Below, piece after piece: positions 1 through 64,000 of a DNA stretch of 64,000 bases. The translations under genes were made by a program, and so were the position numbers. The stretch lies in IMG/VR virus record IMGVR_UViG_3300032280_000753, positions 77,403-141,402 of that record; one strand, given 5' to 3'. The DNA is from a virus. Taxonomy: Duplodnaviria; Caudoviricetes. How positions within the stretch are numbered: the first letter of the stretch is position 1; each line of letters opens with the position of its first letter. Under the pieces are notes generated by a model, which was given only the letters and a program-made list of their open reading frames with translations, did not search any database and had not been told where the DNA came from.

Positions 1-39
1 TCCGCCAGATAATGCTATTGTTTGATTTTCTATTGTCAT
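1..39 (-). CDS. 5' end of a gene running off the left edge (MTIENQTIALSGG...), possibly a cytidylyltransferase-like or PP-loop protein
   Basis: ATG at 39 with the frame open to the edge. Only 13 codons are visible; a hydrophobic strand followed by SGG resembles the SGGFD/SGGxDS nucleotide-binding starts. Confidence 0.3.
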   Translation of the reverse strand, partial: MTIENQTIALSGG

Positions 40-74
40 GTTTATAGTTTATTATTTAACTTAACATTTTCTTA

Positions 75-2123
75 TCACATTACGAAAACTTTACCAATAG
101 ATGCACCAAGAATAATTTCTAAATCACCTTCTATTTCCAAAGCAATACTTTCCAGTTCTGATGTGTTGATTGCTTCACGGGCTTCTTCATCTTTACTGTA
201 ACGAGTTTGTTTGCGACCCCAACCTGCAATTCCAGTAATAATAGATTGTGGCAATGGATTAAACGTAATCTTACCAGTTAAAAGATATTGAGCCAATAAC
301 TCATAAGCAAACTCATACCAATTACGCATTTTATTGTCACGAGCACTCTTCATCGTGCCAAGTTGTTGAGCTACATATTTTAATATTTTGTCTCGACCGG
401 CATTACCTTGGAAATCATATGTTTTGCCATAAACATCAATTCCATAAACTTCTTTTAGTATATCTGCGATACGTTTACGCAAATCTTTAATAAATTCTTG
501 CCATTTCTCCGCTGGAAATCCTCTTCCCCTTGCGAGAGCATGACCTAAACGATGTGCCAATATCCATCCAGATGACATATAACGTTCAGCACCCGTGTTA
601 CTTGTATATATAATCGTTATTGTGTTGCCGTCAGGATCTGGAATTTCATCAGCAGTAAGTTTCATCTTGTCTCTTACGAAACTCATATCAACTAAACCGA
701 CTTCTCTAAACTGGGATTTGTTAACTCTTGGATCGTTAACAAGATACATATCAAAATCAAATGGAGTTTTTTCCCATTGTCGTTTAATCTTTTCTACACC
801 TCGTGGAGACGTTAAGATTTTTCTATCAACATCTCCGAAAGAAGAACGCCGACCCCAATCTCCAACAGTCTTAAACTGTCTGATCGCCATTTCATCTACT
901 TCTTCTGAGAATAGACTTTCCATCAATTTTTCAAGATTAGTTTTATTTTCTTTTAGCATTTCTTCGAATTTTTCTTTTTCACGATTTGCGATTGCAATTC
1001 CAAGTTCTCTTCCGCTTAGTTCTGGAAATTCATTGCTTGAAACTGTTGGCTCATATTCCAAAAATGATTGAATTGTTTTATTTGATATTCCCAAGGCTTC
1101 GGCAAAATATTTCAATGATGCATCTTTTAATCCACTAATTTTATATATTTTTTTCAATTTTAAAGCTATTTCCGGAGAAATGTTTTTGAAGTCGAGTAAA
1201 AATTGAACCTGTCTGATTTCATCTCCAGTATATTTTGCTTTATTTAGTTTTATAGCTACAGCTTTTGCATCATTGTTTTGCAATAAAAGTGCTAAAGCTA
1301 CTGGGATATCACTTGTTTCTGAATATTCTTTGTTAACAACCAGTCCTGGGAATATTTGCTCCCATAGATTGTAACGTTCTATCAGTTGATAAAAACTAAT
1401 AGGACTAATTGCAGATTTTATTCCTTTTAAGAATTCATCTCTTATTCTTTCCCCTGATACTCCTTCTAAAGAATTATCATCGGATATTGCTTCATCTGCT
1501 TCTTTATCTAATTTAGTCCCAAAACGAGCAGCAAATCTTAATGCTCTTAATATTCTTAATCTATCTTCATCAAATCTTTCTTTTGCATTGCCTACGGTTT
1601 TTACAACTTTGTTTTCTATGTCTTGTATGCCGCCTACATAGTCAACAATCTCTTTATTTGAGATATCATAAAAAAGAGCATTCATTGTTAAATCCCGACG
1701 ATTGACATCTTTTTCAATTGTTGCAAATTCAACACTATCAGGTCTTCTGCCTTTTCCTATGTCCGTTCTAAAAGTAGCGATTTCATAATCATTTCCTTCT
1801 GGAGTGATTATTTTAACAATACCAAATGCCCTACCCAATTCTAAAACTCTATACTCTGGATAAGCTTTTAGAATTTCTTCTACTTCATCTGGAGTAGCAT
1901 TCGTGGTTACATCAAAATCTTTAGGAGATTTACCAAGTAATGCATCTCTTACAGAGCCACCTACTAAATAAAAGTCTTTTCCAGAGCTTTTAAAAATATC
2001 TGACAATGTTTCTAAATCAGTCGGCAAAGTAATTTCAAATTTTTGTCTTACTTGTTCTGATAGTATTGTAGATATGTTTAATTCTTGCAGAAGTTTTACA
2101 AGATTAGTTTTATTAATTGCCAT
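75..2123 (-). CDS. cca: Class II tRNA nucleotidyltransferase (CCA-adding enzyme) fused to a ~290-aa C-terminal domain of unknown function
   Basis: Motifs GGSVRD...KDFD (catalytic DxD), RRDLTMNAL, EDRLRILRALRF and ERIRDEF. The GRRF poly(A) polymerase signature is absent. The extension after ~aa 390 contains AHRLGH. Confidence 0.9.
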   Translation of the reverse strand: MAINKTNLVKLLQELNISTILSEQVRQKFEITLPTDLETLSDIFKSSGKDFYLVGGSVRDALLGKSPKDFDVTTNATPDEVEEILKAYPEYRVLELGRAFGIVKIITPEGNDYEIATFRTDIGKGRRPDSVEFATIEKDVNRRDLTMNALFYDISNKEIVDYVGGIQDIENKVVKTVGNAKERFDEDRLRILRALRFAARFGTKLDKEADEAISDDNSLEGVSGERIRDEFLKGIKSAISPISFYQLIERYNLWEQIFPGLVVNKEYSETSDIPVALALLLQNNDAKAVAIKLNKAKYTGDEIRQVQFLLDFKNISPEIALKLKKIYKISGLKDASLKYFAEALGISNKTIQSFLEYEPTVSSNEFPELSGRELGIAIANREKEKFEEMLKENKTNLEKLMESLFSEEVDEMAIRQFKTVGDWGRRSSFGDVDRKILTSPRGVEKIKRQWEKTPFDFDMYLVNDPRVNKSQFREVGLVDMSFVRDKMKLTADEIPDPDGNTITIIYTSNTGAERYMSSGWILAHRLGHALARGRGFPAEKWQEFIKDLRKRIADILKEVYGIDVYGKTYDFQGNAGRDKILKYVAQQLGTMKSARDNKMRNWYEFAYELLAQYLLTGKITFNPLPQSIITGIAGWGRKQTRYSKDEEAREAINTSELESIALEIEGDLEIILGASIGKVFVM

Positions 2124-2155
2124 AGAGTTAAATATTGCGTTTATTTCCTATGACC

Positions 2156-2189
2156 AAAAGAAAAACCCCGATACTTTTAATATCGGGGT
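2156..2189 (-). terminator. Rho-independent terminator ending the tRNA/ncRNA transcript
   Basis: Perfect 9-bp stem ACCCCGATA/TATCGGGGT with a 7-nt loop, followed on the minus strand by TTTTCTTTT. Confidence 0.85.
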
Positions 2190-2191
2190 CG

Positions 2192-2385
2192 AAAAGTGAT
2201 AGTGTAGTCCTGATTTCATCAGATGGGTTAATCCTCCATCGGTGTCTACTTCGCTGCTATCACAACGAGCCTTCCAGGCTTTGGGGCTTTTTTTACGGAA
2301 GCTACTCCGCTTCATTCATAAGGAAACCAACCTTATTAGTCATACAGCTTATATGACACGTCAAACTCCGAGACGTGGAGTGGAA
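2192..2385 (-). ncRNA. Candidate structured ncRNA B (family unassigned)
   Basis: About 190 nt with no credible ORF, richer in GC than its flanks. Consecutive stems CACGUC/GACGUG, GUCAUA/UAUGAC, AUAAGG/CCUUAU, GCGGA/UCCGU and AGCC/GGCU, then a multibranch domain closed by GUGAUAG/CUAUCAC directly before the terminator. Confidence 0.6.
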
Positions 2386-2413
2386 AAATGATTTTCAAAA
2401 CATATTTATATAT

Positions 2414-3058
2414 ATGATAAAAATACAATGCACTTGCGATTTTTGCAATCAATCTTTCTTAAGGGAAAAAAAACAGTTTTATAAAAAACGTAAAAATATT
2501 TTTTGTAGTATTGAATGCTCCAATCAATATTATAACAAAGCAGTTATAACAGAATGCGGACATTGTAAAAAAACAGTTATCAAAAAACTAACAGAATATA
2601 AATCTTCAAAATCTGGCATGGTATTCTGCAACCATTCATGTTCTGCGACTTACAACAATACTCATAAATCTAAAGGAACAAGAGTATCTAAACTTGAAAT
2701 ATTCCTACGAGAAGAAATTACTAAAGAATATGCACAATTAGATATTCGTTATAACGAAAAAAATGCTATTAACTCTGAGCTTGACATATACATACCATCA
2801 CTCAAGCTTGCTTTTGAGCTAAATGGAATATTTCATTATGAACCAATATATGGTTCTGATAAGTTGGAAAAAATACAAAACAATGACAATCGTAAAATGC
2901 AAGCTTGTTTAGAACAGAACATTGAGTTGTGCATTATTGATACTTCATCTTTATCATATTTTAAAAAAGATAAAGCTTTGAAATATTATCAAATCGTTAA
3001 AAACTTGGTTGATGCAAAACTGCCAGGGCTGGGATCGAACCAGCGCCCATTCCGTTAA
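2414..3058 (+). CDS. Putative free-standing homing endonuclease (Zn-binding repeats plus a Vsr/DUF559-like PD-(D/E)xK domain)
   Basis: Two CxxC...FCxxxC repeats and the C-terminal motif ELDIYIPSLKLAFELNGIFHY. The start is more likely ATG 2414 (ATATTTA motif 5 nt upstream) than GTG 2375. The 3' end overlaps tRNA-Asn on the opposite strand. Confidence 0.7.
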   Translation: MIKIQCTCDFCNQSFLREKKQFYKKRKNIFCSIECSNQYYNKAVITECGHCKKTVIKKLTEYKSSKSGMVFCNHSCSATYNNTHKSKGTRVSKLEIFLREEITKEYAQLDIRYNEKNAINSELDIYIPSLKLAFELNGIFHYEPIYGSDKLEKIQNNDNRKMQACLEQNIELCIIDTSSLSYFKKDKALKYYQIVKNLVDAKLPGLGSNQRPFR

Positions 3059-3091
3059 CAGCGGAACGCTCTTCCTCTGAGCTACCTGGCA
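3020..3091 (-). tRNA. trnN: tRNA-Asn(GTT), no encoded CCA
   Basis: Cloverleaf: acceptor TGCCAGG/CCTGGCA, D arm GCTC/GAGC, anticodon arm TTCCG-CTGTTAA-CGGAA, T arm GCTGG-TTCGATC-CCAGC, discriminator G. Confidence 0.95.
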
Positions 3092-3171
3092 ATATAAACC
3101 CAGCATATCATACATCGCACATACTATATACTGAATTCATAACAATGATAGATACAAGTTCCATAAACATT

Positions 3172-3494
3172 ATAAAGTAGGCTTGCTTGCTTAACGCTTC
3201 TATCTGCGTTCTCTTTCCCGAGAAGGGGCTTTGTCACCATTGCTTTTTAGAAAGGAACACCTAAACCCTCATGGTTAGTCAGGTCGCTTCTGACTATCTC
3301 TAATCATCATGTTAGAGCTTATAATATATTATTTCCGATTTACAAGATTGCTCTTGATTTTCCCCAACCAGCATTATAGACCCAAATATTAAATTAGTGT
3401 GCTGGAGGCTACTTACGGCTCCTTTTATCCCATTGCCTTATCGGACCTCAAAGACGATGAACGGTCCATCGGATAGGATAGAAAACTTATCATT
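3172..3494 (-). ncRNA. Candidate structured ncRNA A between tRNA-Ala and tRNA-Asn (family unassigned)
   Basis: About 320 nt with stems UAUCCUAU/AUGGGAUA, GGACC/GGUCC, CCAGCA/UGCUGG, CAAGA-GCAA-UCUUG (GNRA loop), CUCUAA/UUAGAG, UAGUCAG/CUGACUA, ACCAU/AUGGU, UUCUC/GAGAA and AACGC/GCGUU. Confidence 0.6.
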
Positions 3495-3506
3495 TTTTAA
3501 AGAACA
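3495..3506 (-). promoter_or_regulatory. boxA-like antitermination element
   Basis: TGTTCTTTAAAA lies immediately downstream of tRNA-Ala and resembles the rrn boxA (TGCTCTTTAACA) in both sequence and position. Confidence 0.5.
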
Positions 3507-3509
3507 ATT

Positions 3510-3580
3510 TGGATCGGGTGAGAATCGAACTCACAAGTGCGCCGTGCAAAGGCACCAGTTTCCCATTAGCTTACCGACCC
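3510..3580 (-). tRNA. trnA: tRNA-Ala(TGC), no encoded CCA
   Basis: Acceptor GGGTCGG/CCGATCC with the G3:U70 alanine identity pair, anticodon loop TTTGCAC, T arm GTGAG-TTCGATT-CTCAC, discriminator A. Confidence 0.93.
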
Positions 3581-3597
3581 GTTTAACTTACTCAATA

Positions 3598-3626
3598 AAT
3601 ATAGTGGAGCAAGTTAAGTTTGTAAA
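3598..3626 (-). promoter_or_regulatory. sigma70-type promoter of the tRNA-Ala/ncRNA operon
   Basis: TTTACA-17 bp-TATATT. Confidence 0.7.
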
Positions 3627-3714
3627 CTATTTTTTTCAGCCGATCCAAAAAACTGTTAGTGTAGTAAGAAAAAATGCAACACTAATAATAATGATCATTG
3701 TTCTATCTTGCATA

Positions 3715-4542
3715 TCACTCCCCTCCCTTCTTTGCAATTTCCTTAACCTTCTTGCCACCAGGAATACGAACATCGCTATTTAGCAGCTTTTGATTGCGAC
3801 TCTGAACATAGGTGAAGTTCTGAAAATCATTGTGAACTTCATCAAACATCTTCTCTGCTTCATGTGCAGTATGAACATTCCCAATACGATTACGATAGGT
3901 TTCAAGCTTTGCAGTAAGACTTGCAACACTCATGGCAATGTCCATGATAGCCTGGGTATGCTGGGCACGCTTTGCCATAACAAACTCATTAACACTATCA
4001 CTATCAAGAGTAGCCTTTAGTTCAGCAACACGACGACGCTTAAGATCAAGCCATGCGTTTTCATACTGCTTATAAAGATACCTGTAAAGCTTATCGTGAT
4101 CTGTGTTGCTGCCCCAAGTATTTGTTACGTTATAACGAAGGAAATTGCGAACGGAACGCTCTGCATATGCCATACCATTAGGAGCAAATGCAATAACGGG
4201 ATCATCGTGATTAAATGAATTCGTGCTGGAATTAATGGGATAACGAATAACGTGTCCAACGTTGGAGTTGACATATCGGAACGTAACAGAATTAATTGTA
4301 TGATTACCCCACTTGATATTCTCAAAGGTAAGAGTTCGTCCAGCCTGATCATCAATTAGATTATCCATGATGCTATTACCGCCCCAACGATATAGACCCC
4401 GCCGTGAACGAAACTTATTCAGATACTCAATCTGCTCAAGCGTAGTCTTTGATGTAAACTTTTCCTCAGAACAAATACGTTCAAGTAGATTGCTATTGTC
4501 GATCTTAAAAATGGACTTAGGCATATTGTTTTCTTTCTTCAC
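3715..4542 (-). CDS. Hypothetical protein (275 aa, C-terminal coiled coil)
   Basis: Long ORF with a 4-nt overlap with the upstream gene; no recognisable motif. Confidence 0.7.
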   Translation of the reverse strand: MKKENNMPKSIFKIDNSNLLERICSEEKFTSKTTLEQIEYLNKFRSRRGLYRWGGNSIMDNLIDDQAGRTLTFENIKWGNHTINSVTFRYVNSNVGHVIRYPINSSTNSFNHDDPVIAFAPNGMAYAERSVRNFLRYNVTNTWGSNTDHDKLYRYLYKQYENAWLDLKRRRVAELKATLDSDSVNEFVMAKRAQHTQAIMDIAMSVASLTAKLETYRNRIGNVHTAHEAEKMFDEVHNDFQNFTYVQSRNQKLLNSDVRIPGGKKVKEIAKKGGE

Positions 4543-4982
4543 TTAACAGGGGAACAGTAATGACGGGGACTGAGATTTTTGTTCAACTGGATCCAGCCAA
4601 TCTTTTCGTTACAGAGAACCTTGATTTGATAGGCTTCGCAAAGATCATGCGTCGTATTATTAGTGCCGATAATGGTTTTATAGTCAGGCTTTCCAAGTAG
4701 GATAAAGATAGAACCCTTATCGATACGTGTAAAAAATATCTGTTTATTGGGGTAATCTATTAGATCATTACCTCGCCAACGAACATTAGTGCGTCGGCGT
4801 CTCTTACGATTAGTTTCTATAAGTTCAATCTTTGCGCTGGCGATTGCTACAGCGACATTAACTTGGTAAATCCCGCCCATCTTCCAGAAACGTTTGCCGC
4901 CTGGAATATGATCAATATGAGACAACCGCCCACGTTGAGGCAGCTTTTCTGCTATAACGATAGGACTATACACGGGGATCAC
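4539..4982 (-). CDS. Hypothetical protein (147 aa)
   Basis: GTG start overlaps the upstream stop (GTGA); same strand as its neighbours. Confidence 0.6.
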   Translation of the reverse strand: MIPVYSPIVIAEKLPQRGRLSHIDHIPGGKRFWKMGGIYQVNVAVAIASAKIELIETNRKRRRRTNVRWRGNDLIDYPNKQIFFTRIDKGSIFILLGKPDYKTIIGTNNTTHDLCEAYQIKVLCNEKIGWIQLNKNLSPRHYCSPVK

Positions 4983-5131
4983 CAGTTATCAGAAATACGA
5001 TAATCGTGCTTCTTTGCCTTGTCACGACGTGACCGGCGATCTCGCATAGGACCGCCCTTAAGATTGAAAAGCATAAACTCCGTGATAGCGGAGCGGCGCT
5101 TAGGTTCATTCTGCTTACGCTTATTGGACAT
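4979..5131 (-). CDS. Small basic protein (50 aa, MSNKRKQNEPKRRSAITEF...), not in the supplied ORF track
   Basis: ATG 6 nt downstream of a promoter -10 box; the stop is coupled to the next start. Confidence 0.65.
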   Translation of the reverse strand: MSNKRKQNEPKRRSAITEFMLFNLKGGPMRDRRSRRDKAKKHDYRISDNW

Positions 5132-5137
5132 ACAGTT

Positions 5138-5166
5138 AATATAACACGTCATTAACCGGTTTTAAA
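5138..5166 (-). promoter_or_regulatory. sigma70-type promoter, leaderless transcript
   Basis: TTTAAA-17 bp-TATATT with an extended TG; ATG 6 nt downstream. Confidence 0.65.
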
Positions 5167-5170
5167 CCAA

Positions 5171-5329
5171 TTAATCTTTAAAGCCTAACATGGCAAATGT
5201 GCAAAAAGGATATGTTAAACCGAAGCCTATCCAACGGATCCATGTATATTTTGACTTTAAAAGAAAATAACCTCCCCAAGCATATGGAAAGGTTATAAAC
5301 ATCAATAATATTGAAACAAGTTGTAGCAT
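5171..5329 (-). CDS. Small membrane protein (52 aa, two hydrophobic segments)
   Basis: MLQLVSILLMFITFPYAWGG...; the ATG lies just after tRNA-Glu. The longer version in the ORF track overlaps the tRNA. Confidence 0.5.
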   Translation of the reverse strand: MLQLVSILLMFITFPYAWGGYFLLKSKYTWIRWIGFGLTYPFCTFAMLGFKD

Positions 5330-5332
5330 TGA

Positions 5333-5407
5333 TAGCCCCAACGGGGTATGATCCCGTAGTCTCACGCCTTGAAAGGGCGGTGATTTAGCCAATTAATCTA
5401 TGGAGCC
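5333..5407 (-). tRNA. trnE: tRNA-Glu(TTC) with an atypical T loop, no encoded CCA
   Basis: Acceptor GGCTCCA/TGGGGCT, D arm GATT/AATC, anticodon loop CTTTCAA, T arm ACGGG-ATCATAC-CCCGT. Confidence 0.85.
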
Positions 5408-5419
5408 AGTTGATGATTA

Positions 5420-5448
5420 AATATAACAAGTAACCAACAATTTGTAAA
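5420..5448 (-). promoter_or_regulatory. sigma70-type promoter of tRNA-Glu
   Basis: TTTACA-17 bp-TATATT with an extended TG. Confidence 0.7.
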
Positions 5449-5478
5449 CTCATTTTTATTCAATCATCAAAAAAATAA

Positions 5479-6129
5479 TCAGTCTGGTAAACTCCAAAAT
5501 TGATTTAAAGTTTCACCGCATTCTATAGGTGTCCAGCCATTTCTGATATGTCTGTTTCTACGAAAATATCTTGCACCCCAATGGTCTATGCGGATATTGC
5601 AAGGATTTTCTGGACGTGTTCTTAATAACATACCGACGTGCTCATAAACTTGTCGGAAACCTTCACGTCTTGTAGACCAAGGTATTGATACCGTTTCACT
5701 CCATCCTTTTGGTTCTCTAAAGTTGTGAGTTAAGTGAGCAACCCATCTATGGTTGTCGGTTCTATTGAGATTGAAGGATAAAGGGGCATATGCTCTCATA
5801 ATGCCCATTGATATATCGCCTGTATTGCTTCTTGTTCTTAGAGCATGATATATCATAGTGCAATCATTTGTTCTAACTTGGAAGCCGCTCTCGCTTATGC
5901 ATATACGTGCAAGAGCTAATTGAATGTCTCTTGGTGCTGGACGCTCTACCTGCACCGGATTTGTAGCTGGGACTTCTAATGATGGGTCAGTTGATATATC
6001 ATTAGACCGGTCTTCGCAGCTTACGTTATTTGGCAATATTGGCTCTGGTCTTACCGGAGTAGGCTCAGTTATAAAACTGGCTCCGGTGAGGGCAAATAAT
6101 GCTGTGAGCATTAATAGTAATTTTCTCAT
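5479..6129 (-). CDS. Secreted protein, possibly a cell-wall hydrolase (SleB/Hydrolase_2-like or transglycosylase-like)
   Basis: Signal peptide MRKLLLMLTALFALTGA, a Pro-rich linker, and LALARICISESG with a candidate catalytic Glu at a helix end. AAGGAG RBS. Confidence 0.5.
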   Translation of the reverse strand: MRKLLLMLTALFALTGASFITEPTPVRPEPILPNNVSCEDRSNDISTDPSLEVPATNPVQVERPAPRDIQLALARICISESGFQVRTNDCTMIYHALRTRSNTGDISMGIMRAYAPLSFNLNRTDNHRWVAHLTHNFREPKGWSETVSIPWSTRREGFRQVYEHVGMLLRTRPENPCNIRIDHWGARYFRRNRHIRNGWTPIECGETLNQFWSLPD

Positions 6130-6142
6130 AATTTTTCTCCTT

Positions 6143-6182
6143 AAAAAACAAAAAACAGGCTATTTGTTTGGAATAGCCCGTT
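6143..6182 (-). terminator. Rho-independent terminator after lysS, possibly an attenuator
   Basis: Stem AACGGGCTATT/AATAGCCTGTT followed by a T-tract. Confidence 0.7.
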
Positions 6183-6218
6183 CGTTGCTATTTGTTGGTT
6201 AAACTTAATTATAGTCCA

Positions 6219-7532
6219 TCAATCCGAATTTGACTTTAGTGTAGGGAAGAAGACTACATCACGTAGATTAGGAACGCCAAAGAGAAGCGAAACCATTCTA
6301 TCAATTCCAAAGCCAGCACCACTCTGAGGAGGAATGCCATGCTCCATGCACTCAAGGAAATCTTCCTCAATCATCATGGCTTCATCATCGCCATTAGCTC
6401 TGTCCTGCATCTGCTGTTCCAATAGCTGACGCTGTAGAACCGGATCCGTAAGCTCCGTGTAGCACTTAACCACTTCCCATCCATCCACAATAAACTGCCA
6501 TTGCTGAACCGTATTGGGATCGTTAGAATGCCTTGCTGCCATAGGAGACATATGAGCGGGATAATCAGTTACAAAAATAGGACCAATAAGCTTTGGACGA
6601 ACGTCCGTCTTAAATAGTTGATCCGCTTCCTTGGCACTCATATCATCCGGATAACGTCCAGTATGCTCATTAAACAACTTACGATATTCTACAACTGGTG
6701 CCTTATGCCAAGCTTCAAGCTTTTCCTTAATATCCTCATTATGAGCAAAGGTATTATGCAGCCTATAAATCAAATCTCTAAAAAGCTTCATATTGTCGCA
6801 ATAATCCCAATACGAAGCATACCATTCAAGAGAAGTAAATTCCTGCAAATGAGAAGGATCAATACCTTCATTACGGAACTGCTTGCCAATCTCAAATACA
6901 CGATCAAAACCAGCCGCAGTCATACGCTTAAGATATGTCTCTGGTGCAATACGCAAATAGAAGTCTGCATCAAGAGCATTATGATGGGTTACGAATGGAC
7001 GAGCCTGAGCACCGCTTGCCTGTGGAGTTAGAACAGGAGTTTCTACTTCCATGAAGTTAGTTTCTTCAAAAAAACGACGGATAGAAGAAATCAATTCGCT
7101 ACGAAAACGAAACAGCTTACGGCTTGCCGGATGGATAGCACATTCCAGCCACCGCTTACGTCTCATAAGCTCTGGGTCAGTCATGCCATGCCACTTATCA
7201 GGAAAGCCACCACAAGCCTTCTGGAGCCTCTTAAAGCCCTTGTTAACCAATACGGTGCGCTCACCCGTTGAAGAAGTCCAAACCTCTCCTTGGATGCCTA
7301 CAATGTCTCCGATGCGAGGGACAGAAGACCATTCCTTGAATTCCTCTTCATTCATCATCTTCTTATTGAAAGAAAATTGAACCTTTACATCGCTATTGTC
7401 TGAGATATGACCAAATGCAACGCCGCCCATCTTACGATAAGACAACACTCTGCCAACAAGAGAAATAGGATCTCCATCCTTAAGGTAAGTGATATCATAC
7501 GCCAACTGATTATTTTCGGTATTCCAAAACAT
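6219..7532 (-). CDS. lysS: Lysyl-tRNA synthetase, class II (short N-terminus)
   Basis: OB-fold GRVLSYRKMGGVAF, FMEVETPVL, GAQARPFVTHHNALD, YLRIAPETYLKR, motif 2 FRNEGIDPSHLQEFT, motif 3 GFGIDRMV. Confidence 0.95.
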   Translation of the reverse strand: MFWNTENNQLAYDITYLKDGDPISLVGRVLSYRKMGGVAFGHISDNSDVKVQFSFNKKMMNEEEFKEWSSVPRIGDIVGIQGEVWTSSTGERTVLVNKGFKRLQKACGGFPDKWHGMTDPELMRRKRWLECAIHPASRKLFRFRSELISSIRRFFEETNFMEVETPVLTPQASGAQARPFVTHHNALDADFYLRIAPETYLKRMTAAGFDRVFEIGKQFRNEGIDPSHLQEFTSLEWYASYWDYCDNMKLFRDLIYRLHNTFAHNEDIKEKLEAWHKAPVVEYRKLFNEHTGRYPDDMSAKEADQLFKTDVRPKLIGPIFVTDYPAHMSPMAARHSNDPNTVQQWQFIVDGWEVVKCYTELTDPVLQRQLLEQQMQDRANGDDEAMMIEEDFLECMEHGIPPQSGAGFGIDRMVSLLFGVPNLRDVVFFPTLKSNSD

Positions 7533-7563
7533 AATGTTCCTAAAACGTTAAAACCCTGCTATA

Positions 7564-7592
7564 AGCATAGCAAGGTTAAGTTAGATTATAAA
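7564..7592 (-). promoter_or_regulatory. sigma70-type promoter of lysS
   Basis: TTTATA-17 bp-TATGCT with an extended TG. Confidence 0.55.
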
Positions 7593-7599
7593 CTATTAA

Positions 7600-8040
7600 T
7601 CAAGCCGCCAGGAAATGACCACGGGCATTGTTAACAAGACGCTCAAAATTAATGGGGAAAATCTTACGGAAAAGATTAACGCTCCACTTGCAAGCCTCAT
7701 GCTCTGAACGTCCCTTAAGAACGTGACCCCATTCATGCAAAAACGTAAGAACAGAAAAACGACCATGAAGAGTAATCGTGCTATTCGCAGGACAAAAATT
7801 TGACCTACCACTACCCTCGTTAAGAACAATGCTCGGATCAAAATCCAAGCTAACGTTAACATTATAAATCTGACAAAGAGCATCATGGAGTTGACGGAAC
7901 TTTTCCATTCGCATCGGCACCGATCCCCTCCAGGGGTTCGAGCTTTTAAACTGGTTCAAAGCTGCAATCGTTTCACGCTTATACTTTACGTCTGCAATAA
8001 CTTCATCCAGCGAACGAGGATAATCAGCGGCGGCAGTCAT
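7600..8040 (-). CDS. Small zincin-like metalloprotein
   Basis: TFLHEWGH (HExxH) with a downstream SEHEA glutamate; GGAGG RBS. Confidence 0.65.
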   Translation of the reverse strand: MTAAADYPRSLDEVIADVKYKRETIAALNQFKSSNPWRGSVPMRMEKFRQLHDALCQIYNVNVSLDFDPSIVLNEGSGRSNFCPANSTITLHGRFSVLTFLHEWGHVLKGRSEHEACKWSVNLFRKIFPINFERLVNNARGHFLAA

Positions 8041-8104
8041 ACTTCACAACCTCCAAAACAATTCCGAAAAACGTGAACGAACCGAATAGAAGAAAAAATC
8101 CCAT

Positions 8105-8575
8105 TCAGTCACCACTATCAATTTCAAAGGTGACGCCACAATCATTGCACTTATAACGATTGTAACAACGACCGAGATTAGCTACGAAAGCATGATTATT
8201 GTGCTTACACGCATTAAGCTTTTCATTACGAAAACTAATGAGGCTGGCGAGCGCAGCGGGAAGCTGGTCAGCAGAATAAATCTCAACGCTACGGTTGTTA
8301 CCATACATCGTAGCATCCTTGACATTGACGCTAATACGAAGCCCCTTGAACTTCATATAGCCAATGGGTTGATTAAAGATCGGATTACATGAAAACCTCC
8401 AATCCGGAACGATGCTACGTCCACCACGATCCGCCTCAAAAGTGGGTTGGAAACTGCTATTATTCCAAGGCTGCGGTGCAGGGCACGGGAGAGAGATATC
8501 CCCCATTTCACTCAAACGAGCGAAAATATCGGTGATGGTGTCAACAAACTGCTCAATGGTTTCGATCTTGTTCAT
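8105..8575 (-). CDS. Hypothetical protein with a C-terminal Zn ribbon
   Basis: CKH...H...CYNRYKCNDCG; leaderless promoter upstream. Confidence 0.7.
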   Translation of the reverse strand: MNKIETIEQFVDTITDIFARLSEMGDISLPCPAPQPWNNSSFQPTFEADRGGRSIVPDWRFSCNPIFNQPIGYMKFKGLRISVNVKDATMYGNNRSVEIYSADQLPAALASLISFRNEKLNACKHNNHAFVANLGRCYNRYKCNDCGVTFEIDSGD

Positions 8576-8581
8576 GCTATT

Positions 8582-8610
8582 AGAATAACATAAATAATTT
8601 GATATTTCAA
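8582..8610 (-). promoter_or_regulatory. sigma70-type promoter, leaderless transcript
   Basis: TTGAAA-17 bp-TATTCT with an extended TG; ATG 6 nt downstream. Confidence 0.7.
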
Positions 8611-8631
8611 GTAAATAAAAATCTAATGATA

Positions 8632-9210
8632 TCAGCTATTTACATCAAATTTTATATTTGAAACCATATGGGTGCCACCTGCATCGCCTGTGAAGGAAGA
8701 AAAGCAAAGCATGAATGGTTCATTAACCAAGCCAAAGAATGGCATATCATGGAAAGCATATGCCACTATAGACATATCGTTAACACGAACAACTACGGTT
8801 TCAAGTTCGTGATCATAAATTACGTTTACTTCTTTTTCTTTGCCGTCGTTAAAGCGTTCATTGCAAGAAGCTTGTGCAACTTTTGTTCCTTCAAAATAAA
8901 CAACGACTTCATTTCCGCTATTGTTTTCTAAATTTTTGAAAGTATCTAAAGAAACGGCAAAAAGCTCTTGTCTATCTTTTGAACAAAGCTTCATACGTAT
9001 ACCATCGCCACCTTTTCCATCAGCATCAGAAATGCCTTTTGGATTTGTAATGTTAGCTACGAAGGAACATACCCATGATGCATCTGAAACAGAGATAGGT
9101 GCAAGGATTGTCATTTCACCATCCGAATGAAGACCAGACGTTAATATAACTCCAACGCCTTCCTTCTTTGCATCACCTTTAAGTTGAATTTTTGTATCTT
9201 TTTGTGCCAT
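8632..9210 (-). CDS. Legume (L-type) lectin-like / ConA-fold protein
   Basis: LKGDA...LT start, GGDG, AVSLDTFKN and FSSFTG...H match the order of L-lectin motifs. Confidence 0.6.
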   Translation of the reverse strand: MAQKDTKIQLKGDAKKEGVGVILTSGLHSDGEMTILAPISVSDASWVCSFVANITNPKGISDADGKGGDGIRMKLCSKDRQELFAVSLDTFKNLENNSGNEVVVYFEGTKVAQASCNERFNDGKEKEVNVIYDHELETVVVRVNDMSIVAYAFHDMPFFGLVNEPFMLCFSSFTGDAGGTHMVSNIKFDVNS

Positions 9211-9258
9211 ATAGTTTTTAAAATATATTTCGTCTTAGCTTAAGTATAATAAACACAT

Positions 9259-9912
9259 ATGAAAATAATAAAATTAATCAATCAACATATTCCTATATGG
9301 TCAATGCTTTGCGGAGATCATGCTTTAAAGGCAGTAGTTGAGAACATTAATCCTAAACTTTTATCAGCCCCGAATTTTCTAAATCCTTTGGAAAACAAAT
9401 TGCGGTTAGATGTTTTTATAGACAGACGTGAATGGATATGGAATTCCATGAAAGATAATGTTGCATTCGCATTGGTTGAATTTGACATAGAAGAACTAAT
9501 GACATTTAAAACTTGTTTTACAAACGTTTCTTTTAAAGAGTTTTCTGAAGAATATCAAAAAGCTTGTAAAAAAGGAAAAGGCTTTATTATTAAACGCCCA
9601 AGGCACAGCACCGATTTAGAAAAATCTAAAGAAAATGTTGAACACGTTTGCAAAGAACTAACTACAAAAATAGAAAACGATTTTTTAAAGATACAAAAAA
9701 TAAAAGCAAAAGATGTTTTAAATCCAATGCTTAATAATGAAAACAATATATATTTGGCAAGTAATCGTGGATTGGTGATGAAATCGAAAAGCTCGAATAA
9801 CGTTACAATTATGGATGCTACACATAGATTGACTGCATATGCCGTTTCGAAAATGAATAAAAAAAGCTGCCTCCCTGATAAGCTATATGCTTTCTATTGG
9901 GAGGAAGCTTAA
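9259..9912 (+). CDS. Hypothetical protein with a ParB/Srx-like motif
   Basis: IMDATHRLTA resembles the (D/G)GxHR motif; TATAAT upstream. Confidence 0.5.
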   Translation: MKIIKLINQHIPIWSMLCGDHALKAVVENINPKLLSAPNFLNPLENKLRLDVFIDRREWIWNSMKDNVAFALVEFDIEELMTFKTCFTNVSFKEFSEEYQKACKKGKGFIIKRPRHSTDLEKSKENVEHVCKELTTKIENDFLKIQKIKAKDVLNPMLNNENNIYLASNRGLVMKSKSSNNVTIMDATHRLTAYAVSKMNKKSCLPDKLYAFYWEEA

Positions 9913-9914
9913 TT

Positions 9915-10289
9915 TTATCCACGACGTTTTTCCATATAAGGGAAGATGCTGTAAGTAGTGCCATGTTTCTTGAAAACAAACGTCCCTAATACATTTCCAT
10001 ATATTATAGATTTATTCTTCAATAAAGCCGCAAGTCCACTTTGGTTCATCCAATATCTTGCGCCGGTTTCAGTATCCTCCCAAAGTATCTTACCACCGTA
10101 ATACATATTGATAAATTTTAAATTAGCATCAAAACGAATATTCTCTCGCCAATCATATTTTGCTTCCCAATTTGGTTTACGCATTTCATAATGAGTAATC
10201 TGGTGAGGAACGCTTCCAATTGGAAGATTATTGGCTTTATCAGCTTCTTTTATAAAAGGAACCCTGTAATCTACTTTTTTTCTTGGCAT
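9915..10289 (-). CDS. Hypothetical protein (124 aa)
   Basis: ORF only. Confidence 0.65.
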   Translation of the reverse strand: MPRKKVDYRVPFIKEADKANNLPIGSVPHQITHYEMRKPNWEAKYDWRENIRFDANLKFINMYYGGKILWEDTETGARYWMNQSGLAALLKNKSIIYGNVLGTFVFKKHGTTYSIFPYMEKRRG

Positions 10290-10344
10290 AAAACCGCTAA
10301 TACCATATCTGTTTTATATGCTTGGAATAAGTAGATAGCATCCG

Positions 10345-10812
10345 TCATTCTAAAATACGTATTTTTTGCAGGGATATGCCCCGACGCTTCCACATATATC
10401 TACGCCAACGTCGCATCAATCTACGTAGCCACCAAAAAGGACGGCGCTGATATCCATCTTTCTTTTCATGGCAAGGAACACAAAGAGGCTGAACGTTATC
10501 TGGTGTATTTGTGCCTCCTGCGTTAATAGACAAAATATGATCGAGCGTTAACTTGTTTCGCCCTTTAATGTTGCAATTGGCGCAACTCCAATTACATTTT
10601 TGCAATACTGTTAACCATTCACGAGTAGTAATCCGTCCGGTAGGATATCTCTTGTTCCTCTTAGAACGATTATTGGAACGCAGACGCAAACGTTCTGAAT
10701 TCCAACACTCTCGACATATATGTTCTGAAAATTGGGAAGCAGCCTCTTGCTTTCGCTTATCGCAAAAACACAACTGACACGTATGTTCCTTTTTTCTAAA
10801 CCAATGTAGCAT
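10345..10812 (-). CDS. HNH endonuclease
   Basis: CANC...LTLDHILSINAGGTNTPDNVQPLCVPCHEKK. Confidence 0.85.
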   Translation of the reverse strand: MLHWFRKKEHTCQLCFCDKRKQEAASQFSEHICRECWNSERLRLRSNNRSKRNKRYPTGRITTREWLTVLQKCNWSCANCNIKGRNKLTLDHILSINAGGTNTPDNVQPLCVPCHEKKDGYQRRPFWWLRRLMRRWRRYMWKRRGISLQKIRILE

Positions 10813-11252
10813 CAGTAAACAATATCCGTGGTATCGCCGTTAGGCTTAATTAGCATCTTACCATACTGTTCCTCATTGATAGTATAATAAGCCTTTCGGA
10901 TGCCATAGCTATGCAAAGCGTTTTCGCAAATAGGACACGGGCGAGCCATACCTGGACTACCATCAATCTTCTTACGCCGAGCGACAAAAATTTTACAACC
11001 TCGGAGGTTAACCTTTCCACGAGCCTTGAGAATTGCATCCTGTTCTGCATGAGTAGAAAGACAAAAATCTCTGCCACGTCCTCGGGCAAGATCCGTATAA
11101 TGCTCTACAAAAGCGTTTGTATTAACCTTGTTAAATCCAACGGAAATTACCGATCCCCCTCGGATAATAATAGCCGCCAAATGATAGTCTGCCGCATTAT
11201 CATAACGATTGTCGGTGGCATACTGCATAGCAAGTCGCAAATATCTGTGCAT
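10812..11252 (-). CDS. Zn-dependent cytidine/dCMP deaminase-family protein
   Basis: HAE and PCxxC (RPCPIC) motifs. Confidence 0.85.
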   Translation of the reverse strand: MHRYLRLAMQYATDNRYDNAADYHLAAIIIRGGSVISVGFNKVNTNAFVEHYTDLARGRGRDFCLSTHAEQDAILKARGKVNLRGCKIFVARRKKIDGSPGMARPCPICENALHSYGIRKAYYTINEEQYGKMLIKPNGDTTDIVY

Positions 11253-11258
11253 AAAGGT

Positions 11259-11287
11259 ATAATAACATATTATGAAGTTATTTTAAA
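11259..11287 (-). promoter_or_regulatory. sigma70-type promoter, leaderless transcript
   Basis: TTTAAA-17 bp-TATTAT with an extended TG; ATG 6 nt downstream. Confidence 0.65.
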
Positions 11288-11313
11288 CCAATATATCAGA
11301 GGGCAGGTTTTCT

Positions 11314-13050
11314 CTATTTCAAAATCCAGTCAAATTGTCGCCAATACGGATTGCGAAAATCTTGTGAGCCGCCGCCGTGTTTTTGAGCATCTTGCTTATT
11401 TTTCATATCTTGGAAATTTGCATATTCTTTAACTCCATCGGAAGTCATGACCGGAGGAAGATTAACGTTATTTTGTCCGAATTGATTTCCTGTAGGCGAC
11501 ATTGTGGTATTTGACTTACTCATACCGGCGAGCATTGCCATCGTTAACGCTTTATCATCCCATGCATTAACACCTGCTGCCTCATAGAGTGAGTTACCAA
11601 TTGCTAAGGCTATAATCAAATCATCGTTATAACTTTTCATAGCCTGGGCTTTATTGTTCTTCCATACGAAGGTTTTAAATTCTTCTACGGTTCTGGATGA
11701 ATATATTTTAAGACGCCGAGTTCTTATTACCGTTTCAAGCTTTGCAAGAATTTCATCACGGTTCTTTGGACCTGTTGTAAAGCCTGGTAAATCACTGGCA
11801 ATATCTGCCGTAGTATAACTCATATATGCATTACTACGATGAATTTTCTCGTAATATATGTTTGGATATTGTGCCTTCTTAATATCAGTAGCAACGATAA
11901 GACCGAATGAATTAAGTTCTGGACATAAAAGGGCTTGGTTATATTTAAATCCCAAATCCATCATCAATTCTGATAATCTTTCTGGAGGGCACTTGCCCTG
12001 ATATTCACAAACCACTTCATCGGTATTTGTATCTATAACATGAAGGGTAGAATAATCATCAGCATCGCCACGGGACACGTCTCCGGAGATAATATATTTA
12101 TGTCCTGCTTCGGCATATTTCCAAATCCATACGTCGCCTCGATCTCCGTATGTAGCCACAGGAACTTTCATTTGACGTTCCATGTCCTCAATAACATCAC
12201 CTGACAAGAAGTTTTCACCAGATGCTGCGAACGAGCATAAAAGTTCTTGTGCTACGCCACGTTCACCTTTGGCTGGTAAAATCTCTGCTCTTTGAGCTTC
12301 GTACCATTCCTTATCTCTTTCTGGATGAACGGTCCAAGGAAGTTCTATGCGATAGAAGTTATTTTGTCCTTTACCGGGCAAAGGTTTTCCTTCTCCATCT
12401 TCTCCATCTTTGGCTCCGACCCAAATCTTATGGAACAGAGTTCCTACGCCAGAAGGAGAAGAGATTAGAATGGCATTACCACCGGTAGATAGGGTAGGCC
12501 AAAGACCTAACCATAAATCATCAATACCATCAACGTGGGCAGCTTCGTCAATGATTAGCAAAGATAGAGCTTCAGAACGACCTGCGTCTGTGCCAGTTGG
12601 AACAGCTTGAACTTTTGAGCCATTAGAGAACTCAAGGTATCTGACGGAACGTGCTTTAATCTGGGGCATGACAAGCCATTTAGGAAGGCTATCATACATT
12701 CCGTTTACCTTTTTAATAAAGTTTTTTGCAACTTCAAGACGAGTAGCGATAACGAGAATATTCTTTTCACGTTGAAACAAAGCCATCCAAAGAGAATAAG
12801 CCGCAGAGAGGGTTGATAGACCCAACTGACGGCTTTTGTTTGTGATTACGAAACGATGTGATTGGAAAGCTTTTAGGCAGTTATCCTGATATGGGAAAGT
12901 TTCAAAAGGAACTGGACCTTTAACTGGATGGGATATTTTAACGTATTTAGAAATAAAATAGGATGCGTCGGTGCCACAGCGCATGATTTCTTTCATCTGT
13001 GCGGCACGATTTGGAACAGTTCCTAACGTTAAATTCTTTTTAGCGGGCAT
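11314..13050 (-). CDS. terL: Terminase large subunit (T4 gp17-like)
   Basis: KSRQLGLST Walker A, LLIIDEAA Walker B, ISSPSG coupling motif, nuclease acidic residues (GDVSRG..DDYS, NDDLI). Confidence 0.95.
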   Translation of the reverse strand: MPAKKNLTLGTVPNRAAQMKEIMRCGTDASYFISKYVKISHPVKGPVPFETFPYQDNCLKAFQSHRFVITNKSRQLGLSTLSAAYSLWMALFQREKNILVIATRLEVAKNFIKKVNGMYDSLPKWLVMPQIKARSVRYLEFSNGSKVQAVPTGTDAGRSEALSLLIIDEAAHVDGIDDLWLGLWPTLSTGGNAILISSPSGVGTLFHKIWVGAKDGEDGEGKPLPGKGQNNFYRIELPWTVHPERDKEWYEAQRAEILPAKGERGVAQELLCSFAASGENFLSGDVIEDMERQMKVPVATYGDRGDVWIWKYAEAGHKYIISGDVSRGDADDYSTLHVIDTNTDEVVCEYQGKCPPERLSELMMDLGFKYNQALLCPELNSFGLIVATDIKKAQYPNIYYEKIHRSNAYMSYTTADIASDLPGFTTGPKNRDEILAKLETVIRTRRLKIYSSRTVEEFKTFVWKNNKAQAMKSYNDDLIIALAIGNSLYEAAGVNAWDDKALTMAMLAGMSKSNTTMSPTGNQFGQNNVNLPPVMTSDGVKEYANFQDMKNKQDAQKHGGGSQDFRNPYWRQFDWILK

Positions 13051-13460
13051 CAGTCAACTTCTACAAGGCAACCAAAGCGATAGTATGCCTTGCGATTACC
13101 GGTATAATTGTAATATGATATATATTCTATATCTTCTCCAACTGTTTCTTCTTCCAAGTTAAAGTTAGGAACTTTTTGACCTGGGAATTCTTTAGCATAA
13201 TTTTCTTTTACGTTTTTAAGAGCGGCTTCAATCATAGAAATGGCTTCTTGTCTATAACGAACCATTAGCTCTCGCATCATTGTATCGGAACCAAAGTTAA
13301 CAATTGTAAGGTAACGGATTTTAATTAAGCCATCATCAAGTATGTCAAATTTAATTGATTGGGTTTGATACACCCTATTGTGATTGCTGCTATCTGCGCC
13401 AAAGCTTGTATTTAAGAGCCTTGATAGATTGATGAATTTTTGATAATCTTTAACAAGCAT
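13050..13460 (-). CDS. Hypothetical protein (136 aa)
   Basis: Coupled to terL; late-type motif upstream. Confidence 0.7.
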   Translation of the reverse strand: MLVKDYQKFINLSRLLNTSFGADSSNHNRVYQTQSIKFDILDDGLIKIRYLTIVNFGSDTMMRELMVRYRQEAISMIEAALKNVKENYAKEFPGQKVPNFNLEEETVGEDIEYISYYNYTGNRKAYYRFGCLVEVD

Positions 13461-13489
13461 ATTTGCCTCTTTTTCTAATTAGAGCCCTT

Positions 13490-13783
13490 TCACCGGAAAC
13501 TTATTGGAGAACGAGCACTTATTCTTCTTATCTCTATATATTCATCCCACTCTTCCCAATCCGGCTCTGGAAGCTTTTCAGTTTCCCAATCTACACGCCG
13601 GTCGTTTGTCCATCTACCATCACAATGAGAACAAACTCCTACCTTACGATAAGAGATGCTATCTTCAATTGTTTTCATGGGATATTGACAAACTTTGCAA
13701 AATAGAGGAACTATATTGCTTGTGTCAGTAGGTTTAACAACAATAATCTTACCGTTATGTAAGCTTTCTATCTTCTTTTCCAT
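13490..13783 (-). CDS. Small Zn-finger protein
   Basis: CKVC...CSHC. Confidence 0.65.
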   Translation of the reverse strand: MEKKIESLHNGKIIVVKPTDTSNIVPLFCKVCQYPMKTIEDSISYRKVGVCSHCDGRWTNDRRVDWETEKLPEPDWEEWDEYIEIRRISARSPISFR

Positions 13784-13799
13784 AGAAGATATTATGTTG

Positions 13800-14150
13800 T
13801 CAATTGGTCTTTTTGTTTCCCCTCATTACAACCATAGGGTTTTCCTTTATAATCCAAAACTCTTTCTCTAATGGCGGTTCTTCTCCATCCTTGAACCACA
13901 TTAGCTTTCTTCCAGCCGTAGTCTTATATACCCCTATAATGGTTATCTCACCGGCATGAACGAGATCATGACAGGAATGACATATTACAGCAAGATTGTG
14001 ATTATCATTTGTGGATCTTGGATCGCATTGAGGAATGATATGATGGAGATTTAATGCAGCACTCCTATCAAAGCTACATATCTCACATTTATCTTTGACT
14101 AACTTTTCTTGACCAGTTTTTCTTCTTTGTTTCATAAATGGAAAACCCAA
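13800..14150 (-). CDS. HNH endonuclease-family protein
   Basis: CEIC...HHIIP...NDNHNLAVICHSCHDLVH. Confidence 0.8.
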   Translation of the reverse strand: MGFPFMKQRRKTGQEKLVKDKCEICSFDRSAALNLHHIIPQCDPRSTNDNHNLAVICHSCHDLVHAGEITIIGVYKTTAGRKLMWFKDGEEPPLEKEFWIIKENPMVVMRGNKKTN

Positions 14151-14197
14151 GAGACATTATATCCCTTGGGTCTTGAATTCTAACCTATATATCTTGT

Positions 14198-14524
14198 TCA
14201 GCGGTTTGTTTTCGTCTGTTGCTTCTGAATATTAAGAGCAATACGCTCGCAACCAAGAATGGTGCTTTGAAGAGAACCATCCGTATAAGCCTCGGTCATT
14301 AGAGAACCCAACTCACGATGCGTATCAAGGTCAATATGCATACTAAGCTCATTTAGAATACGAGCAGCCTGGGTCCAAGTTTCCTCATTGTAACCCATGC
14401 ATAGGGTTTCTTGATAAACTGCAATAAGCTCCAAAGCACGATCTGATGGACTTATCCTACGAACGTTATTGTTGCGGTTATGGTTGAAGTTTCGGTTTTT
14501 CTTGAAGTTGTTGTTCTTAATCAT
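14198..14524 (-). CDS. Hypothetical protein (108 aa)
   Basis: ORF with an Asn/Arg-rich N-terminus. Confidence 0.6.
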   Translation of the reverse strand: MIKNNNFKKNRNFNHNRNNNVRRISPSDRALELIAVYQETLCMGYNEETWTQAARILNELSMHIDLDTHRELGSLMTEAYTDGSLQSTILGCERIALNIQKQQTKTNR

Positions 14525-14560
14525 TTTTAAAAATCTTGTTAGAGGTTAATGTTTATAGGT

Positions 14561-15181
14561 TCAGAATTCAATTCCATCAACGTTAATTGTTTGATATGAT
14601 AACTCAACTGCGCCTTCGCTTGGCTCGGCTTTCTCATAAGCTGCGCTTCCAAAGTCAATACCTTGAATGCGAGCACCGCCAAATACCCATTCAGAACTAA
14701 TGTTGCCCTTTTCATCAAGCCACTTAATAGAAACCTTAACTACATTCTTCTTACAGGCTTCAAATAACTGCTTATATGGATATAACTGATTTCCCTTGTC
14801 CGCTGGCATGGTGTAAAAATATACCATTACCGTGCTCTTCTCTTTAATAGATTGACTATTCTTGTGTTGAGCAAAAATAATCTTCGGTAACTCTACATTC
14901 TTAATCCGAAATGCTTCTATACCTTCAAATTGAAGAACAAAACGATCTGTAAAAACTGGCGGGCCGTCAGCTTCACTTTCTTCTCCTTCTTCCTTTTCTT
15001 CAGAGGAACCCTTCTTATTCGTCTTCTTCTTTAGCTTTTCAAGATCCGTTGGAGGTCTTGGTTGAGGCTCTTCTTCAACTTCTTCTTCCTCTTCATCAAT
15101 TGGAGGAGGTGGAATGGTTACTGTTCTACCACGACTTCGTGGAACTCGGATTTGTGTCTTCTTTGTGTTAATTGCTGTCAT
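14561..15181 (-). CDS. Tail-tube (gp19-like) fold protein with a disordered N-terminus
   Basis: DRFVLQFEGIEAFRIKNVELP...WLDEKGNISSEWVFGGARIQGIDFG...VELSY follows the tail-tube pattern; the N-terminus has poly-Pro and poly-Glu runs. Confidence 0.55.
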   Translation of the reverse strand: MTAINTKKTQIRVPRSRGRTVTIPPPPIDEEEEEVEEEPQPRPPTDLEKLKKKTNKKGSSEEKEEGEESEADGPPVFTDRFVLQFEGIEAFRIKNVELPKIIFAQHKNSQSIKEKSTVMVYFYTMPADKGNQLYPYKQLFEACKKNVVKVSIKWLDEKGNISSEWVFGGARIQGIDFGSAAYEKAEPSEGAVELSYQTINVDGIEF

Positions 15182-18100
15182 ACTTCTACTTTCGATTCTA
15201 ACCCGTCGTTGTAAATGTCTATAATCTTATCTGCTACTTCTTTAATTGGGTCTACGTGTGTTATAACAAGTATTGTGCGGAAATATGATTTGAACATGGT
15301 CAACAGATCCATACATTTTATCATACTATCTTGATCAAGAGAACCAAATCCTTCATCTATTATGAAGATATCTGGGCGAGATAGACTGGATAGATTGATA
15401 AGAGCTACTCGTAGTGCAAGAGAACATATCATCTTTTCCATTCCAGATGCCAACTCAATAATCCGTCTTGAATGGCTATCTTCTATGTATACATCCATTA
15501 CATTAGAAGATATATCAGTTTCCAAACTTACTGTGAAATCAACAACACTATCCAATATCTTCGCCAATTCCATATTAATCGCTGGCATTTGTGTCTTTAA
15601 CACCATCGCTGGTATGCCATTCTTGGAAAATGCTTGTTGAACCGTCTCATATATTTTAAGCTTTTCCAAGTCAGATTTACACTCAATACGATCTTTTGTT
15701 AAAAGTTTTAGTTTTTCGTTCTTTCCACCGAGAGAAACAAACAAATCCCTTTGTTCTCGCTCCCTTGCCTCAATATTTTCTACTATAACATCAAGCGTTA
15801 ATTGCCTTTTTTCAAATTCCTTACGTTCGTTAGAAGATAGCAGATCGCCAATGGTCTTTTTTTCTCCTTCAAATTTCTCCAAAGTAGATTTAATAATGGA
15901 TATTTCTTTCTCCCTAACGTTCTTATCGGAAATTATCTTGTTAAGCTTCGTCTCCAACTCATATTCAAGACGTGATGCCTTTTCGTCAAGCTTGAGACTT
16001 TCTGCAATCTTTTCTTGAATTAGAACCTCTGTAATTCTATCAAGCTCTGCAATACTCTCCTGTAGCTCATTAACTTTATTTTCCTGATTTGGACGAAGCT
16101 TTTTGTCTGCGTGACTATCCTTGATGAAACGACACGTGGGAAAGCTGTCACCACAAGGAACTGTTTCAAGACGCTTAATAGACTTCTTTTGCTGTTCAAG
16201 AGTTTCAGTCTCTTTAACAAAGGATTGCTTAAGAGAAGATAGATCATTCTTTACACGATCAAGCTTTTCAAGCTTCTCATGCAATACCTTGATATCATAC
16301 TTTGAACGGGTAGACTTAACATCATCTAATTCATTTTTGATATTGCGAACCGTATTATCATGTTCGTCTTCAAGACGCAATAGATATGCAAGGGTCTTTT
16401 CTTTAGCTTCAATATCATTCTTAAGCTCATTAAACCGAGTTAATGAAACCGTCTGCATGACACTTTGATGCTGCATCATCCACAAACGCAGTTCATCACG
16501 CTCTTGTAGATTGCTCTGCTGCTGTGATTGAATACTGGAAATCTTCTTTTCAATTTCTTCTACTTCTTGATGCCCACGCTTAAGAGCAGATGCCCAATCA
16601 AAACCGATATACTTCTTGGTCTTCTCTGTTAGAACAGAATAATCATCCTTAGCATACACGTTGAGTTTATCAAAAAGCTCCAGGTCAAGGAAACGAGACA
16701 GAATAGCCTTTCTCTGTGTGGCACCTTCTTCAATAAACTTATTTATGCCGCCCTGATTTGACAAAGCAGTCATAAGAAAATCTTGAGGTTGACCAACAAG
16801 CTTTCGGATCTCTCTATCGGTTTCATCTCTGGAAATAGAGTTCTTCTCTGTAAGAGTTCCATCCATTTCAATCTTATAAAGGTTAAGACTGGTTACTGTC
16901 TTATCATCATCCTTCTTTGTAGCCTTCTTTGGAGTATTGCGGATCGTTTCTCTCTTAACGAGATAATCTTCTCCGCCTACAGAGAACGTTAGTTCAGCAG
17001 AACAATGCTTCTTATTTTTGTTAATGATATGAGCGCCCTTAAGCGGTCCTCTGTCCGTAGTATTGAATAGAGCATACATGATAGCCGCAATGATAGAGCT
17101 CTTTCCAATCTTGTTGGGACCAAAGATACCAACAATACCTTCAAGTCCTGCAAAGTCTACTTGATTACCTTCCCCATAACGGAAAATGTTATCAAACTTA
17201 AGCTTCTTTAGGGACCAAGATACATCACGAACAGCATTGTCAATGTCTTCTTGGTTAAGACGATTGAGATAGCTACGAATGACCGTAGAAGCCTCTACAA
17301 GCTGCTCTTCGTTTAGGACATAGCTTTCCTTGTGCGCTTCGACAAACTCTCTGTAAAGCCGGATTAGGGCGTCAGGATCGTTACGTAGATTGTTCTTGAG
17401 AACTTGTTCTCCAGTTGTTTCAATCGTTTCCATCCGATTGATAAGATCATATTTGTATACAACCTCAGAAGCACCCTTGTGCTCCTTAAGCTCATTCAAA
17501 AGTTGACGAGCCTCAACCTGCTGAATAGGTTGATTGCTAATAATACGAAAACGACTGCCTGGAATATATGAACGTTCCTTACGCTCTTTTTCGATAGAGC
17601 GCAAAGTTGTATTTACCGTTCCAGCCCAATTAACCGAAACATATGGTGCTCTATTCTCATGCTCATGGAACTCAACGTCCCATTCCTTCTCGTTCTTAAT
17701 ATCCCAAACAAGAAATCCCTTTGTTTCCGCTTCACCAAAGTTCTGCTGAATAAATGAACCGGGATATCCAACCCATGGCTTAGGGGTGCCCTTCTTGTCC
17801 AAACGGTAAGCAAGAAACTGTTGCTTATGAATATCACCAAGCATTGTGAAATCCATTCCTGTAAAGAATGAAACATCACGTTCACCATGCTCCATCTTCC
17901 ATTCCGTGTCCGTCTTGCAGCCACTAATAGAACCGTGAAACAAAGCAATATTAACCTTGTCTTGAATTGGCTTAATAGCCTTCCAACCATCTTCGTCAAA
18001 TGGTGAAAATACGTGAAGAGCAAAACGATTACTCCCCTTCACATCACGGGGAAGAGGATACGTTCCTGACTTCTTAAAAAGATAAGCGTCTGAATGATTG

Positions 18101-18408
18101 ATAGCCTCATGAATTGGTGAAATGATATCCTGACGATCAGAGTTGGTTAGATTGCCGTCATGATTACCAAGAATTGTAATAGATGGAGCGATATCAGCAA
18201 GGCTACGAAACATCCATGAAAGCTTCTCAATAACCTCGGGCGTAATCCCTTGGGTCTTCGTATGGAATGTATCTCCAGTATTAATGATAAGGTCAGGCTT
18301 AATCCTACGCCGGAGAGTATCAAAAAGTCTTTCAAAGCTTTCTGTATATTCGTCATGACGAGCAATACCACGCCAATGGATATCCGAAATCTGAACTATT
18401 TTTGTCAT
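15178..18408 (-). CDS. Fused SbcD/Mre11 nuclease and SbcC/Rad50 ATPase (gp47-gp46-like)
   Basis: Phosphoesterase motifs SDIH, TGD, GNHD, FHG, GDIH; then Walker A GPNKIGKS, a long coiled coil, signature ASGME, Walker B IIDEG and ITH. Confidence 0.92.
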   Translation of the reverse strand: MTKIVQISDIHWRGIARHDEYTESFERLFDTLRRRIKPDLIINTGDTFHTKTQGITPEVIEKLSWMFRSLADIAPSITILGNHDGNLTNSDRQDIISPIHEAINHSDAYLFKKSGTYPLPRDVKGSNRFALHVFSPFDEDGWKAIKPIQDKVNIALFHGSISGCKTDTEWKMEHGERDVSFFTGMDFTMLGDIHKQQFLAYRLDKKGTPKPWVGYPGSFIQQNFGEAETKGFLVWDIKNEKEWDVEFHEHENRAPYVSVNWAGTVNTTLRSIEKERKERSYIPGSRFRIISNQPIQQVEARQLLNELKEHKGASEVVYKYDLINRMETIETTGEQVLKNNLRNDPDALIRLYREFVEAHKESYVLNEEQLVEASTVIRSYLNRLNQEDIDNAVRDVSWSLKKLKFDNIFRYGEGNQVDFAGLEGIVGIFGPNKIGKSSIIAAIMYALFNTTDRGPLKGAHIINKNKKHCSAELTFSVGGEDYLVKRETIRNTPKKATKKDDDKTVTSLNLYKIEMDGTLTEKNSISRDETDREIRKLVGQPQDFLMTALSNQGGINKFIEEGATQRKAILSRFLDLELFDKLNVYAKDDYSVLTEKTKKYIGFDWASALKRGHQEVEEIEKKISSIQSQQQSNLQERDELRLWMMQHQSVMQTVSLTRFNELKNDIEAKEKTLAYLLRLEDEHDNTVRNIKNELDDVKSTRSKYDIKVLHEKLEKLDRVKNDLSSLKQSFVKETETLEQQKKSIKRLETVPCGDSFPTCRFIKDSHADKKLRPNQENKVNELQESIAELDRITEVLIQEKIAESLKLDEKASRLEYELETKLNKIISDKNVREKEISIIKSTLEKFEGEKKTIGDLLSSNERKEFEKRQLTLDVIVENIEAREREQRDLFVSLGGKNEKLKLLTKDRIECKSDLEKLKIYETVQQAFSKNGIPAMVLKTQMPAINMELAKILDSVVDFTVSLETDISSNVMDVYIEDSHSRRIIELASGMEKMICSLALRVALINLSSLSRPDIFIIDEGFGSLDQDSMIKCMDLLTMFKSYFRTILVITHVDPIKEVADKIIDIYNDGLESKVEV

Positions 18409-18412
18409 TCTT

Positions 18413-19417
18413 TTATGCCTTTAGTAATTTTGATATCTTTGCCCTTAGCAAATAGTCCTTACTAAATGGTGTAACATTTCCTAATAACGAGTTAAACTGA
18501 CTTTGCGTTAGCTCTCCAACATCTTTATATGGCGCAGGAATATCCATAATAGATACTGATATATCATATTCACTTAACATATCAGCAATCTTAAGAACCT
18601 TATCTTTTGCGTCTGGATCTAATGCCAATATCACAGGCGTCTTATGTTTGGCTAACATAAGAAATAACTTATAATCTGTAGTTAAATCAGAACCTAAAAG
18701 ACAAGTGGCATTTGAATTGCATTTAATAAGATCAAATGGTCCCTCAACTATAGTCAATGGCTCATTCCAATTAATATTAATCTCGTTAAATATAACGTCC
18801 TCTCTATGAACATTAGGATTTAAATATTTCGGATTAACATCAGCATATGATCTTCCAGTAAAATAATTTAAATCACCTTCAATAGAAAACGATGGCATAA
18901 TCACACGATTAACAAAAGCCCTATCCTCTATTGCAATTCCAAACTTCCAATACCAAAGATTGGAAGGATCAAGGTCTTTGGCTTCTATACCAAATCTATA
19001 AGCAATATAACTAATGGCTGACCGATAACTAATTTCCATCTTCATATCGGTATTCGGCAAAGCTAATAGCTGAAACCCATTTGGAAGCTTAAACTCAACC
19101 TCTGTAACAATCTTATTGTTATTGGCGTTATTCAACTTAAGCTGTTGAGTGCCAACAAATCTATTCAGATATTCTGCAAAATAACCGGAATGAAATCTGC
19201 GAATAAGATCAGCAAGATTACGAGACTTATAATTGCAAATCCAACAATGCAAAGCAAAGTTATCTGTTCTTATTGCAAGCTTACGCTTGTTATAAAATGA
19301 ACCATTCTTTTGCGTGCAGATGGGACAAGAAACCGATATGTTAGCACCTTGGTTCGATAGAGTTCCAGATCCAAAGACCTTTTCAATAAACTCTATAGCC
19401 TGACCTCTGGTATACAT
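18413..19417 (-). CDS. dnaG: DNA primase
   Basis: Zn finger CPIC...HCWIC, KYLNP, TOPRIM motifs VEGPFD and LDPD. Confidence 0.88.
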   Translation of the reverse strand: MYTRGQAIEFIEKVFGSGTLSNQGANISVSCPICTQKNGSFYNKRKLAIRTDNFALHCWICNYKSRNLADLIRRFHSGYFAEYLNRFVGTQQLKLNNANNNKIVTEVEFKLPNGFQLLALPNTDMKMEISYRSAISYIAYRFGIEAKDLDPSNLWYWKFGIAIEDRAFVNRVIMPSFSIEGDLNYFTGRSYADVNPKYLNPNVHREDVIFNEININWNEPLTIVEGPFDLIKCNSNATCLLGSDLTTDYKLFLMLAKHKTPVILALDPDAKDKVLKIADMLSEYDISVSIMDIPAPYKDVGELTQSQFNSLLGNVTPFSKDYLLRAKISKLLKA

Positions 19418-19418
19418 A

Positions 19419-20033
19419 TCACTTCTTCTTTCGTTGCTCTTTAGGAGTGTCCTTTAATATTTTTATCGTTCCCGATCCCGTTCGTCCATACAAGTTATGA
19501 GCTCTCCAAACAAACCAAGCATATTCAATACTATCAGTTCCTTTACCGTTGAATGACGGACGATTTGGTAGAACATAGATATCTGGCGTGTGTTCTCGGA
19601 GATAATCTGACCGCTCACCGCTACCCATGAAGTTAAGTCGTAATAACATGCATACATACTCTGGCTCCAACTCTATTGATTTCTTTATAAACTCTAATGC
19701 CTTTGAGAACGGTGGGTTAGTAATAACTACATTAAACTCTTTATTTAATCCCGTCTCGAAGAAGCTTTCCATGTGGACTTGACTTGGGTCTACCAAGGCT
19801 TCTAAATCGCTTTTAAACTTATCCTGTAGTTCAGATGCGGTCCATGTGAGCGGACGCTTATAAGACTTGTTTACAGCCCGTATAACGGCTCCATCTCCAG
19901 CAGCAGGTTCTAACCACTTACCAGAAGGCAAAGACAACTCATCCAATAAACGATTAACACACCAATCAGGCGTTGGATAGTAATCGTTATCTATACGGTT
20001 CTTAGAATTTTTTTTAGTTGATGACATAATCAA
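19419..20033 (-). CDS. Amino-type DNA methyltransferase (probably N6-adenine)
   Basis: DYYPTP, LEPAAGDG (motif I), ITNPPF (motif IV). Confidence 0.88.
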   Translation of the reverse strand: MIMSSTKKNSKNRIDNDYYPTPDWCVNRLLDELSLPSGKWLEPAAGDGAVIRAVNKSYKRPLTWTASELQDKFKSDLEALVDPSQVHMESFFETGLNKEFNVVITNPPFSKALEFIKKSIELEPEYVCMLLRLNFMGSGERSDYLREHTPDIYVLPNRPSFNGKGTDSIEYAWFVWRAHNLYGRTGSGTIKILKDTPKEQRKKK

Positions 20034-20084
20034 GGATTTAGTAGCATTCCACTACGGCAAATAATCCAACTATCTGCCATATTT

Positions 20085-20846
20085 TCATATGCTATCTTTT
20101 CTTCTCCAACCTTTATACGATTTACATGAACCTCTTATAAGAGCATGAACAACATGATAATTTAAACCACGCTGTTCGCTCCAAGATTTAACGTTATGTA
20201 TAGGACCACATTCTTCTCCATTTTCATGAATAAGAACTAAATCATATGTTTTTGCCGAGCGCATACTGACCATTTTTTTAATCTGTTCTAAATCACCAGT
20301 ATAGTCTTTATTTTCCGGCAATCTCCATCCTTTATGTGACATTGATTTTTTAAACTTAATACGAATTAAAGCGCCTCTATCTAAACCATGTTCTTTACAA
20401 AAGGAACGAGCCCCGTTAACTGTATACAAAACGTTATCTGGAGATAATATCTGCCAAGGGGCAGCTTTTTTTCTTGCAATTGACAACATCTTTTCTTTTG
20501 TTTGCTGCGAATGAAATACACCAGTTGTGTTTCCGGCTACAGGACATATGTTATAGCACGTATGTTTATTATCAAAATAAACATTTAACCAATGATTTTC
20601 TTTTGTTAGTAAGTCTTCTGCTTTTTCTACAGCTTCAAGTAAATGAAACTCAAAAGCTTCAGAACCACACTTATTCCAGTCATTTTGAAGATATGAGTTT
20701 CCATGCCTATTTCTATTTAAGCATGATATATGAGAAGCATATCTTCTTTGAAGAAGAATTGCGCTACCAACATATATTCTATTGTTTAGAACATTAACAA
20801 TTTTATATATGCCCATTTTCTGTTGGTTGTTTATTTTCCATTTCAT
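20085..20846 (-). CDS. Free-standing GIY-YIG homing endonuclease
   Basis: GIYKI...YVGSA...R..H and YN motifs, followed by repeated C-terminal DNA-binding modules ending KGWR. Confidence 0.88.
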   Translation of the reverse strand: MKWKINNQQKMGIYKIVNVLNNRIYVGSAILLQRRYASHISCLNRNRHGNSYLQNDWNKCGSEAFEFHLLEAVEKAEDLLTKENHWLNVYFDNKHTCYNICPVAGNTTGVFHSQQTKEKMLSIARKKAAPWQILSPDNVLYTVNGARSFCKEHGLDRGALIRIKFKKSMSHKGWRLPENKDYTGDLEQIKKMVSMRSAKTYDLVLIHENGEECGPIHNVKSWSEQRGLNYHVVHALIRGSCKSYKGWRRKDSI

Positions 20847-20890
20847 ACATCACCTATCCATCACCTATAAATATGACGAACAAATGCATT

Positions 20891-21559
20891 TTATGGATAA
20901 ATTAGTTGTCCACCTCTACAAATAATCCAAGCATCGGAAAGATCCTCATTAACCTTATCATATATCATTTGACCTTTAAACTGTCCCGTCTTTGCCTCAC
21001 GGATTATCCATGGAAAACTGGGATTTAAAGTTCTTACGTGCAACAAAACCTTGTCCTTAGTGGAAGAGGTCTTATCTTTATAATCTATCTTAATGTTAAG
21101 TTTAGAGCGGGCAGAGCGAACATTAACCATAATAGGTTTAACGCCAAATAACTGATAGACCATATAAGAAAGAATACCATTGAAACGTCCTAATGTCATT
21201 ATTGTGTCAGCAGACGAAAACCCTGGTGTAAACTTTTTGGCAGCTTCCTCAATGTATATGCGACGAACTTTCCAAGATGGATCAATCCAGTCTGAAAGAA
21301 AGTTATCCGCCTTCTCATATTCATCTTCAAACTTAACAAGCTTCTTATGTGTCAGCTTAACAAGTTGACCAGTTTTGCTATCTATTACGCAGATGCCGGT
21401 GCAGCTCGTGCTGATGTCTAAACCCAAATCAACTAAACGCTTGCCTTCTCCTGTTGCTTCTCCAGAAGGAGGAACCGGGCTCGGATCGGGAATATTACTG
21501 TCTCCGTCCAAAACTCGTATGTCGTCAACCTTCCCTTTTTTGTTAGACTTTCGCACCAT
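20891..21559 (-). CDS. ruvC: RuvC-like Holliday junction resolvase (true start may be downstream, near LGLDISTS)
   Basis: LGLDISTSCTG, IYIEE, and DLSDAWII. Confidence 0.8.
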   Translation of the reverse strand: MVRKSNKKGKVDDIRVLDGDSNIPDPSPVPPSGEATGEGKRLVDLGLDISTSCTGICVIDSKTGQLVKLTHKKLVKFEDEYEKADNFLSDWIDPSWKVRRIYIEEAAKKFTPGFSSADTIMTLGRFNGILSYMVYQLFGVKPIMVNVRSARSKLNIKIDYKDKTSSTKDKVLLHVRTLNPSFPWIIREAKTGQFKGQMIYDKVNEDLSDAWIICRGGQLIYP

Positions 21560-21924
21560 CTTCTTGCTGCCTCTGCTTTCTTTACTACCATTATATTATT
21601 CAACGCAGAGTTTCGTTTGACTTCAATAATTTTTTGAGAGCCATCAACATAATTTACTACGAAATCTGGTATATAAAATCTGACCCTACCAGACTTCGTA
21701 TTAGCTATATACGCTATTTTATATGGCTCATAATCATATGTTGTTATAAGCGGATCTTCATCAAAATGCTTACAGACATACAACTCCCAGGAAGAACGAT
21801 ATTGAATAGGATGGGGAGATTTTGGAGAGTTATGTGTTCCGGTAATATAATGAGACTGTCTCTTACCTTTACGGGTTCTCTTCCTGCGTTTTGTTGGAGT
21901 TTTTGTAGTCTTTGCTTTTGTCAT
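21433..21924 (-). CDS. TnsA-like endonuclease / head-completion protein (T4 gp4-like)
   Basis: YRSSWE, YIPDF and IIEVK motifs. Confidence 0.82.
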   Translation of the reverse strand: MTKAKTTKTPTKRRKRTRKGKRQSHYITGTHNSPKSPHPIQYRSSWELYVCKHFDEDPLITTYDYEPYKIAYIANTKSGRVRFYIPDFVVNYVDGSQKIIEVKRNSALNNIMVVKKAEAARRWCESLTKKGRLTTYEFWTETVIFPIRARFLLLEKQQEKASV

Positions 21925-21939
21925 AATACGTATTAGTTC

Positions 21940-21963
21940 ATAAGTGGAACCCTACCAATTAGA
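21940..21963. repeat. 24-bp direct repeat, copy 1 (ATAAGTGGAACCCTACCAATTAGA)
   Basis: Exact match to 54151-54174. Confidence 0.9.
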
Positions 21964-22017
21964 AGAGGTGTATGGGTATTATAGGCTAATCACGTGACTA
22001 AAGTATGTGTGTATCGA

Positions 22018-24372
22018 TCAATAATCCATCTTAATTTTGAAGAGAAACTTATCACCGGAGCGTTTAAGAACCGGTTGAGCTATAGAAGTTCTGCCAATAA
22101 CGTTTAGATTATCATCGTGTAATAATACATTGGATATAAAGACGTATTTCTTATCATTTTCATTTGCAAAATCATCTATATTCCCATTTTGGAATTGAGC
22201 ATAGCTGGAACTAATTTCCTGCATGGGTCTTGCATACCCATTTACCGATAAAACGTGAATATTCTGAATGCCTTGGAATTCACATTGGAATTGGTTAAGA
22301 CCAAAGAAGTAGAGTTGTGGAACCTTAAGCAGAATAATTCCTTCGTTATAAAATATGTTGCCTATAGAAGCCCATGTTGCATGAGCGGTATCTGCATCTG
22401 CCCGGTATAGATTACCATAACCATCATCTTTAATGGTCATTGATATACTACCGCTTATAGAACCGCTTATGTTTGCATCTGTCAGAACAAACGTTCCTGG
22501 CTTAATACACAAACCATAATACATATTACTGATATCAAAGAATACAACCTGATTACTTGTGTTGTCACGTGTTCTATCGAAGATTGCATAATCTGAAGCG
22601 GGTGTAACTCCACTCTTCCAGAAGTTATCCGGATTATTTGCTCCTTGTAAAGCTACTGATATTGAATTGTCTTGATCATCAGATTGTAAAACCTGACCTG
22701 GGAATGAACCAGTTATCATATCTCTTAAAGAGATTGCTCCTGGCACATAATTTCCTAAATCATCAACAAATTTACTTCCGCTTAAATCGCTTAATAAACC
22801 ATAGTTTGGAAAGAACTTTCCATTATCGTTTGGAAGTATTGAATATAGTCTCTTTACATTTGAACCGGTTGAATACAATAAAGTATTTGCTTCAGTTGCT
22901 GTTGATAACGTTGTTGTGATAGTAGAAGCTGTTAGATTCATTAATCTTGGGTAACGCCCAGTAACAAAATCTCTTACGTAATTTTCGAGATTTATATAGT
23001 GCCCACCACAACCAAAAGCCATTTTGATATCAAATGGGTCTATAGTTGTTCCATCTTTTGCAATCAAAGGAGTTGTTAATACGCCGCCATCATCATTTAC
23101 TACTTGTCTATATGGACTTTCTTGTGTAAAGAAAGGCGGAAGATAAAACTTAAGATCACTTGTTATTGATTTTACGCCAAAACTATCAAGAGCTTTAATT
23201 TGATCGGTATTGAGATATGAATTATATAATTTTAATTCATGAATTTCTGCCTTAAGAGGATATTTGAAAGCATATGATATAGGCGCATCTTGTGCTGTGC
23301 TATTTTTCAACTCTTCTATTCCATATTTCAATGATGGGTTTGTAGAAAAAAACCATGATGTTTCATTGGATGGACCAGCGTTAGTTCCTTGAAAATAATT
23401 GCCAACGCACAAGATATCTTGATTGAGAGATGCTGAACCAACTGTTAAGCTATTTGTTATAGCAAAGTTACCTTTATTAATTGAATCAACAATAAATGAA
23501 CCGGAACCAAAGTTATAATTTGGACCTCCCCAACGTATTGTTACGTGATGCCATTTATTAACTTCTAATGCATTATCATTTGATAAGAACGTATATGCAG
23601 ATGATGTTGAGGCTAAGTCTGGAGCTATATCTGCGGCTCCTGAGAGCTGTAGCAATAATTTAAAACCACTAATCTTTCCATTGATATCTCGTGCCGATCC
23701 CGAACATAAGCTTATAGCAAATGCACTGGACATATGCATTAAAGTCCCAGGCTTGTATATAACTTCATTTGTATATACAGGCTTTGGCTTTATCCAAAAA
23801 TCAAAAGAGAATGCATTGGAATAGCTATAATCTCTATAATTGCTATTCAAAGAGTTAAGTGGGTTTGGGTATAATAAGACACTTCCAGTAGGGGTATTGC
23901 TGGAAGAGAAAAAATTTAAACTGTGATAGTTTGTATAGTTGTAATGAGCCGTTGGATACGAAGTTCTATAATATGGCATCAACGTATTGATGGTAACAAG
24001 CTTACGTAGTGTATTAGAGTTAAATCGGAACGGCGGCTCAAATCTAAGGATTTCTAATCGTTGATATTGCTTTGGAGATATTGGAGTTTCTTGAACCCCT
24101 GTCATATAAGATGTAATCTCCGAAACAATATTCGTAGAACCAGTTGAAGCTGTAATAGCATTCAAACGTAATTGATTTAAATCATAATCATTGAAATATG
24201 ATTTATTATAATATGTTAAGGGATATGGTTCTTTTTGAAATGTAGAACGTCTTGCAAAAAGATAAAGAGATCCAGTTACACCACCTGTTGAAGAACTGAC
24301 ATAAGTTCTTCTTGGATTGGTTTCAATTGTGAACGTTTCGAAATCATCTGGTGTAACTCGTTGTATTGACAT
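22018..24372 (-). CDS. Virion/baseplate protein with a LamG-like domain and a C-terminal tail-collar-like domain
   Basis: FSFDFWIKP...WHHVTIRW...IHELKLYN (LamG); C-terminal LLHDDNLNVIGRTSIAQPVLK...KIKMDY. Confidence 0.65.
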   Translation of the reverse strand: MSIQRVTPDDFETFTIETNPRRTYVSSSTGGVTGSLYLFARRSTFQKEPYPLTYYNKSYFNDYDLNQLRLNAITASTGSTNIVSEITSYMTGVQETPISPKQYQRLEILRFEPPFRFNSNTLRKLVTINTLMPYYRTSYPTAHYNYTNYHSLNFFSSSNTPTGSVLLYPNPLNSLNSNYRDYSYSNAFSFDFWIKPKPVYTNEVIYKPGTLMHMSSAFAISLCSGSARDINGKISGFKLLLQLSGAADIAPDLASTSSAYTFLSNDNALEVNKWHHVTIRWGGPNYNFGSGSFIVDSINKGNFAITNSLTVGSASLNQDILCVGNYFQGTNAGPSNETSWFFSTNPSLKYGIEELKNSTAQDAPISYAFKYPLKAEIHELKLYNSYLNTDQIKALDSFGVKSITSDLKFYLPPFFTQESPYRQVVNDDGGVLTTPLIAKDGTTIDPFDIKMAFGCGGHYINLENYVRDFVTGRYPRLMNLTASTITTTLSTATEANTLLYSTGSNVKRLYSILPNDNGKFFPNYGLLSDLSGSKFVDDLGNYVPGAISLRDMITGSFPGQVLQSDDQDNSISVALQGANNPDNFWKSGVTPASDYAIFDRTRDNTSNQVVFFDISNMYYGLCIKPGTFVLTDANISGSISGSISMTIKDDGYGNLYRADADTAHATWASIGNIFYNEGIILLKVPQLYFFGLNQFQCEFQGIQNIHVLSVNGYARPMQEISSSYAQFQNGNIDDFANENDKKYVFISNVLLHDDNLNVIGRTSIAQPVLKRSGDKFLFKIKMDY

Positions 24373-24394
24373 AGCATACGTTCAATCTGAAATA

Positions 24395-25585
24395 TCAGAA
24401 ATCAAGTCTTACTTTGAATGTGATATCTCTTTCAGAATCTTTGAAAACTGGACGTGATAGTTTCGATACTCCAAGAAGATTGTTATTGTCATCATACAAT
24501 CCTATTGAAGATACAAACGTAAATCCTTCTTGTTCTAACTCTTGTCCTTCATCAATAACTACAATACGATTGTTGTCATCTGTATAGGTTGGATTTGAAG
24601 AGTAATTGAATGAATCTGGGTTTGCACGACAGAAAAATATTGTGCTGTTAATATTTGTAACGTTCTGAAATGTCACAGCGGTTTCATTAGATGATGTGAA
24701 TCTTGTTGAACACAAATGATCCAAGAAATCATCTATAGAAGCTGACGCACCAAACATACAAAGTGATGCGGACATATTTCCATTAATCCCGCTTGTATAT
24801 TCAACAGAGCTAATAGCTCCAGATATAAAAGTCTTTTGATCAAAACTTCTTGACATATCAAGAACCATTATTCCACGATCAAGGAATAGAAGTCCGTATG
24901 GATTTGTTGTAACGGCAGAATCAACTAATACAGCAGCTTCACCGCCAACAGTATAGTATTTGTTGGTGCTGGAGTTAATATCAGTAAAGATAGACGCACT
25001 AACACCGGACTTAACAATATTACCTGCTACGTTTGCTGGAGTTGGAACTGCAACACCATTTCCAGAAGCAGATACAAAGAATCTAATGGCCGTTGTCTCT
25101 CTTTTTACTTTATCTCTTGCAAACAAACGTTTAAAGCAAATGAATACAGCTTCTTTAATTTCAATTGTATTGTTTGATGCTGGGGCTGTTGCTGTAAATG
25201 TTGCAGTTTCATCACCAAGCAACTCACGTGCAAATAAACGATATATATCTATTTTTTCTCTCATCATAAGAGAGTTAGCTGGAAATATGTATTTGCCGTT
25301 TGCATCTATTGTAGGGGCCCAAGCAGATACTATTGATGAACCGGTTGAGTAACCATAAGTGATGTCAAAAACTGGATTGGCAGTTTGTAAAGTAAAGTCT
25401 TGATCAAATACTGTTTGAAACAAAGAAGACGTTACTCCCGGTCCAAGACCTCCAGTTACGAACACTTGATATTCTCTTCTGGTTGCAGAAGAAGAAACAT
25501 CAGAACCAATGATATCAACCAATTGGTTTAAATAAGAAGTTGTTGACTTAATATCTTGATTGTCAAACGCTTGAAAAGTAGCCAT
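24395..25585 (-). CDS. Baseplate/tail structural protein
   Basis: C-terminal IGLYDDNNNLLGVSKLSRPVFK...VRLDF, paralogous to the neighbouring gene. Confidence 0.65.
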   Translation of the reverse strand: MATFQAFDNQDIKSTTSYLNQLVDIIGSDVSSSATRREYQVFVTGGLGPGVTSSLFQTVFDQDFTLQTANPVFDITYGYSTGSSIVSAWAPTIDANGKYIFPANSLMMREKIDIYRLFARELLGDETATFTATAPASNNTIEIKEAVFICFKRLFARDKVKRETTAIRFFVSASGNGVAVPTPANVAGNIVKSGVSASIFTDINSSTNKYYTVGGEAAVLVDSAVTTNPYGLLFLDRGIMVLDMSRSFDQKTFISGAISSVEYTSGINGNMSASLCMFGASASIDDFLDHLCSTRFTSSNETAVTFQNVTNINSTIFFCRANPDSFNYSSNPTYTDDNNRIVVIDEGQELEQEGFTFVSSIGLYDDNNNLLGVSKLSRPVFKDSERDITFKVRLDF

Positions 25586-25600
25586 TATACCTTGTCCTTA

Positions 25601-26314
25601 TCAGGTTAATTTGTTGATCTGAACCAATATGTCTAATGTAGCTCCGGATTGTAATCCGGTAACTTTCATATACGTATTGATTGTGGTCTTAGTGCTGGTA
25701 CCATTTACAGCGCCATATATTTGAAACTGAGATGTTGTGATAGAACGAGTTCTTAAAGTAAAGTTAAGAACTGAACCATTTGTGTCAGAAGACTTGCCGG
25801 CGGTAGATGCGATTAGATATGATGATGTTTGATTTTGAGACTCTGTATATTCCGGCGTTTCTTTGTCTATATCTAAAAATTGTGAGTTGATTTGAATCAT
25901 ATATGTAGCGTCTACCAACTCACTATTAACATTAAGCGGATCAGCAAATACTTGTTGGATTGATACGTTTGAAGTTTTTGCATTTGATGCACCAATTTGA
26001 ATATTCGTTGAGTTACCAACAAGACTAATGCTTGGTAGATATATTAGATTTGGATCAGAAACCGATACACAACGATATTTTTGTGCCAAAGAACCATTGG
26101 TAAGTGCTTCAAAGATTGGTGTATTTTTCTCAATCTTTTCTTTGCCTACTGTGCGACCATATTTTTGAATGATGCCGTAATCGATTTCATCATCGCCAAG
26201 AGCAAATTTGCTAACTTTAAAGCTTTGATTGTTTTGTGAAAGAAATTTTCTTCCAGTATCGGTTAGAACAGCATCTAATATGATGTTATTTGTATCACCT
26301 TGTAAAAATCCCAT
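25601..26314 (-). CDS. Baseplate/tail structural protein
   Basis: N-terminal ILDAVLTDTGRKFL...KFALGDDEIDY, a tail-collar/fibre-attachment-like start. Confidence 0.6.
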   Translation of the reverse strand: MGFLQGDTNNIILDAVLTDTGRKFLSQNNQSFKVSKFALGDDEIDYGIIQKYGRTVGKEKIEKNTPIFEALTNGSLAQKYRCVSVSDPNLIYLPSISLVGNSTNIQIGASNAKTSNVSIQQVFADPLNVNSELVDATYMIQINSQFLDIDKETPEYTESQNQTSSYLIASTAGKSSDTNGSVLNFTLRTRSITTSQFQIYGAVNGTSTKTTINTYMKVTGLQSGATLDILVQINKLT

Positions 26315-26329
26315 ATGTATCTCCAGACC

Positions 26330-28261
26330 TTATTTTATTAAACTAAGCTTGTCGGTGGTTAAGCTTCCTATATTATTATTTATTGAAGTAGTTGAATTTT
26401 TTGATATGTTATTTGTTCCAGGCTTATTACTTTGATTTCTCGTATCTTGCAAGGCAATATCAATAGTTTGTTCGCTTTGAAGGTCAATATTAATCATTTG
26501 TAGTTTATAGATAGAATTTGAATCTGTCTTCAATAATTGTAAATCTGTCGGCGGACTACCCTGACTCGTGACTTTTAAGTATTCCGGATTGAAGATTATT
26601 TGTAACTTTTTAGAACCACTTGTTCTTATTGAGTCAACAAATGCATCTTTTTGTAAGAAAAAGTTTGGATATGCTTTCGGAGCGCCTTGCTTAGATATTG
26701 ATCTTTTAATTAATTTATTTTGATTTCTATCAAAAGATATCTGTAATTGAACCGAATAATTTGAACTGTTTCCATGAGCATCTATAGAAGCCAGCGCATA
26801 TATGGCGTTACTTTCCTTCGTAAACTCATCATCTCTATAGTATTTTATTGGCAATGCTGTGCCATTTGCGCTACGTAAATTATCAACCAAGACTTGATCT
26901 ACAAAATTTTCAGACATCTCTAATGCAGACAAAGGAGTTTGACTATCATTGAAATCATAAACTTTATACAATTGAAATGGTTCATTGACTCCATTTCTTT
27001 TGAATACTTGAACATATTTTATGTCACGTTGTGGATTCACTGGCAGATTCCATGATAAAAATGGGAGATTCGTTTGATAATCCCATGTGATATCAAAATC
27101 TACAGGTGGCGGAGGAGGAACGGTTTCTTTACACGTTATATAGACTTCAGGACTTCTCTGAGATGCCACCAGATAAGTTGTCATACCAAATTCAATACTA
27201 TCGTCAGTAATATTGTAAGTTGGTATTTCTAATAAGAATACTGACTTAACTGTGTAGCCGTATTGTGTTCCATATTTGACATTATAATCAATGCATTCAG
27301 AAACGTTTATAGAGTCAACTATAACTGGAGGTTTAGTTATAGGTTGTCCGGTCGTCGGATATTCTGTTTTCTCTACAATGTAGCCAATTAGTTGAAAATC
27401 TGTTTTATATACTCCTGGTTGAACTTCTGTATTATAGCTGATGTAATTTGGCATATTCATTTGATAATCAACAGCATCAATTACAGAGTTTGATCTCGCT
27501 ACAATAGCATTTTCCTGCACTGTGTTTGCCAAAGGCAAAGTGGCATAGGTTTCATTGCCGTATATGTTGTCTGGTTGTTGAACCGAGGATCTTAGTAGAG
27601 TGGCGATTCTTTTATTATTGAAAGAAGCCTTAAGCTTAACGTTTCTAATTTGATTGATTATACTTTCAGTTATAGCCGCTTTGTTTTCATTGTTGATGTA
27701 TTTGACACCATTTTTTTCCAAATCAATAAAAGATTCAGCTAAGAAACTTGATTCAACTTGATTTGAAGTATTTGCATTTAATATTTTTACTATATCAAGT
27801 TGAGATAGACTATTAGTATCTATAGATTGTTGAACTATAATTGAGTTAATTGCTTTATTAATAGCATATAGAACTTTTCCATCTGCTCCATTATCTTTGA
27901 ATAAGATGCTTGTAAAAAAATCTGATGATAGCGTTTCTTCATCTAATATTTTATCTAAGTTGTTTTTTATTGATACGGTGCCAATCCAATCGGGTCTATT
28001 TCCAAGTATTATTGGATTCCATTTGAGATTAACGTAACGTGGAACAAATCGTTCAATTTTTCTTTTTAACTGTTGTCTTAACGTAATGTTTTGATAGTTT
28101 TGAAGATCATTTTGTAGACGATTTGGGGTTGCATTGAGAGGATTTTCATTCTTATATTCATCAGGCAAATAAAAATTGTATACAAACGAAGCCTCTGGAA
28201 TTTGTATTTCGCCAGGAGCATCTATGATTACAGCTTTGTTAGATGGATATGATTTCGTCAT
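26330..28261 (-). CDS. Putative virion protein with Ig/FN3-like domains
   Basis: YGYTVKS, PPPPVDF...LSW and YALASIDAHGNSS FN3-like patterns. Confidence 0.55.
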   Translation of the reverse strand: MTKSYPSNKAVIIDAPGEIQIPEASFVYNFYLPDEYKNENPLNATPNRLQNDLQNYQNITLRQQLKRKIERFVPRYVNLKWNPIILGNRPDWIGTVSIKNNLDKILDEETLSSDFFTSILFKDNGADGKVLYAINKAINSIIVQQSIDTNSLSQLDIVKILNANTSNQVESSFLAESFIDLEKNGVKYINNENKAAITESIINQIRNVKLKASFNNKRIATLLRSSVQQPDNIYGNETYATLPLANTVQENAIVARSNSVIDAVDYQMNMPNYISYNTEVQPGVYKTDFQLIGYIVEKTEYPTTGQPITKPPVIVDSINVSECIDYNVKYGTQYGYTVKSVFLLEIPTYNITDDSIEFGMTTYLVASQRSPEVYITCKETVPPPPPVDFDITWDYQTNLPFLSWNLPVNPQRDIKYVQVFKRNGVNEPFQLYKVYDFNDSQTPLSALEMSENFVDQVLVDNLRSANGTALPIKYYRDDEFTKESNAIYALASIDAHGNSSNYSVQLQISFDRNQNKLIKRSISKQGAPKAYPNFFLQKDAFVDSIRTSGSKKLQIIFNPEYLKVTSQGSPPTDLQLLKTDSNSIYKLQMINIDLQSEQTIDIALQDTRNQSNKPGTNNISKNSTTSINNNIGSLTTDKLSLIK

Positions 28262-28271
28262 GTAGTATCCT

Positions 28272-31200
28272 TCAGAATATCTTTTTTCTTGTGATATTAT
28301 TATTCAAACCCTGTGTCACCAAAGCATTACGCAACGTTGATCTTAAACGTGACATACTATTGCCATTAGCGGTCTGCGTTATGGTTGGAACTATAGTTCC
28401 TTGTCTCGTATCTTCTGCGGTTTCTATCTGAACAAATATGTCCTTGAGAATAAACTCGGATGCCTTACCATCAATAAGATAATATTTGTTATTTTGACCT
28501 TCTTTTCTGTATATAATTTTATTTCCCAATGGCGTCAATAATGCATTGATGTCTGGATTTAGTAACTTTGTTTTTTCAATGTCAATTTCCATTACATACA
28601 TTTGCATTGGCAAATAAAATATTCTGTCAAAGAGTTTTGGATACAAAACACGACTAATAACTTCGCCTTGATTGAAAACCAAACTTCCATATGTGAATAT
28701 TCTATATAGGTCTTTTACATCATCAGCTATATCCGGATTAGCTAATATTTGTGCCGTTGAACTTTCTCCAGAAGGAACCGTTAGTTTCAATTGCTTTAAA
28801 TAAGCATCTATTAAATTTCTTGCTTTTGGATTGAGAATACGAGCTGGCGCTGTGGGGAAAACAAATGTATCTTCCGATGGTTTAACACCGGTTGTCATAC
28901 TCATATACAAACCAAACAAATAGCTATTTGTATGATTGACAATAAGCTCTTTAATTTGTTCTTCATTTAAGAAATTATATTTTGGATCTTTTTTAAGAGA
29001 ATCGTATGATACTTCTTTTGGATTGAAAGGTTCTTCGAAATCTGTAATCGATAATCTGTTAAGGACATCAAGATATCTTTCGCCAACTTGAGGTTTTGTG
29101 TCAATCAAATTCTTTTTTGTTGTAAAAAGGCTGGCATCAAAAATAAGCTTCGTTGGTTTAAATATCAAATTTGGATACTTGGCATTACGCACATAAACGT
29201 TAACGTATATAATGTCTCCTTGACGATCTCTAAATGTTTTATCATTAACGTTTCTAATGCTTATTTTATCCGTCAGATACTTCGTAAACCCCGAAGGAAG
29301 ACCAACCGTTAGTATCTTATAATTTCTTTTTATATCTGCTTCACCAAAGCCTGTTGTTGGTTTATAGTTTTCTAACATCTTTTCTAATGCAGCATATTCT
29401 TCCGGAACTATAGCATCTGACACTATCATCTCAATATCTTTAATATTCGTATTTGAGTTAGTGCCGCCGCCAGGATTTGATACAAACTCGAGTGGAACAT
29501 TAGTTTTTTGTCTTATGTCTTGAAATGTTTGTGCTGATATACGAAGCTGAGAAAGGTTTTTGATTAAATTTAAGTTTGTTATTGGACTTGATTTCAAAAA
29601 AGCTTTTAATCCATCTTGTGTGAAGAATTGTTTTACTTGATTTAGTGAAAGATTTAAGTTGTCTCCAATAACTTTATATATTCCCAATATATTGCTTATA
29701 TCATCATATTCTTGTTGAATTTTTTTCTTGTTATTTTCCAATGCAACAAAATATATGTTGTTACTTCTTTCAGTTTGCAAATCTTCTTCTTTAGAATCTG
29801 AAGTAAGAAGTCCTATAGCCTTTTGTGTCATTCCAGTATTTGTTAAATCAATTGCCAAATTAACGATGTTGATAACTCCCGTTTTTGTTTCCGAAGAAAC
29901 AGCCGCTGTGAAACTAACATTTACTGTTCCATCTGGTCCAGGTTGGTCACCTTGTTTATCTGCTTGAACGGTATAAGACCCAGATACTCTTGTTTCTGTT
30001 AGTTGTATTTTTCCAAAGATATCTTGACTTATACTTCCCTTTATTTTTATGAATGAATACTTTTTAGCATATTGACAAAATATTTCATAAAGCATAAAAA
30101 GCTGAGTGCTACAACTAAGAGAACTCAATCTTGTTCTTCCGGAATTGTCATTTAGCAAATGCACATTTGAACCATTGACTTGTGCCGACTCAAAAAAAAT
30201 GTTGGCAAGATTAATATATTGATATATTAAATTAACGTTTCCAAATGGTCCTTGAGCTAAAGCAGCTTTTTGCAAAACGTTTGATATGTCAGAAATGCTT
30301 ATAAATGTAGTAATCTCTTTGCCGCTATTAAATCCAGAAACATATGGATTGTTTGGAGATTCGGATTTTATTGCTTTTTGATATCCGCCTGATATTGCAT
30401 CGGCAGATTGTTTAAGCAAATTAAAAAGCTTCGAACCGTCTACTGTGCTTGTGTTTTCAGCTTGACTAAGATCTGTATTCATAGTGCTATACAAAGAAGA
30501 AAGTTTTGAGACTGTATCTATCTCATTTCTTGCCAATATATTGAACAGACCTGTTTTTTGTTCTGGCATATTTCTTATGAGTCCAGCTAATATACAGAAC
30601 TGAAAAAGCGTAACCTTTAAATCTGGATCTGAATTGGCAGCATTGAATATGCTCATTATTAAAGCTTGTTCGGTGGTTACTTCAAGAATTCCTGGATCTG
30701 GCACATTAAGTTCATTAATCTGTCTTGTAAGATCGTCAATTCTTTTTTGTAGAGCTTTGACAATAGGAGGATTCTTGATTTCATCAATTGCTTTGTCAAT
30801 CCCGGACTCAGTAGCCTGATATCCATTGTCCCGCTGTCCAGACGAGTTTAGACCACCTCCCTGGCGTGATACTTCGAACTCACCAGCCGGAATATTTTTT
30901 TGCTCTTCTGTCAACTGTTCTGTAGCTTCTTTCTTGCTTTGTTCCAGAGCCAGTTTCTTAAGATATTTTGCAGGATCTAATCTACTTGCAACCTCTTCTT
31001 CGGTTTCAGTAACTTTATCAAATGCAACATAAAAAGCTTGCAATATTTTCTTTTGAAGGTCAATCGGATTCAACAGTCTATCTATTGTTTGACCAGCAGT
31101 TGTGGTATCTTCAACGTTAAAAAGAGTAGTAATGATATCAGAAGCATTTTGAACTATTGAAGTGTAATTGCTTATATACGTCGTATAAGGTTCTGTATTC

Positions 31201-32630
31201 CATTCTGTCCCAGAGGGTTTTATAATTTGTTCAGAATAATAAGAATCACCAGGAATCCAAACCAAATTTGAGTTGTTGGGATCGTTAATATATTTTGTTT
31301 CAAAAGGCAATACATTGACATTTGATTGTCCTTGCAATGGAACATATGTTAACGATGATATTCCATTTCTATTTCGTGGCGCTTGTAGTATGTTATTTGA
31401 GATATCTCCCAGTATAGCTACGAATGGATTTCCAGAATTTGGTGCATTAAATTTTTTCAGCAATGTTTGATTTTTTGAATTTCCAAGTCCGCTTGAGATA
31501 ACGTATTCTTTGGCTAAAACATATGTAAGTAAATTAATTCTTGAATCTGTCTCTATTGGTAATAAGCTTAAGAACTTGTTAAAAGTAGAAGGGTCAGATG
31601 CATTAATAATAGCATTATTTTGAGGCTGAAAATTTGATATATCAAAGTTATAACCAACTGTTTCTTGACTTAGATCTATATTGATAGGGCTAAGGTCGCT
31701 CCGACGTGCCAAGTTTAATCTATCCAAAAATCCAAATGAATAGTTTTTAAGTCTTACGTTAAAATCATACAAAAGCTGTAAGAAAAGCTTTGTTTCAGAA
31801 AATATTGAATATTGTTCTTCTGTATATTTCATGTTTTCAATGAAAAACTTCTTAATAGAAGGAATATTCTTTTGATTAATTTTATAATTTTCTTCTGGTA
31901 TTAATCTTATTTCAAATGATTTCTTGATCGTGTTGATATTATCTAATACATTTTTATAAAAATTTAGGTTATTTTGAACGAGTTGAATTTCTCCAAGATA
32001 ATCATTACGAACCGGTCCAAATACATTATTTTGAGTATTAGCCGCTTTAACGTTTTTAATAACGCTTAATAATGTATCTTGTCTCAACTGTTTGGTCTGA
32101 TATTGAAACTTTAAAAACAAACCAGAATCCGTGTATTGTCTCTGTAATATAGAATCTGCATTCGCTGAATTGGTTAAAGCTTTCCACATTGGAGCTAAAT
32201 CCAAAACAGAGATCAGTTCTGGACGCAAATCTTGTCCGGACACACCTGCGCTCGCCGCAAATTGAAGTTGATTATCTGTTGACGTTAATGCTGCAACATT
32301 TAATGAATCTTGAGACAGCTTGGCGCTTGTTTGTTCAAGAGGAGGAGAATAAGAAATAAGCGCCGGAACGGTCCTGCCGCCTTGTAACGGCTTTTGATTT
32401 AGTAATGCGTATAAGGTATTAGTATTAATTTTGCGAGCGTTATAGCTGACATTAGGAGGAGCAACAAAATTAAAGTTTTTTGTATTTGGTATACGATTAA
32501 TCAAATTTGCAAATGTGATATCAACGGTTTCATTAACACCAGAAGCAATAGAATCACCAAGTGTTTCTTTCGCTGGATTGGTAACAATACCCGCATCGTT
32601 TCCAGTTGTTTTTCTTATATTGACTGACAT
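28272..32630 (-). CDS. Large hypothetical virion-associated protein (1452 aa)
   Basis: Long ORF inside the structural module with a late-type motif upstream. Confidence 0.6.
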   Translation of the reverse strand: MSVNIRKTTGNDAGIVTNPAKETLGDSIASGVNETVDITFANLINRIPNTKNFNFVAPPNVSYNARKINTNTLYALLNQKPLQGGRTVPALISYSPPLEQTSAKLSQDSLNVAALTSTDNQLQFAASAGVSGQDLRPELISVLDLAPMWKALTNSANADSILQRQYTDSGLFLKFQYQTKQLRQDTLLSVIKNVKAANTQNNVFGPVRNDYLGEIQLVQNNLNFYKNVLDNINTIKKSFEIRLIPEENYKINQKNIPSIKKFFIENMKYTEEQYSIFSETKLFLQLLYDFNVRLKNYSFGFLDRLNLARRSDLSPINIDLSQETVGYNFDISNFQPQNNAIINASDPSTFNKFLSLLPIETDSRINLLTYVLAKEYVISSGLGNSKNQTLLKKFNAPNSGNPFVAILGDISNNILQAPRNRNGISSLTYVPLQGQSNVNVLPFETKYINDPNNSNLVWIPGDSYYSEQIIKPSGTEWNTEPYTTYISNYTSIVQNASDIITTLFNVEDTTTAGQTIDRLLNPIDLQKKILQAFYVAFDKVTETEEEVASRLDPAKYLKKLALEQSKKEATEQLTEEQKNIPAGEFEVSRQGGGLNSSGQRDNGYQATESGIDKAIDEIKNPPIVKALQKRIDDLTRQINELNVPDPGILEVTTEQALIMSIFNAANSDPDLKVTLFQFCILAGLIRNMPEQKTGLFNILARNEIDTVSKLSSLYSTMNTDLSQAENTSTVDGSKLFNLLKQSADAISGGYQKAIKSESPNNPYVSGFNSGKEITTFISISDISNVLQKAALAQGPFGNVNLIYQYINLANIFFESAQVNGSNVHLLNDNSGRTRLSSLSCSTQLFMLYEIFCQYAKKYSFIKIKGSISQDIFGKIQLTETRVSGSYTVQADKQGDQPGPDGTVNVSFTAAVSSETKTGVINIVNLAIDLTNTGMTQKAIGLLTSDSKEEDLQTERSNNIYFVALENNKKKIQQEYDDISNILGIYKVIGDNLNLSLNQVKQFFTQDGLKAFLKSSPITNLNLIKNLSQLRISAQTFQDIRQKTNVPLEFVSNPGGGTNSNTNIKDIEMIVSDAIVPEEYAALEKMLENYKPTTGFGEADIKRNYKILTVGLPSGFTKYLTDKISIRNVNDKTFRDRQGDIIYVNVYVRNAKYPNLIFKPTKLIFDASLFTTKKNLIDTKPQVGERYLDVLNRLSITDFEEPFNPKEVSYDSLKKDPKYNFLNEEQIKELIVNHTNSYLFGLYMSMTTGVKPSEDTFVFPTAPARILNPKARNLIDAYLKQLKLTVPSGESSTAQILANPDIADDVKDLYRIFTYGSLVFNQGEVISRVLYPKLFDRIFYLPMQMYVMEIDIEKTKLLNPDINALLTPLGNKIIYRKEGQNNKYYLIDGKASEFILKDIFVQIETAEDTRQGTIVPTITQTANGNSMSRLRSTLRNALVTQGLNNNITRKKIF

Positions 32631-32648
32631 AGGCTTTTATAAGTAGTA

Positions 32649-35105
32649 TTATATGACAATTCTATTTGTTTGTGATGGTGCGCCTTGCATATCATTGTAA
32701 TAAACTGGATTTATAAAGTATGTAGCTGGTCCCTTTTCGTCATTATTGAGCTGATCTAAATACGTATATTTGCCTGTAGAGTTCATGCTGTGAGCAGCTC
32801 CAACAATTGTTTTAAGTCCAGACATATCACGAGTTATAATAAAATAGTCAACTTTTTTATGGTTTCCAGATACGCTCCACTCTATTAAGCAACCCCTATT
32901 CCTAATGAAGTTAACAACAGAGTTGATAATTTTAGGAAGGTCTTCAAGCGCCAATATTGACGTTTCTTTTATATCAATTACCGGACCAAATTCAAACGAT
33001 GGTAACGTTTGAGGATAGCTTCTTATTATAGATGTGTCGCTATATAAAGTGCCATTTCTAAAAGTTACTGGCTGGCTCCATTCATATGGATAATACTCAT
33101 AACTCTTTATAAGATTTAAGTTTTTTCTACTTTCCTTAACTGTCTTTGAGACAGTTCTATGGATGGTAGGATATAAAGTTTCCGGATCCCTTAAAAGAGT
33201 TGTAATCGTATACTTGTATTCTATCCCAGGAACTAATGGTTTTATGCCTTTTGATGTCCCTTGTTTTCTATCAGAAAAATTAACATCAGTTATAACGCCA
33301 AAATCTTCAATCTCATTAGAATATTTATTAAGTCTTATGACCTTGTAAGCAAATAAATTTTGTAATTTTTGTTTGTTGTTAATTATTTCTTGACCATATT
33401 CTGCTAATAGATTTTGATCAGTAAAAAGTTTCTTAAGATCCTCCGCTTGGTTACTGTTGATGCTATAGGAAACAGTAAATGTTACGTCAGGGATACCATT
33501 ACCATACGTAGTGTTTTGTATGTTTGTTATATTGGCGGTTGCTATGTTCTTATCAATTGGTCTAAACTCAATAGTCAATAACTGAGGAGCCATCTGTTCG
33601 ATGCCATCTAAATATATAATCCCAATCTTGTATTCATAAACGTTATATTTTTTAACATTCGTATCGACCAATCTCATTGGTAAAACACTATTAGATTGAA
33701 CACGAATTATGTTTGAAATACGAGTAAATTTATCTTGATTAATAGTCTTATTTCTTCTATAGAAACATATGGCTACAGCTTCAACTGGAACATCGGTCGC
33801 TTTAATAATTAATGAATCAACATCGGTAGAATAATCCAAAACACAGAAGCTTCTTCTATTGGTAACTTTTCTTGGAAGAGAACGACTGTCATTTGGTATT
33901 AGAATAGTGCTAAAAACTGAAGCTAAAGATTTGTCTTCATCATATGGAATAAATCTATAAATGATATCATTGTTTGTTTTAACATTGTCTCTGAAAGTAT
34001 ATGGGTCCATTCCAGAGGTTAAAGGGATATCAGCAATTTTAACATAATTAGCCGTTGTATCATTAGCCTGTGAAAATAAGGTTCTACGATAAACGGAAAT
34101 TCCTTTTGCGAATGGGTCCAATTGTTCTACCATCATAGTAGTTCCTGATGAACCAGGATTATTTTTCTTATTAATTCTTGGAGGTATAGTGATGAATAAA
34201 GTGTTAACATTTGTATTGTGGGATACGAATACCTCAAATCTTTGAAGTCTTCTTTCATTATTATCAAACAACTCAAATATTAATTTGAAATCTGATTTTC
34301 CAAATATGCTAACGGGGATTATGATTTTATCTGAAACGTTAATTGTTTCCGTTGCAACTTTTTTAATGGTTGTTACATATGTGTCTTCTGGTAAGCTTCC
34401 TTGTGTATTGATTGTAGTTTTAGAAAGTGCTGAAGATATGATATTTTTAACTCTTGAGTTTTGAGAGAACAATGAGGTTTGAGTAAAGTTTAAAAGCGGC
34501 TTAACGCCAGCGAAAGTTTTTGTCAATGGAACAATAGCATTAGTTCCGCCAACATACAAACTCGCCGGATCAATCTTCTGTGTATATCTAAGATTATTTA
34601 GTTGCTTTCTTAGATTGAACTTACTTGGAGCAATGTTCTGTAACAAGTTGGCATTGATATTAAGATTATTAGTATTTGCGTTTTGATTTAGTGCATTCAT
34701 TGCACCAACATTTTCACTGACAAATACACGTGTATATAGATCGTTATTTTTAATATCACTAACAGAATAATATTTACGGATATCTCGTCTTACGGAAAAA
34801 GCATAATTGTTTCTGGCATAAGATAAATTTTGATATATATTGACTTGCTGCAATATGTTATCAACCATCGTTTCTGCCGATGATCCTTTTATGATTTGAG
34901 GTTTTCTATTGTTGTTTCCAAGTTCTGTAGAAACGCTTATCGTTAAGGATGTTGCCTTTAAAGCATCTGCCAACTTAGGATTAAAGGAATACGTTAAACG
35001 ATATATAGCTAAACCACTTATAACTTTATTAAGAACTGGATTTACTGTATCTTGTTTTATTATTGTGGATTGCGGAGATTGCTTGCTTAAAACCGGTAAT
35101 ACCAT
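32649..35105 (-). CDS. Putative virion protein with Ig/FN3-like repeats (818 aa)
   Basis: Repeated D.....Y.Y.I patterns (DTNVKKYNVYEYKI, PGIEYKYTI). Confidence 0.55.
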   Translation of the reverse strand: MVLPVLSKQSPQSTIIKQDTVNPVLNKVISGLAIYRLTYSFNPKLADALKATSLTISVSTELGNNNRKPQIIKGSSAETMVDNILQQVNIYQNLSYARNNYAFSVRRDIRKYYSVSDIKNNDLYTRVFVSENVGAMNALNQNANTNNLNINANLLQNIAPSKFNLRKQLNNLRYTQKIDPASLYVGGTNAIVPLTKTFAGVKPLLNFTQTSLFSQNSRVKNIISSALSKTTINTQGSLPEDTYVTTIKKVATETINVSDKIIIPVSIFGKSDFKLIFELFDNNERRLQRFEVFVSHNTNVNTLFITIPPRINKKNNPGSSGTTMMVEQLDPFAKGISVYRRTLFSQANDTTANYVKIADIPLTSGMDPYTFRDNVKTNNDIIYRFIPYDEDKSLASVFSTILIPNDSRSLPRKVTNRRSFCVLDYSTDVDSLIIKATDVPVEAVAICFYRRNKTINQDKFTRISNIIRVQSNSVLPMRLVDTNVKKYNVYEYKIGIIYLDGIEQMAPQLLTIEFRPIDKNIATANITNIQNTTYGNGIPDVTFTVSYSINSNQAEDLKKLFTDQNLLAEYGQEIINNKQKLQNLFAYKVIRLNKYSNEIEDFGVITDVNFSDRKQGTSKGIKPLVPGIEYKYTITTLLRDPETLYPTIHRTVSKTVKESRKNLNLIKSYEYYPYEWSQPVTFRNGTLYSDTSIIRSYPQTLPSFEFGPVIDIKETSILALEDLPKIINSVVNFIRNRGCLIEWSVSGNHKKVDYFIITRDMSGLKTIVGAAHSMNSTGKYTYLDQLNNDEKGPATYFINPVYYNDMQGAPSQTNRIVI

Positions 35106-35112
35106 ATTAATC

Positions 35113-36078
35113 CTATAGCTCCCAAACCAAAGTAAACATATTCACGAAAGTTGGGGTATTGTTGCTGTCTATAAATACTTTACCAACGAAAAATACGTGA
35201 TGGGCATTTCCGTTTTGGTCTGGAGGGAATATGCCATAGTCAATAACATCAAGCTTCTTCATCCCATCTGAATATACCTCAAAGAATTGACATAACAAGT
35301 TATTTTGACGTGAGGTTTCCGTAAAATCAATATCGTAGCTATAACCAGTCTGTTGAGATGCGCTCAGCTCCGTAGCTAAATCTTGATAAGAAACATATGG
35401 AGCTTGATTTAAGTTTTTATATGATCCAATCACTAAAGAATTTGTTTTGCCTATTCTTGGCTTGTTAATTGGAGGCATGTATTGGAAGTTTGGTATATGG
35501 GAAAGTCTCTTGTCAAAGAATATACTTTCTACTTTGTCAATATCAATTTCCTGTATGCCAGCAGATGATATTGGATTGGTATCATTAATCTTATATGTTA
35601 ATTGTGTTTTATCAATAATGAATTCGTTAAAGTTTATGTCTAATGGATCTGGGCTGGCTAATATCGAAAGCTTCTTAAAGTTTTCTAAAGATGAACTTAG
35701 CAGAGTTGTTGCTAATGAGGCAAACTGTGATCCGCTTATAAACGGCGCTTCAAATCTTGTTGAGCCGGTAAGAACAGGAAATACTTTTCCAGCTCTTACT
35801 CTATATCCATTATCTCCATCGACAAAGTTGGCTAATAGATTGCCACTATCATCAGTTTCAAATACAATGCTGTCCTGTGGCAGATTACCGGCTTCAAATG
35901 TTAAACGTGAGGTGAAGTCAAGTCCACCAGATACAAGCGTATCTAAGGCATATATGGCGCCCGCATCGCTAAAGGATACGTATTCAACATTCATCTTTCC
36001 AGTAGCAGCTTGTCTTCTGCCTTCATTGGTGATGACCGTATCTAATACTCGAGTTTTAGGATCTAATAGTCCAGCCAT
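35113..36078 (-). CDS. Baseplate/tail structural protein, paralogue of 25601-26314
   Basis: N-terminal VLDTVITNEGRRQ...SFSD...Y. Confidence 0.6.
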   Translation of the reverse strand: MAGLLDPKTRVLDTVITNEGRRQAATGKMNVEYVSFSDAGAIYALDTLVSGGLDFTSRLTFEAGNLPQDSIVFETDDSGNLLANFVDGDNGYRVRAGKVFPVLTGSTRFEAPFISGSQFASLATTLLSSSLENFKKLSILASPDPLDINFNEFIIDKTQLTYKINDTNPISSAGIQEIDIDKVESIFFDKRLSHIPNFQYMPPINKPRIGKTNSLVIGSYKNLNQAPYVSYQDLATELSASQQTGYSYDIDFTETSRQNNLLCQFFEVYSDGMKKLDVIDYGIFPPDQNGNAHHVFFVGKVFIDSNNTPTFVNMFTLVWEL

Positions 36079-36081
36079 AAA

Positions 36082-39069
36082 TCAATCCTCATTTCCTCTA
36101 TCAAAGAAAGGTTGCCCACTTCGATATTCCCTATCATAAATACCACTATCATAAGGATTATAGCTTGGATTTGTTGCCGTTACATAATCTAACGTATCAG
36201 CAAATATTGCGCTACCAGTTACGAATTCCACATTAATAGGATTATCAACAGTTCTTTTCAATGCAGTAGCTGGAAAATTATATGGATTTTGCTGTTGAAG
36301 TTGAATGGTTTTTGTATATATTCGTTGTTCCAACATATCACGTAACTGTCCATATTTTCCACGACGCCAAACTGCTGAAGAAGGAGTGTTTATGCCGCTG
36401 TATAACCCATACTTCCAGCCTCTGATTTGTGGATTGTAAAGGTTGAACTGTGGAATATCAACATGTCCATATAAATCATATGGACTCCAATCAAGGAAGT
36501 TTGGTGTCTTTCCTTTTCTACCGACATTTAGATTTCCACCATATTGCCAATCAGTTAAATCCAAAGAAAAACCATCTCCATAACCAAAGAAAGCTTTGCT
36601 GTAATCATAATTTGTTGGTTTTATAAACGAACCTACTGGTTTGTTGATCTTAACAACAGGACTAACGGTATATTGATCAATAAAATCATTTGTGTATTGA
36701 CTATTTGTTCCAGATACGTCTGCCAAACGACATACAAGAACAGTATCGTAACTAACTGCCGGAATTGTAACTGGAGGATTGAATTGCTTTTCATTGAAAT
36801 CATGAGTAGTTACGCCGCCAACAGCCATTGTAAATGGTGGTATTGTAACGTTGCTCACGTTTGTAACTAATGTTTTTTCTATAGAACCAGCATAATAGCT
36901 TCTAAAAGAGTTATTTCTGTTTGTTGACGTATATACAACATTCTTAGAGCCAGAACCATATGTTTGACTGGAGTAGATTACATTTCCTAATCCAGATGAA
37001 CCGGATATCCTATTTGGGTAGTCCAAGTCGCTTCCATCTGTTCTTAAGCTTACCCAATTGTTGCCATCATCAGAGCTGATTTGTATTTCCCCATCATCTC
37101 CAACAATTACCCAATCATATGCTTCTAAGCCCTGAGTTGAATTAAGAGAGTATATTTTCTTAACATCAACAAAAGTGCCCGCATAACCATTATCTGGCGT
37201 TTTTTTAAGCCAATCGCCGCTCGACGTTCCGCCGTTTGTGTTTTTTAATATCGTGCCACTAGCACCAACGCACAAAACTGTTCTGTTGCTTCCTAATCCA
37301 AGAGCACCGCTAATATGAGAATATGCTATTGAATATAGTGGAGGCACATCTACCGCAGAAGCCCAGATATTTCCAAGATTAATTTGTGTATAAGTATCTG
37401 TTGTTGCGTTGATATTTGAACCAATCGACCGAGCCATATAGCCAGACCCGGTTGGTGATAAAGTCGAACAATCTAATCCACAAACCCAACTGTAAGCGAA
37501 CGCCCCAGTTCTATCGTTCCATTTTCCACCGGTAGTTGAAAACCATATGGTGTCTGGTCTATCAGCCTGTCCAGTAGTATTTCTTGTAAATGTGTTTGCT
37601 TCGCAGCTACTATATGCCGCCGAACCATCATTTCCTCCGACACCTATTAAAGCACTCGTGCTTCTTGTAGTGCCAAATTCATCATATACATCTACCTTGC
37701 CAACAACAAATATTTGCTGAATTGTGGGAGTTATATTTTGCCCAGCAGGATTTTTAGTAGAAAAAGAATATAAGTCAATGTCAATTGGAGTGACGGCGGC
37801 GGCACCCATGTTAAATTCTTGATCTAAATCAACCAACTCCCAATCATCTATTGAAGGAATTTTATTTCCCCATCTGGATGATTTGGTCCTTACTAATTTA
37901 CCTCTTCTATTTCCATTCGAATCGATTGCTTCAACAATTAAAAGCCATTGCAAATGACTGCCATTTGTATTTACTAATGCCGAATTATATGCTATGGGCA
38001 TTGCATCACGAATAGAACCAGTTGCATTTGTATATGATGGTATTATACCTCCGCCAGCGCCATATATAGTGGGCGGCCAATTGTCAATTTCCATTGGCAA
38101 ATTAAAGGCATTTGATGCAACGGCGCTTGGAGTTTCGTGGATCGAAGAAATAGTTTTCCACGTATGAGATAGTCCATTTGAGCTTGTTAATATTGTTCCA
38201 TTTTCTCCAAAAGCGATATAAGCTGGATTTACGGACCCAGAATAGTTGCTCATGTATACTTTTTGCAATGGATTGTAAGATTTTGTATATACGTGCTTGT
38301 GCGCTATATTAGATGGCAAACTGGTTTTAGATCCAAGACCCAACCACATTTGAGAATATTGCGTATAACGTTTAAACGTCCCGTCTCCATATGCATAAAA
38401 CAAAGAACCTAAATTATTTGTCTGAAATGGAGGACTATAGAAACTACTACTATATATGTCGGTTTCTATACTTATGTTATCAAGTGCGGTGCCGAAATAT
38501 TTTTCTAATTTCTTAAATTTAGATTGAAAAGGATATTGATATAGCCAGATTGTATTTGTAAAAGAATTAACTGGAACCGTCAATATATTATTGTTTAACG
38601 CATTTGGCACAGGAATATTTGTTCCTTGAGCCGTTAAAAATATATGTGCGCTATCTTCAGTTAAGCTTGTTCGATCCAACTTCGGTGCCGCATCTAAGCT
38701 TGCAGAAAATATCTGCTTCCAGCTTGAAGTGGTTTGTAAATATGGAATTAACTGACTATTTGCTTTTACAATACTTACAGGAGATGGAGTTAATGAATTA
38801 TATATTAGTTCATTAACACTAAACAATTTAAGATTTCCGTTTTGTGATTTTGAAGGTATATAATCTCCAAAAACATAGCCAAATTGTTCAGATCTGCTTA
38901 TGTCTTTTTGATAAAAAGACGAAGAAACAATTCCAGTTGTCTTAAGAGCTATAGTGCTCCTGGCTGTTGAATAGCTGTTTTCTTTTATAGAACCGTAGAA
39001 TATCCTATCCGTATAGGAACCGGAATAGCTAACATAAGTCTCGGTTTCAAATTGATCAAATATAGGCAT
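36082..39069 (-). CDS. Virion protein with BNR/Ycf48-like beta-propeller repeats (candidate receptor-binding protein)
   Basis: FGENGTILTSSNG, VGASGTILKNTNGG and VGDDGEIQISSDDGNNW. Confidence 0.6.
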   Translation of the reverse strand: MPIFDQFETETYVSYSGSYTDRIFYGSIKENSYSTARSTIALKTTGIVSSSFYQKDISRSEQFGYVFGDYIPSKSQNGNLKLFSVNELIYNSLTPSPVSIVKANSQLIPYLQTTSSWKQIFSASLDAAPKLDRTSLTEDSAHIFLTAQGTNIPVPNALNNNILTVPVNSFTNTIWLYQYPFQSKFKKLEKYFGTALDNISIETDIYSSSFYSPPFQTNNLGSLFYAYGDGTFKRYTQYSQMWLGLGSKTSLPSNIAHKHVYTKSYNPLQKVYMSNYSGSVNPAYIAFGENGTILTSSNGLSHTWKTISSIHETPSAVASNAFNLPMEIDNWPPTIYGAGGGIIPSYTNATGSIRDAMPIAYNSALVNTNGSHLQWLLIVEAIDSNGNRRGKLVRTKSSRWGNKIPSIDDWELVDLDQEFNMGAAAVTPIDIDLYSFSTKNPAGQNITPTIQQIFVVGKVDVYDEFGTTRSTSALIGVGGNDGSAAYSSCEANTFTRNTTGQADRPDTIWFSTTGGKWNDRTGAFAYSWVCGLDCSTLSPTGSGYMARSIGSNINATTDTYTQINLGNIWASAVDVPPLYSIAYSHISGALGLGSNRTVLCVGASGTILKNTNGGTSSGDWLKKTPDNGYAGTFVDVKKIYSLNSTQGLEAYDWVIVGDDGEIQISSDDGNNWVSLRTDGSDLDYPNRISGSSGLGNVIYSSQTYGSGSKNVVYTSTNRNNSFRSYYAGSIEKTLVTNVSNVTIPPFTMAVGGVTTHDFNEKQFNPPVTIPAVSYDTVLVCRLADVSGTNSQYTNDFIDQYTVSPVVKINKPVGSFIKPTNYDYSKAFFGYGDGFSLDLTDWQYGGNLNVGRKGKTPNFLDWSPYDLYGHVDIPQFNLYNPQIRGWKYGLYSGINTPSSAVWRRGKYGQLRDMLEQRIYTKTIQLQQQNPYNFPATALKRTVDNPINVEFVTGSAIFADTLDYVTATNPSYNPYDSGIYDREYRSGQPFFDRGNED

Positions 39070-39070
39070 A

Positions 39071-41959
39071 TTATTCTATAACCTCATGTATTGCATTTGA
39101 GGACAAAAGCTGATTAGTGCCATCGTTATACTCTTTGTTTTCTTTTATGTAGCTACCATATAAGGTAATTTGATAGCGATTTTCATCTGTATCCGGACCA
39201 AATGTCAATGTGGATTCAGCTACTGGTGTTGCGACATATGTTGTAGTATATTGAACTGGATTAATACTTACAGGCGCTTGGCAGCCAATTATCAAATGAT
39301 CGGTTGGATATAAAATATATGGATTTACTTTATATTTTTCATCAACAAAATTGAATGATGTACGTGGAGAAGTTAAAGCTTTAACAACACTAGTGTAAGC
39401 AGGTTCCAGATTGGTTCCAACAAACAGGTCGTTGACTAACCCTTGTGTAGAAAGTTGTGTTAAATTCAATCCAGTCCTTGAACCATCGTAACCAATGTAA
39501 GTTGAATCAGTAGTTATTGCCGAACCATTGTATCTTGTTACGATACTATTTCCACCAATTACATTGTATGGAGGCAAGCTACCAAAACAAGGAACTCCTA
39601 AGCTCATTTGTAGAGCCATGTTAGTTAAACTCCAATTGGAACCGGAGATATTACTAACCTGACTTTCAACAACAATATCATTGTCTGTTTGTGGAATTAG
39701 GTCTGCTAAAGTCTTTGTTGTTTTGCTCAACCCAATACCTGGAGAAGAAGGTTGCAGATATGTTCCTGCTAAAGAACCGCTTGCAAACGAATATATCTGT
39801 GAGAAACCTAAGATATCCCTTACCGTATCAACGTATGTAGTTTCTGATGCATCATATTGATCTTTTGATAGCGGTATTGAAGTTGGGATATTAGTATTTA
39901 TTATTTTTCCGGATTCGCTAGCGTCTCCATATTCTTTGGCATATATGCCTTTTGAATATTCAATATTTTGATTTCTTCTTTGATTAAGCAAAAAGAAAGT
40001 ATTGATAGAGCCGGTAATATTACTAGTCACATTAGACAGGTTAACTGAACCAACTTCCCATGAACAACTACCTATGGTTATAATTGCCTTTTCTAATAAA
40101 AAAGGTTCCGTTATATAATGTGACATAGCTATAGCTTGTGACCCTGTTGCATGATATTTTGGATGATATGGAAATCCAAAATCGCTGCCACAATATCCTA
40201 TATTATGAAGGGCTGCAATTGGCTGCACATTTTCGGTAAAAAGAAATCCGTTAAAAAATCCGATTGGGATATATTCAATTGCATTTCTCAAAGTGGATGT
40301 GTTAAAATTTAAACCAACTCCTATAGGCTCCCAAATCTTTCTATCAAAATTATAATAAGCCATTGGAGAGCTGTAAGAATTCTCAAAAGCACTTGGTGAA
40401 GAACTAAATTTTCCTTTTACTGGACCTATTGAAGATGCAGAAACAACTGGCATAGGTATTTCAATCTTATTCTTGCTCCAAAGTGGAGAACTAAATCCTT
40501 CACCAACGTCTGAAATGGAACTGCCGGTTGTAAAGAATGGATTTGCAACAGAAGCTCCTTTGGCATCTGCGGCGTATTGTAGTTGATCATGGAAAGGTTG
40601 CATCTCTTGACCTGGAGAGAAATGAACCCACTCCTGATTGTCTCCGATGCCTTTAACAATAGAGCCGGTGACCAACATGCCATCTCTATTGAAGGTGGTC
40701 ATATATTCTCCAGCATCTACTGGATAAGGGTCATTATCAAGGTCTATAGAGGTACCTGCTATTACACGACGCTTCTTATTCCATGGAACTTGAGAACAGT
40801 ATATTTCTTTTAATTCATCAGAATTTAACTCTCTATTGAAAAACGAAATTTCGCCAATAGAACCGGTTACTGATGAATTTTTTGCAAACGAATAACCAGA
40901 AGAAATTCCATATTGTATCGCAGTATCTGTATCGTATGAGTCAAATCCGGCACCAAAAGAGCCAAAAGACGAGACAGCTACTCTCTCCCCATTAATGTAA
41001 ACTTTTATTGAATTTGATGTAGCCGGAGCTCCAGAAGTTTTTCCATCAAAACTAAAAGCAAAATGAAACCAAGTGTTGACCAAATTTGGAACTGCAACTG
41101 TATTCAATGTCATTCTGTTAGCCGTGCTGCCACTCAAGAATGAAATAGAGAAATCTAGTGCGTTAGGAGTGACATTCTCAGTAGCAGAAGCTATATAGTC
41201 TACATTACTGACATTCCATGGACTTTTTCTACATGGCCCGGCAATCAAATATATGCCATTTAATATATTGCTAACATCATGGTTGTAATAAAACCAACCT
41301 GCAAAAGTAAAGCTTTCATAAACTATTTTTCCAGGAGTTGGAACTATTACATCTGCAAACTCAAACAGACTTTTATCTGTGTCCATATTTTGAGCCAACA
41401 ATGGAGTGACACTCGTAACAGTAGAAGCAGGATCGTATATAATTCCATATGGACTAAAGCTTGGTTTAAAATCGTATGATTTATTTGGTTGTATATATGG
41501 AAATTCAAAATTTGCAGTTATTCCTTGGATTGGAGTTGCTTTATCAATATCTACATTATAAGCTTTGCCATTATGTGGAAAAGATTGACTAACGCCAATA
41601 AATTTAAAAGCGGTTGAAGGATCGTCAGCCAGATTAAAATCTAAATATGGATATGTTCCCTCTCTAAGAGAACCGGATATTTCTGCTTCAAAAGTAATTC
41701 CACCTGCTGCTGAACCGGTTGGACCCAATCTTTGCATGGTCCAATAACCAATCATATTATTTTGCCATGACGTTCCATTTGAACGAGTGCCGAATACAAT
41801 CGTCTGAACATCATTATAACCGACTTTATAGTTGCCTGTGCGACCATCTAATGAGAAGCGCACATTGGTTGGATAAGAGCCTGTAAGAGCATCCTGACCA
41901 CGTAATTGTAGCTTTGGAGAAACTACTCTTATTCTGGTTCTTTTTTCTTGTCTGCTCAT
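39071..41959 (-). CDS. Virion protein with a LamG-like domain (962 aa)
   Basis: FTFAGWF...WFHFAFSFDG...VYING...GSIGEISFFNREL. Confidence 0.65.
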   Translation of the reverse strand: MSRQEKRTRIRVVSPKLQLRGQDALTGSYPTNVRFSLDGRTGNYKVGYNDVQTIVFGTRSNGTSWQNNMIGYWTMQRLGPTGSAAGGITFEAEISGSLREGTYPYLDFNLADDPSTAFKFIGVSQSFPHNGKAYNVDIDKATPIQGITANFEFPYIQPNKSYDFKPSFSPYGIIYDPASTVTSVTPLLAQNMDTDKSLFEFADVIVPTPGKIVYESFTFAGWFYYNHDVSNILNGIYLIAGPCRKSPWNVSNVDYIASATENVTPNALDFSISFLSGSTANRMTLNTVAVPNLVNTWFHFAFSFDGKTSGAPATSNSIKVYINGERVAVSSFGSFGAGFDSYDTDTAIQYGISSGYSFAKNSSVTGSIGEISFFNRELNSDELKEIYCSQVPWNKKRRVIAGTSIDLDNDPYPVDAGEYMTTFNRDGMLVTGSIVKGIGDNQEWVHFSPGQEMQPFHDQLQYAADAKGASVANPFFTTGSSISDVGEGFSSPLWSKNKIEIPMPVVSASSIGPVKGKFSSSPSAFENSYSSPMAYYNFDRKIWEPIGVGLNFNTSTLRNAIEYIPIGFFNGFLFTENVQPIAALHNIGYCGSDFGFPYHPKYHATGSQAIAMSHYITEPFLLEKAIITIGSCSWEVGSVNLSNVTSNITGSINTFFLLNQRRNQNIEYSKGIYAKEYGDASESGKIINTNIPTSIPLSKDQYDASETTYVDTVRDILGFSQIYSFASGSLAGTYLQPSSPGIGLSKTTKTLADLIPQTDNDIVVESQVSNISGSNWSLTNMALQMSLGVPCFGSLPPYNVIGGNSIVTRYNGSAITTDSTYIGYDGSRTGLNLTQLSTQGLVNDLFVGTNLEPAYTSVVKALTSPRTSFNFVDEKYKVNPYILYPTDHLIIGCQAPVSINPVQYTTTYVATPVAESTLTFGPDTDENRYQITLYGSYIKENKEYNDGTNQLLSSNAIHEVIE

Positions 41960-42888
41960 GAACCTCTACTCCATCCAGTATATGCTATGCTATCAGTTCC
42001 ATAACGACCTTGTTCTGGTCCATATACAGAATATCCAGCAGTAGCCGATTTTTGAGTATACGTTTCTCTTATATCCTCGTCTAAATTGATATCCAACAAT
42101 TCAAGACGACTCAAGAAAGTTTGGTTAGAAACAGTATTTGGATTAATATTTAGTTGCTTAACTATTTCTTCATTTTCTGTATCGTCAAATGGATCGCCTA
42201 ATCTTTGAACGAAATTAACATAACCTTCTATTATAATATCATCCTGTATTGGTCCATCGCCAATATACTGCTGTCCACCATCAAGAAACGGCGATGATGT
42301 TAATGGTGCTTCATACGCAATAAACTGTAATATGCGATTATTAGATTGAACGGAATCGGAAGTTGGATTTCCGTCTTCAAGATTTCCTTTTGGACGATGA
42401 ACTGGAAAGGCACCTTCAATGTATGATGTTTCTGCTCTAAATGGAATAGTAAGAGGTTCCATAATGGCTTCTTGTCCCTGTTGCGGACCATCATTGAAAT
42501 ATATTGGATAAGGATAATCGTTATTGCTTGTTATATATTGGATAGGATTGAAAGGAATAGTATTGTCATAATATTCCGTAGTATTTTCGTATTCTGTCCA
42601 TGTTCGAGCTTCGCCATATGGAATAAACTCTTGTGGGCGATGCAGAAGATTTCCTGCCCAAAGCTTTGGTTGAGTAGACCCGTATACATGCACGGGCCGC
42701 CTCATTTCAACACCTTGTCGAAGTTTATCAAAAGCAGACGTATCCATTCCAGAACCCGACTGCGTGTATATTGCAATAACATCTTCAGGCATTGAACCAA
42801 TGCGAAGCTGGGCTGGAGAAAACAAAGTGGAATCGTTATACGGCACGAATTCCGTTCCACTCAATCCTTGGGTTTCATTAAAAGACAT
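41956..42888 (-). CDS. Hypothetical structural protein (310 aa)
   Basis: Located in the module, overlapping the next gene by 4 nt. Confidence 0.6.
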   Translation of the reverse strand: MSFNETQGLSGTEFVPYNDSTLFSPAQLRIGSMPEDVIAIYTQSGSGMDTSAFDKLRQGVEMRRPVHVYGSTQPKLWAGNLLHRPQEFIPYGEARTWTEYENTTEYYDNTIPFNPIQYITSNNDYPYPIYFNDGPQQGQEAIMEPLTIPFRAETSYIEGAFPVHRPKGNLEDGNPTSDSVQSNNRILQFIAYEAPLTSSPFLDGGQQYIGDGPIQDDIIIEGYVNFVQRLGDPFDDTENEEIVKQLNINPNTVSNQTFLSRLELLDINLDEDIRETYTQKSATAGYSVYGPEQGRYGTDSIAYTGWSRGS

Positions 42889-42929
42889 ATGTCACCTGAT
42901 TATAGTATAGATATATTGCAGATCAATTT

Positions 42930-45900
42930 TTAATATTTAGCAAAAGTGGCTAAAAACATTTGCAACAATATTCTATCTCTAAGCCCAGTTCTATTACTAT
43001 CTCCAAGATATAGCTCGCTAAACAGATATTCGAACTTTGGGCGTTCAAGCATATGACTTTCAATAACAAAGTTTGTTCCAAAGAATTTCGTCTTTTTAGG
43101 AATTAATTGAGAAACAAATGTTCCTATATTGTTATCAAACCACTTATAAAATTCAAAGAATTGTTTTAAGTTTAGTTTGTCAGTTAATCTATTAAAATAA
43201 ACGTTTCTTAAATTTTCAAGTCCAGGATAATCTGGAGAGAATACCAACTCCGGAGCGCCGAGGATATTATCAAGCTCATCGAGGGTAGCAAATATATTTA
43301 CTATATCTTGATTGAGAGCTTCAACAACGCTAAAGTCTATTGTAAATTTAGTGCTATCTGTAGGTTGTTCATTTCTTGGTATTTCATACACAGGAGCGAC
43401 TTGTGCCCATGGTGTAGACTGAACATTCTCATACTGTTCGAACGAACGAATACGGACTTTGTTTGTAGTGCTGGCTTCGTCAAATTTTGGAGAAATGAAA
43501 CTGTAATAGTATCTTTCTGGATCTATAACTTGACGGCTATTTGGGAATAACGTTCCTGATAAATGCAAGTTGTTTTGTGAGAAATCAAATATGGTTATAG
43601 CGCCCGAGCCATTTGATTGAGTAACTATTTGATCTGTATTTGCATCAATCCGTAAACGTTCCCAAGAACTACTCTTATTGGTTATAAAGTTAAAATTGGT
43701 AAGAGGATCTTGAACGCCAATAGATTTAAAGTTTCTAACGTGTTCGGGATATTCTTCTTCGCTGATGTTTTTGCTCCAAAACCTTATTTGAGAAACATCG
43801 CCTTTAAAGTTTGTTTCTCTTGCTGTAGATGGTGCTATAGCAGGATCATTTAGAAATCTGCTTATGCTTGTATTGATAGAGCTGGAACCAATAACAAAGA
43901 AAGAACCACTACTGTTTGTTGCAGCAGATTTCTCATTCCATACGTTAATACCACCACCAGCAGAGTCATTAAACCAAGAACTTGTTACATAATTGTCATA
44001 TATTTCGCCATATATGTTTTTGACAACTCTCAAAAAATAAGAACTTGATATTACAGAGTTAAGTCCATCATCATTTCTTTGTTTTCCAAAAGAAATATAC
44101 CACTTATCTCCATCAAATATATTTACTCCAGACATATAAAGTCTCATATATGGAGCAGCAACATTGTCATTTGGACGAACAAAAAGGGTAATAGAACTCG
44201 TTGTGGTGGAGGCATAGTCTAAGCTTCCGGAATAGGCTATTAGATTTGCTATTAATCCGCCGCTGGCAGCTAAACTGCTTCCTGTAGTTAGATATCTAAC
44301 TAAGCTTTGATTTGCATCATATCTTAGATTGGTTGGGAATTTGTATGTTGCCTCATAAGTCCATGAACCCGAAGTAAAAAGACCGTCGTTAGCAGTTCCA
44401 GTAATTTCTGGATATCCAGGTTCTATTCTGCTTGCTGAAAGATAAGGGCTTGTTACAAGACCGCCAGAAACAAAATTTAAAACCGATGCTATTTCGTTAC
44501 GTTTATCTCTTACGAAACCAAGATTTTGTTTTGTAGGTCCGCCATATTCTCTTATGCGGAAATTTTGATCTGGATCAATGCCAGTTGATCTAATGAATGT
44601 TTTTACAGCGTGAACTGTTCCTTTTGATGTAACAATCTCTCTTAAATTGATCAATATTCTGCGCCATATTTGGTTCTGTATGTATTGCAAAGAATATTGA
44701 TTAACCCCTGGAGTATCTTGGATATTTTGAGCATTTATAAATTGAGCTACGCTGGCACCGGTAAACATAGGAGGCAATTCAATACCTTGATTTCTTGCCA
44801 ATTGCTGCAAAAACTGATCAGGCACAGTATCAATGTTATTATAATCAACAAATTGATTATCGGCAAAGGATTGTGTGTATAGCTTTATTTCATCAAAGAA
44901 TTTAGCCCAAGTATATAGGAACAAAAGAAATACTTGTGTGTCTCCTAATCTTGTTGAGCGTGGATCAGTTCCGGAAGTTAAAGAATCTACAATCTCTCCT
45001 TCTTCCGTATCTAAAGCACTTTCAACTTGCCCTTCTAACAAATAATGTCTTGGAATTAACTTGGTTATAATGTTTGGATTCTCATTGTCATATATGCTTG
45101 CGCTTGTGTATAATGAAGTTCTATAGTTATAAACTTGTATTTGGTTTCCAAACATTATTGGACATAGTTCTAATTGTTCATATATAACCGGAGATGGTCC
45201 CGCTACGGAAGAAGTTGGCACCTGTCTAACATATGAACTGCGGTCACCACTTAAGTTTCCATGTAAGCTATTTGAAGATGCATCGATAACAATTGGCGCA
45301 TTACTTCCAGATGGTTCATTAAACTTATAATATAGCTTTAGGTTTGAATCTGCAAATATTGACTTTTGATAATTGTTATAGATATCTTCTTTAGAACGAA
45401 CTGAATGCCATATTCTTAAATCATCTAAAGCGCCGGACAAAGTATTTGTTGGAACATAACCGACTGTAGCTAAGGCGCTGCCAGAACCAATATATAAATT
45501 GCTTGTAGTGTCTACTGTTTCAAATTCAACAGACATAGAACTTGAAGCATAATATTGTCCATTTAAATATGCATATATGCCATTATATCCTGGCGTTCTG
45601 TCCCAAACCCAAGCTACGTGGTTCCATTGTCCTTTTGTCAAAGAAACGCTTAATTGTTCATAAGCAGAACCTGAAGATATATAAAAACTGTTTGTTGCTA
45701 ATGTGGTAGAGAGTGTTGAATTTAGTCCACTTAAAAATCCAAAAGAACCACTATGCTTGTCTAATACGACTTGATCGCTATTTGCTTGACTTGGAATATA
45801 TAACCAATACTCAATCGTCATAGGATTAAGTTTTGGATTGATTATATTTTTACCATCAGTAGTTTTTGATAAATTAACATATGCAGCGCCAGCTTGATCT

Positions 45901-46361
45901 ACTACGGTTACGTAAGTTCCATAAGCTATAGATGATGGTGCTACTGTTCCTGAGAAAAACAAATATCCTTTGTTTTTAGGATAATTATCATATATATATT
46001 TCTCGTGTCCGGTTAGCTTATCAAGATATATTTCAGTCTCTTTTTGCGTCCCATCAAATGGATATCCATTTTGAATTTTATCAAATGCAACATTGACTTT
46101 TACTTGTGCAGAGTTGAAAAAAGTGTGATTGGAAAAATCTGACCAATCAACGTTAAGTTGTTGTGTCGAACGTAAACCGGTTTCCGGATCATTATAACGA
46201 AATGAAGATGTATTATCGATGCTGGTATCTGATATTACTTTGGCTTCATATAAATTGAAGCTTACACTTTCATGAGCTTGATCTTGAACATTTCTTACTA
46301 TTATCGGTCTAAAAAGAGCTGGTGAATTTCTTTGTAGATTTCTTGTGTTATTAATAGGCAT
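42930..46361 (-). CDS. Baseplate wedge-like protein with LamG domains
   Basis: LamG motifs (TIEYW, WNHVAWVWD, LDDLRIW) and DTVPDQFLQQLA...KGTVHAVK, a gpI/gp7-type wedge motif. Confidence 0.65.
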   Translation of the reverse strand: MPINNTRNLQRNSPALFRPIIVRNVQDQAHESVSFNLYEAKVISDTSIDNTSSFRYNDPETGLRSTQQLNVDWSDFSNHTFFNSAQVKVNVAFDKIQNGYPFDGTQKETEIYLDKLTGHEKYIYDNYPKNKGYLFFSGTVAPSSIAYGTYVTVVDQAGAAYVNLSKTTDGKNIINPKLNPMTIEYWLYIPSQANSDQVVLDKHSGSFGFLSGLNSTLSTTLATNSFYISSGSAYEQLSVSLTKGQWNHVAWVWDRTPGYNGIYAYLNGQYYASSSMSVEFETVDTTSNLYIGSGSALATVGYVPTNTLSGALDDLRIWHSVRSKEDIYNNYQKSIFADSNLKLYYKFNEPSGSNAPIVIDASSNSLHGNLSGDRSSYVRQVPTSSVAGPSPVIYEQLELCPIMFGNQIQVYNYRTSLYTSASIYDNENPNIITKLIPRHYLLEGQVESALDTEEGEIVDSLTSGTDPRSTRLGDTQVFLLFLYTWAKFFDEIKLYTQSFADNQFVDYNNIDTVPDQFLQQLARNQGIELPPMFTGASVAQFINAQNIQDTPGVNQYSLQYIQNQIWRRILINLREIVTSKGTVHAVKTFIRSTGIDPDQNFRIREYGGPTKQNLGFVRDKRNEIASVLNFVSGGLVTSPYLSASRIEPGYPEITGTANDGLFTSGSWTYEATYKFPTNLRYDANQSLVRYLTTGSSLAASGGLIANLIAYSGSLDYASTTTSSITLFVRPNDNVAAPYMRLYMSGVNIFDGDKWYISFGKQRNDDGLNSVISSSYFLRVVKNIYGEIYDNYVTSSWFNDSAGGGINVWNEKSAATNSSGSFFVIGSSSINTSISRFLNDPAIAPSTARETNFKGDVSQIRFWSKNISEEEYPEHVRNFKSIGVQDPLTNFNFITNKSSSWERLRIDANTDQIVTQSNGSGAITIFDFSQNNLHLSGTLFPNSRQVIDPERYYYSFISPKFDEASTTNKVRIRSFEQYENVQSTPWAQVAPVYEIPRNEQPTDSTKFTIDFSVVEALNQDIVNIFATLDELDNILGAPELVFSPDYPGLENLRNVYFNRLTDKLNLKQFFEFYKWFDNNIGTFVSQLIPKKTKFFGTNFVIESHMLERPKFEYLFSELYLGDSNRTGLRDRILLQMFLATFAKY

Positions 46362-47965
46362 TATGGCATCACCTTAAATCGGAATCCGTTATTGCTAATC
46401 AAATATTCCTTGCCACCATAAGTAATCATCAACTCAATTTCATAAACTTCCCCTTGTGCGAAGTCTTGCATCCAAATGTCAAAATACATTCCTTCGGCAT
46501 CATATGAACAAAGAGTAGCTCCATTGTCAAATGGAATAATAACCTTACGTGAATAAGCATTAATTAATCTCCATTTTAGATTATCTAAGATAATGCTCTT
46601 TGGCTGAAGAGCTAATCTACTTGCAGATTGTTCCGTGTTGTAGTCTAACACAAAGACACGTAATCTTGCCTGCTCAGAGGCTTTATATTGCTGTTTGAGA
46701 TTGGTTATGTTGACTACCCAGTTCTCCTCTTCAACATTGCTTGGTGAGCCTTGTGGGAGCTTGTAGAGGGTCTTACCGGATGCATACGTAAGAGTGCTAT
46801 CTAAACTGGTCCATGCATATCTAAACTCTTGGCTTGTAGAACCGGTTAGGAAATTTTTTAGAGCCGTATTCTCTATCGTATTGAAGTTAACATCGGCTGA
46901 ATATATACCGGTCTGTGGAACGCTACCAATTAGATACTGATTACCAAGGAAACTCTGAGTTATAGAATAAAGACTGCGAGTTAAATGATTGATACTGGCA
47001 CTATGCGATATGGAGAAGCTGGAAGTTGTATATGTGATATACTTTGCACCATATAGATTTAGTAATAGACTATTGGCTCCGGTAATCTCCGTGCTACCAG
47101 AGAAGAAGTTTTGATAACCACCATTAATACGATTATAAGCAAACAAGCTTTGAGATACGTTAAAAAGGGTGTTACCCAAATCATCTCCTATTTGATCATT
47201 ATATTTGATAATAAGTTGTGGATGAAGGTCAGGATTTTTGGCTTGTTTAGAGCCAAATCTTTTTACGAAACGTGTTATGTTATCATTTTCTTGTGCATCG
47301 ATGAATGACAATCTCCAGCCATAGTTTGGGATTTGACCTGCTATAGCCGCACTAACAAGAGTAGTAACGTCTATATATAGATTTTCATCACCACGAGCAA
47401 ACTGTTGAGTTACTGTTAAATCTTGTAATCCAGCGCCGAGATTGCCAGAAACTATTATATCAATATTTGGATTGCCAAGGGAACCGCTTTGTGCTGCTCC
47501 GGATAGAAACCAAACGTTTGGAGTGCCGGTAACGACGGAAGCAGTAAGGAAGTTCGCTGTATCCAAATCACGGAATGCCACAACATCAAAGCCCCTACCT
47601 TCATCCCAGCTTTTAGAGAGCGCCATAAGCCTTATAGAGAAGTTTGAAGGGGTAGTTTGACCACCATATGCATCCTTCAAAGTAAGAAAGGCTTTAAAGC
47701 TCGTGTCGTTAATGTTTAGGAATGATGCAGTTATTTGTTGTAAAGGTTCATAATCAAATTGAAGAAGAAAACGACTTAATTCGATTACGCCACTTACTCG
47801 AGTTGAACCGCTATATACAGTTGTTTCATCATAAAGTTTAAACAGATCCAACGTTCCAGCTTGTCCTACGTTAGATGTAGTAGAAGGAGAACCTGCAATT
47901 ATTTTATTTGTGATATATGTGTCTTTGCTTGCTGATAATAATCTATACATAATATCACCTATCAA
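46361..47965 (-). CDS. Virion protein with a DNRLRE-like domain
   Basis: ASKDTYI...SRFLLQFD...NYGWRL...PQLIIKY. Confidence 0.55.
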   Translation of the reverse strand: MIGDIMYRLLSASKDTYITNKIIAGSPSTTSNVGQAGTLDLFKLYDETTVYSGSTRVSGVIELSRFLLQFDYEPLQQITASFLNINDTSFKAFLTLKDAYGGQTTPSNFSIRLMALSKSWDEGRGFDVVAFRDLDTANFLTASVVTGTPNVWFLSGAAQSGSLGNPNIDIIVSGNLGAGLQDLTVTQQFARGDENLYIDVTTLVSAAIAGQIPNYGWRLSFIDAQENDNITRFVKRFGSKQAKNPDLHPQLIIKYNDQIGDDLGNTLFNVSQSLFAYNRINGGYQNFFSGSTEITGANSLLLNLYGAKYITYTTSSFSISHSASINHLTRSLYSITQSFLGNQYLIGSVPQTGIYSADVNFNTIENTALKNFLTGSTSQEFRYAWTSLDSTLTYASGKTLYKLPQGSPSNVEEENWVVNITNLKQQYKASEQARLRVFVLDYNTEQSASRLALQPKSIILDNLKWRLINAYSRKVIIPFDNGATLCSYDAEGMYFDIWMQDFAQGEVYEIELMITYGGKEYLISNNGFRFKVMP

Positions 47966-49803
47966 ACGGCTGTGCCGACAAGATCATAATCGGAATATTT
48001 TAGTTCAAACATTGAACCTGGAGGTCCAAACACAATGCCACGACTGGTATTGGCTCTAATATCAAACTGTTGATCGGAATACAGTCTTCCATCCAAAACA
48101 TTATAAACATTGCCGACTTCTAAGTTGGTTACAGAAGCAACTCCTTCTGTGTTGAATATAATATTTTGTATGTCATTTATTACAATTGGTTGATCGATTT
48201 CAAAGTTTTTAATGTTAAAGTAGTTTTTTAGTTTATTTAAGGTATTGCGAAGAACCAATTCTCTATTTTGTGTTGGATCTATAACAACGGTATATTTGAC
48301 CGTGACGTTAATTATTCTGGCATCTAAGATGTCTATAGCGTCACTTATAAGACGATATTCATTTAGATAACTGGCTAAGTTTTTCTTAAGAGTATCTGGA
48401 GCCACAATCAACTGATTATCTTGATTTCTACAAATAATAAAAAGCTGAGAAGACATAGGATTATTTGGATTTGGTTCTATAGCAGCTCTGAATACACGAC
48501 CAAAATTTGATGGAAGCGTATAAACACGAGCGAGCAAATCTTGTTTAGAGACAATACGATTTTGCATTCCTTGGAATGCAGGTATCTTACTCTTGAGTTC
48601 ATTGGTAGTTGGAGGGTCTTCCCCACCAGAAGCAGCTTCAAGATTTATAACGTCAATTGAGTTTCTTACGTAAGCTGCAACAGTTGGATTTGGATTTTGC
48701 GGAAAAAATATATTAAGAGTAGATAACGAAGTAATTGTTTCCGCATCAACATTGTGCTCTAAGCCACCGCCAAATCGATACGTGATGTTTAATGTTGTAT
48801 TTTCTGATATTACTCCAAAGGTTGTTGTCTGCAACAAGTTGCCAGGATTTAAATTAAATCTGGCAAATGTTTTCTTACCGTAAAGAGGTAGAGAGTATTC
48901 ACTTGGATCTGGGATTATATCATCATTAATGGTGCTTGCAGAACCGCCTCCAAATATCAATGTCGTTGTTCTTGTTTGAAGCGCAGTGTTTTTTGTAAAA
49001 CGATATGGAGCCGGAATTGGAACGATGTTTTCCGGAACAAGCTTGTTATCATAACTTAGATTTGTAACTCTTTTATATATTGTATCTTGAGTTAAAGATT
49101 CAACTTCATAGTATTCATTACCCAACACGTCTGAAACGCTTATAACTTCAGTTACATTTGGGTTTGTTAATGCAATATTTCTATAGGGAATGAAAGTGCC
49201 AACCGAAAATGATTCAGTAATTCTTTTACCAGATATACATATTCCATTAAGACTAAGAATATAATTTTGTGGAATGTTATTTGCGTTAGTAGTGCCGACC
49301 GCTACGGATGCGGCTAATGAACCATCAACACGACGAGAAGAGAAATCCAGATTTTCTGTTAATTCAAACTCGATACCGCTTGTTGATCTTATAATCGTGC
49401 CTTCTTTTATTATTGGCAACGATGTGATGTCTGGATTTCCAGTATTTGTTCCATCAGTAGGAACTCTTATATAAAAAGTAACACTAACAACGGCAGGAGC
49501 AGCACCTACGATTGGAACTCCCGCCTTCCTTAAATGTCTTTCTATATTATTTGGTTCAACAGAAGACTCTGGAAACGATTCGTGAAATTGATGATCCAAA
49601 TAATAACTTTGAACGTCACCAACATAAGCAGCCATATCTAAAAGCAAGCCGCCTAAACTCGCTTCGGAAAAATCTCTGATATTATTAGGAAAGTAACTTC
49701 TGGCGTAATCTAATAAATCATTACGTAACGCATCGAAATCTTTATTAAGATACCGGCGCTGTCTTACTTGTTTTAATGCATTTTTTTTATTATCTTCAGC
49801 CAT
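47962..49803 (-). CDS. Baseplate wedge subunit (T4 gp6 / baseplate J-like)
   Basis: KDFDALRNDL...YFP...DFSEAS...AYVGDV and ASGGED...QNRIVSKQD. Confidence 0.85.
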   Translation of the reverse strand: MAEDNKKNALKQVRQRRYLNKDFDALRNDLLDYARSYFPNNIRDFSEASLGGLLLDMAAYVGDVQSYYLDHQFHESFPESSVEPNNIERHLRKAGVPIVGAAPAVVSVTFYIRVPTDGTNTGNPDITSLPIIKEGTIIRSTSGIEFELTENLDFSSRRVDGSLAASVAVGTTNANNIPQNYILSLNGICISGKRITESFSVGTFIPYRNIALTNPNVTEVISVSDVLGNEYYEVESLTQDTIYKRVTNLSYDNKLVPENIVPIPAPYRFTKNTALQTRTTTLIFGGGSASTINDDIIPDPSEYSLPLYGKKTFARFNLNPGNLLQTTTFGVISENTTLNITYRFGGGLEHNVDAETITSLSTLNIFFPQNPNPTVAAYVRNSIDVINLEAASGGEDPPTTNELKSKIPAFQGMQNRIVSKQDLLARVYTLPSNFGRVFRAAIEPNPNNPMSSQLFIICRNQDNQLIVAPDTLKKNLASYLNEYRLISDAIDILDARIINVTVKYTVVIDPTQNRELVLRNTLNKLKNYFNIKNFEIDQPIVINDIQNIIFNTEGVASVTNLEVGNVYNVLDGRLYSDQQFDIRANTSRGIVFGPPGSMFELKYSDYDLVGTAV

Positions 49804-49810
49804 ATTAATA

Positions 49811-50278
49811 TCACGTTATAAATAAACTTATTTCTAATAATTGCTCCGGAAAAGTGGAGACTTTATACGCAAGTATGATGTATATAACACCAGTATATAC
49901 GTTTTGCGTTCTTTCAACTTTGGATTCATACCCTAATAAGTTAACAAATGGCATATATTTTCCAACAGTTGTCTTAATTCTACGCATCGCCTCCTGATCA
50001 AAGTTGTCTTTATTGCTAAAATCAGTTAAAAGAGGACGAAGATTAGCTCCAAAATCATACATTGCTAATCTTTCTCCATGATTAGTTAGGATGATATTTC
50101 TTAAATTATCGCTCATTTGTTCAAGAAGACTATAGTTCATCTTGAATATCGATACAGAATTCCCTTCATCTAATTCTAATGGAGTTTTGATACCAAATGG
50201 CGTGGGAGCAACTGACGCAACTATACTACGTTCAATTGAATTCTGTATCCCAACATCTTTAAAAGATAATCTCGCCAT
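49811..50278 (-). CDS. Baseplate wedge protein (gp25-like)
   Basis: NLRNIILTNHGER...DFGANL. Confidence 0.85.
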   Translation of the reverse strand: MARLSFKDVGIQNSIERSIVASVAPTPFGIKTPLELDEGNSVSIFKMNYSLLEQMSDNLRNIILTNHGERLAMYDFGANLRPLLTDFSNKDNFDQEAMRRIKTTVGKYMPFVNLLGYESKVERTQNVYTGVIYIILAYKVSTFPEQLLEISLFIT

Positions 50279-50298
50279 ACTGGATTAAATATATGTCT

Positions 50299-50568
50299 TC
50301 ATGGAATCCCAGGAGTATATGGAGCTATTCCTGGTGCTGTTACTACAACAACCCCGGTCCCTGCTCCTGTAAATGCTCCAGGCGTTACCAAAAACGTTTT
50401 CAATATTGTTAGCTCATTAATAACGTAAGACGCAACTGCTTCAGATATGGCGGTTGATATCATGTCTATCTGTGCATTACCGGCTCCCGTATTACCTTCA
50501 GCTTTACCAAGTTCAGATTGCAATATTGCTTTAATTGTATTTTTCATCGCCGCTTTTGACATAATCAT
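50299..50568 (-). CDS. Small structural protein next to the spike gene
   Basis: Coupled to the upstream gene; Gly/Thr-rich C-terminus. Confidence 0.5.
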   Translation of the reverse strand: MIMSKAAMKNTIKAILQSELGKAEGNTGAGNAQIDMISTAISEAVASYVINELTILKTFLVTPGAFTGAGTGVVVVTAPGIAPYTPGIP

Positions 50569-52280
50569 TCTCCATATATTTTTGTAGATTTGACCGTATT
50601 GTTATACGTATTCTTAATTTTATCATCAGCTTCTGTTATGGTTTGATCCAAATTAGAAAACTGCACCTGATCCCTTAATGCATTGTTAGCCAAAGCATAA
50701 AGTGATGGTATGTTTGAATATGGAACCGCAATTGCAGTTTGAAAAGCAGTTTCTAAAGTTTCTTCAAGAGTTTTTATGTGATCTCTTAAAGAATTGATTT
50801 GATCTTGTAACGTTTCTATCGTTTGTTTATATACAGAGTATCTAACATATGGCTGTGATAAATCTCCTGCTCTTCCAAGATATATTTCATTTGCCTCAAC
50901 TTGAAGCTTACCCTCTTTATTAAGATATATGTAAGCCAAGTTTCCGTCCGGAACTGTTGGTAATGTATCTGGATCTGCTGATATACTATTAGAGTTAAGC
51001 TTTCCTTCACGAATTATAAGAACAGTCCCAGGAATGTTTTCGCTGGCAGCAGTTTGTGGTTCACGGCGAGCAATCATACGTATATGATCTGCCTTATTAA
51101 CAACATAGCTTCTACCTAATGTTCCATTCTCAACCGGCTGCTCATTTGCAAGACATTCTGGAGGATATGATATTCCTCGAGTTCCGTTGAAAACTAACCC
51201 ATAATTTTCATCAACACGACTTTGCTGAACAACATATACTCTCGCAGCATCAAATATTGGATTAGGATTTCCTTCATTGGTATTAGCTATAGATTCACGT
51301 GAGTTTCTAAAAGGATTTTTATCCGTTTCTTTATAACCACGTATATTATCTATTATTAATGGTGCATTTGAAGAAGCACCAGAAGGATTGCTAACCGCAG
51401 GTGCTTTGGGATCAGCTCCAGTTTCTGGCAGATATCTGCCTCGTCCAACTACAATATCAATTGCGGCTGCTTGTCTTGGAGCTCCGCCCAACTTTATAAT
51501 GTCAACAGGATTGTCGTTAATAGCACCATCAATTGGTCCATTACGATCTTCGCCTAACATTATCAATGCATTGTTGGCTCCTTGTAACACCAACTCTTGA
51601 GGGCGTTTCTTCCATCTCGGAACCGGTTCTGGCGTAACAAATGCAGTTGCACGGGCTTCATTGAATATGGCATCATAAGGATTTTCTGCCATGTTTCTTT
51701 CGTTGACTGGTAATGTCGCAGTATCTATACTATTGCCGCCATTTTGAAACGTCTCAGGACCGTTGCCTGCATTTCTGTTAGTTATCTCCCTTGTGGTATA
51801 TGTGCCTTCATTAATGGTAGGATCAAATCTTCTGTCATGATGAGTGTAGTTTGGATCCTCATAAGTTCCATATCCGGACACTCTGGACATCCAATAACCA
51901 ACCTTTGTTCCCGATCCTTGCATATCTTCATATATGACATATACCTGTTCCCCAGGCATAACAGGCAACATGAAATGAGAAGAATAAAATGGGAATAATA
52001 TTGTATTAGAATTTGAACCGTTGCCGTCATTAGATGACACCAATCTCGCAATAATACAATTAACAGACATAACATCAAGCAACTCCGCATTGTTAATGGT
52101 TGCGGTTAATGCTTCTTTGTATTCTTCAGTTATAAGAGATAAATCGGTTATAACATCTACAACAACAGCTCTTTGTAATGTTGGAGTTTGACCGGAAGTT
52201 AATGTTTGCGCTGTTAACGCAGCATTAATACCTGCTGCACCCATCAAACTACGGGCTATATTTGTTCCGGCTCTCGGCAT
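50565..52280 (-). CDS. Baseplate hub/spike protein (gp5/VgrG-like OB-fold)
   Basis: LPVMPGEQVYV...YWMSR OB-fold, ELVLQGANNALIMLG, and position upstream of the gp25-like gene. Confidence 0.6.
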   Translation of the reverse strand: MPRAGTNIARSLMGAAGINAALTAQTLTSGQTPTLQRAVVVDVITDLSLITEEYKEALTATINNAELLDVMSVNCIIARLVSSNDGNGSNSNTILFPFYSSHFMLPVMPGEQVYVIYEDMQGSGTKVGYWMSRVSGYGTYEDPNYTHHDRRFDPTINEGTYTTREITNRNAGNGPETFQNGGNSIDTATLPVNERNMAENPYDAIFNEARATAFVTPEPVPRWKKRPQELVLQGANNALIMLGEDRNGPIDGAINDNPVDIIKLGGAPRQAAAIDIVVGRGRYLPETGADPKAPAVSNPSGASSNAPLIIDNIRGYKETDKNPFRNSRESIANTNEGNPNPIFDAARVYVVQQSRVDENYGLVFNGTRGISYPPECLANEQPVENGTLGRSYVVNKADHIRMIARREPQTAASENIPGTVLIIREGKLNSNSISADPDTLPTVPDGNLAYIYLNKEGKLQVEANEIYLGRAGDLSQPYVRYSVYKQTIETLQDQINSLRDHIKTLEETLETAFQTAIAVPYSNIPSLYALANNALRDQVQFSNLDQTITEADDKIKNTYNNTVKSTKIYGE

Positions 52281-52327
52281 ATTCTATAGATATAACCTAA
52301 AACAATTTTTAAAATATGACTTCTTTA

Positions 52328-53620
52328 TTATCGACCATATTTGGCTATTCCAAGCAATTGATTAACTGGAGCAAATGCCCCGGTTAACTTATATACCTTG
52401 CCGCCGTATTTAAAAACAATACCTTCCATGGAACTTGTAATGTTATCAACATTTCCTAAACGGGACAATTCTTTTTTCATCACTTCATTTGAATGTTCTG
52501 TCCCAGTAGCTTTAATGGTTTCTATAACCTTTTCAACTTCGCCTCTTAGGCGTTGAATTTCCTTGTCCGGATTTATAATAAGATAACTTGCAACGCCTTT
52601 TAAAATATCTTCAGCGAAATTTTTTATTATAAATCTTACTGTGTCGGTCGCTTCATTATAAAGAACGGTGCCATTTCTTATAAGGTCAACAATATCTTTA
52701 ACTTGTTCCTTTTGCACCAATCCCTCTTTAACTAAATCTTCTAATATTGGCTTTTTGCTGGTAAGATTTTTTTCAAAATCTGATACAAGTTCAGCAAGAT
52801 AACTTTTGGTATCGTCATCAGCTATAATATCTTTCATCCGTTCAGAAATAACATATTCTTCAAACATTTCGCCAAGAGTATTGTCATTGGTCATACTATA
52901 ACTGTTCATGACGCCATTTAATCCGGCAATAGCCATTTCTAATGGCTCATTATTTGATAGCTTTTGCAATGAAACCATAACCGGTCCCAACACTTTCCAG
53001 CCGCTATCTTTTATTGCAGCTTGCATACGATTTGTAGTTGCAACAAGCTTTGCAAAATTTTTGCTGGTGTCTATGTTTAATGGTTGACCATTTTCATCAT
53101 ATACATTTCCACTTTCGTGAAACACAACGGCATCTTGATCATAGTTTATAACATTAGGATTAAGGGTGCCTACTATCTCTGCTGAATACCAAATCTTGCC
53201 ATCATTGAAGATAGCGGTTCTATCTGCTGGAGATAACGATGCTATAGCGGCTGATAGCACCTTATAGGCTTTTCCAAATACAGCAGCGACCCTGGGCTTG
53301 TCTGCCCATTTTGTTTCAATCTCATCTGCCCCCATTCCATTTGTTTTAATATGACCGGTATTACGAGCAAATCTTAATCCTTCTGCTGGAGTAAACGTAA
53401 AGAATACGTTTTGTCCATCAAGTTTTTCTGACACGTTCTCTAACTTACCCTTGCTGGCTTGCTGAAATATAGCTTTTATTTCTCCAAAGGTTAGATTATA
53501 ATCCTCGTGGACGTGAGACATATGCCCACCAAGACCGCCCTCGGCTATCTGTTCGAGAATGGTAGGAAGTAAAACATCTTTTATCTGCTTGATAACCTTT
53601 TGTCTTTTTACTGAGCTCAT
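52328..53620 (-). CDS. ATP-dependent (RNA) ligase-like nucleotidyltransferase
   Basis: Motif I EKLDGQN, motif III-like SAEIV, motif IV MEGIVF and motif V YKL. Confidence 0.6.
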   Translation of the reverse strand: MSSVKRQKVIKQIKDVLLPTILEQIAEGGLGGHMSHVHEDYNLTFGEIKAIFQQASKGKLENVSEKLDGQNVFFTFTPAEGLRFARNTGHIKTNGMGADEIETKWADKPRVAAVFGKAYKVLSAAIASLSPADRTAIFNDGKIWYSAEIVGTLNPNVINYDQDAVVFHESGNVYDENGQPLNIDTSKNFAKLVATTNRMQAAIKDSGWKVLGPVMVSLQKLSNNEPLEMAIAGLNGVMNSYSMTNDNTLGEMFEEYVISERMKDIIADDDTKSYLAELVSDFEKNLTSKKPILEDLVKEGLVQKEQVKDIVDLIRNGTVLYNEATDTVRFIIKNFAEDILKGVASYLIINPDKEIQRLRGEVEKVIETIKATGTEHSNEVMKKELSRLGNVDNITSSMEGIVFKYGGKVYKLTGAFAPVNQLLGIAKYGR

Positions 53621-54099
53621 TGTTTCATGCCTGTTGTTTTTTGAATTTTATCATATATGTCTTCTTCAGACATCATATCATCTAAGTCCTCTTCGCTGGC
53701 CTTGGATACTAATTCAGTTAACTTAAGTATTTGATCATTTGCCTTACTCATACGTTCCATGTAACGAGATAAGTTTTGACCATGAATAGCGTGCTCATTA
53801 GGGTTCGCATGGACATAACCATAAAGGTCTATCCACATGATGTAGGCATTCTTACGGTCTTGCACCGAGTTCTCATAGATTTGCTTCCAGAGCGCCTTCT
53901 GCTTGTCTTCTACAGATGATATCTGATTAAGAAGAGAAGAGAAATCATGGAGCTGTTGATTAATCTTATTGTCCAATTCATCTATATTTGGACGCCGAAA
54001 TCCAACCTCTAATCCAGTTGTGTCAGGTTCTTCTGGAGGAGTGGGTAGCTCAAATGATGGAGCGGCGGGTTGATAAACAGGTATATTTTTCTTTGCCAT
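53617..54099 (-). CDS. Helical hypothetical protein (start revised to MAKKN)
   Basis: ATATTTA motif 5 nt upstream of ATG 54099; coupled to the downstream gene. Confidence 0.65.
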   Translation of the reverse strand: MAKKNIPVYQPAAPSFELPTPPEEPDTTGLEVGFRRPNIDELDNKINQQLHDFSSLLNQISSVEDKQKALWKQIYENSVQDRKNAYIMWIDLYGYVHANPNEHAIHGQNLSRYMERMSKANDQILKLTELVSKASEEDLDDMMSEEDIYDKIQKTTGMKQ

Positions 54100-54150
54100 A
54101 TCCCTAAATATATAAAGGTATACCACTTATTTCTATAAACAAATATATTG

Positions 54151-54174
54151 ATAAGTGGAACCCTACCAATTAGA
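54151..54174. repeat. 24-bp direct repeat, copy 2
   Basis: Exact match to 21940-21963. Confidence 0.9.
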
Positions 54175-54180
54175 GAAGCT

Positions 54181-55020
54181 CTATATGCTAAACTCGTCGG
54201 TGTTCTTTACATCACGATAATGTCTCTTAAGAGAACTCAATACAATCGATAACTGTTTAGAACTTAAAGTTGTGAGTTCCCTTACATAGAGTAATATCGC
54301 CCTCTTACTTAAAAGATCAACGTCTTCAAGATTGCTAATAAGTACTTTAATGGCATTAACTACCATTTTTTCATTATCTGTCTTAGTCTTGTCCTCTATA
54401 GCCGCAACAAGCTTAATCAGATAATCATGAGTATTAACCATGGTATAAAGTTCTTCAAATCCAGGTTGAAACTGTTGCGTCTCAATCTGTTCAACGTCTT
54501 CCTTAGATAAATTATCACGATCATCCATTGAGATATAACTTTGAACACGTTTGATGTTCTGTTTACTCTTAATGGTTAACCAGTTTTTAGCTACAACGTT
54601 GAAATAAGAAAATGCTTTACTACCCTTTTCAGCGTTAAACTTCTCTACTGCTGAATATAGGAACTGTAAACACTCATGCTTAAGGTCTTGCTTACTCTCA
54701 TATATTACTGAAAAGCCATAGACGTTTATCAGATTTTCTACAAGGCTATCAAAGGCAGGAAGTATCTCCTTCACGTAAACCTTTTTCTTTTTTTCCGTAT
54801 CGGCTTCCTGCTGATAGATTATAATTTGTTCTTGTGTTTTATCTGTAAAATAATTGATAAGGGTAGGTTGATCGCCTTTACGTTTAATCTTCCTTCTACC
54901 TTTTTTTTCGGGACTACCAATTGGAGGTATAGAATCGGTACGTGGAGCTACCGTTAATAAGTCACCAATATCATTAATTTCTGCTGATATATCAACGGTT
55001 GAAGTCTTGCGTATTCTCAT
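54181..55020 (-). CDS. Phage sigma factor (late, gp55-like)
   Basis: DLKHECLQFL...KFNAEKGSKAFSYFNVVAKN resembles sigma region 2 (gp55 NPFAYF). Confidence 0.7.
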   Translation of the reverse strand: MRIRKTSTVDISAEINDIGDLLTVAPRTDSIPPIGSPEKKGRRKIKRKGDQPTLINYFTDKTQEQIIIYQQEADTEKKKKVYVKEILPAFDSLVENLINVYGFSVIYESKQDLKHECLQFLYSAVEKFNAEKGSKAFSYFNVVAKNWLTIKSKQNIKRVQSYISMDDRDNLSKEDVEQIETQQFQPGFEELYTMVNTHDYLIKLVAAIEDKTKTDNEKMVVNAIKVLISNLEDVDLLSKRAILLYVRELTTLSSKQLSIVLSSLKRHYRDVKNTDEFSI

Positions 55021-55399
55021 CTAACATTTCTCCTCGGAGTATACGCTCTCTCATTATTCTCTCTTGCAATTCACGAATATTAGGTTCTTCTTCAACAACC
55101 ATATTATATTTTTGTTTGCTACGATCAACAAATTTAAGAGCCACACGATTAACAGCCATTTTATTTTTCTTAATCTCTGCCATGGCTTCATGAACAACCA
55201 TTTGAACTTCTTTGCTATCAAAGAATAATCTCATTTCTAAGATTTTCTCTAATGCCTGTTCGGTATCCTCTAATGCCTCTACAGCATCAGAAAAATCATC
55301 TTCAATAATCATAATAATCCGTGCAAAACGAATTAGATAAAATATTGACGTAATTAATAGAAATAATATTACCAGAGTTGTTAATCCAAGTATAATCAT
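54992..55399 (-). CDS. Membrane-anchored coiled-coil protein
   Basis: N-terminal hydrophobic helix. Confidence 0.6.
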   Translation of the reverse strand: MIILGLTTLVILFLLITSIFYLIRFARIIMIIEDDFSDAVEALEDTEQALEKILEMRLFFDSKEVQMVVHEAMAEIKKNKMAVNRVALKFVDRSKQKYNMVVEEEPNIRELQERIMRERILRGEMLDENTQDFNR

Positions 55400-56592
55400 C
55401 CCAATACTTCCTTAAGTGCTTCTGTATATTGAGTAGCAACCGCCTCATAAGAGTATTCCTTCTTAAGAGTTACGGCTAAATCTTTAGCCCATTGTTGAGG
55501 CATTTGTGGGCTTTCTACAAACTTCTTTACACGGTGCTTGAAATCATCTTCTTTAACATTTGCCCACTTGGCTTTTTCCATCCAAATCTGATTATCTACT
55601 CGGGTTTGATGAATTTGCTCTAAACGATAGTCAAGCTTTACATACTTCCCTTTACCAAGGAACTCTGTATGAGCACTCCAGCCCGTAGCAATAACTGGAA
55701 GACCAGAAGCCGCCGCCTCAAGAATAGGAAGACCAAATCCTTCACCACGAGTAGGAGCTACAAGAGCTTTAATCTTTGGATGACGATATAGAGATGCTAC
55801 TTCTTCGTCTGTCATATCACCATGAAGAAGATAGAACTTTGGAAACTCTGCGCCCTTCTTGATCTCCATCGTAAGTTGCGCCATCATATTCGTTGTTCGC
55901 ATACGATCAACTACCGTATGTCTACCGGTATTTGTCTTAAGAACTATCCCAACGTCCGGATTATCTTTGAACTGTTCTGCCAACCACTTAACCGTATAAA
56001 ATATATTCTTACGATCATTTTCTGGATTATTGCCAGTTATCTGTCCAAATACAAGAAAGTTAAAATCTGTCTTAAGTTCTAAATCAATTTCTGATAGCTC
56101 CGGTGTAGCTACGGCATCAATAAATGCTTCTGGAATAACAACAACCTTAGTCTTTACTTCGCCGCTGTTTGCAAATACTTCCTTAACAAATTCCGAAGGA
56201 ACAATTACAAGATCCATGCGATTAATGGCTGATATCCATGCAGGATTACATACGTCGCCTTCAACACCTGCCGTTATTCCAACGTTATAATCTGCAAGGA
56301 AAGGGTTCCATTCATTTGGCAACTGTAGCTGTAAAGAAACATCATATTTATCTCTTTTTCCAGCAGCTTGCAATAAACGACCAATCAATCCATCTTGAGC
56401 ATATACATCAACGTGCCAAGGAGTTGCACCCCATGGAAGAGGTTCCGTAACAACATCAATATTTCCAGTTCTATCTGCTAAATCAAATAGCCAACGAGCT
56501 ATCTGACGAGCATGAACTCCATAACCACTTTCGGTTAATACTGGACCACGAAGAATTACTGTTTTCTTTGTCATTACTATATCCCTTATCAC
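55396..56592 (-). CDS. Glycosyltransferase, GT-B fold (GT4-like)
   Basis: SGYGVHAR, RKN and RGEGFGLPILEAAASGLPVI (EX7E). Confidence 0.9.
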   Translation of the reverse strand: MIRDIVMTKKTVILRGPVLTESGYGVHARQIARWLFDLADRTGNIDVVTEPLPWGATPWHVDVYAQDGLIGRLLQAAGKRDKYDVSLQLQLPNEWNPFLADYNVGITAGVEGDVCNPAWISAINRMDLVIVPSEFVKEVFANSGEVKTKVVVIPEAFIDAVATPELSEIDLELKTDFNFLVFGQITGNNPENDRKNIFYTVKWLAEQFKDNPDVGIVLKTNTGRHTVVDRMRTTNMMAQLTMEIKKGAEFPKFYLLHGDMTDEEVASLYRHPKIKALVAPTRGEGFGLPILEAAASGLPVIATGWSAHTEFLGKGKYVKLDYRLEQIHQTRVDNQIWMEKAKWANVKEDDFKHRVKKFVESPQMPQQWAKDLAVTLKKEYSYEAVATQYTEALKEVLG

Positions 56593-57920
56593 TTAATATT
56601 GATCAACTTGTTAGCAGGAGCTGGATTAATGCCGGTAAGCTTCCAACGCTTGAGAGCACCGGTTTCTTTCCTTGCCTTATAATCTTCTACGCATTTTAAC
56701 ATCGTATCATGCCAGCTTTGAACCATGTTTTCATACTTGAATTCATGCTCAAGATATTCGGTAGTCTTCTCTCTGAACTCTGCCTTCTTCTCTGGTGTCC
56801 AACTATATACTTCCATAAAAGCGTCTGCCACTTGACGTTCCGTGCAATAGTCTTCGAAGATATAAGGAACCATTTGTGAACCGACTAATGAACGCTTTGC
56901 TGGCTCAATAGCAACGCCATACTGATAACCATTACGATAATCTTCTACCTGACGTGTTTCGCCGCCGGTCTTAAGAGCAATGATTGGCTTACCAACCTGC
57001 AATGAAATAAGAGTAGAAAGACCAAACCCTTCATTCTTAGCTATGTTAACACAAACGTCTGCGAGGTTGTGCATAACATTCATTTGCTCAAATTGAAGAC
57101 GATCATTTGAGAACCAAACATTTTCATTTAATCCAAGCATATCAGATGTTGCAAGAAGATTTGGACCTTCCATATCATTTGGATCTGTATGCATGATTAG
57201 AACTGCATTACGGTGTCCTTCTTTCTTCTCAAGATCATCAAGGAAGGTCTTCCATCCAAGAAGAACATCATTCGGCATTTTACGTGTAGCATTACGATTA
57301 ACCCAAAGAGCCTTAAACCAGTCAGCTTTTGCACCAAAGTTCTGTTGCTTAAGATGATTAATTTGTTCCGCCGGTAGAGCATGATATGCCTCCTTCGGGA
57401 ACGTATGAGGAATATAGTTGGTCTTCTCTGGGAAATGAGGTTTGACCATTTCAAATGTCTTATAAGAAAGGCAATTGATTAGATCGGTACTCTCATACCA
57501 TGGGAAGTTAAATGCTGGATATGGATCATTATCCCAAACGTGCCAATAGACGATTGGGCATACTTGATGGATTTCATCTTCCATTTCCCAAAGCCAAGTA
57601 AACTGGCGTGGATCTGTAAACAAGAATATGGCATCAGGTTGTTCCGTAATAAGAAGCTGACGAATGAGTTCCTTGCTTCCAAAGCCGTCTACAGGCTTTA
57701 CAATGAAGTCAGGGTTGACAGCTATCGTATCGTACTTTGCGTGCTTCATAGCGCCGCCTAAGCAGCGGAATGACCATTGACCGGTCTTGATAAGACCATC
57801 AATAAGAAAGCGTGCTTGGACACCTACACCAGATGGTGCAAGTGGATGATCCGAAAGTGTGATTACCTTATACTTCTTCTTAAAATTAAACGGCGTGAGA
57901 AATGTGTTCTCTTCTGACAT
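56589..57920 (-). CDS. Glycosyltransferase, GT-B fold (GT4-like)
   Basis: SGVGVQ, NRNATRK and NEGFGLSTLISLQVGKPII. Confidence 0.88.
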   Translation of the reverse strand: MSEENTFLTPFNFKKKYKVITLSDHPLAPSGVGVQARFLIDGLIKTGQWSFRCLGGAMKHAKYDTIAVNPDFIVKPVDGFGSKELIRQLLITEQPDAIFLFTDPRQFTWLWEMEDEIHQVCPIVYWHVWDNDPYPAFNFPWYESTDLINCLSYKTFEMVKPHFPEKTNYIPHTFPKEAYHALPAEQINHLKQQNFGAKADWFKALWVNRNATRKMPNDVLLGWKTFLDDLEKKEGHRNAVLIMHTDPNDMEGPNLLATSDMLGLNENVWFSNDRLQFEQMNVMHNLADVCVNIAKNEGFGLSTLISLQVGKPIIALKTGGETRQVEDYRNGYQYGVAIEPAKRSLVGSQMVPYIFEDYCTERQVADAFMEVYSWTPEKKAEFREKTTEYLEHEFKYENMVQSWHDTMLKCVEDYKARKETGALKRWKLTGINPAPANKLINIK

Positions 57921-57985
57921 TACTATCTCCTACGATGATGATGATATTTTCGCTAATAATGACGCATATGTTTAGAATTACAATA

Positions 57986-58969
57986 TCAAAGATTTAATGC
58001 TCTATCATAATCTGCGTCATACATCATATGTGCTAAATCTTTAAATGTGGTCTTTGGTTTCCAGCCCAATATTCTTTGAGCTTTGGCACTATCACCAAGC
58101 AATATTGGAACCTCATGGGGACGATATAAACGTGTATCAATCTTAAGATGCTCTTCAATATTTAAACCGGCGTGTTTAAATACAACTTCAAGAAATTCTT
58201 TAACAGTATGCGTCTCACCGGTTGATATAACAAAATCATCACCTTTTGGTTGCTGAAGCATTAACCACATTGCCTCAACATAGTCTCCAGCAAATCCCCA
58301 ATCCCTCTTCGCATCGAGATTTCCAAGATATAATGTTTCTTGTTTGCCAAGCTTTATATTAGCTGCGGCAAGAGTAATCTTGCGAGTTACAAACGTTTCA
58401 CCTCTTACTGGACTTTCATGGTTAAACAATATGCCAGATGATATATGAAGACCATAGCTCTCACGATAGTTACGGCAAAGATTATGTGCATATAGTTTCG
58501 CAGCAGCATAAGGAGAAGCTGGTGTCATACGTGTCTCTTCATTTTGAGGAATATTAATATTATCCCCATACATCTCCGAGGATGACGCTTGATAGAAACG
58601 TGCTTGCGGACAGATTAGCCTATAAGCCTCTAAAAGCTTCAAAGTTCCGCCACCTACTACGTCTAAGGTTTCTTCAGGAACCTCAAAGGAAACCCTTACA
58701 TGGCTCTGTGCAGCAAGGTTATATATCTCGTCAGGCTTGTGCTTCATAAGCAAAGCATAAAGAGAACTTGAATCAGTCATATTCCCATATTCAAGTTTGA
58801 AGTTTGGATGATTAAAAACTTCTATATCATCAAGGCGGTTTGTATTGATAAGAGAAGTTCTACGCTTCATTCCAATAACACGATAACCTTTATCAAGAAG
58901 AAGTTTAGCTAAATAAGAACCATCCTGACCGGTTACGCCAGTTATAAACGCAGTCTTTTGTATTGACAT
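57986..58969 (-). CDS. gmd: GDP-mannose 4,6-dehydratase
   Basis: ITGVTGQDGSYLA, NLAAQSHVRVSF, YQASSSE, SPYAAAK and FNHESPVRGETFVTRKI. Confidence 0.97.
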   Translation of the reverse strand: MSIQKTAFITGVTGQDGSYLAKLLLDKGYRVIGMKRRTSLINTNRLDDIEVFNHPNFKLEYGNMTDSSSLYALLMKHKPDEIYNLAAQSHVRVSFEVPEETLDVVGGGTLKLLEAYRLICPQARFYQASSSEMYGDNINIPQNEETRMTPASPYAAAKLYAHNLCRNYRESYGLHISSGILFNHESPVRGETFVTRKITLAAANIKLGKQETLYLGNLDAKRDWGFAGDYVEAMWLMLQQPKGDDFVISTGETHTVKEFLEVVFKHAGLNIEEHLKIDTRLYRPHEVPILLGDSAKAQRILGWKPKTTFKDLAHMMYDADYDRALNL

Positions 58970-59943
58970 TATACTCCTCTTACATTTGGATATGTTGCTT
59001 TAAACCAATCACAGGTTTTCTTTAAAGCAATGTCAAATGGAGTATAGTCTTCTGCACGCCAACTTGTTTTTTCTAATAGCCTCTTATTGGAAGATGGCTT
59101 TCTAAATTGACCAGATGGTTTGTCGGTATTAAAAACTAACTTCCCATCGTATTCAAGAAATTCAACAAGCTTCATCGCTACAGAAGAAATAGAATGTTCT
59201 TCCGTGTTGCCAATGTTAAGCGGTTGTTCTTCGTTATATTCTTCTGAAACTTTAAGGAGTATACGGGCAACATCTCCGGAGTAAGTAAATTCTCTCAATG
59301 GTCTACCATCTCCCCATATTTCTACGGCAGGCTTATTATTAAGTTTAGCTTCCCAGATCTTTCTCATAAGAGCTGGAATGACGTGGCCATCTTCTAAATG
59401 AAAGTTGTCATATTCTCCAAATAGATTATTTGGAATGACAGTAACATAGTTCACCCCGTATTGCTTGCGATAAGCTCTTGTTTGCACGTCTAGCATCCTT
59501 TTAGCGTAAGCATAACCGAAGTTACTATCATGTGGAGGACCGAGGTGTAACTGGTCTTCTGTGAGCGGATAGGAGACGTATGGAGCGTCTGGATATACAC
59601 AAGTAGACAATACAGAAACTAGTTTAGGAATACTATGTTCGGAACAAGCTTGTAGAAAATTTACATTAATATTAATGTTTGTAGAATAAAATGAACCCAA
59701 TTCATTTGAGTTAGCTTTAACGCCGCCAACTTTAGCTGCCAAATGAATTGCGTAATTAAATTTACTATATATGCCTTGACCATCAAAGCATTCGCAATCA
59801 GCTAGATATTTTTTGACGCTTCCAAAATCAAGTAGGTTCAATTCCTTTGAAGTTGGACTATAACACGATATGTCTTGGCTTTTAGCAGCGTTATTTAAAG
59901 CTTTTCCTAAAAGCCCTGATCCGCCTGTAATCAATATGTTCAT
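58969..59943 (-). CDS. fcl: GDP-L-fucose synthase
   Basis: TGGSGLLG, HLAAKVGG, STCVYP, YAYAK, HVIPAL and WGDGRPLREF. Confidence 0.93.
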   Translation of the reverse strand: MNILITGGSGLLGKALNNAAKSQDISCYSPTSKELNLLDFGSVKKYLADCECFDGQGIYSKFNYAIHLAAKVGGVKANSNELGSFYSTNININVNFLQACSEHSIPKLVSVLSTCVYPDAPYVSYPLTEDQLHLGPPHDSNFGYAYAKRMLDVQTRAYRKQYGVNYVTVIPNNLFGEYDNFHLEDGHVIPALMRKIWEAKLNNKPAVEIWGDGRPLREFTYSGDVARILLKVSEEYNEEQPLNIGNTEEHSISSVAMKLVEFLEYDGKLVFNTDKPSGQFRKPSSNKRLLEKTSWRAEDYTPFDIALKKTCDWFKATYPNVRGV

Positions 59944-59958
59944 ACTTATATTTTTATA

Positions 59959-60480
59959 TTATAAGCTAGAATTGTCTACGAGATTTCTTTCTAGCAAAAT
60001 ATATGCAAATGATTTAACTGATGTTATTATGTTAGTTTCTTTGACTTTATATTCTTCCGAAATGATATTGAGAAATTCTTTATAGGTTGCCAAATCATTT
60101 GCTCTTTCTACGTCGTCAAAAAGTATGATGCTACAACCGCTAGTATCTAATTTAAATAAATCTAAATGACGCAACATATTGTTACGATTGCCGTATGCTG
60201 GACCGTCCACTAACATTAGGTCATATTTTTCTGGCAATTTTTCTTTTAAAATATCAATGTCATAATAATCGTTTTTAATTGTAGCATGGATATAATTGTC
60301 GTGGTATTTGTTGACCCATTCTTTATTTTCTTCGACTGATACTATATTCCATTTGGTTTTCAGCATCTGTGTGCTGTGCCCGCTTCCCAACTCTAAAACA
60401 GTTTTTCCTTCTGGAAGGTGCTCTATCATCCAGTCAAATACGGCTTTATCAATACTCCAAGTACCAAATACCATTTTCAT
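59959..60480 (-). CDS. Class I SAM-dependent methyltransferase-like protein
   Basis: VLELGSGHST, SVEEN, LVDGP and FDD. Confidence 0.75.
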   Translation of the reverse strand: MKMVFGTWSIDKAVFDWMIEHLPEGKTVLELGSGHSTQMLKTKWNIVSVEENKEWVNKYHDNYIHATIKNDYYDIDILKEKLPEKYDLMLVDGPAYGNRNNMLRHLDLFKLDTSGCSIILFDDVERANDLATYKEFLNIISEEYKVKETNIITSVKSFAYILLERNLVDNSSL

Positions 60481-60487
60481 TCTCCTG

Positions 60488-61393
60488 TCATATTCCTATT
60501 TTTTTAAGACGTTCCTCAGTTAACTTGGTCAATAGATCAAATTTAGAACCGTCTTCCACTATCAAATTCTTTTTACCGCTATTGTGCCAATGCCAAGCAA
60601 ACGTTTCTGTAAACAAAAACTTTTTATTATCTGCCCGATTTTTAAACCAGCCTGCTTCAATATAATCACCTAAACCTGGAGTGTGTTTATTTATACACCA
60701 TTCTGTATTAAAAAATGTTGATGGAAAAATTGTGTATTGATATTGCCTATAGAGTTGAGCAAACATATCTTTGCCCCAGCACGTGGAATTAGGTATGATT
60801 GTCATTTTACGGGCTTCTTCTAGAAGCTTTATAGAGAATTCTGATTCCTTCTTTAGTGAAAGGACCGTGGCGCAAGCTCCTTGGTTTTTAAAATCGGTTT
60901 CGGAGCCCCACATATACATATACTCTTGGTCTAACAGAGGTTTGAAATCTCTTAAGAGTATGATATCCATATCAATCCAAACGCCACCGTATTTATGCAA
61001 AACCAACAATCTTAGTAAATCGCTTTGTAAGTAATGTTTTTCATCAGCAGCCTTAAACATACGCAACTCTTTTTCTATAGGAGTGCCAATAGCTTCAGAT
61101 TTAGCGTCCCATACTCTAAAATCTACAAGGTCTTTAAATCTTTGAATTCTTGGCTCATTGCTTATGTCATAATCAGACCAAACAATCACTTTTGTTTTTT
61201 CTAAATTTTGAGTTGCAAAATATGACATTAGAGATACTATCTCTTTATCAGTTCGGAATTCAGAATATATGTGAAAAGGTACCTTGTCTTCCGGATAAGA
61301 ATAGCTATTATCATTGATAGACTGTAAAAAATTGAGACAGTCCAAATAATTCAAATATAAATTTGGATTATTTTCAAATGATATATCGATCAT
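60488..61393 (-). CDS. DxD glycosyltransferase (GT32-like)
   Basis: SDLLRLLVLHKYGGVWIDMD. Confidence 0.85.
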   Translation of the reverse strand: MIDISFENNPNLYLNYLDCLNFLQSINDNSYSYPEDKVPFHIYSEFRTDKEIVSLMSYFATQNLEKTKVIVWSDYDISNEPRIQRFKDLVDFRVWDAKSEAIGTPIEKELRMFKAADEKHYLQSDLLRLLVLHKYGGVWIDMDIILLRDFKPLLDQEYMYMWGSETDFKNQGACATVLSLKKESEFSIKLLEEARKMTIIPNSTCWGKDMFAQLYRQYQYTIFPSTFFNTEWCINKHTPGLGDYIEAGWFKNRADNKKFLFTETFAWHWHNSGKKNLIVEDGSKFDLLTKLTEERLKKIGI

Positions 61394-62004
61394 AGTTCTC
61401 CTTTTGAAAGAATTGCCTGATATGGTCTGGCATCATCTTTTGATAGTTTTCTGAAGTCCAAATCGTATATGCTATATCCATTCTCAAACAGAATTTCTCT
61501 GCGATGCCAATCTTCATCTAAATGAAATTCTACTTGCCATAGGATATCTTTCGTCTTAAGTAGATTTTGAGCGCCTTCGAACAGATCCCATTCTGCACCT
61601 TCAACATCTACTTTTATTATATCTACTTTCGTATCGGAGAAATACGTGTCTAACTTAACACACGCTACTTCGACGTGGTTTTGATATGGTCTATAATTCA
61701 TATCATGTCCAATGATATTGCCAACGTGACTTTCTGCCGTGAAAAACTTTACGTTTCCATCGATATTTCCAACGGCGCAATTGTTCAGTTTAAGCTTTGA
61801 AAAAAAGCCCCTTTGAGTTGCAATATATTTTTGGTATAAGAAATTATGATTTGTTAAATCAGGCTCGAATGCATGACCAAAATTTAGCTTATCGTAGAAG
61901 TAACTCAATACTTCTCCTTGACAAGCTCCAATATCAGCATAATGCCATTCAGATTTACAAATTTTGTCAAATGCATTGCGTTGCTTTATATGCCAATTAT
62001 CCAC
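61390..62004 (-). CDS. FkbM-family methyltransferase
   Basis: DIGACQG, AFEP and IKVDVEGAE. Confidence 0.88.
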   Translation of the reverse strand: MDNWHIKQRNAFDKICKSEWHYADIGACQGEVLSYFYDKLNFGHAFEPDLTNHNFLYQKYIATQRGFFSKLKLNNCAVGNIDGNVKFFTAESHVGNIIGHDMNYRPYQNHVEVACVKLDTYFSDTKVDIIKVDVEGAEWDLFEGAQNLLKTKDILWQVEFHLDEDWHRREILFENGYSIYDLDFRKLSKDDARPYQAILSKGEL

Positions 62005-62005
62005 G

Positions 62006-62395
62006 TCAACCTCTCTTTTTTACTGAGTTAATAAATGTGCTATAGTCTCTTATGTAGTCTTCTGGGTCATATCCTTTAGAAGATGTGACCATTAATATAC
62101 TTTCTGGTTTAACGAACTTTAAAGTCGTCCACGTCATTCGCTTTTCAAACACATAATCTCCTTCCATAAGGATATGTGTTTCTTTTTCAACACCATCAAA
62201 TAAGCTTATTTCTACAGAGCCTTGTAGACAAAATATTATTTGATCTGTTTCTTTATGTGCGTGTTCGCCTCTAATATCTCCCTCTGGAACGTCTTTAATA
62301 AAGAACATTCTTTTCGGTTCAAAGTTAAGTTTTTTAAATTCAAAAGGATATAAAACTCCCCTGCTATCACGCTTACCTTCTAGCTTAGATAGCAT
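62006..62395 (-). CDS. fdtA: FdtA/QdtA-family cupin sugar 3,4-ketoisomerase
   Basis: DSRGVL, FEPKRMF, RGEHAHK and YDPEDYIRDY. Confidence 0.88.
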   Translation of the reverse strand: MLSKLEGKRDSRGVLYPFEFKKLNFEPKRMFFIKDVPEGDIRGEHAHKETDQIIFCLQGSVEISLFDGVEKETHILMEGDYVFEKRMTWTTLKFVKPESILMVTSSKGYDPEDYIRDYSTFINSVKKRG

Positions 62396-63428
62396 ATTCT
62401 TTATCCTTTACTGAGTTCAAAAATTCTTCTACTTTTTGTATTTCATCTTCAGTTAGATAAGGATGGCAAGGTATAGACAAAATTTTATCAGAAACTCGAA
62501 CACCAACTTTATTATTGTTTATGCCTTGAAGGGCTGTATAGTCGGTCACGTGAGCTTTATAATGAACCATGTGAGGTATACCTCTGGCATTCATCTCTTT
62601 GATTACATCGTCACGATTTTCAAACATAACTGTGAAGAGATGATATACCGAATTAGTATTGAGTCTATATCCTTTTACTATCTTTTTGTAGCGATTGGCA
62701 ATTTCATTTCTTTTTTCATTAAGAGATTCAAACTTTGATAGTTTAGCTAAAACAATAGAAGCCTGCATCTCGTCCATTCTACTGTTGATTCCAACAAACT
62801 CTACTACGCCGTTGTTTTGTCCGTAGAAGCGATACTTCTTAAAGTATTCAGCTTCATCCTTACTGTTAAGGCATATCATCCCACCATCACCCATCGAACC
62901 TAGTGGTTTGGTTGGATAGAAGCTAAATACAGAATAGTCTCCATCTTTCCCGCATCCAGAACCGGTAGATTGGGCACAGTCCTCTATAAGAATATGGTTA
63001 TTGTCTTTGCAATATTTTTTAATCTTATCGATTTGACAATTGTTTCCAAAAAGATGAACTGGGATTACAATACCATTTTTTACATCTGGCAATTTATTCG
63101 GATCAATTGTCATTGATGCATCTACATCAACATAATGAATGTTGTCTGTGATATTTCTACAAGCAACAGACGTAGGATATGCGCCAAAATTTGGCAGTAT
63201 GATTGGCATATTATTGCTATGAAGCTTCTTTACAAGCATCGTAATTGCATCGGTGCAATTTTTAACACCTACACCATATGCAACGCCAATCTTTTTAGAA
63301 AATTCGTTTTCTAGTCTTTCTAGCTTTGGTCCTAGCAAATAGCATCCGGCATTATAAACAGTCGTTAATTCTTCATTAATTTCTTTTTTAAATGAATTGT
63401 TCTCTGCGTATAAATCGACAAATTTCAT
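62385..63428 (-). CDS. DegT/DnrJ/EryC1/StrS sugar aminotransferase (FdtB-like)
   Basis: VHLFG, EDCAQS, SFYPTKPLG (PLP lysine) and NSRMDEMQA. Confidence 0.92.
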   Translation of the reverse strand: MKFVDLYAENNSFKKEINEELTTVYNAGCYLLGPKLERLENEFSKKIGVAYGVGVKNCTDAITMLVKKLHSNNMPIILPNFGAYPTSVACRNITDNIHYVDVDASMTIDPNKLPDVKNGIVIPVHLFGNNCQIDKIKKYCKDNNHILIEDCAQSTGSGCGKDGDYSVFSFYPTKPLGSMGDGGMICLNSKDEAEYFKKYRFYGQNNGVVEFVGINSRMDEMQASIVLAKLSKFESLNEKRNEIANRYKKIVKGYRLNTNSVYHLFTVMFENRDDVIKEMNARGIPHMVHYKAHVTDYTALQGINNNKVGVRVSDKILSIPCHPYLTEDEIQKVEEFLNSVKDKEYAI

Positions 63429-64000
63429 GTTGTTTCTTTCAAATAAAGTTCTAAATGCTTAATCAATCCATATGGTGAAAAGTATTCGTCATACGTCAAC
63501 TTGTTCTCATAGCATATATCTAGAACATTTAAATTTTTAATGTATTGCTCAATTCTATTATGTAACTCACCAATCTCATGCGACTCACAAATAATAGCTT
63601 GTCTTTGCCAATTTATAACTTTTTCCAGGGGCAATTTTAAATCAGAGTTGATTATTATTGGTATCCTACCAAGAGCTAAAGTTTCATATAAACGATATGA
63701 GAAATTACCATTACCTCTTATGCATATACCGAAAAGTCCACTGCGAACGTTTGCTACGAATTCTTTTCTTGCTAGTGTTTTGTCTGATATCTCCGGAGCC
63801 CAAAACCCATTACGATATAAAAAGTTTTTGCATAAATTATAGTTCTTTTCTAGTTCAGCAAAGATATGATATCGATGTGGATCTCTAACGTTGCCACAGA
63901 AACTTATTACAGCATTTTTTAATGCCTTTTCTGTAGGCTTTACGTATTCAAATTCCTCACAGAAAGCTGGCATTATAATTTCATTTTGCCTTATCTTGCT
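63425..64000 (-). CDS. Exostosin-family (GT47-like) glycosyltransferase, 5'-truncated by the window edge
   Basis: CIRGNGNFSYRLYETLALGRIPII; the frame stays open from 63973 to the edge. Confidence 0.75.
   Translation of the reverse strand, partial: SKIRQNEIIMPAFCEEFEYVKPTEKALKNAVISFCGNVRDPHRYHIFAELEKNYNLCKNFLYRNGFWAPEISDKTLARKEFVANVRSGLFGICIRGNGNFSYRLYETLALGRIPIIINSDLKLPLEKVINWQRQAIICESHEIGELHNRIEQYIKNLNVLDICYENKLTYDEYFSPYGLIKHLELYLKETT

Follow-up and report, generated by a model that had tools for sequence, protein, structure and literature searches.

The window, as the whole 64,000-nt stretch of DNA analysed here is called, carries long open reading frames (ORFs) nearly all of which lie on the minus strand, has few PHROG matches and appears to derive from a freshwater phage with a very large genome. 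Its relatives are IMG/VR contigs of 26–129 kb with a CheckV completeness of 6–28%, which suggests genomes of roughly 350–400 kb. Three tRNA genes (Asn, Ala and Glu) were found by ARAGORN within 3019–5408 on the minus strand. A class II aminoacyl-tRNA synthetase gene is located on the same strand and matches Pfam tRNA-synt_2, a family that spans the Asp, Lys and Asn enzymes; given the tRNA-Asn nearby, it may encode AsnRS. The tRNA-Asn gene, a homing-endonuclease-like ORF, a degenerate tRNA remnant, a conserved non-coding module with its terminator and a gene for the CCA-adding enzyme are listed with the helices of the module in Table 1.

Table 1. Features at the locus, with positions in the window.
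Feature	Position	Strand	Basis or remark
CCA-adding enzyme gene	75–2123	-	Adjoins the module past the terminator
Conserved non-coding module, candidate small RNA	2163–2365	-	15 distinct copies, CM 200–277 bits
Intrinsic terminator	2164–2190	-	Terminator scan; three pairs with compensatory change
3´ domain	2196–2263	-	Nested helices and variable tip
3´ domain, outer stem GUGAUAG/CUAUCAC	core 2261–2257 with 2202–2198	-	
3´ domain, GUAG/CUAC	2249–2246 with 2207–2204	-	
3´ domain, CCGAU/AUC-A-GG	2242–2238 with 2214–2212 and 2210–2209	-	Forms in 15/15 copies, two covarying pairs
3´ domain, variable tip	2237–2215	-	Other hairpins in L037, L049, L056, L062
Hairpin H4 AGCC/GGCU, loop UGGAA	2268–2280	-	Invariant in 15/15 copies
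Hairpin H3´ GCGGAG/UUCCGU	2295–2310	-	Replaces the earlier GAAGC/GCUUC
Hairpin H2 AUAAGG/CCUUAU, loop UUGGUUU	2318–2336	-	Predicted in every MFE (three copies)
Hairpin H1 GUCAUA/UAUGAC	2339–2357 (2357–2352 with 2344–2339)	-	Covarying pairs
Degenerate 3´ remnant of a tRNA-Asn gene, outside the RNA family	2366–2385	-	16/20 bases as in the L035 tRNA-Asn 3´ end
Homing-endonuclease-like ORF	2414–3058	+	PHROG HNH and homing-endonuclease families, E down to 9e-13
tRNA-Asn (GUU), CCA not encoded	3019–3092	-	ARAGORN and Rfam, 66.9 bits
Class II aminoacyl-tRNA synthetase	6219–7532	-	Pfam tRNA-synt_2

The module comprises, from 5´ to 3´, a UUUN linker, four hairpins, a long 3´ stem-loop and the terminator, and it shares its strand with the tRNAs. 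Its edges are sharp in all copies; it starts at UUUN-ACGUG (2365) and ends with the U-run of the terminator (~2163). A first-pass annotation made from the letters of this DNA had placed a structured RNA at 2192–2385. These limits did not hold, and the conserved limits are about 2365–2163. The operon terminator that it described at the RNA end is real and was recovered by the terminator scan. This element is a GC-rich hairpin with a 12-bp stem, followed by the U-run in UUUUUCUUUU, and its pairing is kept among the relatives. Pattern scans and neighbour-gene searches yielded 15 distinct copies, all of them on related contigs from huge phages or metagenomes, and each of the seven contigs scanned whole with the CM holds one copy. 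Wherever an intact tRNA-Asn adjoins the module, the module starts 0–6 nt from the discriminator: the tRNA ends directly at the module UUU in L053, L035 and L043, and six bases lie between them in L049.

The sequence words quoted by the first-pass annotation are all found on the minus strand, and much of the fold it drew is conserved in the 15 copies, namely the hairpins GUCAUA/UAUGAC, UAAGG/CCUUA and AGCC/GGCU and the nested GUGAUAG/CUAUCAC (with a 5-bp core, GAUAG/CUAUC) and GUAG/CUAC. About a third of the structural detail was wrong. The helix GAAGC/GCUUC is in the wrong register and produces an A-C mismatch in both L056 and L062, and GCGGAG/UUCCGU (H3´) covaries instead, with GC to AU and AU to GC changes in these two copies (two compensatory pairs). 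Similarly, the inner pairings GAUGG/CCAUC and UGAU/AUCA break down in L037, L049 and L062, and the conserved helix is CCGAU/AUC-A-GG. In H1, pair 15/31 changes from UA to UG to CG and pair 19/27 from AU to UG. Five of the six stem pairs of H2 are invariant, its outer A-U pair becomes G-U once, and a loop G is replaced by A in L062. In the 3´ domain, pair 132/163 changes from CG to UA and pair 133/161 from GC to UA or GU; the 7-bp stem GUGAUAG/CUAUCAC is loose at its outer two pairs, the second of which is unpaired in six copies. H2, H4, GUAG/CUAC and the core GAUAG/CUAUC fit the model but give no test of pairing, because they are invariant or nearly so. RNAalifold applied to the 15 copies finds H1, H2, H3´, H4, GUAG/CUAC, CCGAU/AUCAGG and the terminator unaided and prefers the competing hairpin UCGUUGU/GCAGCGA over the closing stem GAUAG/CUAUC. 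Several further contacts were considered and rejected. A long-range pairing between H1 and the 3´ domain was returned by RNAalifold for four near-identical copies only and is gone with 15, and a loop change in L056 disrupts it as judged by eye. Loop-loop pseudoknots (UUGG/CCAA and GCUG/CAGC) are unsupported by the changes in L062 and L056, also by eye. The idea that the tip loop senses tRNA-Asn through an AAC codon, as a T-box would, is contradicted by L049.

The pairing was scored with the refined structure on a structure-blind MAFFT alignment of the 15 copies, in which 98.8% of the alignment cells pair. Nine pairs are changed on both sides, six outside the terminator and three within it, and none of 500 shuffles reaches this covariation (slid controls, 0–1). 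The covariation among homologues that had been proposed as a check is thus present. All six non-terminator pairs come from L056 and L062, two related sequences, so that few independent events are represented; 13 copies are too alike for a test of pairing, and among them covariation is found in the terminator only. The covariation support for an RNA family is modest. Where paired columns changed, the pair was kept in 12 of 13 cases in L056 and in 9 of 12 in L062, and unpaired columns change in 27–30% of positions. Every one-sided change yields a G-U pair when read on the minus strand, and one such pair is shared by 15/15 copies, which identifies the minus strand as the RNA strand. Folding energy, the other proposed check, does not distinguish the RNA: the region 2192–2385 folds no better than its dinucleotide shuffles (z = -1.5), and neither do three block copies (z = -1.4, -0.04 and -1.65). 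In the window, the plus strand of the region folds better than the minus strand (z = -3.1); the minus strand was chosen despite this value because of the terminator, the orientation of the tRNAs and the G-U pairs.

The joint between the tRNA and the module is occupied by mobile elements. In the window, a 633-nt insertion (2386–3018) is located between tRNA-Asn and the module, is flanked by UUUUG and UUUG and holds most of the nuclease ORF; the last 13 codons of this ORF overlap tRNA-Asn in antisense. This segment is an insertion because the site is empty in L053, a close relative (its neighbouring 275-aa protein is 94% identical) in which tRNA-Asn abuts the module with nothing between. The tRNA remnant next to the module is missing in L053, L043 and L050, and an intact tRNA abuts the module in the first two. 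We ascribe the remnant to a homing-endonuclease cassette that would have broken a tRNA gene. The first hairpin of the first-pass annotation and its possible H-type pseudoknot, ACUCC with GGAGU, had been built from the remnant (2385–2366); they are absent from most copies and were withdrawn from the model. An opposite-strand nuclease gene is also found at the joint in L041, and a same-strand HNH gene in L050, L031 and L047 has its stop codon inside the first bases of the module (AUUUAACGUG, in UUUAA). In the window and these four contigs, the nuclease gene parts the module from the tRNA by 380–630 nt, and the module is intact. Within tRNA-Asn(GUU) itself, a group I intron of ~205 nt follows U35 in L037 (6799–6995, minus strand; RF00028, 66.9 bits) and also in L032 (11098–11400, minus strand). 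A 48-nt hairpin-forming insert in the anticodon loop of tRNA-Asn (L056:5390–5510, L054 and L040:581–700) takes the same position as the intron, is unrelated to it in sequence and has no terminal G. The 3´ exon of the L032 tRNA-Asn was miscalled 'tRNA-Thr(AGU)' by ARAGORN.

L054 and L056 share one tRNA-Asn, with its insert, as far as GGAGUUU. Beyond this point, the module is present in L056 only, and in L054 the identical tRNA is followed by a plain terminator; the module is therefore an optional accessory cassette. The module CM gave no match on 30 loci around related CCA-enzyme genes or on the whole contigs L002, L003 and L005, and blastn of 2130–2420 against 50,697 phage records gave none. 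None of the bacterial genomes searched carries the motif; two chance matches were obtained, one with 18.8 bits (L051) and one with no CM score (L052). These two were discarded together with the chance motif matches L038, L039, L044, L046, L048 and L063–L065. L025, L028, L054 and L060 reach CM scores of 17–31 bits and were not counted as copies; the alignments of two of these four, L054 and L060, were inspected and rest on a common terminator type. Terminators of this type, (A/G)CCC(C/U)GAUG...CAUC(G/A)GGG(U), also stand after unrelated genes (L035:2377–2419, L054:5955–5999 and L060:6450–6491), and their recurrence in these phages accounts for the weak false CM matches. In three contigs, a phage isocitrate lyase gene lies 3´ of the module (L037:5234–6523, minus strand; L043:5921–7186, plus strand; L035:2453–3220, plus strand; Pfam ICL, E ~1e-107).

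The 5´ 130 nt of the module are 98–100% identical in L035, L043, L037 and L049, compared with 65–76% for the flanking DNA. The tRNA-Asn in L043 is ~85% identical, and in contigs with a near-identical 5´ part of the module the neighbour protein is 46% and 41% identical to its counterpart in the window. In L056, however, the neighbour protein is 64% identical and the module only 84%. Identity of the module falls with distance from the joint. The near-identity was initially read as strong selection, a reading that the divergence of the neighbour protein contradicts. Because the history of the module disagrees with that of the neighbour protein, the 5´ 130 nt are concluded to have been exchanged between distant phages. 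Part of the near-identity is attributed to lateral exchange at a hot spot of mobile elements, and much of it is better explained by such exchange than by selection; a plausible mechanism is at hand in the mobile elements that crowd the joint. A non-coding module can thus be swapped between phages whose neighbour proteins are only 41–46% identical, a warning that extreme identity need not mean selection.

The module does not belong to the known families that were searched. At gathering scores, no match was found to Rfam, including GOLLD and ROOL, which the first-pass annotation had singled out for comparison. With Rfam 15 at E up to 10, the window and L056 gave only terminator-driven matches of 9–23 bits against cut-offs of 37–70; the families covered include GOLLD, ROOL, tmRNA, RNase P, SRP, 6S, YrlA, T-box, group I intron and small ribozymes. 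ARAGORN reported no tRNA or tmRNA in the module; the first-pass annotation, likewise, could find no core motifs of tmRNA, RNase P, SRP or group I introns. It is hardly credible that the module encodes a small protein. A 55-aa sense ORF (2148–2315, minus strand) and a 68-aa antisense ORF (2150–2356, plus strand) are open in the window, but in close relatives 1- and 2-nt indels disrupt both reading frames, the start codons are not conserved, and neither frame is preserved among the relatives. Used as protein queries for diverged copies, the sense and antisense ORFs found one match each among 5.8 billion proteins, one of which led to L053. A cis-regulatory leader, either a riboswitch or a T-box-like attenuator for the gene past the terminator, is very unlikely. 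Its appeal lies in the UGGN-type loops and in the terminator, which in the window directly precedes the CCA-adding enzyme gene; L037, L043 and L035, however, have isocitrate lyase as the downstream gene where others have the CCA-adding enzyme, which argues against a leader. Moreover, no conserved antiterminator pairing was found, and no T-box or riboswitch model of Rfam matches at E up to 10.

The earlier reading of a phage noncoding RNA 3´ of the tRNAs is partly supported and agrees with its position, with the strand-specific G-U pairs, with the compensatory changes and with the lack of a conserved ORF; its co-transcription with the tRNAs we infer from the geometry only. We lean towards the reading in which the module would be a folded small RNA of ~200 nt, the last gene of a phage tRNA operon, that acts in trans. 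The module would be transcribed after tRNA-Asn, and its 5´ end would be freed by a cut behind the discriminator of the CCA-less tRNA, presumably of the RNase Z or RNase E type and at the UUU linker. The 3´ end would be made by the intrinsic terminator, and the product would persist as a small stable RNA that could act in trans through the invariant loops and joints UUGGUUU, UGGAA, CAGCGAA and AUGGAGG. The trans-acting role of this candidate RNA is a guess. In the window, release would require the tRNA remnant or another cut, because the 633-nt antisense insertion parts the tRNA from the module.

Two other readings were considered. The module could be a cis-acting 3´ trailer that shields the operon transcript from exonucleases or aids the 3´ processing of tRNA-Asn and has no life after cleavage, which we regard as unlikely but reasonable. 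The module always comes directly after tRNA-Asn and before the terminator, as a trailer would, and a stability element would also need the covariation of the helices. However, the identical tRNA-Asn of L054 with its plain terminator does without the module, the module stays intact where a nuclease gene parts it from the tRNA, and the invariant loops point to sequence-specific contacts. It is also conceivable, if improbable, that the conservation is a DNA-level by-product without any RNA function, in which the joint is a homing site and endonuclease-driven repair copies the flank of the donor. Four kinds of inserts at or next to the joint (the group I intron, the 48-nt insert, the same-strand HNH gene and the opposite-strand nuclease gene) speak for such a process, as do the near-identity of the 5´ 130 nt despite the diverged neighbour proteins, its reverse in L056 and the drop in identity away from the joint. 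Yet the tRNA half across the joint is not homogenised and exists in several alleles that are 85–88% identical. In addition, co-conversion explains neither the compensatory changes nor the strand-specific G-U pairs, nor the surplus of changes that L056 and L062 show in their unpaired columns. Conservation also extends to the 17-nt 3´ strand AUCAGGACUACACUAUC, a long way from the joint. A more ambitious version of the small-RNA reading, to which we give little credence, is that a new family of phage small RNAs, carried as a cassette behind tRNA-Asn, would be passed between distant huge phages by homing-endonuclease-driven recombination for an advantage in infection. If this were true, the RNA may serve as a decoy or inhibitor of a host RNA-binding or tRNA-targeting factor, or alternatively may target the ribosome via the invariant AUGGAGG.

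Among known systems, GOLLD and ROOL are large structured RNAs of unknown function that are often located beside phage tRNA genes. They are several times longer than the module, and their Rfam models gave no match at E up to 10. The homing endonuclease genes and group I introns of phage tRNA regions occur at the joint before the module; they are its neighbours and its probable vehicles of exchange, and the module itself contains neither an intron core nor a nuclease. T4 produces RNAC and RNAD (species 1 and 2 RNAs) from its tRNA gene region, and their roles are unknown (PMC3014915, PMC9697503). Like the module, these small RNAs are encoded within a phage tRNA region in the orientation of the tRNAs, and the T4-type placement at the end of a tRNA cluster is found in L053, L035, L043 and L049. 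RNAC and RNAD, in contrast to the candidate RNA, have been shown to be expressed and processed, and blastn of 2130–2420 among the 50,697 phage records revealed no sequence similarity to them. As summarised in PMC7213987, the 3´ external transcribed spacer of the E. coli glyW-cysT-leuZ tRNA transcript is an sRNA sponge (Lalaouna et al. 2015). The spacer, a functional RNA, is like the module in that it occupies the end of an operon transcript, from the last tRNA to the terminator. It is, however, unrelated in sequence and short, and acts through one pairing site, compared with ~200 nt and six or more helices in the phage module.

The module, most likely a folded small RNA, represents a candidate RNA family of a generally known kind that was previously undescribed. 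Since T4, small RNAs have been known to arise from phage tRNA operons; the module would provide a second, unrelated example. The defined fold, the sharp limits, the presence or absence of the module (L056 compared with L054) and the insertion variants make it a tractable case; with 15 copies, the family is a small one of moderate value.

Two additional segments of the tRNA region were observed. The ORF-free segment 3082–3314 on the minus strand, which separates tRNA-Ala from tRNA-Asn, shows 79% identity in L037 and L049, compared with 65–74% for the coding flanks there. A 32-nt segment at 5151–5120 (minus strand) shows 84% identity to the 5´ end of the module (GACGUGU.AUAU.AA.CUGUAUG), a similarity that may be due to chance (blastn E = 0.6), and coincides in part with a promoter-like site and with the beginning of an ORF for a small basic protein.

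Follow-up and report, generated by a model that had tools for sequence, protein, structure and literature searches.

A predicted pseudoknotted RNA of a new family, encoded between tRNA genes in a small clade of uncultured jumbo phages

What kind of RNA occupies the 417-nt spacer between two tRNA genes of a phage tRNA operon, and does it stand alone? The question is raised by a 64,000-nt stretch of DNA (hereafter the window) whose terminase and baseplate wedge protein genes identify it as belonging to a tailed phage. CheckV rates related contigs of 89 and 53 kb as 24% and 14% complete, respectively, which implies genomes of ∼350–450 kb and hence jumbo phages. Genes for tRNAs, tRNA synthetases and tmRNAs have been described in jumbo phages (PMC7162821). 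The initial annotation had placed an unassigned structured RNA, RNA A, at positions 3172-3494, and had suggested that it and a second RNA, RNA B, are either two paralogues or the two parts of one large GOLLD-like RNA interrupted by tRNA-Asn and a nuclease gene. The gene order that it gave for the minus strand is borne out by the features of the locus:

3598-3626, minus strand: sigma70-like promoter, TTTACA-17 nt-TATATT (consensus scan, 10/12; a pattern match only)
3510-3580, minus strand: tRNA-Ala(UGC), without encoded CCA (ARAGORN; Rfam tRNA, 49.3 bits)
3093-3509, minus strand: spacer between tRNA-Ala and tRNA-Asn, 417 nt
3481-3509, minus strand: A/U-rich, unstructured leader with a boxA-like word
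3147-3480, minus strand: RNA A core, two domains, at least 14 helices, three of them long-range (alignments A2 and A4)
3093-3141, minus strand: optional 3′ terminal hairpin, directly upstream of tRNA-Asn
3019-3092, minus strand: tRNA-Asn(GUU) (ARAGORN; Rfam tRNA, 66.9 bits)
2375/2414-3058, plus strand: antisense HNH-type homing-endonuclease ORF (PHROG HNH/homing-endonuclease matches)
2195-2359, minus strand: RNA B (alignments A3, A6 and A8)
2164-2190, minus strand: intrinsic terminator, end of the operon (terminator scan)
75-2123, minus strand: CCA-adding enzyme gene

Read along the minus strand, the order is promoter, tRNA-Ala, RNA A, tRNA-Asn, antisense ORF, RNA B and terminator. RNA A is thus encoded between tRNA genes of a phage tRNA transcription unit, and relatives keep that order. 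In the window its borders are the 3′ end of tRNA-Ala upstream and the 5′ end of tRNA-Asn downstream, both flanking tRNAs being intact according to ARAGORN. The core spans ∼335 nt between the leader and the 3′ hairpin; the interval first proposed does contain the RNA but cuts off the last ∼25 nt of the core, that is, the 3′ strands of helices H7 and PK2. The word in the leader that had been read as boxA (GTTCTTTAAAAA, window 3494-3505) is identical to GCTCTTTAACAA at 10 of 12 positions, but a score of 9–10/12 is reached in only 5 of 13 homologues, and a conserved boxA was rejected as not family-wide.

Relatives were gathered through neighbouring proteins and conserved words of the spacer. Twelve further distinct copies of RNA A were found (L001, L031, L042, L033, L035, L034, L046, L032, L044, L045, L047 and L048), and the conserved structure sought in relatives is present in them. 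With the window, the set comprises 13 sequences (eight IMG/VR contigs, four metagenome-only contigs and the window itself) from perhaps 8–9 lineages, and the copies are from 98% to ∼70% identical to the window. RNA A is single-copy in each contig. Eleven of the 13 copies lie directly 3′ of tRNA-Ala or its decayed copy, and in relatives RNA A is followed by tRNA-Asn or by homing-endonuclease leftovers of it. The upstream tRNA-Ala is missing in L045 and L048, which makes RNA A a unit independent of tRNA-Ala. At L034:8950-9022 and at the same place in L046, tRNA-Ala has decayed, has a non-standard T arm and is not called by ARAGORN, and RNA A is kept.

The distribution is narrow. Two motif scans covering 185,579 prokaryotic species, with one genome per species, yielded no RNA A, and a blastn search in distant mode of 50,697 GenBank phage records returned matches to tRNA-Asn only and none to RNA A. 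Progressively looser motif scans of viral, metagenome and genome contigs recovered the same lineage together with chance matches (L041, L049-L051). A covariance model of the RNA A 3′ domain, R1, found nothing in the whole contigs of four relatives chosen by CCA-enzyme similarity (L002, L003, L005 and L023). A family of 13 sequences limits both the statistical power and the generality of the results that follow. A protein-coding remnant was considered and discarded: there is no conserved ORF in RNA A, the stop-free stretches of 40–84 aa differ between copies, and tblastx against all loci is empty.

The short stems that had been noted in RNA A exceed chance, as judged from covariation across the 13 homologues; folding energy alone is silent, the value for the 417-nt spacer being not significant (z = −1.24). 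RNAalifold applied to 11 sequences gives 59 pairs, 25 of which show compensatory changes. The structure was completed by hand and then counted on alignments A2 and A4, with controls in which the 3′ partners were slid by 1–3 columns. In A2 (75 pairs, 15 helices), 94.7% of cells are paired compared with 33–45% in the slid controls, 32 pairs carry double changes (4–11 in the controls) and the covariation score is 0.36 (0.04–0.08 in the controls). On four of five measures the observed value is reached by none of 500 shuffles; the slid controls are the fairer comparison, since relatedness inflates the shuffle statistics. Extending the alignment to 13 sequences by adding L047 and L048 (A4; 73 pairs, 14 helices) leaves 93.0% of cells paired against 31–46%, and 36 pairs with double changes against 7–16.

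The alignment also holds 75 G-U cells but only 10 A-C cells, an excess which indicates that RNA A is read on the strand of the tRNAs. Compensatory changes, strand-specific G-U pairs and the lack of a conserved frame together point to a structured non-coding RNA, and on the strength of the aligned sequences RNA A is almost certainly real, conserved, covarying and pseudoknotted. The assignment of the region as an unassigned structured RNA is thereby upheld, with covariation across 13 homologues and no Rfam family. The modelled fold is made of the following elements, all on the minus strand:

3426-3480, minus strand: 5′ domain, stacked P1, P2 and P3 (covariation)
3476-3480/3426-3430, minus strand: P1
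3471-3475/3431-3437, minus strand: P2
3463-3468/3442-3447, minus strand: P3, whose loop carries UCAUCG (3455-3460)
3410-3425, minus strand: junction, with the L1 5′ strand AAAGGA (3420-3425) and the invariant CCGUAAGUA (3410-3418)
3362-3409, minus strand: M1, variable-length hairpin, inner helix 3400-3405/3368-3373
3343-3356, minus strand: M2, hairpin with a GCAA tetraloop, CAAGA-GCAA-UCUUG
3276-3317, minus strand: H3 and H4 stretch
3312-3317/3298-3303, minus strand: H3, loop UGAUGA (double changes in 4/6 pairs)
3290-3296/3276-3282, minus strand: H4, loop AAGCGAC near-invariant (double changes in 4/7 pairs)
3237-3274, minus strand: H5, outer helix 3273-3274/3237-3238, inner helix 3261-3266/3245-3250
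3147-3232, minus strand: 3′ module, with the invariant AAAGCCCC, S2, H6, H7 and the PK2 3′ strand
3220-3224/3209-3213, minus strand: hairpin S2
3206-3208/3195-3197, minus strand: hairpin H6, loop GAUAGA
3186-3190/3154-3158, minus strand: helix H7

The stacked helices P1, P2 and P3 covary throughout, with versions such as GGACC/GGUCC, GGAUC/GAUCC, GAACC/GGUUC and GAAUC/GAUUC. The M1 helix is present in every homologue with differing sequences, extending to 10–11 bp in L035 and L047; its columns are 73–76% paired, a lower count that stems from poor alignment in this stretch. M1 is flanked by invariant AGUA on the 5′ side and GAAAA on the 3′ side, which, judged by eye, resemble the sequence signature of a bulged-G (loop E) module. 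Relative to L001, which is 98% identical, the window carries six clustered C-to-T changes within 12 nt (3397-3408); they sit in the 5′ strand of M1, where pairing is kept through G-U, and could be a recombination patch or the result of local deamination.

The GCAA tetraloop hairpin of the initial annotation exists as M2, and its stem covaries in relatives (CAAGA/UCUUG, GAAC/GUUC, AUAAC/GUUAU and CAAGAGU/ACUCUUG), the loop being of the GNRA type in only some members. In H5 all six inner pairs change on both sides, and its loop forms the 3′ strand of L1. S2 and H6 were invariant until L045, L047 and L048 supplied compensatory changes, and H7 changes from G-C to A-U in five sequences. The 3′ terminal hairpin has an MFE of −17.3 kcal/mol (z = −4.2) in the window and occurs in most copies; it is missing in L032, L044 and L047, and L045 and L048 have hairpins of different sequence in its place.

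Three long-range helices, L1, K1 and PK2, are predicted to tie the 5′ domain (P1-P3, M1 and M2) to the 3′ domain (H3-H8). L1 forms between the junction strand AAAGGA (3420-3425) and the loop of H5, UCCUUU (3251-3256). Its pairing is complete (100%) in the 13 sequences, all six of its pairs change on both sides, and it occurs in five complementary versions (AAAGGA/UCCUUU, GUCAAUCG/UGGUUGAC, AACGAG/CUCGUU, ACAAAAGG/CCUUUUGU and AAGAAAG/CUUUCUU). K1 is a kissing helix between the P3 loop UCAUCG and the H3 loop UGAUGA, with 6–9 bp in all 13 sequences compared with 3.9 bp in shuffles, and with one compensatory pair. PK2 pairs the H6 loop GAUAGA (3199-3204) with the 3′ tail UCUAUC (3147-3152), and its sixth pair switches from A-U to U-A in three sequences. 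Mapped on this fold, several unpaired words stand out, the invariant CCGUAAGUA, GAAAA, UCGG and AAAGCCCC and the near-invariant AAGCGAC. A helix closing the 5′ leader on the 3′ tail was rejected by eye, as it is not conserved and competes with PK2.

RNA A belongs to a new family, outside every described one. At the gathering threshold, Rfam 15 reports only tRNAs in the window. At E≤10 it places nothing on RNA A, whether in the window, in the loci of five to six relatives or on the contiguous A/tRNA-Asn/B arrangement of L044, a natural locus free of the insert. In particular, there is no GOLLD, ROOL, group I, RNase P or tmRNA match on RNA A, and the ARAGORN tmRNA detector finds none there. The GOLLD lead is unsupported, no GOLLD or ROOL match being obtained at E≤10 in the window, in five relatives' loci or on the uninterrupted arrangement. 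Search sensitivity is not the issue, because tRNAs, tmRNAs (102–125 bits) and group I introns (62–67 bits) are detected in the same loci.

The kind of RNA is nevertheless one already known, that of ornate phage non-coding RNAs placed among tRNA genes, as exemplified by GOLLD, ROOL and T4 RNAC/RNAD. GOLLD (RF01998) is likewise a pseudoknotted phage non-coding RNA encoded beside tRNA genes, and its transcript can contain tRNAs; it exceeds 800 nt, however, compared with ∼335 nt for RNA A, and gives no covariance-model match at the thresholds tried. ROOL (RF03087) shares with RNA A a phage or prophage origin, multiple pseudoknots and the lack of a known protein partner, and is often found near tRNA islands, but RNA A does not match its model at E≤10, is shorter and is confined to one clade of uncultured jumbo phages. 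T4 RNAC and RNAD lie in the T4 tRNA gene cluster, which also holds the homing endonuclease gene segB, and are made with the tRNAs; they are simpler RNAs of ∼120–140 nt, whereas RNA A has ∼335 nt and three long-range helices. RNA A resembles this type in lying inside a phage tRNA transcription unit. RNAC and RNAD are described as small stable phage-encoded RNAs of unknown function (PMC9697503). Group I introns (RF00028) are similar to RNA A in size, have a pseudoknotted core and occur in this homing-endonuclease-rich phage tRNA region, but RNA A does not match their model and interrupts no gene.

The region downstream of RNA A is variable. The antisense HNH-type ORF (2414-3058) has been inserted here and does not belong to the RNA; it overlaps the tRNA-Asn gene by its last 40 nt. 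The tRNA-Asn of the window is intron-less, and the ORF lies between it and the 3′ stub of a second tRNA-Asn copy (CCACGTCTCGGA, 2367-2378) just before RNA B. In four relatives, a group I intron sits in the tRNA-Asn anticodon loop (L001:866-1148, L045:17-212, L047:3192-3390 and L048:9901-10098; Rfam, 62–67 bits), and in L031 (9815-9935) an insert of ∼50 nt in tRNA-Asn replaces the intron. HNH ORFs also lie beside the tRNA-Asn of relatives, with stop codons that overlap the tRNA 5′ end, and stubs of 15–25 nt of a displaced tRNA-Asn copy are retained there. Such a pattern resembles the exchange of cassettes under the action of homing endonucleases. L001 and L031 carry a truncated tRNA-Asn beside RNA A, with an HNH ORF after it on the same strand.

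On the other side of the operon, a 147-aa protein (4539-4982, minus strand) is the only gene that always adjoins RNA A. The protein, a candidate partner of RNA A, combines an arginine-rich patch with the invariant motif IPGGKRFWK; it belongs to no Pfam or PHROG family, and its AlphaFold model (mean pLDDT 69) has no PDB match at E≤0.001. A 275-aa neighbour, likewise without a Pfam or PHROG family, is missing in L045 and L048. The neighbourhood further includes a gene for a class II lysyl-type (lysyl-tRNA-synthetase-like) synthetase and that of the CCA-adding enzyme. The latter is 682 aa long, and relatives of 35–57% identity match only residues 1 to ∼390, so that a C-terminal extension of ∼290 aa is specific to the closest relatives. 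Genes for tmRNA are found in L031 (3516-3869), L032 (2687-3044), L045 (3481-3836) and L048 (3165-3521), the tag of the first two being ANDSSYALAA; the 64-kb window yields no tmRNA with either ARAGORN or Rfam. A conserved tRNA-like gene (L034:15597-15678, L044:12468-12548, L046:3990-4071 and L048:7560-7641), for which ARAGORN reads a four-base anticodon (ttta) and gives no assignment, may encode a suppressor or frameshift tRNA.

Taken as a whole, RNA A is probably a previously unclassified, stand-alone structured non-coding RNA of a small clade of uncultured jumbo phages, one that would be freed by tRNA processing and act in trans. It would be transcribed from the promoter upstream of tRNA-Ala as part of one operon that runs through to the terminator after RNA B, and host tRNA-processing enzymes, following the established pathway of tRNA maturation, would release it. 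Trimming of the tRNA-Ala 3′ trailer would make its 5′ end, and RNase P cleavage at the 5′ end of tRNA-Asn would make its 3′ end; only ∼4 nt separate the PK2 strand from the start of tRNA-Asn in L032 and L044. RNase P cannot make this end in L001 and L031, where tRNA-Asn is truncated. The 3′ terminal hairpin may protect the processed RNA.

Once released, RNA A would most likely act in trans through a fixed three-dimensional shape, as a ribonucleoprotein or an RNA-only particle. The neighbouring tRNAs, lysyl-type synthetase and CCA enzyme, and the tmRNA of relatives, suggest a translation-related role, in which RNA A might, in infected cells, bind some component of the translation or tRNA apparatus as a platform or decoy. 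On this evidence from the neighbourhood, we put at roughly even the chances that RNA A, as such a platform or decoy, has a part in trans in how the phage handles tRNAs or ribosomes.

How RNA B relates to RNA A bears on this reading. RNA B is predicted to be a separate conserved structured RNA that ends the operon: its eight copies have a mean column identity of 90%, with double changes in 10 of 56 pairs, it has no Rfam match, and the intrinsic terminator always lies at its end. It is not the leader of the CCA-enzyme gene, which adjoins it only in the window, L001 and L008. One of the two relationships first put forward, that of paralogues, survives as a tentative possibility in a modified form that is compatible with the stand-alone reading, namely that the 3′ domain of RNA A has in RNA B a remote, shortened paralogue. 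R1 aligns RNA B end to end with 9.7 bits, placing three hairpins in order, AAAGCCCC, a 5-bp hairpin, the CGN...GCG hairpin with its GAUAG loop, the enclosing helix and CUAUCA, with the words in register; GAUAG and CUAUC are invariant in both families.

The hint is one-directional, however. The R1 alignment has an E-value of 0.0027 when 261 nt are searched, 0.01 for 1 kb and 0.67 for the entire window, where RNA B ranks third and an unrelated site outscores it. RNA A is missing from the 35 matches at E≤10 of the reciprocal search with R2, the covariance model of RNA B, an nhmmer profile of RNA A finds no RNA B, and local sequence alignment of the two is not significant (p = 0.53 against dinucleotide shuffles). 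The colinearity of the motifs was, moreover, noticed after the fact. The structural alignment of A against B that the initial annotation had proposed gives a weak match with R1 and none in the reverse direction.

A further reading would give RNA B a part in the function, with RNA A being a new class of large functional RNA in jumbo phages, either a ribozyme or a ROOL/GOLLD-like RNA-only assembly that acts on tRNAs or ribosomes during infection, and RNA B a shortened 3′-domain paralogue that cooperates or competes with it. GOLLD and ROOL have recently been shown to build RNA cages; we regard this combination as unlikely.

An alternative to action in trans is a role in cis, RNA A being a platform for processing or antitermination, or else a leader governing tRNA-Asn maturation or the expression of the inserted endonuclease genes. 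Its invariable position inside the tRNA transcription unit would fit such a role, as would the boxA-like word after tRNA-Ala in some members and the same-strand HNH ORF downstream in L001 and L031. Yet known sites of processing or antitermination get by with far less than the ∼335 nt, three long-range helices and numerous unpaired invariant bases of RNA A, which stays constant while its downstream neighbour varies between intact, intron-containing and truncated tRNA-Asn with HNH. As the boxA-like word is also not conserved across the family, we consider a cis-acting RNA A decidedly improbable and retain the trans-acting RNA as the preferred reading.

The other relationship first suggested, in which RNA A and RNA B are two halves of one GOLLD-like RNA with a tRNA, and in the window also a nuclease gene, in the linker, is very improbable. 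It draws on the ancestral order of L032, L044 and L046, where the antisense ORF is absent, tRNA-Asn abuts RNA B, and A, tRNA-Asn and B follow one another without any other insert; even this uninterrupted arrangement, as noted, matches neither GOLLD nor ROOL. The two RNAs are not halves of one molecule because each occurs without the other. RNA A is present in L031, where the body of RNA B is deleted and the terminator kept, and in L047, where RNA B is not found; the RNA B model, whose positive controls worked, detects no RNA B in the whole contigs of either. Conversely, L008 has RNA B and lacks RNA A, with an HNH gene after tRNA-Ala instead. L035 is silent on this point, since its contig ends 190 nt after RNA A. 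In GOLLD, by comparison, the 5′ and 3′ domains are always found jointly, on one transcript of more than 600–800 nt.

Nor do the two sequences show an excess of complementarity or of shared words. The longest A-B complementarity is 11 bp, compared with a shuffled mean of 11.5. The word AAAGCCCC, which had been pointed out as common to both RNAs, is indeed present in each, but its sharing is at chance level: there are 4 shared 8-mers against 1.9 expected, and at least one is shared in 76% of shuffles. With both measures at chance, we reject the reading as a single RNA interrupted by tRNA-Asn and a nuclease gene.

That RNA A is a decaying, functionless remnant of a mobile ribozyme such as a group I intron, as the introns and HNH genes at the flanking tRNA-Asn of relatives in this homing-endonuclease hot spot might suggest, is scarcely credible, given that true introns a few hundred bases away are readily scored and RNA A has no group I match, that compensatory changes in most helices indicate selection for the fold, and that RNA A is single-copy and fixed in position in all contigs.

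Few natural RNAs of ∼335 nt have several long-range pseudoknots together with many invariant unpaired bases, and where the role of so complex an RNA is understood, it is that of a ribozyme, a riboswitch-like sensor or the core of a ribonucleoprotein. RNA A would represent a third, unrelated and shorter class in the genomic niche of GOLLD and ROOL, the phage tRNA operon. Its small size suits it to probing and cryo-EM, and further data can now be searched with a covarying alignment and two covariance models. RNA A gives an independent handle on why phages place ornate RNAs among their tRNAs, and on whether this placement is tied to tRNA supply, to tRNA-targeting host defences or to the takeover of ribosomes.

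Follow-up and report, generated by a model that had tools for sequence, protein, structure and literature searches.

Several tail and baseplate proteins encoded in this stretch of DNA from a giant uncultured phage (the window, 64,000 nucleotides in all) carry the tripeptide [ST]-G-S many times over, and genes for glycosyltransferases and sugar-nucleotide enzymes lie close by, raising the question of whether the tripeptide marks the sites at which a phage-encoded glycan is attached to the virion. The original prediction held that it does, and proposed a glycan built with fucose, an amino sugar and methyl groups. We recounted the motif and compared each protein with 2000 composition-preserving shuffles; the motif-bearing and baseplate genes are given here with their observed and expected counts.

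22018–24372, minus strand: LamG/pentraxin-fold protein, 784 aa (AF2 pLDDT 88.5; Foldseek matches to lectin-like jelly rolls); 10 [ST]GS against 0.99 expected
24395–25585, minus strand: 396-aa protein; 1 TGS and 4 SAS, with relaxed [ST][GA]S at 5 against 1.25 expected
35113–36078, minus strand: 321-aa protein; 2 [ST]GS against 0.29 expected, and 2–3 in orthologues
36082–39069, minus strand: motif-rich protein, 995 aa; 7 [ST]GS against 1.88 expected
39071–41959, minus strand: LamG-domain protein, 962 aa (PF13385); 11 [ST]GS against 1.70 expected
42930–46361, minus strand: baseplate-peripheral protein, 1143 aa, with two LamG-type jelly rolls (PF13385; AF2 model); 8 [ST]GS against 1.31 expected
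46361–47965, minus strand: 534-aa protein directly after baseplate J; 4 [ST]GS against 0.70 expected
47962–49803, minus strand: baseplate J (T4 gp6-like) wedge protein, motif-free (Pfam PF04865, PHROG 219)
49811–50278, minus strand: gp25-like baseplate wedge protein, motif-free (profile matches)
50565–52280, minus strand: conserved 571-aa protein heading the baseplate genes, without a family match; motif at chance

All five motif-rich proteins (784, 962, 1143, 995 and 534 aa) were significantly enriched at p < 0.01, and three of them at p < 0.001, with 4–11 motifs seen against 0.7–1.9 expected after shuffling; the 784-aa protein has the highest density within the window. Our recount agreed exactly with the hand counts behind the original prediction (10, 11, 8, 7 and 4) and with its count of 0–1 in each of the 1452-, 818-, 643-, 613- and 571-aa proteins. 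The sites are dispersed, as had been claimed, and occur as single tripeptides rather than as long repeats. The surrounding genes follow the T4-type baseplate order, with gp25-like and gp6/J-like members (PF04965, weak and below its cut-off; PF04865; PHROG 219; PHROG 261). PF13385 was found in the 1143- and 962-aa proteins, the 784-aa protein scoring 26.6 bits, just under the 27.6-bit cut-off, and Foldseek searches with the 784- and 1143-aa models returned pentraxin, laminin G and a Bacteroides carbohydrate-binding protein. The LamG label previously given among the motif proteins stands; the labels 'propeller' and 'DNRLRE' had no match in Pfam, PHROGs or NCBIfam. The 571-aa protein is the one formerly called the 'spike'.

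An unbiased tripeptide scan placed SGS (23 against 3.8 expected) and TGS (17 against 2.85) at the top of all tripeptides with more than a few occurrences, and the permuted and neighbouring tripeptides SGT, TGT, GSS, SSG, AGS and NGS were close to expectation. Serine is the residue after [ST]G in 40 of 88 cases, serine or threonine precedes GS in 40 of 68, and at the third position serine is favoured four-fold over threonine, asparagine and aspartate. The 40 sites are encoded by 32 distinct 9-mers, and their serine codons are of both the TCN and the AGY type; this diversity of codons places the signal, and the selection acting on it, at the level of the protein and not of the DNA.

The enrichment was replicated in more than 200 homologues and in several lineages. 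Members of the 1143-aa family (118 homologues) carry 10.45 motifs per protein against 1.61 expected, distributed over 84 alignment columns, and those of the 784-aa family (118 homologues) carry 8.48 against 1.14, over 74 columns, so that the two families together show the motif at 6.5–7.5 times expectation. Only 3–4 of the 84 columns and of the 74 are at least 80% occupied by the motif, and the variable columns by themselves contribute 3.9–4.8 motifs per protein. The motif is kept by turnover and not by descent alone, with a few fixed sites and most others turning over. Orthologues of the 534-aa protein at 80 loci contain 252 motifs against 41.6 expected. Within the two families, the classic turn formers NG[ST], [ST]NG, [ST]DG and [ST]GN occurred at 0.3–1.1 times expectation and the near-variant [ND]GS was not enriched; [ST]SS and [ST]AS, which lack the glycine, were enriched in homologue families too, more weakly than [ST]GS.

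The inner baseplate protein J specifically excludes [ST]GS, and the motif is limited to peripheral virion proteins; the avoidance in J is new relative to the original prediction. Orthologues of J at the 80 loci contain 2 motifs against 31.3 expected. When third-residue states were counted across 55 distinct orthologues (38–85% identical), serine followed [ST]G in 0 of 118 states against 10.5 expected, whereas threonine (10 against 9.4), alanine (8 against 9.7) and asparagine (14 against 8.4) were normal; serine or threonine preceded GS in 0 states against 12.1 expected, and [ND]GS was normal. Avoidance in the J proteins of a sister clade was not significant at the state level (3 against 5.2), nor was that in the gp25-like orthologues (0 motifs against 6.8 expected), and the remaining phage proteins were at chance (82 against 86.5).

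Mapped on the predicted structures, the motifs fall in loops and at strand or helix ends of LamG-type domains. The 1143-aa model has them at hairpins and strand ends, with three of its seven two-residue hairpins using the motif; the 784-aa model places them in loops where strands or helices end, within long loops and in the loops beside helices, and in none of its own two-residue hairpins. Contexts are thus mixed (two-residue hairpins, loop-to-strand junctions, long loops, loops before or after helices), but they are confined to beta-sandwich parts, the helical cores being motif-free, and regular strings of phi-x-phi-[ST]-G-S recur in fibre-like proteins. It is conceivable, therefore, that [ST]-G-S is an unmodified structural motif, the uncharged tight turn or strand-end cap that this lineage favours in beta-rich extracellular domains, and that the glycosyltransferase island serves, for example, to alter the host O-chain or capsule against superinfection. 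The hairpins of the 1143-aa model fit a Gly-Ser type II' turn, the strand-end positions, the restriction to beta-sandwiches and the regular strings point the same way, and phage glycosyltransferase islands beside tail-fibre genes have been assigned to host O-chain modification (PMC7029224). We nevertheless consider this explanation rather unlikely, since it accounts neither for the exclusion from J, where [ST]GT, [ST]GA, [ST]GN and [ND]GS are all normal, nor for the preference for serine at position 3, nor for the enriched glycine-free variants. Two further points speak against it: the motif is missing from the LamG and fibre proteins in T4, P8625 and Larrie, and its placement in the 784-aa model avoids the two-residue hairpins.

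The genes upstream of the baseplate block are the following.

54181–55020, minus strand: conserved 279-aa protein, its gene separating the GT4 pair from the baseplate genes; found in 78 of 80 loci
55396–56592, minus strand: GT4 glycosyltransferase, '398-like', second gene of the pair and candidate motif-linked transferase (Pfam; EX7E motif intact)
56589–57920, minus strand: GT4 glycosyltransferase, '443-like', first gene of the pair (Pfam), overlapping the next gene by 4 bases
57986–58969, minus strand: GDP-mannose 4,6-dehydratase, Gmd (NCBIfam TIGR01472, 455 bits against a cut-off of 415); in 28 of 80 loci
58969–59943, minus strand: Fcl-like GDP-sugar epimerase/reductase (206 bits against an equivalog cut-off of 500); in 18 of 80 loci
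60488–61393, minus strand: DXD-motif (GT32-like) glycosyltransferase (PF04488, PF05704)
61390–62004, minus strand: FkbM-family methyltransferase (PF05050, TIGR01444); in 1 of 80 loci
62385–63428, minus strand: DegT/PseC-type sugar aminotransferase (PF01041, NCBIfam); in 6 of 80 loci
63425–64000, minus strand: GT47 (exostosin-like) glycosyltransferase, cut by the window end (PF03016); full 305-aa copy in G001

The glycan cluster is real, and 3.1 kb separate its first glycosyltransferase gene from the 571-aa gene downstream, close to the distance of about 3 kb first given. The transferases encoded by the phage are the two GT4 enzymes and DXD, GT47 and GT2 enzymes. Its two GT4 genes are adjacent in 75 of the 80 related loci, with the baseplate genes then following, and the pair is also adjacent in Flavobacterium phage immuto, Microcystis phage Mel-JY01, Rhodothermus phage RM378 and the complete 181-kb contig G007. 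The pair is a conserved core heading the baseplate operon, which the original prediction had not singled out. The 279-aa protein had no match in Pfam, PHROGs, NCBIfam or PDB, and its orthologues lie close to baseplate genes in immuto and Mel-JY01.

The rest of the cluster fits its earlier description in part. Gmd was confirmed above its equivalog cut-off and the Fcl-like reductase fell under its own; one of two supposed methyltransferases (FkbM) was recovered, as was a DegT aminotransferase, and searches of Pfam, PHROGs and NCBIfam returned neither a second methyltransferase nor an FdtA-like isomerase. The association of glycosyltransferases with the motif held, but the cluster as a whole varies among the 80 loci and is not tied to it; because the sugar-nucleotide genes differ between relatives, the composition of the proposed glycan would be strain-specific at best. 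A hydropathy scan of the clusters of about 15 kb in G001 and G002 detected no multi-pass membrane protein, only a single 135-aa protein with an N-terminal hydrophobic segment, indicating that no flippase, polymerase or priming phosphotransferase is encoded there. Host enzymes could supply the priming, flippase, polymerase or oligosaccharyltransferase steps.

Orthologues of the 398-like gene occur in G001, G002, immuto, Mel-JY01 and G007 and, as detected by HMM, in RM378; among 50,697 phage records, the only full-length matches were in immuto and Mel-JY01. The 443-like gene was also found in LR756508 and RM378. The GT4 pair and motif enrichment go together in the window clade, and each of the motif-rich phages checked by complete genome (immuto, Mel-JY01, RM378 and G007) has the pair. 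The 398-like gene is absent from LR756508, T4, P8625 and Larrie, and none of these four is motif-enriched. LR756508 has Gmd, the Fcl-like gene and one GT4 of the pair, yet no protein in it is enriched at p < 0.001 and its motif density is the lowest of its clade. The expected co-occurrence of motif and glycosyltransferases across relatives was thus borne out for the GT4 pair. It is confounded by ancestry, because all motif-rich phages belong to one broad group sharing baseplate J, and LR756508 is a single loss event. In immuto, the tail sheath and fibres are motif-enriched and the major capsid protein is not; the capsid gene of the phage studied here lies outside the window.

Since the motif occurs with a conserved pair of sugar transferases, it is probably a sugar-attachment signal. 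More specifically, judging from sequence, the chances seem evenly balanced that [ST]GS serves as a sequon-like acceptor, with the GT4 pair priming O-glycosylation in the cytoplasm; we infer both the pair as reader and the glycan as modification. In such a system the peripheral baseplate and fibre proteins would display [ST]-G-S and the weaker forms [ST]-S-S and [ST]-A-S in exposed loops, as a short linear motif for recognition, and the GT4 pair, acting on tail proteins that are folded or still assembling, would add the first sugar or sugars to their Ser/Thr hydroxyls. A strain-specific glycan would be supplied and extended by the variable genes upstream, all of them for soluble products (Gmd, Fcl-like, aminotransferase, methyltransferase and more glycosyltransferases), and tightly packing inner proteins such as baseplate J would be kept motif-free. 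A freely diffusing cytoplasmic enzyme would, however, be expected to drive wider avoidance, and the other proteins are at chance. We extend the proposal tentatively, at somewhat under an even prospect, to a large group of aquatic myophages with giant and mid-sized members (among them the cultured phages immuto, Mel-JY01 and possibly RM378) that may share an [ST]-G-S sequon, GT4 priming, swappable sugar cassettes, a strain-specific tail coat and purged inner baseplate proteins. If true, this would be the first described case in phages of protein glycosylation directed by a sequon.

The reader could instead be another trans-acting one, acting through a different Ser/Thr modification (phosphorylation or acylation, for instance), a tail-assembly chaperone or an S-G-S-docking partner, with the GT4 pair a mere neighbour. 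Motif enrichment in some virion proteins and avoidance in J call for a reader but do not give its identity, and searches of Pfam, NCBIfam and PDB sequences gave the pair generic GT4 similarity with no link to known protein O-glycosyltransferases, the best PDB match of the 443-like protein being the chlorovirus glycosyltransferase B736L (weak, E = 3e-4). This alternative appears improbable to us, as no gene for a kinase, an acyltransferase or a chaperone was seen to be conserved alongside the motif and the GT4 pair is the sole gene set tracking it across lineages. The proteins do contain much Ser, Thr and Gly, and collagen-like G-X-Y repeats explain the count in one Mel-JY01 protein. Even so, the idea that the enrichment arose by chance or from the composition of low-complexity regions rich in Ser and Gly has almost nothing left to recommend it, being already refuted by the shuffles, the unenriched permuted tripeptides, the dispersal of the sites and their replication across homologues and lineages.

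The proposed glycosylation can be compared with several known systems. The heptosyltransferases Aah and TibC act in the cytoplasm on many Ser/Thr residues in short inter-strand loops of the beta-rich surface proteins AIDA-I and TibA. The many Ser/Thr sites in short loops between beta-strands, and the cytoplasmic enzyme proposed here, are similar; no GT9 heptosyltransferase domain was found, however, the enzymes here being GT4. General O-glycosylation in Bacteroidota uses the sequon D-[ST]-[AILVMT] and proceeds in the periplasm by a lipid-linked route that requires a flippase and an oligosaccharyltransferase. It likewise marks many proteins by three residues, but the motif differs, and by the hydropathy scan neither of those enzymes is encoded here. 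GtfA/GtfB carry out O-GlcNAcylation of serine-rich repeat adhesins (PMC6973325). Two adjacent GT-B genes, here overlapping, Ser/Thr acceptors one small residue apart (S-x-S), and cytoplasmic modification that precedes arrival at the surface, as proposed here, recall that system. Unlike it, the present pair has no sequence relation to GtfA/GtfB (Pfam, NCBIfam and PDB give generic GT4 only), the sites are isolated tripeptides in folded lectin-like domains and not long disordered serine-rich repeats, and there is no accessory Sec export.

Among phages, the 'host recognition cluster' of pelagimyophages and cyanomyophages contains glycosyltransferase islands for which host O-chain modification was proposed and no acceptor motif was described (PMC7029224). 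Those islands resemble the present one as hypervariable blocks of soluble glycosyltransferase and sugar-nucleotide genes adjoining tail genes in large aquatic myophages; the difference is a conserved GT4 pair that can be separated from the variable genes and goes with a motif on the virion proteins. In the mycobacteriophages Che8 and Rita, mass spectrometry has proved that the major capsid proteins are glycosylated (Freeman et al. 2023, Cell Host Microbe 31:1216, as described in PMC11256854), and no [ST]GS-like sequon is known to have been reported for them. Both cases involve phage-encoded cytoplasmic glycosyltransferases proposed to decorate the phage's own virion proteins with a glycan coat, but the candidate targets here are baseplate-peripheral and fibre proteins with a dispersed tripeptide instead of the capsid. 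The phages considered here are giant myophages of Gram-negative or cyanobacterial hosts.

Five large structural proteins in the window, of 784, 962, 1143, 995 and 534 amino acids, are rich in the tripeptide [ST]GS (Ser/Thr-Gly-Ser), which the original prediction had proposed as the acceptor for a phage-encoded glycan. Its hand counts were exact on recount, and the excess survived the shuffle check, standing 4- to 10-fold above the expectation from 2000 composition-preserving shuffles per protein (p < 0.01 in all five proteins, p < 0.001 in three). SGS occurred 23 times against 3.8 expected and TGS 17 times against 2.85; SGT, TGT, GSS, SSG, AGS and NGS were at chance level. Serine followed [ST]G at 4.2 times its compositional frequency, serine or threonine preceded GS at 3.1 times, and the flanks were only weakly constrained, with hydrophobic residues on either side. 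Plain Ser/Gly richness is ruled out by the shuffles and the permuted tripeptides. The 40 motif sites are encoded by 32 different 9-mers, indicating selection at the protein level and ruling out a DNA-level signal. A general property of LamG folds or tail fibres is likewise ruled out by the absence of enrichment from T4 gp5-gp12 and gp34-gp37, the fibre and ConA-like proteins of P8625, and Larrie. The motif-rich set reaches past the window, as indicated by one protein of the related contig G001, located there about 20 kb to the right of the window end:

G001 81477-84146 (sub-stretch L019:1477-4146), minus strand, 889-aa fibre-like protein with YadA-like SHAEG repeats

This protein contains 24 [ST]GS motifs against 4.5 expected, many of them as phi-x-phi-[ST]-G-S-phi strings. 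Searches by tblastn with fibre proteins for further motif-rich cultured phages returned only self matches or SHAEG-repeat matches.

The enrichment is a property of protein families, within which individual sites turn over. Orthologues in nine IMG/VR contigs divided into rich and poor proteins along the same lines, although enrichment was weak in the most distant contig (L009). The two families compared in depth comprised 118 homologues each.

Table. Motif occupancy in two protein families.
1143-aa family (at least 50% identity): 10.45 motifs per protein against 1.61 expected; 84 motif columns, 4 of them at least 80% occupied; 4.83 motifs per protein in columns less than 50% occupied
784-aa family (at least 45% identity): 8.48 motifs per protein against 1.14 expected; 74 motif columns, 3 of them at least 80% occupied; 3.89 motifs per protein in columns less than 50% occupied

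Substitutes at the variable sites were mainly TSS, SAS, SSS, SQS, SKS, SGT and SGA. Family-wide, [ST]SS (2.5-3.5x) and [ST]AS (2.3-2.8x) were also enriched, and [ST]GN, [ND]GS, AGS, NG[ST], [ST]NG and [ST]DG were not. The motif can therefore be written as a hydroxyl residue, a small residue (G > S or A) and Ser, and is more than a simple glycine turn.

AlphaFold models of the 1143-aa (pLDDT 76) and 784-aa (pLDDT 88.5) proteins both contained LamG/pentraxin-type jelly rolls, and every motif lay in a loop or at the end of a secondary-structure element, as had been predicted. In the 1143-aa model three motifs formed two-residue hairpins, accounting for three of the seven such hairpins present, and the remaining five were at loop-strand junctions. 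The ten motifs of the 784-aa model were in strand-end loops, one long loop, and loops just before or after helices, and none of that model's own four two-residue hairpins carried the motif. As modelled, the motifs share no single structural setting.

The window derives from an uncultured T4-like myophage. Its nearest relatives in the phage collection, Flavobacterium phage immuto, Microcystis phage Mel-JY01 and LR756508 (an uncultured phage of 484 kb), have baseplate J wedge proteins that are only some 30% identical to its own. Related IMG/VR contigs of 77-89 kb have CheckV completeness values of 20-24%, implying a genome of roughly 370 kb. All genes of the region are on the minus strand, and in the direction of transcription they are:

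about 64000-55396, minus, glycan-gene block, first in order
56589-57920, minus, 443-like glycosyltransferase (GT4) gene
55396-56592, minus, 398-like GT4 gene
54992-55399, minus, 135-aa ORF with a strongly hydrophobic N-terminus, after the glycan block and overlapping the end of the 398-aa GT gene
next, minus, conserved 279- and 169-aa proteins
52328-53620, minus, RNA-ligase-like gene of 430 aa, between the GT4 pair and the baseplate genes
next, minus, 571-aa protein, followed by a gp25-like protein
47962-49803, minus, baseplate J (T4 gp6-like)
after J and ending at 22018, minus, a series of large proteins

A PHROGs search left most of the structural proteins without a name. The RNA-ligase-like gene was present in just 2 of 80 related loci, with distant homologues in Mel-JY01 and LR756508, and seems to have been inserted recently into a gene order that is fixed apart from it. 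The last motif-rich structural gene is followed closely downstream by a GIY-YIG homing-endonuclease-like gene and a TnsA-like endonuclease gene (window 20085-20846 and 21433-21924).

The GT4 genes share a 4-base overlap and adjoin each other in 75 of the 80 loci. Downstream of the pair, the 279-aa gene was retained in 78 loci, the 571-aa gene in 75, gp25 in 71 and J in 68, whereas genes for sugar supply or modification were patchy (Gmd 28, Fcl-like 18, DegT 6, FkbM 1), indicating that the pair belongs to the core of the baseplate operon and that the genes for sugar supply are swappable. The same ordered pair was found in immuto (E = 1e-57 to 1e-63), in Mel-JY01 with the first gene split, in RM378, where the second gene was detected by profile only (E = 9e-11), and in G007, a complete 181-kb contig. 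The split Mel-JY01 gene consists of two ORFs of 190 and 302 aa (Mel-JY01 83441-84932; sub-stretch L044:3441-4932), and the split may be genuine or result from a frameshift or a sequencing error. A search of 50,697 phage records gave full-length matches to the 398-like protein in immuto and Mel-JY01 only, with partial, generic GT4 matches in some Streptomyces phages; the EX7E motif of the 398-like protein was kept in all four lineages compared. The best match of the 443-aa protein among solved structures was a weak one (E = 3e-4), to the chlorovirus glycosyltransferase B736L (PDB 3oy2). In G001, the glycan cluster spans about 15 kb, encodes soluble proteins only, and runs about 8 kb past the window end:

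G001 60644-68791 (sub-stretch L018:644-8791), continuation of the glycan cluster, with GT47, two GT2-like genes, UDP-glucose/GDP-mannose dehydrogenase, and five unassigned soluble proteins of about 200-310 aa

The 135-aa ORF, present in 32 of 80 loci, is the sole membrane-type protein near the cluster. The T4-type late promoter TATAAATA, considered as a sign of late GT-gene expression, was not enriched (5 matches against 9.7 expected in the whole window), and the late transcription signals of the window phage must therefore differ from those of T4.

Motifs were also counted in orthologues from the 80 contigs collected via the 398-aa GT4 gene.

Table. [ST]GS motifs in orthologues from 80 contigs.
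1143-like: 233 observed, 45.9 expected
534-like: 252 observed, 41.6 expected
baseplate J: 2 observed, 31.3 expected
gp25-like: 0 observed, 6.8 expected
unclassified ORFs: 82 observed, 86.5 expected

Since orthologues are not independent, we counted instead the distinct states (alignment column, residue) among 55 different J sequences that were 38-85% identical. After [ST]G, serine was found in 0 states against 10.5 expected, whereas other residues were at normal levels (T 10 against 9.4, A 8 against 9.7, N 14 against 8.4, D 9 against 5.9). Before GS, there were 0 states for serine (6.4 expected) and 0 for threonine (5.7 expected); S/T preceded GT, GA and GN at normal levels, as serine followed [ND]G and [ST]A. 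J excludes precisely the [ST]GS tripeptide, and general phage proteins showed no avoidance of the motif. An apparent avoidance in J of a sister clade related to LR756508 (raw counts 6 against 29.6) came to 3 against 5.2 states, which was not significant once ancestry was allowed for.

The distribution of the pair and of the motif was compared across phages.

Table. GT4 pair and [ST]GS enrichment in virion proteins.
window clade: 443-like yes; 398-like yes; enriched
immuto: 443-like yes; 398-like yes; enriched, 117 against 46.7 genome-wide
Mel-JY01: 443-like yes (split); 398-like yes; enriched, 147 against 57.6
RM378: 443-like yes; 398-like yes (divergent); moderately enriched, 51 against 19
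G007 and its clade: 443-like yes; 398-like yes; enriched 5-7x downstream of J
LR756508: 443-like yes; 398-like no; not enriched, no protein below p = 0.001
Larrie: 443-like no; 398-like no; not enriched, 15 against 11.8
T4 and P8625: neither phage among the tblastn hits with E <= 1e-8 to either GT; not enriched

The immuto motifs were concentrated in the baseplate, the 'tail spike', a neck-region protein and the sheath; sequence comparison gave no assignment of the enriched RM378 proteins to parts of the tail. LR756508, which also has Gmd and an Fcl-like gene, carried 0, 2 and 3 motifs in proteins whose orthologues in its relatives mostly have 3-7, 5-17 and 3-7. This pattern agrees with the co-occurrence of motif enrichment and GT genes that the original prediction had proposed as a test, but it is largely confounded by shared ancestry, and LR756508 is one loss event.

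We judge the chances to be about even that the GT4 pair reads [ST]GS as a recognition motif, such that tail proteins would be O-glycosylated in the cytoplasm and variable gene cassettes would lengthen the glycan. This reading is favored by the order-specific enrichment, its maintenance by turnover, the heterogeneous loop contexts, the specific exclusion of the motif from a tightly packed inner protein, the conservation of the transferase pair within the baseplate operon, and the lack of lipid-carrier machinery. An explanation of the motif as no more than a structural preference in loops, in which the GT island would act on the host surface in the way already proposed for similar islands (PMC7029224), appears rather unlikely. 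A trans-acting reader predicts the exclusion of [ST]GS from J, and a folding preference does not. That a reader other than the GT4 pair is involved seems improbable. The explanation that the motif is only a glycine hairpin turn is weakened by the heterogeneous contexts in the 784-aa model and by the enrichment of [ST]SS and [ST]AS.

Autotransporter heptosyltransferases are one mechanistic analogue of the proposed reading of [ST]GS by the GT4 pair. GtfA/GtfB, acting on serine-rich repeats (PMC6973325), are another, and sequence tests place the pair outside both families. Among systems known from experiment, the nearest is the glycosylation of mycobacteriophage capsids (Freeman et al. 2023, as cited in PMC11256854); in the literature found, virion glycosylation is experimentally established for a few mycobacteriophages only, where it blunts antibody recognition, and nothing relevant was found on a phage sequon or on Ma-LMM01-type structures. 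Should a sequon-directed system be at work at the tail tips of these myophages, which are abundant in fresh and marine waters, the widespread and puzzling GT islands beside tail genes would have to be reinterpreted, and both host recognition and the evasion of host defences would gain a further layer. Which virion surfaces carry a coat could then be predicted by a simple test on sequence, and the compact tag and two-enzyme module would be at hand for glyco-engineering. The idea is directly testable, since three carriers of the pair are cultured, namely immuto, Mel-JY01 and the Rhodothermus phage RM378. Elsewhere in Mel-JY01 (635-3052, 3065-4591 and 4747-8430; sub-stretch L040:635-8430), a 1227-aa ORF with a GT4 domain is preceded directly upstream by a motif-rich fibre protein and a collagen-like G-X-Y protein that has GTS/GSS triplets.
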